From Clostridia bacterium (GTDB taxonomy: Bacteria; Bacillota; Clostridia; Christensenellales; Aristaeellaceae), in the NCBI GenBank assembly GCA_024404275.1, contig JAKSQG010000020.1, positions 1 to 18,539 on the forward strand: 18,539 nucleotides of DNA, read 5' to 3'. The translations under genes were made by a program, and so were the position numbers. The notes under the pieces were generated by a model. It saw only the letters and a program-made list of their open reading frames with translations. It searched no databases and was not told where the DNA came from. Of the stretch, positions 1 through 18,539 are shown one piece after another (within the stretch, counting starts at the first letter, position 1; every line of letters starts with the position of its first letter).

Positions 1-2347
1 TGTAGCCTTCCCAGGTCATGAAGCCGATCAGGGCGTTGCGGCCCAGAGCGATCTCACCATTCTCGGTAGAAGGACCGTCGGCCAGCAGATCGCCGACTTC
101 CACCTGCTGTCCCTGATCCACGCGGGGACGCTGGTTGATGCAGGTACCCTGGTTGGAACGGGCAAACTTGGTCAGCTTATAGCGATGACGCTCGCCGTTT
201 TCATCTTCAATCACGATCTGTTCGGCGTCCACATACTGCACAAAGCCGTTGTGCTTGCTCAGCAGTACGGCACCGGAGTCGTGGGCGGCCTTGTATTCCA
301 TACCTGTACCGACGATGGGAGATTCGGGCACCAGCAGCGGCACAGCCTGACGCTGCATGTTGGAACCCATCAGGGCGCGGTTGGCGTCGTCGTTCTCCAG
401 GAAGGGGATCATGGCGGTGGCCACGGAAATGACCTGACGGGGAGAAACGTCGACAAAGTCCACTTCGTTCACCGGCACAGCGATGATCTCATCGCGCCAG
501 CGGACGGTGACACGGTCGTTGACAAAGGTATTGTCGGCGGTCATGGGCTCCTTGGCCATGCCTACCTTGTAGGCGTCTTCCTCATCGGCGGTCATGTAGA
601 TGATCTCATCGGTCACCTGATTGGTTTCCTTGTTCACCTTGCGATAAGGAGCCTCGATAAAGCCGTATTCGTTGATGCGGGCGTAGCTGGCCAGAGAACC
701 GATCAGACCAATGTTGGGTCCTTCAGGCGTTTCAATGGGGCAGATACGGGCATAATGGGAATAGTGCACGTCGCGGACTTCCATGCCGGCACGGTCACGG
801 TTCAGACCGCCGGGGCCCAGAGCGGACAGACGGCGCTTGTGGGTCAGTTCGGCCAGCGGGTTGGGCTGATCCATGAACTGGCTCAGCTGAGAGGAGCAGA
901 AGAACTCCTTGATGGCGGCGCTGACAGGACGGATATTGATCAGGTCGTTGGGCTTGACATCGCTGTCGCCCTGGATGGCCATGCGTTCACGCACGACACG
1001 CTCCAGACGGGTCAGACCGATGCGCACCTGGTTCTGCAGCAGCTCACCCACAGAGCGCAGGCGGCGGTTGCCCAGATGGTCGATATCGTCAGTGGTGCCG
1101 ATGCCGTAGGGCATACCCAGCAGATAGCTGACGGAAGCGGTGATATCATCCACAATGATGTGCTTGGGCACGATGTTCTGGATGTTCTCACGGATGGCGC
1201 GCTTCATTTCTTCGGGGTCTTCGATACCTTCGATGGTACGCAGCAGGGTAGGCAGATGGGCTTTTTCATTGATGCCGGCATCCTTCGGATTGAAGGGCAG
1301 ATAGCAGGAGGCATCGACAAAGTTGTTGCCCACCACGCGCACCACGTGCTCACCGCCCATGATGTGCACCACGTTCAAGCCGGAGTTCTGGATATCGTTG
1401 GCCATTTCACGGCTGATGACACTGCCGGATTCGACCATGATCTCACCGGTCTGGGGATTGACGATGTCTTCCGCCGCCACCTGGCCGGTAATACGGGCAT
1501 TCAGGCCCAGCTTCTTGTTGTACTTATAGCGGCCCACGCGCATGAGGTCATAACGCTTGGGATCAAAGAACAGGTTGTTGATCAGCGTGCGGGCGCCGTC
1601 CTCCGTCGGAGGCTCACCGGGCTTCTGGCGCTTGTACACTTCGATCAGACCCTGGGACTGGTTCTTGGTGGAATCACCGTTGTTGATGGTGGCCAGCAGA
1701 CGTTCATCCTCACCCAGCAGACCGATGATATCGGAATCGGAGCTGTAGCCCAGGGCGCGCAGCAGCGTCGTCACGGGCAGCTTGCGGGCGCGGTCCACGC
1801 GGACCCACAGCACATCATTGGAGTCGGTTTCGTACTCCAGCCAAGCGCCGCGGTTGGGGATGATCTGGGCGGCATAGAGGTGCTTACCGGTCTTATCGAT
1901 GGTCTCGGAGAAGTAAGCGCCGGGAGAACGGACCAGCTGGCTGACGATAACACGCTCAGCGCCGTTGATCAGGAAGGTACCATGCTCCGTCATCAGCGGG
2001 AAATCACCCATGAAGACCTCGGTCTCCTTGATCTCTCCCGTCAGCTTGTTCTTAAGGCGCACAAACACCTTGAGAGGAGCGGCAAATGTCAGATCACGTT
2101 CCCTGCAGCGTTCGATGGAATTCTTGGGAGCGGAATCCAGTGAGTAATCCACAAATTCAAGTATAAGATTGCCGCTGTAATCCATGATGGGAGAAACATC
2201 GGCCAGCACCTCACGCAGTCCCTCTTCCAGGAACTGACGGTAGCTGTCCTTCTGTACCTCGATCAGGTTGGGCATATCCAGGACTTCATCGATGCGAGAG
2301 AAGCTCATGCGCTTGCAATGCTTCCCCATCTGAACCTCATGCACCAT
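1..2347 (-). CDS. rpoB: DNA-directed RNA polymerase subunit beta, N-terminal ~782 codons (3' end runs off the left edge)
   Basis: The reverse frame is open from ATG (2345-2347) to position 1. It is absent from the ORF track because there is no stop in the window. Hand translation gives [44 protein letters not shown]...[28 protein letters not shown]. Near position 1 it gives [56 protein letters not shown]. These are hallmark RpoB blocks. RBS AAAGGGGTG lies about 10 nt upstream. Confidence 0.97.
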
Positions 2348-2494
2348 AAAATGCAATCACCCCTTTACTGTTGCGAAGCAGTGGTTTTTGGCACTCGTTT
2401 TTGGCTGCCGGATTGTACTTTTTTTGTACTTTTTTTAAATCCTTGCCGCCACATGGTTAAAAACGGGTACATTAACCATACTGTAGCACCTTAT

Positions 2495-2523
2495 ACTATA
2501 TCATGTCAAATCGCAAGTGTCAA
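2495..2523 (-). promoter_or_regulatory. sigma-70/SigA-type promoter for rpoB
   Basis: The minus strand reads TTGACA (2523-2518), a 17-nt spacer, then TG-n-TATAGT (-10 at 2500-2495). This is a perfect -35 with an extended -10. It predicts a leader of roughly 140 nt before the rpoB ATG. Confidence 0.6.
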
Positions 2524-2556
2524 GCACATTTTTGGCATCCGGAGCACGAAAACGCA

Positions 2557-2598
2557 CAAAAAACGGAGCTGCGGGCTTTTGGCAGCCCCCACTCCGTT
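2557..2598 (-). terminator. intrinsic terminator after the deoD-DUF523 operon
   Basis: The minus strand reads AACGGAG-TGGGGGCTGCCAAAAGCCCGCAG-CTCCGTT followed by TTTTTT. It is a GC-rich imperfect hairpin with a 7-bp basal stem plus a U-run, about 35 nt after the DUF523 stop. Confidence 0.6.
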
Positions 2599-2633
2599 CA
2601 ATTTTGATTTTTGGTTTTTGGGGATTTCACTTT

Positions 2634-3068
2634 TCAGATGCTGAATTCCTTGGGAAGGTCCTCTTCCGTATAGACCCGGATGCCGTTTTGAAGCAGTTTT
2701 TCCGCCAGCACACCGCTGCCGGGAATCAGTTTCCGGCTGAAAGTGCCGTCATAAACGCTATCACGCCCGCACATGGGGCTGCGTGCCTTCAGAAGAGCCG
2801 CATCACACCCCGTCAGGCGGTACAGCTTGAACGCTTCCTCCGCTCCGCGCAGGTAGGCTTCCGTCCTGTTGCTTCCGTCCGCCGCGATGACGCTGTCCCC
2901 CGACCTTTCACAGGGAATGCGCGGTGTGGGCAGCCCGCCCAGCTGTTCCGGGCACACAGGCACCACTTCACATTTTTCGCTCAGCGCAGTCACAGCCGCG
3001 TTCTCCTTGCCGCATCCGTCGTAGCGGCAGCAGACACCCAGCAGGCAGGCACTTACCAGCAGCCGCAT
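2634..3068 (-). CDS. DUF523 family protein (TudS-like 2-thiouracil desulfurase family, [4Fe-4S] Cys ligands)
   Basis: 144 aa. The N-terminus MRLLVSACLLGVCCRYDG and the VCPEQLGGLPTPR block are the typical DUF523 signature. The start ATG shares its A with the deoD TGA (TGATG at 3066-3070). Confidence 0.85.
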   Translation of the reverse strand: MRLLVSACLLGVCCRYDGCGKENAAVTALSEKCEVVPVCPEQLGGLPTPRIPCERSGDSVIAADGSNRTEAYLRGAEEAFKLYRLTGCDAALLKARSPMCGRDSVYDGTFSRKLIPGSGVLAEKLLQNGIRVYTEEDLPKEFSI

Positions 3069-3775
3069 CAGGCGATCTCCAACGCGATCTCCATCATCTG
3101 GGTAAAGGTATTCTGGCGCTGCTCGGCATCCAGATTTTCACCGGTTACCAGATGATCGGAAATGGTCAGCAGCGTCAGGGCATTTTTACCCGCTTTGGCG
3201 GCATTCAGATACAGCGCATAGGTTTCCATTTCCACGCACAGAACACCCAGCTGCTGCAGGATGGCGCTGTCACTGGTCTCACCATAGAAGGTATCAGAAC
3301 TGAAGACCGGACCAACCGCCATGGGGATGCCCATCGCCTCCGCCTTTTGAGCTGCCGCGGACAGCAGCTTCCAGCTGGCGCAGGGCGCCAGATTGCCATG
3401 GAAACCAAACTGATTGCCGAAGCTCGAATTGGTGTAGGCAGACATCGCCCCCACCACGCTGCGCACCTTCAGGCTCTCCTGCATGGCTCCGGCAGAGCCG
3501 ATACGGATGATGTTGTCGACATCGTAGAAATTGAACAATTCGTAGGAATAAATACCAATAGAAGGAATGCCCATACCGGACGCCATCACGCTGACCTGTT
3601 TGCCGTTATATTCACCGGTATAACCCTGCACACCACGTACATTGTTGACCAGACGGGCATTTTTCAGGTAGGTTTCCGCTACAAACTTGGCGCGCAGCGG
3701 ATCGCCGGGCATCAAAACCGTCTTGGCAAAATCGCCGGGTTTGGCGCTATTATGAGGAGTAGGCGTTAAGCTCAT
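3068..3775 (-). CDS. deoD: purine nucleoside phosphorylase, DeoD type
   Basis: 235 aa. Contains PGDPLRAKFVAETYL, GMGIPSIGIYSYEL, IRIGSAGA, CVEMETYALY and TISDHL blocks characteristic of hexameric PNP. RBS GGAGG lies 8 nt upstream of the ATG. Confidence 0.95.
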   Translation of the reverse strand: MSLTPTPHNSAKPGDFAKTVLMPGDPLRAKFVAETYLKNARLVNNVRGVQGYTGEYNGKQVSVMASGMGIPSIGIYSYELFNFYDVDNIIRIGSAGAMQESLKVRSVVGAMSAYTNSSFGNQFGFHGNLAPCASWKLLSAAAQKAEAMGIPMAVGPVFSSDTFYGETSDSAILQQLGVLCVEMETYALYLNAAKAGKNALTLLTISDHLVTGENLDAEQRQNTFTQMMEIALEIA

Positions 3776-3808
3776 TTTTCAAGCCTCCGTATTTCTTTAT
3801 TTTTGTTT

Positions 3809-3837
3809 ATCGTATCACACCCTACCCGCTTCGTCAA
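3809..3837 (-). promoter_or_regulatory. candidate promoter for deoD
   Basis: The minus strand reads TTGACG (3837-3832), a 17-nt spacer, then TACGAT (3814-3809). Confidence 0.45.
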
Positions 3838-3847
3838 GCTGACTTTG

Positions 3848-3876
3848 TTGACGGCTGTTACCGTTTGTGATACCAT
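3848..3876 (+). promoter_or_regulatory. candidate promoter for the serine hydrolase gene (divergent from the deoD promoter)
   Basis: TTGACG (3848-3853), a 17-nt spacer, then TACCAT (3871-3876). Confidence 0.4.
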
Positions 3877-3907
3877 GTGCAAAACGATTTTGAAGGAGCA
3901 TGATCCG

Positions 3908-5338
3908 ATGATGAAAAGAGAACTGCTTGATGCCTCCTTTGTGCGCCGCGAAATGGCATGGTGGAATGTTCCCGGCGTACAGATCGGCGTTGTCCGAGCC
4001 GATTCCAACGGCAACCCCGAAACGCTTTACTCGTCGGGTTTTGGTTTCCGTGATGTTGAACATAATCTGCCCATGACACCCGATTCTCTCGGCGGCATCG
4101 CTTCCTGCTCCAAAGCTTTCACCGCCGCTATCGTTGCCTCCCTTGTGGAAGAAGGAAAACTCGATTGGGATCGTCCCATCCGCGAATATCTGCCGTTTTT
4201 TGCCCTGAAGGACCCTTTTGCCACTGCGGAATGTACCCTTCGGGATATGCTTTATCACCGTACCGGTATCGCGGGTCATGACGCTCTGTGGCCCAACCCC
4301 GATTGGTCCCGCCGCGATTATTTTGAACACGCCGCGCATATGACACCCAACAAGCCTTTCCGCAGTGTGGCACAATACAATAATACCATCTATAACCTGA
4401 TTGGAATGATTGCCGAGGAGGTCACCGGCGAAAGTTATGCCGATCTTCTGCGCACCCGCATTCTGGAGCCGCTTGAAATGACCCGCAGTTGCCTGACACT
4501 GCAGCACCAGCGTGCTGACACAGACTGGGCACGCGGTTATTTTTCCGAAGATATCGGCCCCGCTTCTCCCCTGCGCCCCATGGACGGTTGGGAGATGAGT
4601 CCGCTTGGAGATCCCGCCGCGGGCATTTACTCCTGTGCCTCAGAGATGACAAAATGGCTCACCCTGCATCTTTCCCGCGGTGTATATAAAGGAAAAAGAA
4701 TTTTCAGTACGGCCGTCATGGACGAGATGCATGAGCCTGCCCTGCGCATGAGCCCCTTTCCCTGGCGGTTTGAAGAGATCCCCGGCTACGGCTTCTATGG
4801 GATGGCATGGAAAACTGCCGTCTACCGTGGGCTTACCATGACCTATCACATGGGCGAAATCGAGGGCTACTGCTCCTCCACGGTCTTTTTCCCGCAGAAG
4901 GGACTTGGCATCTTTGTCCTCTGCAACCGTCATACCATGATGAGTCCCTTTTTGATGGAGCTTGTCTACACCGCCGCGGATGCCGCGCTCGGGTATGAAT
5001 CCCCGGACTGGGCAAATCGTCTGCATCCTTACGCACGGGATTTCAGCGGTCCCTGCGAGGCGTGGTCGCTTGACCTGATGCCCCATCCCACTTCCTCCCC
5101 TGCCGTGTTTGATGCGGATGATTATGCCGATTGTGCGGGCACCTATGTTTCCGATGTCTATGGTACACTGACCCTTCAGCACAGTGCCAACGGAAAAAGC
5201 GTCGGCGTGTCCTATATGCCGCTCGGCCGTGACCCTTCCCCCATTTCACTCTACCTTCGCTTCAAGGACTGGCTGCTGCCGCTCGAACCGGCTCCCGAAT
5301 GCGGCAGGGATGTCTTCCGCATCCGAAATTTCAAGTAG
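3908..5338 (+). CDS. serine hydrolase of the beta-lactamase/transpeptidase-like (class C / esterase EstB-like) family with a C-terminal lipocalin-like (DUF3471-type) domain. As read with code 11 it ends at TAG 5336-5338, but the frame stays open to TGA 5456-5458.
   Basis: SxxK active-site motif in GGIASCSKAFTAA. The downstream block YNNTIYNLIGMIAEEVTGESYADLL is typical of the family. The start is placed at ATG 3908 (RBS GAAGGAG 3892-3898) rather than the ORF-track start at 3803. There is no signal peptide. See the finding on the TAG at 5336. Confidence 0.85.
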   Translation: MMKRELLDASFVRREMAWWNVPGVQIGVVRADSNGNPETLYSSGFGFRDVEHNLPMTPDSLGGIASCSKAFTAAIVASLVEEGKLDWDRPIREYLPFFALKDPFATAECTLRDMLYHRTGIAGHDALWPNPDWSRRDYFEHAAHMTPNKPFRSVAQYNNTIYNLIGMIAEEVTGESYADLLRTRILEPLEMTRSCLTLQHQRADTDWARGYFSEDIGPASPLRPMDGWEMSPLGDPAAGIYSCASEMTKWLTLHLSRGVYKGKRIFSTAVMDEMHEPALRMSPFPWRFEEIPGYGFYGMAWKTAVYRGLTMTYHMGEIEGYCSSTVFFPQKGLGIFVLCNRHTMMSPFLMELVYTAADAALGYESPDWANRLHPYARDFSGPCEAWSLDLMPHPTSSPAVFDADDYADCAGTYVSDVYGTLTLQHSANGKSVGVSYMPLGRDPSPISLYLRFKDWLLPLEPAPECGRDVFRIRNFK

Positions 5339-5491
5339 GACACCCTTTTCTACACCGTCCCCCTGCAGTTTCTCCGGGATGGGAACGGCCGCATCACGGG
5401 CTTTGCTCTCAAAGCCGAACGTACCGTTCCCCCGGCCCTTTTCCGGCGCGTTTTCTGATTTTTTCACGCGGTTTCCGACATGTTTTTCATG

Positions 5492-5520
5492 TTGCATTCA
5501 GCCGCGGATTATCGTATAAT
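5492..5520 (+). promoter_or_regulatory. promoter for the GDPD-greA-lysS unit
   Basis: TTGCAT (5492-5497), a 17-nt spacer, then the consensus TATAAT (5515-5520). Confidence 0.55.
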
Positions 5521-5558
5521 ATAGAATGTATGTTTGTGTTTATGGGAAGGAGTGCGTC

Positions 5559-6428
5559 ATGGTTCTGTTCTGGCTTTTGTTCGTGCTCTTTCTGTTGTGC
5601 GCATTGTACATTTTTCTTGCGGCTCCCAACATTCACCGTCGGAAAATGAAGCTTCTCCCCCCGCCGCGTGTCTACTACGCGCACCGCGGGCTGCATGACG
5701 GCAACGTGCATGTAGCAGAGAATTCATTGCCCGCATTCCGCGCCGCGGCAGAGCTTGGTTACGGCATCGAGTTGGATGTACGGGAAACCCGTGACCATGT
5801 GCTGGTCGTCCACCACGATGAAACCCTCGAAAGAAGCTGCGGTGACAAACGCCCCGTTCGTGATGTACCATGGGCCGAGCTTTGCGAAATGCGCCTGTTC
5901 GGCACCGACGAGCACATTCCCACACTGGATGAGGTGCTGGCACTGGTTCACGGCCGTGTCCCGCTGATTATCGAAATCAAATCCGACCGGGGAGCTTCCG
6001 TTCCCTGTGAAGCCATTCGCGACCGGTTGCTGCGTTATCCGGGCAATTACTGCGTCGAGTCCTTCGATCCTTTCGTGCTGCGCTGGTTCAGGCACTTTGC
6101 CCCGCGCATCATCCGCGGTCAATTGTCCTGTGCTTTCAGCATCCCCGGCCTTTCCTTCAAGGAGCACCTGCAGCGTCTGGCTCTTACCAACCTGCTGACC
6201 AACTGTATCGCGCGTCCCGACTTCATCGCCTACGGTTATCAGACCGATGCGAATATCAGCTTCCGCTTGATCGCCTCCGTATTCCGTCCCATGCTTGCCG
6301 TCTGGACGGTACACGACGTTGAAAAAGCCCGTGAGCTGAAAAGCAGATATGATATACTGATATTTGAACGCTTTTATCCCACAGATGAAGGCTTCGATCA
6401 AGAGGAGGAACCATCTTATGTCCAGTAA
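5559..6428 (+). CDS. membrane-anchored glycerophosphodiester phosphodiesterase family protein
   Basis: GDPD motifs: YAHRGL, ENSLPAFRAAAELGYGIELDVRET, VVHHDETLER, IIEIK. The N-terminal hydrophobic helix is MVLFWLLFVLFLLCALYIFLAA. The start is placed at ATG 5559 (RBS GGAAGGAG with 6-nt spacing) rather than 5526. Confidence 0.85.
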   Translation: MVLFWLLFVLFLLCALYIFLAAPNIHRRKMKLLPPPRVYYAHRGLHDGNVHVAENSLPAFRAAAELGYGIELDVRETRDHVLVVHHDETLERSCGDKRPVRDVPWAELCEMRLFGTDEHIPTLDEVLALVHGRVPLIIEIKSDRGASVPCEAIRDRLLRYPGNYCVESFDPFVLRWFRHFAPRIIRGQLSCAFSIPGLSFKEHLQRLALTNLLTNCIARPDFIAYGYQTDANISFRLIASVFRPMLAVWTVHDVEKARELKSRYDILIFERFYPTDEGFDQEEEPSYVQ

Positions 6429-6909
6429 GAAAATCACCGCTTCCGGCCTGGAAGAACTGAAAAAGAAGCTGTATTACCTGGAGAACGATCGCCGCAACGA
6501 GATTCTGAAGGCCATCGAGATTGCAAAGGGCTTCGGCGACCTCAGTGAAAACGCCGAATACACCGCTGCCAGAGAAGACCAGTCCAAAAACGAGACCGAA
6601 ATCCTCGCCCTGAAAGAGGAAATCAATAATGCCGAAGTCATCGCCGACGAAGAGATCACCGGCGACAAGGTCAACCTCGGCACCACCGTCCGCATCCTGG
6701 ATCTGGAGCTGGACGAGGAAGAAGTCTACAGCATCGTCGGTACCCGTGAAGCCGATCCCATGAACAACAAGATTTCCCTGGAATCCCCCTACGGCATCGC
6801 CCTTGTGGGCAAGCGTGCAGGCGACGTTGTCACCGTGATCGCTCCCGACGGCGAATTCCAGCTCAAGATTCTGTCGATTGCCCGCACCGCCGATCAGGCG
6901 AAGGAGTAA
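6418..6909 (+). CDS. greA: transcription elongation factor GreA
   Basis: 163 aa. Starts MSSKKITASGLEELKKKL and contains GDLSENAEYTAAREDQ in the coiled-coil finger, plus the C-terminal globular domain block ISLESPYGIALVGKRAGDVV. RBS GAGGAGG. The gene overlaps the GDPD 3' end by 11 nt. Confidence 0.95.
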   Translation: MSSKKITASGLEELKKKLYYLENDRRNEILKAIEIAKGFGDLSENAEYTAAREDQSKNETEILALKEEINNAEVIADEEITGDKVNLGTTVRILDLELDEEEVYSIVGTREADPMNNKISLESPYGIALVGKRAGDVVTVIAPDGEFQLKILSIARTADQAKE

Positions 6910-6913
6910 ACGC

Positions 6914-8851
6914 ATGTCTGAAAACCAAGTCAAGACCGCTGCCGAGCTCAGCGAGCAGGAGCGCATCCGCCGCGATAAGCTGCAGGCTCTGATGGAAGCC
7001 GGCAGAAATCCCTTTGAGATCACCAAGTTCGATGTGACCCATCACAGCACCGACATTACCGAACATTTCCCCGAAATGGACGGCGTTCAAGTCACCATCG
7101 CCGGCCGCATGATGTTCAAGCGCGTCATGGGCAAGGCCAGTTTCTGCACGCTGCAGGATCTGAAAGGACGAATTCAGGTCTATGTCGCCCGGGATAATGT
7201 GGGTGAAGAAGACTACGCCGATTTCAAAAAATCCGATATCGGTGATATCTATGGTGTCTCCGGCGTTGTCTTCCAGACCCGCACCGGAGAGATCTCCGTT
7301 CATGCGGAAAAAATTGTGCTGCTGACCAAGTCCCTCAAGCCGCTGCCCGAAAAGTTCCACGGCCTGACCGATACCGATACCCGCTATCGTCAGCGTTATG
7401 TGGACCTGATCATGAATCCCGAGGTAAAGGATACCTTCATCAAACGCAGCCTGATCATCAAGGAGATCCGCAAATTCCTGGATGGACGCAACTTCATCGA
7501 GGTGGAAACGCCCACCCTGGTCAGTAACGCAGGCGGTGCCGCTGCCCGCCCCTTCGAAACCCATTACAATGCCCTGGACGAAGATGTTAAGCTGCGCATC
7601 TCTTTGGAATTGTACCTCAAGAGACTGATCGTCGGCGGTCTGGAGCGTGTTTACGAAATCGGCCGCGTGTACCGCAACGAAGGTGTGGACACCCGTCACA
7701 ATCCTGAGTTCACCCTGATGGAACTGTATCAGGCCTACACCGATTATGAGGGCATGATGGAGCTGACCGAAAGCATGTTCCGTCATCTGGCGCAGACGGT
7801 CATCGGTTCCACCCGCTTCAGCTATAACGGAATTGAGATCGATTTCGGCAAGCCCTTTGAGCGTCTGACCATGAACGCCGCCATCCTGAAGTATGCCGGT
7901 GTGGACTTCGACGCCGTGGCTACCGATGAAGAAGCCAAGGCTTTGGCCAAGGAGCATCACATCGAATTTGAAGCGCGCCACACCAAGGGCGACATCGTGA
8001 ACCTCTTCTTCGAAGAGTATTGCGAAAAGAACCTGATCCAGCCCACCTTCATCATGGATCACCCGCTGGCCATCTCTCCCCTGACCAAGAAGAAGCCCTC
8101 CGATCCCACCAAAGTAGAACGCTTCGAGCTGTTCTGCAACACTTGGGAAATGTGCAACGCTTACTCCGAGCTGAACGACCCCATCGACCAGCGTGAGCGT
8201 TTTGCCCAGCAGGATGCCAATGCCGCCGCGGGAGATGAAGAAGCCCAGCACACCGATGAGGACTTCCTCAACGCACTGGAAGTCGGTATGCCCCCCACCG
8301 GCGGTATCGGCTATGGTATCGACCGTCTGGTGATGCTGCTGACAGACAGCGCCGCCATCCGCGATGTGCTGCTCTTCCCCACCATGAAGTCTCAGGGCAC
8401 GGCAAAGAACGAAGCCAACAACGCCGCGCAGGCGATCGCCGCTGCCCCCGCAGCCCCGGTTGCGGAAGAAAAGATCGATTTCAGCAAGGTGGAGATCGAG
8501 CCGCTGTTTGCCGATTATGTTGATTTCGACACCTTCAGCAAGAGCGATTTCCGCGCCGTAAAGGTGAAGGCTTGCGAAGCCGTAAAGAAGAGCAAAAAGC
8601 TGCTTCAGTTCACCCTGGATGACGGCACCGGCACCGACCGCACCATTCTTTCCGGCATTCATGCTTTCTATGAGCCGGAAGAGCTGGTTGGAAAGACCCT
8701 GCTCGCCATCACCAACCTGCCGCCCCGCCCCATGATGGGCATCGAATCCTGCGGCATGCTGATCTCCGCGATCCATACCGAGGAAGGCGAAGAAAAGCTG
8801 CATCTGCTGATGCTGGATAACCACATTCCGGCCGGCGCCAAGATGTACTGA
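6914..8851 (+). CDS. lysS: lysine--tRNA ligase (class II) with an extra C-terminal Trbp111/EMAPII-like tRNA-binding domain
   Basis: Class II motifs are present: FIEVETP, ERVYEIGRVYRNEGVDTRHNPEFT and GGIGYGIDRLVMLL. RBS GAAGGAG sits 4 nt after the greA stop. The last ~130 aa (DFRAVKVKACEAVKKSKKLLQFTLDDGTG...SGIHAFYEPEELVGKTLLAITNLPPRPMMGIESCGMLIS) match the OB-fold tRNA-binding domain known from the MetRS C-terminus, CsaA and Trbp111. Confidence 0.97.
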   Translation: MSENQVKTAAELSEQERIRRDKLQALMEAGRNPFEITKFDVTHHSTDITEHFPEMDGVQVTIAGRMMFKRVMGKASFCTLQDLKGRIQVYVARDNVGEEDYADFKKSDIGDIYGVSGVVFQTRTGEISVHAEKIVLLTKSLKPLPEKFHGLTDTDTRYRQRYVDLIMNPEVKDTFIKRSLIIKEIRKFLDGRNFIEVETPTLVSNAGGAAARPFETHYNALDEDVKLRISLELYLKRLIVGGLERVYEIGRVYRNEGVDTRHNPEFTLMELYQAYTDYEGMMELTESMFRHLAQTVIGSTRFSYNGIEIDFGKPFERLTMNAAILKYAGVDFDAVATDEEAKALAKEHHIEFEARHTKGDIVNLFFEEYCEKNLIQPTFIMDHPLAISPLTKKKPSDPTKVERFELFCNTWEMCNAYSELNDPIDQRERFAQQDANAAAGDEEAQHTDEDFLNALEVGMPPTGGIGYGIDRLVMLLTDSAAIRDVLLFPTMKSQGTAKNEANNAAQAIAAAPAAPVAEEKIDFSKVEIEPLFADYVDFDTFSKSDFRAVKVKACEAVKKSKKLLQFTLDDGTGTDRTILSGIHAFYEPEELVGKTLLAITNLPPRPMMGIESCGMLISAIHTEEGEEKLHLLMLDNHIPAGAKMY

Positions 8852-8888
8852 TTATCGTCCTGTCATCCTCTTCGTACATCAACTATCG

Positions 8889-8919
8889 GCCCTGCAGAGA
8901 TTTCTGCAGGGCTGTTTTT
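8889..8919 (+). terminator. intrinsic terminator after lysS
   Basis: GCCCTGCAGA (8889-8898), loop GATT, TCTGCAGGGC (8903-8912), then TGTTTTT. The stem is a perfect 10 bp. Confidence 0.85.
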
Positions 8920-8946
8920 CAAAATCTGTCAGGAAGTAATCTGCCA

Positions 8947-9264
8947 ATGCCATCCGATAAAAGCTACCTTGATTTCATTCTGGAGCAGCTCTCCGGTCTG
9001 GAGGGTCTCTCGTTCAAGCCCATGATGGGGGAGTTCATTCTCTATTATCGTCAAAAAATCATCGGCGGCATCTATGATAACCGCTTTCTGGTAAAGCCCA
9101 TCCCCGCCGCAGTGAAACTGATGCCGCAGGCCTCCCTTGAGATTCCCTATGAAGGCGCAAAAGCCATGCTTCTGGTGGATTGCGTAGACAATAGAGAGTC
9201 GATGCGGCATCTGATTGAAAGCATGTATGACGAGCTTCCGCTTCCCACAAAAAAGAAAGGATGA
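8947..9264 (+). CDS. TfoX N-terminal domain-like small protein
   Basis: 105 aa. YLDFILEQLSGL...FKPMMGEFILYYRQKIIGGIYDNRFLVK matches the stand-alone TfoX/Sxy N-domain pattern as I recall it. No HMM search was possible. Confidence 0.65.
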   Translation: MPSDKSYLDFILEQLSGLEGLSFKPMMGEFILYYRQKIIGGIYDNRFLVKPIPAAVKLMPQASLEIPYEGAKAMLLVDCVDNRESMRHLIESMYDELPLPTKKKG

Positions 9265-10196
9265 TTCCATTGTTCAGCCTCATCAGCACCTGGAAAATGA
9301 GTCTTGCCGGCATGGAAGACGCCGTTCGCGTCCGTGCCGCCGGCGGCAGTATCGATGACGCGCTGATTGCCGCCATCACCGCTACCGAGGATAACCCTGC
9401 ATTTTCTTCCGTCGGCTACGGCGGACTACCCGCCAAAGACGGCCATGTCTATTTGGACAGCGGTTTCATGGATGGAGATACGCTGCGGTGCGGCTGTGTC
9501 GTTTCCGCCGAGAACCTCAAAAACCCCATTCTGGCGGCACAGCTGCTGTGTGGGCGCACCTATAACTGCGTATTGGCAGGGCATGGTGCCGAGAATTTTG
9601 CCGTTTCCGCCGGTCTGCCGCTCAGAGATATGCGTACCGCCTCATCGACCGAAGAATGGAAAAAGCGTATCGCCGTCGAAAAAGAAACCGCCGTGCTGGA
9701 TGCCTACCGTGAACATGACACCGTCTGCGTGCTCGGTCTGGATGAAAAGGGCAGAATGATCAGCGGTACCTCCACCTCGGGTCTTTTCATGAAGGAGCCC
9801 GGTCGTGTGGGCGATTCCCCCATCATCGGCTCGGGCTTCTACTGTGACAGCCGCTATGGTGCGGCTGCCGCAACCGGTGTAGGCGAGGATATCATGCGCG
9901 GCTGCCTGTCTTATGAAATCGTTTCCCGCATGAAGCACGGTGCTTCCGCTGTTGAAGCTGCCGAAAGCGCTCTGAAGGAATTCTCCGACCATAAGCTGGT
10001 ATTGGATGGCGACCGCGGTTCCATCAGCGTCATCGCCCTTGCTCCCGACGGTTCTTTCGGTGCGGCCACCACGCTGCCTGTTTTCCCCTTTGTCGTCGCG
10101 GGCGAGAACGGCGCACAGCTGTATGCTGTACGCAATGAAAACGAAAAATCCGTCATTCTTCCCGTCACTTTGGAAGAGATCAAAAACGAACCGTGA
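9261..10196 (+). CDS. Ntn-hydrolase of the asparaginase_2 family, glycosylasparaginase (N4-(beta-N-acetylglucosaminyl)-L-asparaginase)-like
   Basis: ISTW near the N-terminus. Also SVGYGGLPAKDGHVYLDSGFMDG, LAGHGAENFA, the autoproteolysis/nucleophile site HDTVCVLGLD, and RVGDSPIIGSGFY. ATGA overlap with the preceding gene. No signal peptide. Confidence 0.8.
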   Translation: MIPLFSLISTWKMSLAGMEDAVRVRAAGGSIDDALIAAITATEDNPAFSSVGYGGLPAKDGHVYLDSGFMDGDTLRCGCVVSAENLKNPILAAQLLCGRTYNCVLAGHGAENFAVSAGLPLRDMRTASSTEEWKKRIAVEKETAVLDAYREHDTVCVLGLDEKGRMISGTSTSGLFMKEPGRVGDSPIIGSGFYCDSRYGAAAATGVGEDIMRGCLSYEIVSRMKHGASAVEAAESALKEFSDHKLVLDGDRGSISVIALAPDGSFGAATTLPVFPFVVAGENGAQLYAVRNENEKSVILPVTLEEIKNEP

Positions 10197-11149
10197 TGAA
10201 AAAGCTGTACTTTGCGCCCATGGAGGGAATCACCGATGCCGTGTTCCGCCGCGTTCATCACGAATGCTTTCCTTCGGTCAACGCCTACTATATCCCCTTT
10301 ATCAGCCCTACCCAGCACCTGTCGCTGAACGGGCGTGAAAAGCGTAATGTCCTTCCCGAATACAATCGCGGTGTTCCCTGTGTGCCGCAGGTGCTGACCC
10401 GCGACCCGCAGCATTTTTTGTGGGCGGCTCAGCTGCTGGCTGATATGGGCTATACTGAGGTCAACCTGAACGCCGGCTGCCCCTCGGGTACAGTGACCGC
10501 CAAAGGAAAGGGCGCAGGCATGCTCCGGGATGCCGAAGCATTGGCGCGTTTTCTGGATGCCGTCTGCACAGCCAGTCCCCTGCCCATCTCTGTCAAAACA
10601 CGCATCGGCTTTGATACTCCCGAGGAATGGGAAACGCTGCTTTCCATCTATTGCCGCTATCCCATTCAGCAATTGATCGTCCATCCCCGCACCAATCGGG
10701 AACGCTATTGCCCCGGGACCGTACATCCGGATTGCATCACCGCCGCGCTCAGCATGTTTCCCGGTGAGGTCGTTGTAAACGGTGACCTGTTCACACCGGA
10801 TGAAGTCAACGCCGCTTCCGGCAGTTCCGTCATGCTGGGCAGAGGGCTCATTGCCAACCCTGCCCTCGCCAGAATGGCTTTGGGCGGTGAAAAACTGACC
10901 GTGGAAGAGCTGGTGCACTATCATGACGCGCTGCTTCAGGGACTTTCCGACTGGTATGAACCAAATATCGTGTTCATGAAACTGCGCGTCATCATGAAGC
11001 ACATCGCCTGCTGTTTTGAGGATGCCGCATCCGCCGCCAAAAAGATCCGTAAGGCGCGTAATCTTTCGGCGCTGCTGGAAGCTGACCGGCAGCTTCTGCA
11101 GGAGCATACGCTTCTGCCTCTCCCCTGTTTCGATCCCACCGAGCCCTGA
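10196..11149 (+). CDS. tRNA-dihydrouridine synthase family protein
   Basis: LYFAPMEGITDAVFRR, NLNAGCPSGTVTAKGKGAGML (catalytic Cys), ISVKTRIG, and GRGLIANPAL. The ATG at 10196 overlaps the upstream TGA (TGATG). A GTG at 10193 is an alternative start. Confidence 0.9.
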   Translation: MKKLYFAPMEGITDAVFRRVHHECFPSVNAYYIPFISPTQHLSLNGREKRNVLPEYNRGVPCVPQVLTRDPQHFLWAAQLLADMGYTEVNLNAGCPSGTVTAKGKGAGMLRDAEALARFLDAVCTASPLPISVKTRIGFDTPEEWETLLSIYCRYPIQQLIVHPRTNRERYCPGTVHPDCITAALSMFPGEVVVNGDLFTPDEVNAASGSSVMLGRGLIANPALARMALGGEKLTVEELVHYHDALLQGLSDWYEPNIVFMKLRVIMKHIACCFEDAASAAKKIRKARNLSALLEADRQLLQEHTLLPLPCFDPTEP

Positions 11150-11170
11150 CAAATACAAGGAGCGTGCGTC

Positions 11171-11599
11171 ATGTATTATTCCCCGCTTGTCCTCAAAGCC
11201 AGCCGCATCATGTTTGAAGCCCATCGGAACGATGTCGACAAAGGCGGCTACCCCTATGTATTCCATCCCTATCATCTGGCTTCTCAGATGGACGATGAAG
11301 CCTCAGTGTGCGTGGCGCTCCTTCACGATGTCATCGAAGACCATTCTGACCTGTACAGCTTTGAATCGTTGCGATAGGAAGGCTTCGGCGAAGATATTCT
11401 GACAGCGTTGAAGCTGCTGACCCATCCGGCGGGCGTTCCCTATATGGATTACATCCGGCTGATTGCCGAAAACCCCATTGCAAAGAAAGTCAAGATGGCC
11501 GACCTTGAACACAATATGGATACCCGAAGGGTCGGCAACGTCAAAACCAGGAAATACGATACCTATGTTGAAGCGCTCAATTACCTGCAGAACAGCTGA
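11171..11599 (+). pseudogene. HD-domain (RelA/SpoT-type hydrolase fold, small-alarmone-hydrolase-like) gene interrupted by a single in-frame TAG at 11375-11377
   Basis: Track ORFs 11171-11377 and 11408-11599 are in the same frame. Read through, the sequence is ...VALLHDVIEDHSDLYSFESLR-TAG-EGFGEDILTALKLLTHPAGVPYMDYIRLIAENPIAKKVKMADLEHNMDTRR..., one continuous HD_4-like domain (HD...ADLxHN). The second ORF's 'M' is really a TTG Leu codon inside TALKLL. It is a pseudogene under code 11; an alternative reading is given in the findings. Confidence 0.75.
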
Positions 11600-11610
11600 A
11601 TTCAAATCAA

Positions 11611-11651
11611 AAGGACCCGCCGATGAGAATCACTTCTCAAGGCGGGTCCTT
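11611..11651. terminator. bidirectional intrinsic terminator between the HD gene and lrgB (convergent)
   Basis: AAGGACCCGCC (11611-11621) pairs with GGCGGGTCCTT (11641-11651). An inner GAGAA-TCAC-TTCTC helix lies between them. The element is A-rich upstream and T-containing downstream. Confidence 0.7.
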
Positions 11652-11662
11652 AACTTATTCTG

Positions 11663-12355
11663 TTACAGCAGCTGTGCAAACAGCGGGGCTACGACCACCG
11701 TCAGCAAGCCGGCAACGGCAATGGACAGGCTGCTCATGGCGCCTTCCGTTTCACCCATCTGCATCGCACGGGCGGTGCCTACAGCATGGGAGGCGGAACC
11801 GATGGCAATGCCCTTGGCAATCGGCTCAGTGATGCGGAACAGTCGGCACAGCATCGGCGCTGTGATGTTACCCAGCAAGCCGGTCACAATGATCGAAGCC
11901 ACGGTCAGGGTGACATTGCCTCCCAGCTCCTCGGACACGCCCATACCGATGGCCGTTGTGATGGATTTGGGCAGCAGCGTCACATAGGCGGTATGGCTGA
12001 TACGCAGCAGTGCCCCCAACGCCAGAATGCACACCATGGTGGTCAGCACGCCGGTCAGAATGCCCAGCAGGATGGCTTTGGCATTCTTCTTCAGCAGCCC
12101 CAGCTTTTCATACAGCGGAAGCGCCAGACAAATGGTGGCGGGAGTCAGCAGATAGCTCAGATACTTGGCTCCGGCATTGTAACCATCATAAGGAATTTGG
12201 AAGACCGCCAGCAGCACCATTGTCAGCACGATGGCCACAAGCAAGGGATTAAACAGCGGAAAGCGCGTCTTTTTATACAGAATCGCACCGGCCTGATAGG
12301 CCAGCAGACTGACTGCCAGACCGAAGAATGCGGACGTACTCACAAAGGCACTCAT
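11663..12355 (-). CDS. lrgB: LrgB/CidB family membrane protein
   Basis: 230 aa and polytopic. Contains the family signature GIAIGSASHAVGTARAMQMGE. ATGA overlap with lrgA. Confidence 0.85.
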   Translation of the reverse strand: MSAFVSTSAFFGLAVSLLAYQAGAILYKKTRFPLFNPLLVAIVLTMVLLAVFQIPYDGYNAGAKYLSYLLTPATICLALPLYEKLGLLKKNAKAILLGILTGVLTTMVCILALGALLRISHTAYVTLLPKSITTAIGMGVSEELGGNVTLTVASIIVTGLLGNITAPMLCRLFRITEPIAKGIAIGSASHAVGTARAMQMGETEGAMSSLSIAVAGLLTVVVAPLFAQLL

Positions 12356-12714
12356 ACCTGTTCCTCCTTGCTCTTCTTTTCAGCGCGGATCACTGCCTGC
12401 GTGACAAGGCCGGAAGCACCGAACACCAGTGCAGTGGAAACCACAATGATGATCAGCATTGGCACAAGGTCAGCCGTGTTTCCGGATTCCAGAAGGCCCA
12501 CCGCCGCCGGGATAAACATCATCGGCATGATCTCTATCAAAAAGGATGCCGTTTCGCGGATCTGTTCCGGCTTGATGATTTTCAAGCAAAGAGCGATCAG
12601 CAGCAGCAGCATACCATAGATACTGCCCGGAACAGGCAGCGGGATCAGGTAATGCAATCCTTCTCCAATCAGGGCAAGCAGCGTAATGATGCTGAACTGC
12701 CGGACGATCTTCAT
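12352..12714 (-). CDS. lrgA: LrgA/CidA holin-like family membrane protein
   Basis: About 120 aa with 4 predicted TM segments. Contains LPVPGSIYGMLLLLIAL. The start is placed at ATG 12714 (RBS AGGAGG 7 nt upstream). The track start at 12720 is a TTG. Confidence 0.8.
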   Translation of the reverse strand: MKIVRQFSIITLLALIGEGLHYLIPLPVPGSIYGMLLLLIALCLKIIKPEQIRETASFLIEIMPMMFIPAAVGLLESGNTADLVPMLIIIVVSTALVFGASGLVTQAVIRAEKKSKEEQV

Positions 12715-12737
12715 GTCCAAGCCTCCTAATCTGTCAA

Positions 12738-13826
12738 TCAGAGCATCTGATAAACCGCTTCATGCAGGCGGGCCAGGCTTTCCTCACCCGGGGCTACATA
12801 GGGAGAATCGATCAGATACGCCTCGATCTTCGCCATATTCTCATCGGTACCGGGGATGCCCAGCTCTTCCCAGGTCAGGGGCATATCCATGCCGCGCATG
12901 AACTCCTTCAGGGCTTCCTTCTCGGCGCTCAGCTGATTGTAATGCAGCTGGGCAAACAGGCCGACCGCCACGATCTCGCCATGCAGCGCCTGGCTGGCTT
13001 CCTTGGTGAAGAGCGTACGCACGCCGTCATACATGGAATGGGCAATGGCGGACTGGCTGAAGCTCTTGGTAATGTTGGCGATCACACCGGTCACGGCAAT
13101 GTTGATGAAGATCACATCCTCCAGCGCCTTGGTGACCTGATGATGACGGTTGTCTTCAATGGCCTGAGGGCCAAACTTTTCCAGCACCTCATAGGTGTAT
13201 TCAGCCATACGGAAAGCGGTGAACAGGTCATACTTGTTCTCCTCCAGACGCATCACGGGCTTGCCGTTCTGAATCTCAATGCGCTTGGCCATGGCATCCA
13301 GGATACCGGCGGCGTTGTAACGGATGGGGCAATCGGCGATGACCTGAGAGTCCACCAGCACAGCGTCCAGCTCATGCTCATAACGCCAGCAATCCAGCTT
13401 GCCGCCTTCGGGGGTGTACATCACGCTCATGCAGGTAAAAGGAGCGCAGGTGGACATGGAGGTGGGCACATTTACCACGCCCACACCGGCGTATTCCGCC
13501 ACAGCCTTGGCAAAGTCCATGATTTTGCCGCCGCCCACACCGATGACCTCGTCGCAGCCCATTTCCTTGCACTTATCGGCATATTCCTTGGCGCTCTCAT
13601 AGCTGCACCAGCCTTCGTAGATGGCTACTTCATAACGCACTTCGGCCTTTTCCAGGCTGGCGGTCAGACGGTCCTTCACAGCAGCAAAGGCACGGGGACC
13701 CGCCACGATCATCACATGCTTGCCAAAGCGTGCAACCTCACCGCCGACTTCCTCCAGAATGCCAACGCCCTGACGATAACGGCCGGCGCCGAACTTGATC
13801 GCAGTGTCCAGTACAATACGCTCCAT
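12738..13826 (-). CDS. iron-containing alcohol dehydrogenase superfamily protein, glycerol dehydrogenase (GldA)-like
   Basis: 362 aa. Contains GVGGGKIMDFAKAVA (NAD-binding loop) and putative metal ligands in AAGILDAMAK, AIAHSMYDG and ALHGEIVAVG. The start is placed at ATG 13826 (RBS GGAGGG). The upstream 31 codons of the track ORF have no RBS. Confidence 0.85.
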   Translation of the reverse strand: MERIVLDTAIKFGAGRYRQGVGILEEVGGEVARFGKHVMIVAGPRAFAAVKDRLTASLEKAEVRYEVAIYEGWCSYESAKEYADKCKEMGCDEVIGVGGGKIMDFAKAVAEYAGVGVVNVPTSMSTCAPFTCMSVMYTPEGGKLDCWRYEHELDAVLVDSQVIADCPIRYNAAGILDAMAKRIEIQNGKPVMRLEENKYDLFTAFRMAEYTYEVLEKFGPQAIEDNRHHQVTKALEDVIFINIAVTGVIANITKSFSQSAIAHSMYDGVRTLFTKEASQALHGEIVAVGLFAQLHYNQLSAEKEALKEFMRGMDMPLTWEELGIPGTDENMAKIEAYLIDSPYVAPGEESLARLHEAVYQML

Positions 13827-13871
13827 AATTGATTCCCTCCTGCAGCTTTGCTGCGGTATTTTGTTGAATCG

Positions 13872-13912
13872 ATTATAAATCGCTTTCACGGACATTTCCA
13901 CAGGTTGTCCGT
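13872..13912 (-). promoter_or_regulatory. candidate promoter of the dehydrogenase-lrgAB unit with a 7-bp inverted repeat bracketing the -35
   Basis: On the minus strand, TATAAT lies at 13877-13872 and TGGAAA at 13900-13895, with a 17-nt spacer. ACGGACA (13888-13894) and TGTCCGT (13906-13912) flank the -35 hexamer. Confidence 0.35.
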
Positions 13913-13963
13913 TTTTCAAACTTGTATGGTATGTTTATTTCAATTTCAGACAAATTTGTATGT

Positions 13964-14698
13964 TCATTTATCTGTCTGCAGATTGGTCCTGCTTCGGATG
14001 AACCTTTCACGGATAACGCTCAGATGATACTGCATCAGGTCATAGGCATCCGCTCCTCGACGGTCCGCAATGGCTTCCGCAATGCGGCGATGCTCCACTG
14101 CGGTATCCTCCCTTCGCTTTCTGGGAGCAATCCGGGCTGTCAGGCGCTGCATCTGATGAATATAGGGAATCAGGTTTGGCACCACCAGATTACCGCTGCA
14201 ATTGGCAATGGCCTGATGAAACTCCATATCCTTCTGCACATACCCCTGTCCGGAAGCCACCAGCTTATCAAACTCATCGCAGATGTGCATCAGCACTTCC
14301 ACATCATGACGTCTGGCATTCTGTGCCGCCAGCAAGGCGCATTTGGGTTCAATCAGCATACGCATGTCCAACAGGTCCAGCGCCAGCTTGCTTTTGTCAT
14401 AGATCACGCTCAGCCCCAGCGGATCATATTCTGTTTCATTCTCTTTCCGAAAATCCGCCACAAAGGTCCCCGAACCGCGTTCGGTATACACGATCCCGCG
14501 TTCCCGCAGGATACCCAGCGCCAGGCGCAGTGTGGAACGGCTGACTTCAAATCGTTCAGCCAGTTCCGGCTCATTGGGCAGTTTCGCCCCCACACGATAG
14601 TTTTCGCTGTGCAGCATATTGATCAGCGTGTCTGCCGTTCTTTCCGGCAGGGATTTGCGGTTAACAGGATCTCTCGGGTTTTGCACAATAAACCTCAC
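13964..14698 (-). CDS. GntR family transcriptional regulator, FadR subfamily (FCD C-terminal domain)
   Basis: The winged HTH is LPNEPELAERFEVSRSTLRLALGILRERGIVYTERGSGTFV. The C-terminal half is all-helical. The GTG start at 14698 overlaps the LysR stop (GTGA). GTG 14686 with GAGG 6 nt upstream is an equally plausible start. Confidence 0.9.
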   Translation of the reverse strand: MRFIVQNPRDPVNRKSLPERTADTLINMLHSENYRVGAKLPNEPELAERFEVSRSTLRLALGILRERGIVYTERGSGTFVADFRKENETEYDPLGLSVIYDKSKLALDLLDMRMLIEPKCALLAAQNARRHDVEVLMHICDEFDKLVASGQGYVQKDMEFHQAIANCSGNLVVPNLIPYIHQMQRLTARIAPRKRREDTAVEHRRIAEAIADRRGADAYDLMQYHLSVIRERFIRSRTNLQTDK

Positions 14699-15579
14699 AT
14701 TCTCACACGGTCATAGATCTCCGGCGGCAGGTTTCGAATCAGGCGGATGACCGATTTCAGTTCCGGCTTCGGGTTATTTTTCAGCCAAGCGATGCCAATG
14801 TTCACCTGTCGGTGGAAGCAAAGCGGTCTGTAGACCAGACCTTTGAGGATCAGCAGGGGAATATTGGTAATCAATACACCTTTCCCCTGCACGATATCGG
14901 GACAGATCTGCTGATAAGGCCTTTCTTCCGGATACAGTGTCAGCTGATGCATGGCCACATATGCTTCAAAATCCTGCCGGAATCCGGTATTGTCGACATA
15001 GGGAAATATCACCGTGTCCTTCAGTTGTTCCGGGGTAATCTCTTTTTCCTGCGCCAATCGTGTGTTTTCGCCGGTGCATACATAGATGGTGCCTTCCCTC
15101 AGATTCGCGCTTCCAATGCGGGGATCCTGCAGCTCTTTATGGCCGACATCGCAGAAGACAATATCCATCCTCCCGCTCAGCAGCAGTTGTTTGTCATCAC
15201 TTTCCGGTGGAATCAGGGCGGAGACACGATTATCAGCCTCCGCCATGATGGCCATATAAGCCTTGCAATTCCCCTGCAGCATATTATCCGGGAAGCCGAT
15301 CACCACGAGGCCCTGGCGTTCCGCAAACGTTCTCATGGCCTTTTTTGCATCCATATGGGCTTTGAGTATCTTCTTTGCTTCCGGCATAAAAGCTCTGCCC
15401 GCCTCTGTCAGCAGCGCACGGTTGGCCGTTCGTTCAAAAAGGGCAATGCCAAGATCCTCTTCCAGTTTTTTCAGTCTGTGCGTCACTGCCGGCTGGGAAA
15501 TAAACAGTTTTTCCGCTGCGGCATTGATGCCGCCAAATTCCACCGTCGCCGTAAAAGCTTCCAGCTGTTCCGTTGTCAT
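14695..15579 (-). CDS. LysR family transcriptional regulator
   Basis: 294 aa. N-terminal HTH is LEAFTATVEFGGINAAAEKLFISQPAVTHRLKKLEEDLGIALFER, followed by a substrate-binding-fold C-terminus. RBS GAGGTGA. Confidence 0.93.
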   Translation of the reverse strand: MTTEQLEAFTATVEFGGINAAAEKLFISQPAVTHRLKKLEEDLGIALFERTANRALLTEAGRAFMPEAKKILKAHMDAKKAMRTFAERQGLVVIGFPDNMLQGNCKAYMAIMAEADNRVSALIPPESDDKQLLLSGRMDIVFCDVGHKELQDPRIGSANLREGTIYVCTGENTRLAQEKEITPEQLKDTVIFPYVDNTGFRQDFEAYVAMHQLTLYPEERPYQQICPDIVQGKGVLITNIPLLILKGLVYRPLCFHRQVNIGIAWLKNNPKPELKSVIRLIRNLPPEIYDRVRM

Positions 15580-15596
15580 CAGCTCACCTCTGATTC

Positions 15597-15623
15597 ATTA
15601 TACCATAAATTTTGTTTATGGTA
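15597..15623. promoter_or_regulatory. LTTR-type dyad (T-N11-A containing) overlapping the extended -10 of the LysR gene promoter
   Basis: A perfect 9-bp inverted repeat: TACCATAAA (15601-15609), 5 nt, TTTATGGTA (15615-15623). The minus strand reads TGGTATAAT (15605-15597), an extended -10 about 18 nt before the LysR ATG. Confidence 0.55.
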
Positions 15624-15640
15624 GCATCAAGCTGTTCAAT

Positions 15641-15669
15641 TTGCTTCTTTTTTCTGTCCGTTTTATGAT
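15641..15669 (+). promoter_or_regulatory. candidate promoter of the secreted-protein gene
   Basis: TTGCTT (15641-15646), a 17-nt spacer, then TATGAT (15664-15669). The dyad centre at about 15612 lies roughly 60-65 bp upstream of the predicted start site. Confidence 0.45.
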
Positions 15670-15713
15670 AGAAAATGAGCCGGATGGCTTAATATTTTAT
15701 TCGGAGGATGTTT

Positions 15714-16358
15714 ATGAAAAAGCTCCTTTCCATCGTTCTCGTGCTGATGCTCCTGTCCCTGTCCGCCGTTTCCCTGGCTGAAACCGTGGACGCCTACACC
15801 AGTGCCTCGCTGACCAAGTCCTATGTTGAGGGCGATGCTGCCGCCGCGCTGGCTCAGATTCTGGAAAACAGCGGCTCGGATATCGCCACTGCCGCCCAGG
15901 CTGCCGCTCCCGATTATGTTCGCGAGTATGGCAAGCATGTGCTCATCATGTCCGTCAATCCCGATGGCTGCCCCGGCATGTCCACCATTGGCTACTGGCG
16001 TTACTGCAATAACCGTGCCGGCGGCCGCGCTGTGACCATTACCGCCGGTGACTGGCAGTTCAACAGCCGCGGCGAAGGTGCCGACCAGCTGGTTGCCCAG
16101 CTGACCGAAGGTCAGAACGCCCTGAACCTTTACAATGCGGGCATTGGTGCCGGTTCCACGGTTGTTATCTCTCTTGATGATGGTGTGTACATGATCCATC
16201 TGCGTGTGGCCGATATCTTTGTTCAGAAGTTTGACGCTGCCGCCTACGAAGCCGGCGAGTTCGCCAAAGGCTACTCCGGCGCCGACCGTCAGGCCAGCTC
16301 CTTCTACTTCGTCTTCGATGTGCTCAGCATCGAAAAATCCAATCAGATCATGCTGTAA
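15714..16358 (+). CDS. secreted protein of unknown function (Sec signal peptide, no lipobox)
   Basis: RBS GGAGG lies 6 nt before ATG 15714. The signal peptide is MKKLLSIVLVLMLLSLSAVSLA/ETV. The gene has its own promoter and terminator. I recognise no family for it. The mature N-terminus carries VDAYTSASLT. Confidence 0.7.
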   Translation: MKKLLSIVLVLMLLSLSAVSLAETVDAYTSASLTKSYVEGDAAAALAQILENSGSDIATAAQAAAPDYVREYGKHVLIMSVNPDGCPGMSTIGYWRYCNNRAGGRAVTITAGDWQFNSRGEGADQLVAQLTEGQNALNLYNAGIGAGSTVVISLDDGVYMIHLRVADIFVQKFDAAAYEAGEFAKGYSGADRQASSFYFVFDVLSIEKSNQIML

Positions 16359-16367
16359 TTCTCCCGC

Positions 16368-16398
16368 AAAAAAGGACTGCCGAAAGGCAGTCCTTTTT
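16368..16398. terminator. bidirectional intrinsic terminator (convergent genes)
   Basis: AAAAAA-GGACTGCC (16374-16381), GAAA loop, GGCAGTCC (16386-16393), then TTTTT. Confidence 0.85.
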
Positions 16399-16410
16399 GA
16401 TTGTTCAGTA

Positions 16411-17637
16411 TTATTCTGCGACCGTCTGCGCTTTCAGCTCAGCCAGCGCGTCGGTGTCGCACACCATTTCCACCTTCTCAGCCCAGGCACCCATCTGAGC
16501 GGAATAGGCATTGTTGGCAGCGTTGCCGATCAGGTATTCCTCGATCTCAGCATGAATATCATCGGTCATGATCAGGCCGCCGGGAATGTCCCGCAGATAA
16601 TAGACCACATAGATGCCATAATCGCCCACGCTCGGGTTGCTCCAGTCGCCGGGCTGGTTCATGCGCTCATCAAACGCAGCAGCGATGAATTGCGGGTCGT
16701 AGATGATGCTCTCACGGTGAACGGCGTAGCCTTCAGCCAGGTTGGTCTCATCTTCCATGCCGGGATCGATGTTGTATTCCTTGATCAGTTCCAGCCAGCT
16801 GCCGCCGTTTGCCATCGTGGTGTTGATCGCGTCGATGGCCTCCTGACGGGACGCAACGCAGGCCGCAGCCGCGGCATCCACCGCTGCTTTGTTCGCTTCG
16901 GTAGCTTCGGTTTCATAAGCCTCAGCAGCCTCTGCGTAAGCATTCAGCAGGCTTTCATCCACCTCAAGCAGAATCTGCAGCACACCGCGATAACCCTCGG
17001 GCATATACCAGCTTTCATAGCCATAGTACTGGGTATAGAACTCATGCATGCCCACATCTGCATACATCGCCGCATACTGAGCACCAACCTCATTGAAAAC
17101 GGCCTGAATCTCGTCCTCGGTGGGCACATAGCCGCCCGTCATATCGGCGTCCAGCTTTTCCCAAGCTGCCTGCATCTTCAGGTTTTCCAGAAGACCGGCT
17201 TCGCTATAGCCGTTGCTTTCGTAGTATGCCGCAGCCTGTTCACGAAGCACGGCACGAGCTTCCGCGGTATCCTCGGACAGATAATACTCCACATAACTGT
17301 TCAGGGCATCTTCCCATTCCCGGGCAGCTTCGTTGGCGAAAGCAGCTTCTTCTTCAGCCGTAAAGTTGAGATAGCCGGCATCCACCAGATGGCTTTCAAT
17401 CACGCCCTGTTCATAAAGATACTCAATCGTATAATCGTAATCGGGATAGGTCTCGACATAGCCGTAGTTGTACAGCTGATAAGCCATATTGTCCAGATAA
17501 TCCGCACTGTATTCCTTACCATTGACCGTCAGAATGATGCGGCTCATGTCAAAGGTGTTTTCTGCCAGTGCCACACCGGCGGACAGCAGCATCATCAGCG
17601 CCACCAGCAGCGCCAGGGTACGTTTCAACAGATTCAT
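16411..17637 (-). CDS. secreted PrsA/SurA-like foldase (SurA-N-like region plus a parvulin-type PPIase-like domain)
   Basis: The signal peptide is MNLLKRTLALLVALMMLLSAGVALA/EN. The ILTVNGKEYSADYL segment resembles the SurA N-terminal region. The C-terminal region YRGVLQILL...GGSWLELIKEYNIDPG...DPQFIAAAF...PGDWSNPSVGDYGIYVVYY aligns by eye with the parvulin fold. The start is placed at ATG 17637; the track start at 17640 is a TTG. Confidence 0.7.
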   Translation of the reverse strand: MNLLKRTLALLVALMMLLSAGVALAENTFDMSRIILTVNGKEYSADYLDNMAYQLYNYGYVETYPDYDYTIEYLYEQGVIESHLVDAGYLNFTAEEEAAFANEAAREWEDALNSYVEYYLSEDTAEARAVLREQAAAYYESNGYSEAGLLENLKMQAAWEKLDADMTGGYVPTEDEIQAVFNEVGAQYAAMYADVGMHEFYTQYYGYESWYMPEGYRGVLQILLEVDESLLNAYAEAAEAYETEATEANKAAVDAAAAACVASRQEAIDAINTTMANGGSWLELIKEYNIDPGMEDETNLAEGYAVHRESIIYDPQFIAAAFDERMNQPGDWSNPSVGDYGIYVVYYLRDIPGGLIMTDDIHAEIEEYLIGNAANNAYSAQMGAWAEKVEMVCDTDALAELKAQTVAE

Positions 17638-17672
17638 CAAAAGTTCCTTCCTTTCAAGTGGTTGTTGATTGT

Positions 17673-17701
17673 ATTATCGCACATTCGCGGTTGCTCCGCA
17701 A
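17673..17701 (-). promoter_or_regulatory. candidate promoter for the PrsA-like gene
   Basis: The minus strand reads TTGCGG (17701-17696), a 17-nt spacer ending in TGC, then GATAAT (17678-17673). Confidence 0.5.
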
Positions 17702-17791
17702 GAACTTTGGGTAAAATGTTACACTCCGTCCATATTTGGGCAGTGCTGAAGATTGCAATCAAACCGTTCTTCCGTTATAATAAGAATGGAT

Positions 17792-18232
17792 TTATATCCG
17801 CCGGGATTGGAAAAACGCTGTCAGCATCGCACTGCATTCCGCTTCCATCACGCCGCCAATGCAGCGCACCCGATGATAAAACGCGCTGTCCTGCGGCAGG
17901 TGATAGACGCTTCCGCAGCAGCCCTGTCGGGCATCCCACGCGCCAAACACGCATGCTTCCAGCTCTGCCATCATCATGGCTCCCGCGCACATGGGGCAAG
18001 GCTCCAGTGTCACGTACATCGTGCAGCCGTGAAGCCGACGCACCTGAAGCACTTCGCAGGCGCGCTGCATGGCCAGCATTTCCGCGTGTGCAAAGGGAGC
18101 ATTGTTTTTCTCCCGCTCATTGCGCGCGGAAGCAATGATTTTTCCGTCTTTGACAATTACGGCACCCACGGGGACATCTTCCCGGCAGGCGGCAGCCATT
18201 TTGAGGGCTTCTGCCATCCATTTTTCTTCCAT
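17792..18232 (-). CDS. tadA: tRNA adenosine(34) deaminase
   Basis: 146 aa. Contains the CDA-fold zinc motifs HAEMLAM and LEPCPMCAGAM, with the typical N-terminus WMAEALKMA. Confidence 0.95.
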   Translation of the reverse strand: MEEKWMAEALKMAAACREDVPVGAVIVKDGKIIASARNEREKNNAPFAHAEMLAMQRACEVLQVRRLHGCTMYVTLEPCPMCAGAMMMAELEACVFGAWDARQGCCGSVYHLPQDSAFYHRVRCIGGVMEAECSAMLTAFFQSRRI

Positions 18233-18296
18233 CTTCGATTCATTCCTTTCACCCTATGATAACATGCCAAACTCAAAAGAACAAGGAGACATTCCC

Positions 18297-18539
18297 ATGA
18301 ACGACGTTATGAGCATCATTTCTTCCCGCCGCAGTCATCGTGCCTACAAACCCGACGCCGTCACTCCCGAGCAGCTGCAGACGTTGATTGACGCTTTCCT
18401 GGCTTCCCCTTCCGCCGTCAACAAGCAGCCCTGGCATCTTTCTGTGGTTACCAATCAGCAGCTGCTGGATGAGATGCACGCTGAGATGATCGCCAACATG
18501 ATGAAGGCCGCCCCCGAAAGCCGCAGCCCCCGTCTGGCT
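18297..18539 (+). CDS. nitroreductase family protein, N-terminal 81 codons (runs off the right edge)
   Basis: RBS AAGGAGA lies before ATG 18297. Hand translation gives MNDVMSIISSRRSHRAYKPDAVTPEQLQTLIDAFLASPSAVNKQPWHLSVV, which has the RRS.R and N.QPW nitroreductase signatures. It is absent from the track because there is no stop in the window. Confidence 0.8.
   Translation, partial: MNDVMSIISSRRSHRAYKPDAVTPEQLQTLIDAFLASPSAVNKQPWHLSVVTNQQLLDEMHAEMIANMMKAAPESRSPRLA

Follow-up and report, generated by a model that had tools for sequence, protein, structure and literature searches.

Two in-frame TAG codons in a Clostridia contig are most probably nonsense mutations read under the standard genetic code

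Does UAG keep its standard meaning in the uncultured, gut-type Clostridia bacterium that carries this locus? The window, by which we mean the whole 18,539-nucleotide stretch analysed here (1..18539), is an entire contig of a metagenome-assembled genome (MAG) labelled “Clostridia bacterium”, with 18 gene ends and no tRNA gene. A sequence-only reading had pointed out that no gene in it ends at TAG while two genes carry an in-frame TAG, and had offered three explanations: suppression or reassignment of UAG, two independent amber pseudogenes, or sequence error. We consider it very likely that the bacterium uses the standard bacterial code and that both TAGs are independent single-base nonsense substitutions in accessory genes.

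We rebuilt the gene map of the window from open reading frames, Pfam and NCBIfam matches, and a codon-usage caller. The gene ends are as follows, with the two interrupted frames read through their TAG.

2634-3068, minus strand: 2-thiouracil desulfurase/DUF523 gene, terminator TGA
3068-3775, minus strand: PNP/deoD, terminator TGA
3' end 5460: hydrolase frame read through its TAG, terminator TGA
3' end 6428: GDPD gene, terminator TAA
3' end 6909: greA, terminator TAA
3' end 8851: lysS, terminator TGA
3' end 9264: TfoX_N gene, terminator TGA
3' end 10196: Asparaginase_2 gene, terminator TGA
3' end 11149: Dus gene, terminator TGA
3' end 11599: HD frame read through its TAG, terminator TGA
11663, minus strand: LrgB gene, terminator TAA
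12352, minus strand: LrgA gene, terminator TGA
12738, minus strand: Fe-ADH gene, terminator TGA
13964, minus strand: GntR gene, terminator TGA
14695, minus strand: LysR gene, terminator TGA
15708-16358, plus strand: signal-peptide protein gene, terminator TAA
16411, minus strand: PrsA-like gene, terminator TAA
17792, minus strand: tadA, terminator TAA

The original count of 12 TGA, six TAA and no TAG is thereby reproduced, as is the observation that TAG occurs in frame exactly twice among the 5,808 sense codons of the window's genes, at 5336-5338 and 11375-11377. Within those codons, we found no in-frame TAG in rpoB, lysS, greA, dus, tadA or the other genes, and the other open reading frames of the window that end at TAG run antisense to genes with strong Pfam matches. 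Alignments to homologs bear out that homology resumes in frame past both TAGs. The placement of both codons inside conserved domains holds in part: the Pfam HD_4 match spans the TAG of the HD gene, whereas in the hydrolase the Pfam Beta-lactamase match covers residues 31-355 and the TAG is not within it but in a conserved C-terminal domain. Similarly, the shared GA after TAG is present in both contexts (AAG TAG GAC at 5333-5341 and CGA TAG GAA at 11372-11380), but it encodes a conserved Asp and a conserved Glu and does not stand as a signal.

The absence of TAG from 18 gene ends is unremarkable, because TAG ends just 3-11% of genes in related genomes, giving a probability of zero in 18 of about 0.12-0.5. 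Across 28 related Clostridia loci, TAG accounts for 42 of 374 terminators (11%), and among related loci with at least 50% G+C for 8 of 127 (6%). It ends one of 25 genes in the nearest relative by rpoB and none of ten in L035, or 1/35 when these closest relatives are pooled. A share of 11% gives zero in 18 with a probability of 0.12, a share of 6% with 0.31 and a share of 4% with 0.48. The missing TAG at gene ends is within chance and is no sign of a changed TAG meaning; the window would simply come from a lineage that uses TAG least often of the three terminators. Among all possible single-base nonsense changes in the window's genes, 49.5% produce TAG, and two nonsense codons would both be TAG with a probability of about 0.25.

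Relatives of the window were sampled by look-up and search. Look-ups of identical proteins gave no match for Dus, tadA or the partial RpoB, and for LrgB, deoD, P0121, P0001, P0362, P0364 and P0367 they gave solely contigs of 1-5.7 kb within the window's span; since the recovered contigs lie inside that span, the stop-codon count includes no further genes of the same species. A search of genome contigs with the Fe-ADH protein recovered many distant taxa and, at about 90% nucleotide identity, the sister species L008. The nearest full-length RpoB shares 85% identity with the window's partial RpoB, and protein searches including JGI gave no JGI match above 67% identity.

The smaller of the two interrupted genes encodes an HD-domain protein and comprises these features.

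11171..11377, plus strand: 68 codons and the TAG, encoding the N-terminal half of a 142-residue HD_4/SpoT-hydrolase-like protein, NCBI MCQ2453416.1, locus tag MJ136_02390
11375..11377, plus strand: in-frame TAG at a variable Lys/Arg/Asn/Glu position, from alignment A1 and strain comparison
11378..11599, plus strand: remainder of the HD gene (C-terminal half), frame unchanged, stop TGA, from alignment A1

More than 1,000 full-length homologs of 142-150 amino acids are known for this protein, which also has a TIGR00691 SpoT/RelA N-terminal match. NCBI annotates 11408-11599 as a separate 63-residue protein, MCQ2453417.1. The sequence-only reading had held that sense codons in close relatives would speak against recoding, and such codons are what we find at this gene. 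Where the window reads CGA TAG, the conspecific L005 (97.3% nucleotide identity) reads CGG AAG; the Lys codon AAG is present in L006 too. In L008, a sister species at about 89-90% nucleotide identity, the sequence is CAG CGC, with Arg at the site. Across homologs in alignment A1 the position holds K, N, R, E, A or Q. Four haplotypes carry the TAG (the window, L001, L039 and L040), against intact alleles in L005, L006, P0365 and L008.

These comparisons suggest an A-to-T change from AAG (Lys) to TAG at a poorly conserved position, polymorphic within the species. Because the TAG would split a 142-residue single-domain protein in half, we infer that it is a loss-of-function allele. The TAG-bearing haplotypes differ by six synonymous and two nonsynonymous changes; this synonymous excess is not decisive, because the counts are tiny and several of the synonymous states are common to intact alleles. 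Recombination may account for the shared states.

The second interrupted gene encodes an S12 serine hydrolase, with the following features.

3908..5338, plus strand: S12 (class C beta-lactamase-like) serine hydrolase, 476-codon frame ended by TAG, Pfam Beta-lactamase E = 2.9e-56, NCBI MCQ2453409.1
5336..5338, plus strand: in-frame TAG in the L-K-E-D-T-L-F motif of the C-terminal lipocalin-like domain, replacing a conserved Glu (alignment A2)
5339..5460, plus strand: tail of 39 sense codons and a TGA following the TAG, with homology to the final three beta-strands of the C-terminal barrel

The residue aligned with this TAG in full-length homologs is Glu in 13 of 16 and Met in the other three (alignment A2). 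The nearest intact homologs are 57% identical, and at the protein level they show Glu at the site. In homologs the C-terminal domain is PF11954, and the 39-residue tail matches its conserved end. The catalytic Ser-x-x-Lys motif reads SCSK, with S77 and K80 invariant throughout alignment A2. In the AlphaFold model of the homolog P0122 (pLDDT 94), the site falls at the end of strand 467-475 and is followed by three more strands (478-488, 494-499 and 508-512). Among solved structures, the closest folds belong to S12 enzymes whose C-terminal domain is lipocalin-like (2qmi, 7spn and 6ksu). Scanning around 5300-5560 for promoters and terminators gave no match. A Glu codon thus appears to have become TAG 40 codons short of the normal end in every sampled haplotype. 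Translation would halt there with the catalytic domain intact and three of about eight C-terminal barrel strands lost.

All three sampled haplotypes (the window, L004 and L038) carry the hydrolase TAG while differing from one another by 1.6-2.2%. L004 differs from the window 10 nt before and 67 nt after the TAG, within one 141-mer, and this close flanking indicates that the TAG is old. The same variants rule out a recent recombination patch as the source of the shared codon. Between the window and L004, the 491 upstream codons show 23 synonymous and 11 nonsynonymous differences (dN/dS 0.137), and in the catalytic region the three haplotypes together have 27 synonymous and nine nonsynonymous variant codons. 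Codons 401-486, in the broken C-terminal domain, have six nonsynonymous and three synonymous changes, a difference from the catalytic region that reaches Fisher p = 0.04 on small numbers. The 39-codon tail has three synonymous changes, one nonsynonymous change and no frame damage among the three haplotypes, a pattern that hints weakly at constraint (p of about 0.05-0.1 according to the transition bias).

Purifying selection on its catalytic part shows that the hydrolase gene is no pseudogene in decay, and for this reason the shortened enzyme is probably still used. The view of the two genes as amber pseudogenes therefore needs qualifying: nonsense mutations are supported at both sites, but the hydrolase is not decaying. 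A fixed TAG in a gene under purifying selection is also what read-through would predict.

Taken together, these data fit two independent amber nonsense mutations best, with AAG and CGC in relatives of the HD gene and different residues aligned at the two sites, Lys/Arg in one case and a conserved Glu in the other. Sequencing or assembly error at one or both sites might be suspected of any contig that belongs to a MAG, yet we regard it as next to impossible: the HD TAG recurs in L001, L039 and L040 and the hydrolase TAG in L004 and L038, all independent contigs from other samples that differ at neighboring sites, and the L004 variants 10 nt and 67 nt away share a single 141-mer with the TAG. 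Decoding of UAG as an amino acid, with both proteins made at full length, would call for a suppressor tRNA(CUA), encoded either on the chromosome or by a prophage, for a pyrrolysine system, or for full reassignment accompanied by RF1 loss. In its favor are the 0 of 18 TAG terminators, the two intact and homologous downstream frames, and the hydrolase TAG, which is fixed across three haplotypes, with an upstream dN/dS of 0.14 and three synonymous changes to one nonsynonymous downstream. The rarity of TAG as a terminator in the nearest relatives agrees with such decoding too, but the terminator count is within chance. Reassignment would moreover be expected to leave many in-frame TAGs over conserved genes, all aligned with one consistent amino acid, whereas the window has 2 in 5,808 codons, none of them in a highly conserved gene, and the sites align with Glu in one case and with a variable residue, Lys in the closest strain (AAG) and Arg in the sister species (CGC), in the other. 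ARAGORN detected no tRNA gene in the 18.5-kb window, and the Pfam/NCBIfam map holds no pylS, pylB, pylC or pylD there. Neither gene is a methylamine methyltransferase, and 3' of the two TAGs we found no PYLIS-like structure and no unusual RNA fold (z = -0.20 for the hydrolase and +0.50 for HD). Reassignment of UAG is not known in bacteria, where every known stop reassignment involves UGA, and false calls of stop reassignment are recognized to arise from pseudogenes with in-frame stops (PMC8629427). The proposal of suppression or reassignment thus gained no positive support from the window, and we judge it improbable.

Two milder forms of UAG decoding deserve weighing alongside the nonsense-mutation reading. 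Under the standard code and with no dedicated suppressor, near-cognate read-through of UAG could supply a needed full-length hydrolase, with selection keeping the tail. Such read-through would agree with purifying selection on the gene despite an old TAG, with a tail that has stayed open through three synonymous and one nonsynonymous change, and with a barrel that is incomplete without the tail's three strands. We nevertheless think it unlikely: constraint is relaxed in the C-terminal domain ahead of the TAG (six nonsynonymous to three synonymous), no structure that promotes read-through is present at the site, and four changes in the tail carry no statistical power. Spontaneous read-through of UAG in bacteria usually stays well below 1%. 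Alternatively, the species might decode UAG partially, for example through a suppressor tRNA(CUA) from a TAG-recoded prophage, so that amber codons are tolerated or even maintained in chromosomal genes. This would explain why the hydrolase TAG is fixed while purifying selection acts on the gene and its conserved tail is intact, but we give the idea very little credence.

Were it true, UAG decoding in a free-living Clostridia bacterium would be notable as the first case in bacteria, pyrrolysine systems aside, of amber reassignment or of natural suppression on the chromosome. The evidence favors two ordinary nonsense alleles instead, and their practical value is modest. The locus illustrates how recoding can be mimicked when few genes are sampled and some of them, as young pseudogenes or truncated alleles, carry in-frame stops, and the hydrolase offers a natural truncation of a C-terminal domain that appears to be tolerated.

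Among known systems, pyrrolysine decoding (pylT, pylS and pylBCD, as in Desulfitobacterium, Acetohalobium and Bilophila) resembles the window in having in-frame UAG in conserved proteins of a Bacillota-type genome with homology downstream. It differs in its genes, since the S12 hydrolase and HD_4 protein are not mtmB, mtbB or mttB, in the orthologs, which hold Lys, Arg or Glu in place of a conserved UAG, and in the absence of pyl genes and tRNAs from the window. The suppressor-tRNA recoding of TAG to Gln in gut phages (code 15-like) affects the same amber codon, and gut Clostridia host such phages; the window, in contrast, is a chromosomal segment (rpoB, lysS, greA, dus and tadA) with two TAGs in 5,808 codons, aligned residues of Glu and Lys/Arg rather than Gln, and no phage genes or tRNAs. 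With S12 hydrolases that bear a lipocalin-like domain (Pab87 “CubicO” 2qmi, esterase IS11 7spn, SurE 6ksu and D-aminopeptidase 1ei5), the hydrolase shares the two-domain fold and Ser-x-x-Lys motif, while the window allele is without the last three barrel strands and about 20% identical in sequence to the solved enzymes.

The window also resembles the nonsense alleles and young pseudogenes that segregate in bacterial populations. The AAG of the HD gene is one base from TAG, as would be the hydrolase Glu codon if its ancestor was GAG. Both genes are accessory, one TAG is polymorphic among conspecific strains, and NCBI annotates the pieces as shortened (MCQ2453409.1) or split (MCQ2453416.1 and MCQ2453417.1). 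Unlike a young pseudogene, the hydrolase is not decaying and, judging from its substitutions, seems to behave as a shortened functional variant.

We rebuilt the gene map of the window with an ORF listing, Pfam, NCBIfam and a codon-usage gene caller, and the result matches the map of the sequence-only reading. The window has a G+C content of ~55%, and its own products are the NCBI proteins MCQ2453409.1, MCQ2453416.1 and MCQ2453417.1 (locus tags MJ136_02390, MJ136_02395). In a collection of 5.8 billion proteins the closest other full-length RpoB is just 85% identical; the lineage is therefore sparsely sampled. The genes are, in order:

left end: rpoB, N-terminal part, running off the window
2-thiouracil desulfurase/DUF523 gene
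PNP/deoD gene
3908-5460, + strand: S12 beta-lactamase-family hydrolase, TAG at 5336-5338
GDPD gene
greA
6878-8851, + strand: lysS, with C-terminal tRNA_bind domain
TfoX_N protein
Asparaginase_2 protein
dus
11171-11599, + strand: small HD_4 protein, TAG at 11375-11377
lrgB
lrgA
12738-13919, - strand: Fe-ADH (GldA-like)
GntR regulator
LysR regulator
15708-16358, + strand: signal-peptide protein
PrsA-like protein
tadA

With both interrupted frames counted as read through, genes terminate at TGA (12) or TAA (6), and among 5,808 sense codons an in-frame TAG occurs only at 5336-5338 and 11375-11377. The sequence-only reading had stated that no gene ends at TAG and that two in-frame TAGs are present, which is correct.

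Several other features of this map can be recorded here. The extra domain of the lysyl-tRNA synthetase (Trbp111/EMAP-like, residues 559-655) is common to relatives L005 and L035. The Fe-ADH shares 73-80% identity with proteins of distant Parolsenella, Blautia, Coprococcus and Roseburia and 58% with Erysipelotrichaceae, set against 85% for the nearest RpoB, and this gene looks horizontally mobile. At 15663-16358, two ORFs overlap on opposite strands, neither with a Pfam match; codon usage strongly favors the + ORF at 15708-16358 (score 97 versus 4.5), which begins with the signal-peptide-like MFMKKLLSIVLVLMLLSLSAVSLA. The LysR regulator and signal-peptide protein are missing from the sister-species contig L008, where ~140 bp (2621-2760) take the place of window positions 14671-16369; on this comparison, the two species differ by a small accessory insertion or deletion. 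At the right edge, an 89-codon ORF ending in TGA (18273-18539, - strand) scores negative for codon usage and lacks a Pfam match, and so is probably no real gene; on the + strand, a frame stays open from 18048 to the contig end.

Sequencing error, one of the possibilities raised for the two TAGs, is excluded, as both recur in independently assembled contigs from other samples. The HD TAG is carried by L001 (99.84% identical), L039 and L040 (98.6% each), and the hydrolase TAG by L004 (97.8%) and L038 (98.4%). The hydrolase TAG of L004 is flanked by variant bases, 10 nt upstream and 67 nt downstream, and therefore belongs to that diverged haplotype; these close flanking variants rule out a recently exchanged patch. 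The start of the same gene (3907-3909) shows a 3-nt indel between the window and both contigs, with ATG ATG (Met-Met) in the window and one Met in the other haplotypes, so that the annotated products have 476 and 475 residues.

A check named by the sequence-only reading, for a sense codon in close relatives, found one at the HD site. Where the window has CGA TAG, L005, a conspecific contig with 97.3% identity across 5.5 kb, has CGG AAG, and L008 (~89-90% identity) has CAG CGC; the TAG thus arose within the species, through one A-to-T change. The species is polymorphic here, with four TAG haplotypes versus the intact forms P0001/L005, L006 and P0365. More than 1,000 full-length homologs have 142-150 residues, and in the alignment the nearest intact relative, at 94% identity, has Lys in the TAG column where others have Asn, Arg, Glu, Ala or Gln, which makes this a variable position. 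The protein has a single domain and 142 residues; the stop interrupts it at residue 69, after the H...HD motif and before the conserved K108, D111, H114 and N115, and the TAG allele would thus be a loss of function. TAG-bearing haplotypes differ by 6 synonymous and 2 nonsynonymous changes, which have no power to show decay or constraint, and share several synonymous states with intact alleles. A strain-level loss-of-function polymorphism best explains the HD TAG. The region around it (11000-11617, the end of dus plus the HD gene) is ~11% divergent from L005, against ~2% in the preceding 5 kb (dS 0.30-0.42 versus 0.03-0.15), which looks like recombination import of a divergent allele.

Dedicated decoding of UAG, as suppression or reassignment, had been raised as one possible reading of the lack of TAG terminators and of in-frame TAGs inside conserved domains, and a 'TAG GA' context common to the two sites had been noted. 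That context is present at both, but its GA just opens the codons of the conserved Asp and Glu found there. We validated the codon-usage caller on the window and applied it to 28 related Clostridia loci, where TAG ends 42 of 374 genes (11%), and 8 of 127 (6%) in loci of at least 50% G+C. By the collection's own gene calls, TAG accounts for 1 of 25 terminators in the nearest relative by RpoB, which keeps the deoD-DUF523-rpoB-rpoC order, and 0 of 10 in a family-level relative found via the HD protein. At a TAG share of 4-11%, the probability of no TAG among 18 genes is 0.48-0.12, and several 12-16-gene loci of ordinary genomes also have none; the absence is statistically ordinary. Because AAG, GAG and CAG are common codons, 49.5% of all single-base routes to a stop codon in the coding sequence of the window lead to TAG (37% to TAA, 13.5% to TGA), and the chance that a pair of nonsense codons are both TAG is roughly one in four.

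Other evidence speaks against a new meaning for UAG. The residues aligned with the TAGs differ, being a conserved Glu in the hydrolase and a variable Lys/Arg in the HD protein, a pattern that one new codon meaning would not predict. Every other gene of the window is free of in-frame TAG, including rpoB, lysS, greA, dus and tadA; the window holds no tRNA gene and no pyl gene, and neither interrupted gene encodes a methylamine methyltransferase. Downstream of each TAG, the next 125 nt have no more stable a fold than shuffled sequence (z = -0.20 and +0.50). The stop reassignments known in bacteria all involve UGA, and alignment of domain models to in-frame pseudogene stops is a recognized source of false inferences of stop reassignment (Shulgina and Eddy 2021, PMC8629427). 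We consider dedicated UAG decoding in this organism very improbable. The best explanation is that the code is standard and that the two genes carry independent amber nonsense alleles, which is close to another proposal of the sequence-only reading.

The hydrolase TAG is found in 3 of 3 sampled haplotypes, and our protein search returned no intact conspecific form. Over 491 upstream codons, comparison with L004 gives 23 synonymous and 11 nonsynonymous changes (dN/dS 0.137), comparable to dus (0.11) and other neighbors; judged by these substitutions, the gene is not decaying. When all three haplotypes are compared, variant codons in the catalytic part number 9 nonsynonymous and 27 synonymous, versus 6 and 3 within the broken C-terminal domain at codons 401-486 (Fisher p = 0.04); the tail after the TAG has 1 and 3, too few to interpret. 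A fixed TAG, purifying selection and an intact tail would also fit a hydrolase that depends on leaky near-cognate read-through of its stop, which we regard as unlikely. The best explanation is a C-terminal truncation, shared across the species, of an enzyme still under selection: under the standard code translation would end at the TAG, and the substitution pattern suggests that the catalytic domain stays useful and that constraint on the crippled C-terminal domain is relaxed.

The hydrolase TAG stands where a conserved L-K-E-D-T-L-F motif has its Glu; of 16 full-length homologs, 13 have E at this position and 3 have M. The TAG lies 40 codons short of the family-typical C-terminus, and the 39 residues beyond it align as well as the remainder of the protein. 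Most homologs carry PF11954 in this region. In the AlphaFold model of a 57%-identical homolog, P0122 (pLDDT 94.4), the site lies at the end of strand 467-475 of a barrel of about eight strands, with three strands beyond it (478-488, 494-499 and 508-512). In structure it is best matched by four S12 enzymes whose C-terminal domain is lipocalin-like: Pab87 (2qmi), the esterase IS11 (7spn), SurE (6ksu) and D-aminopeptidase (1ei5).
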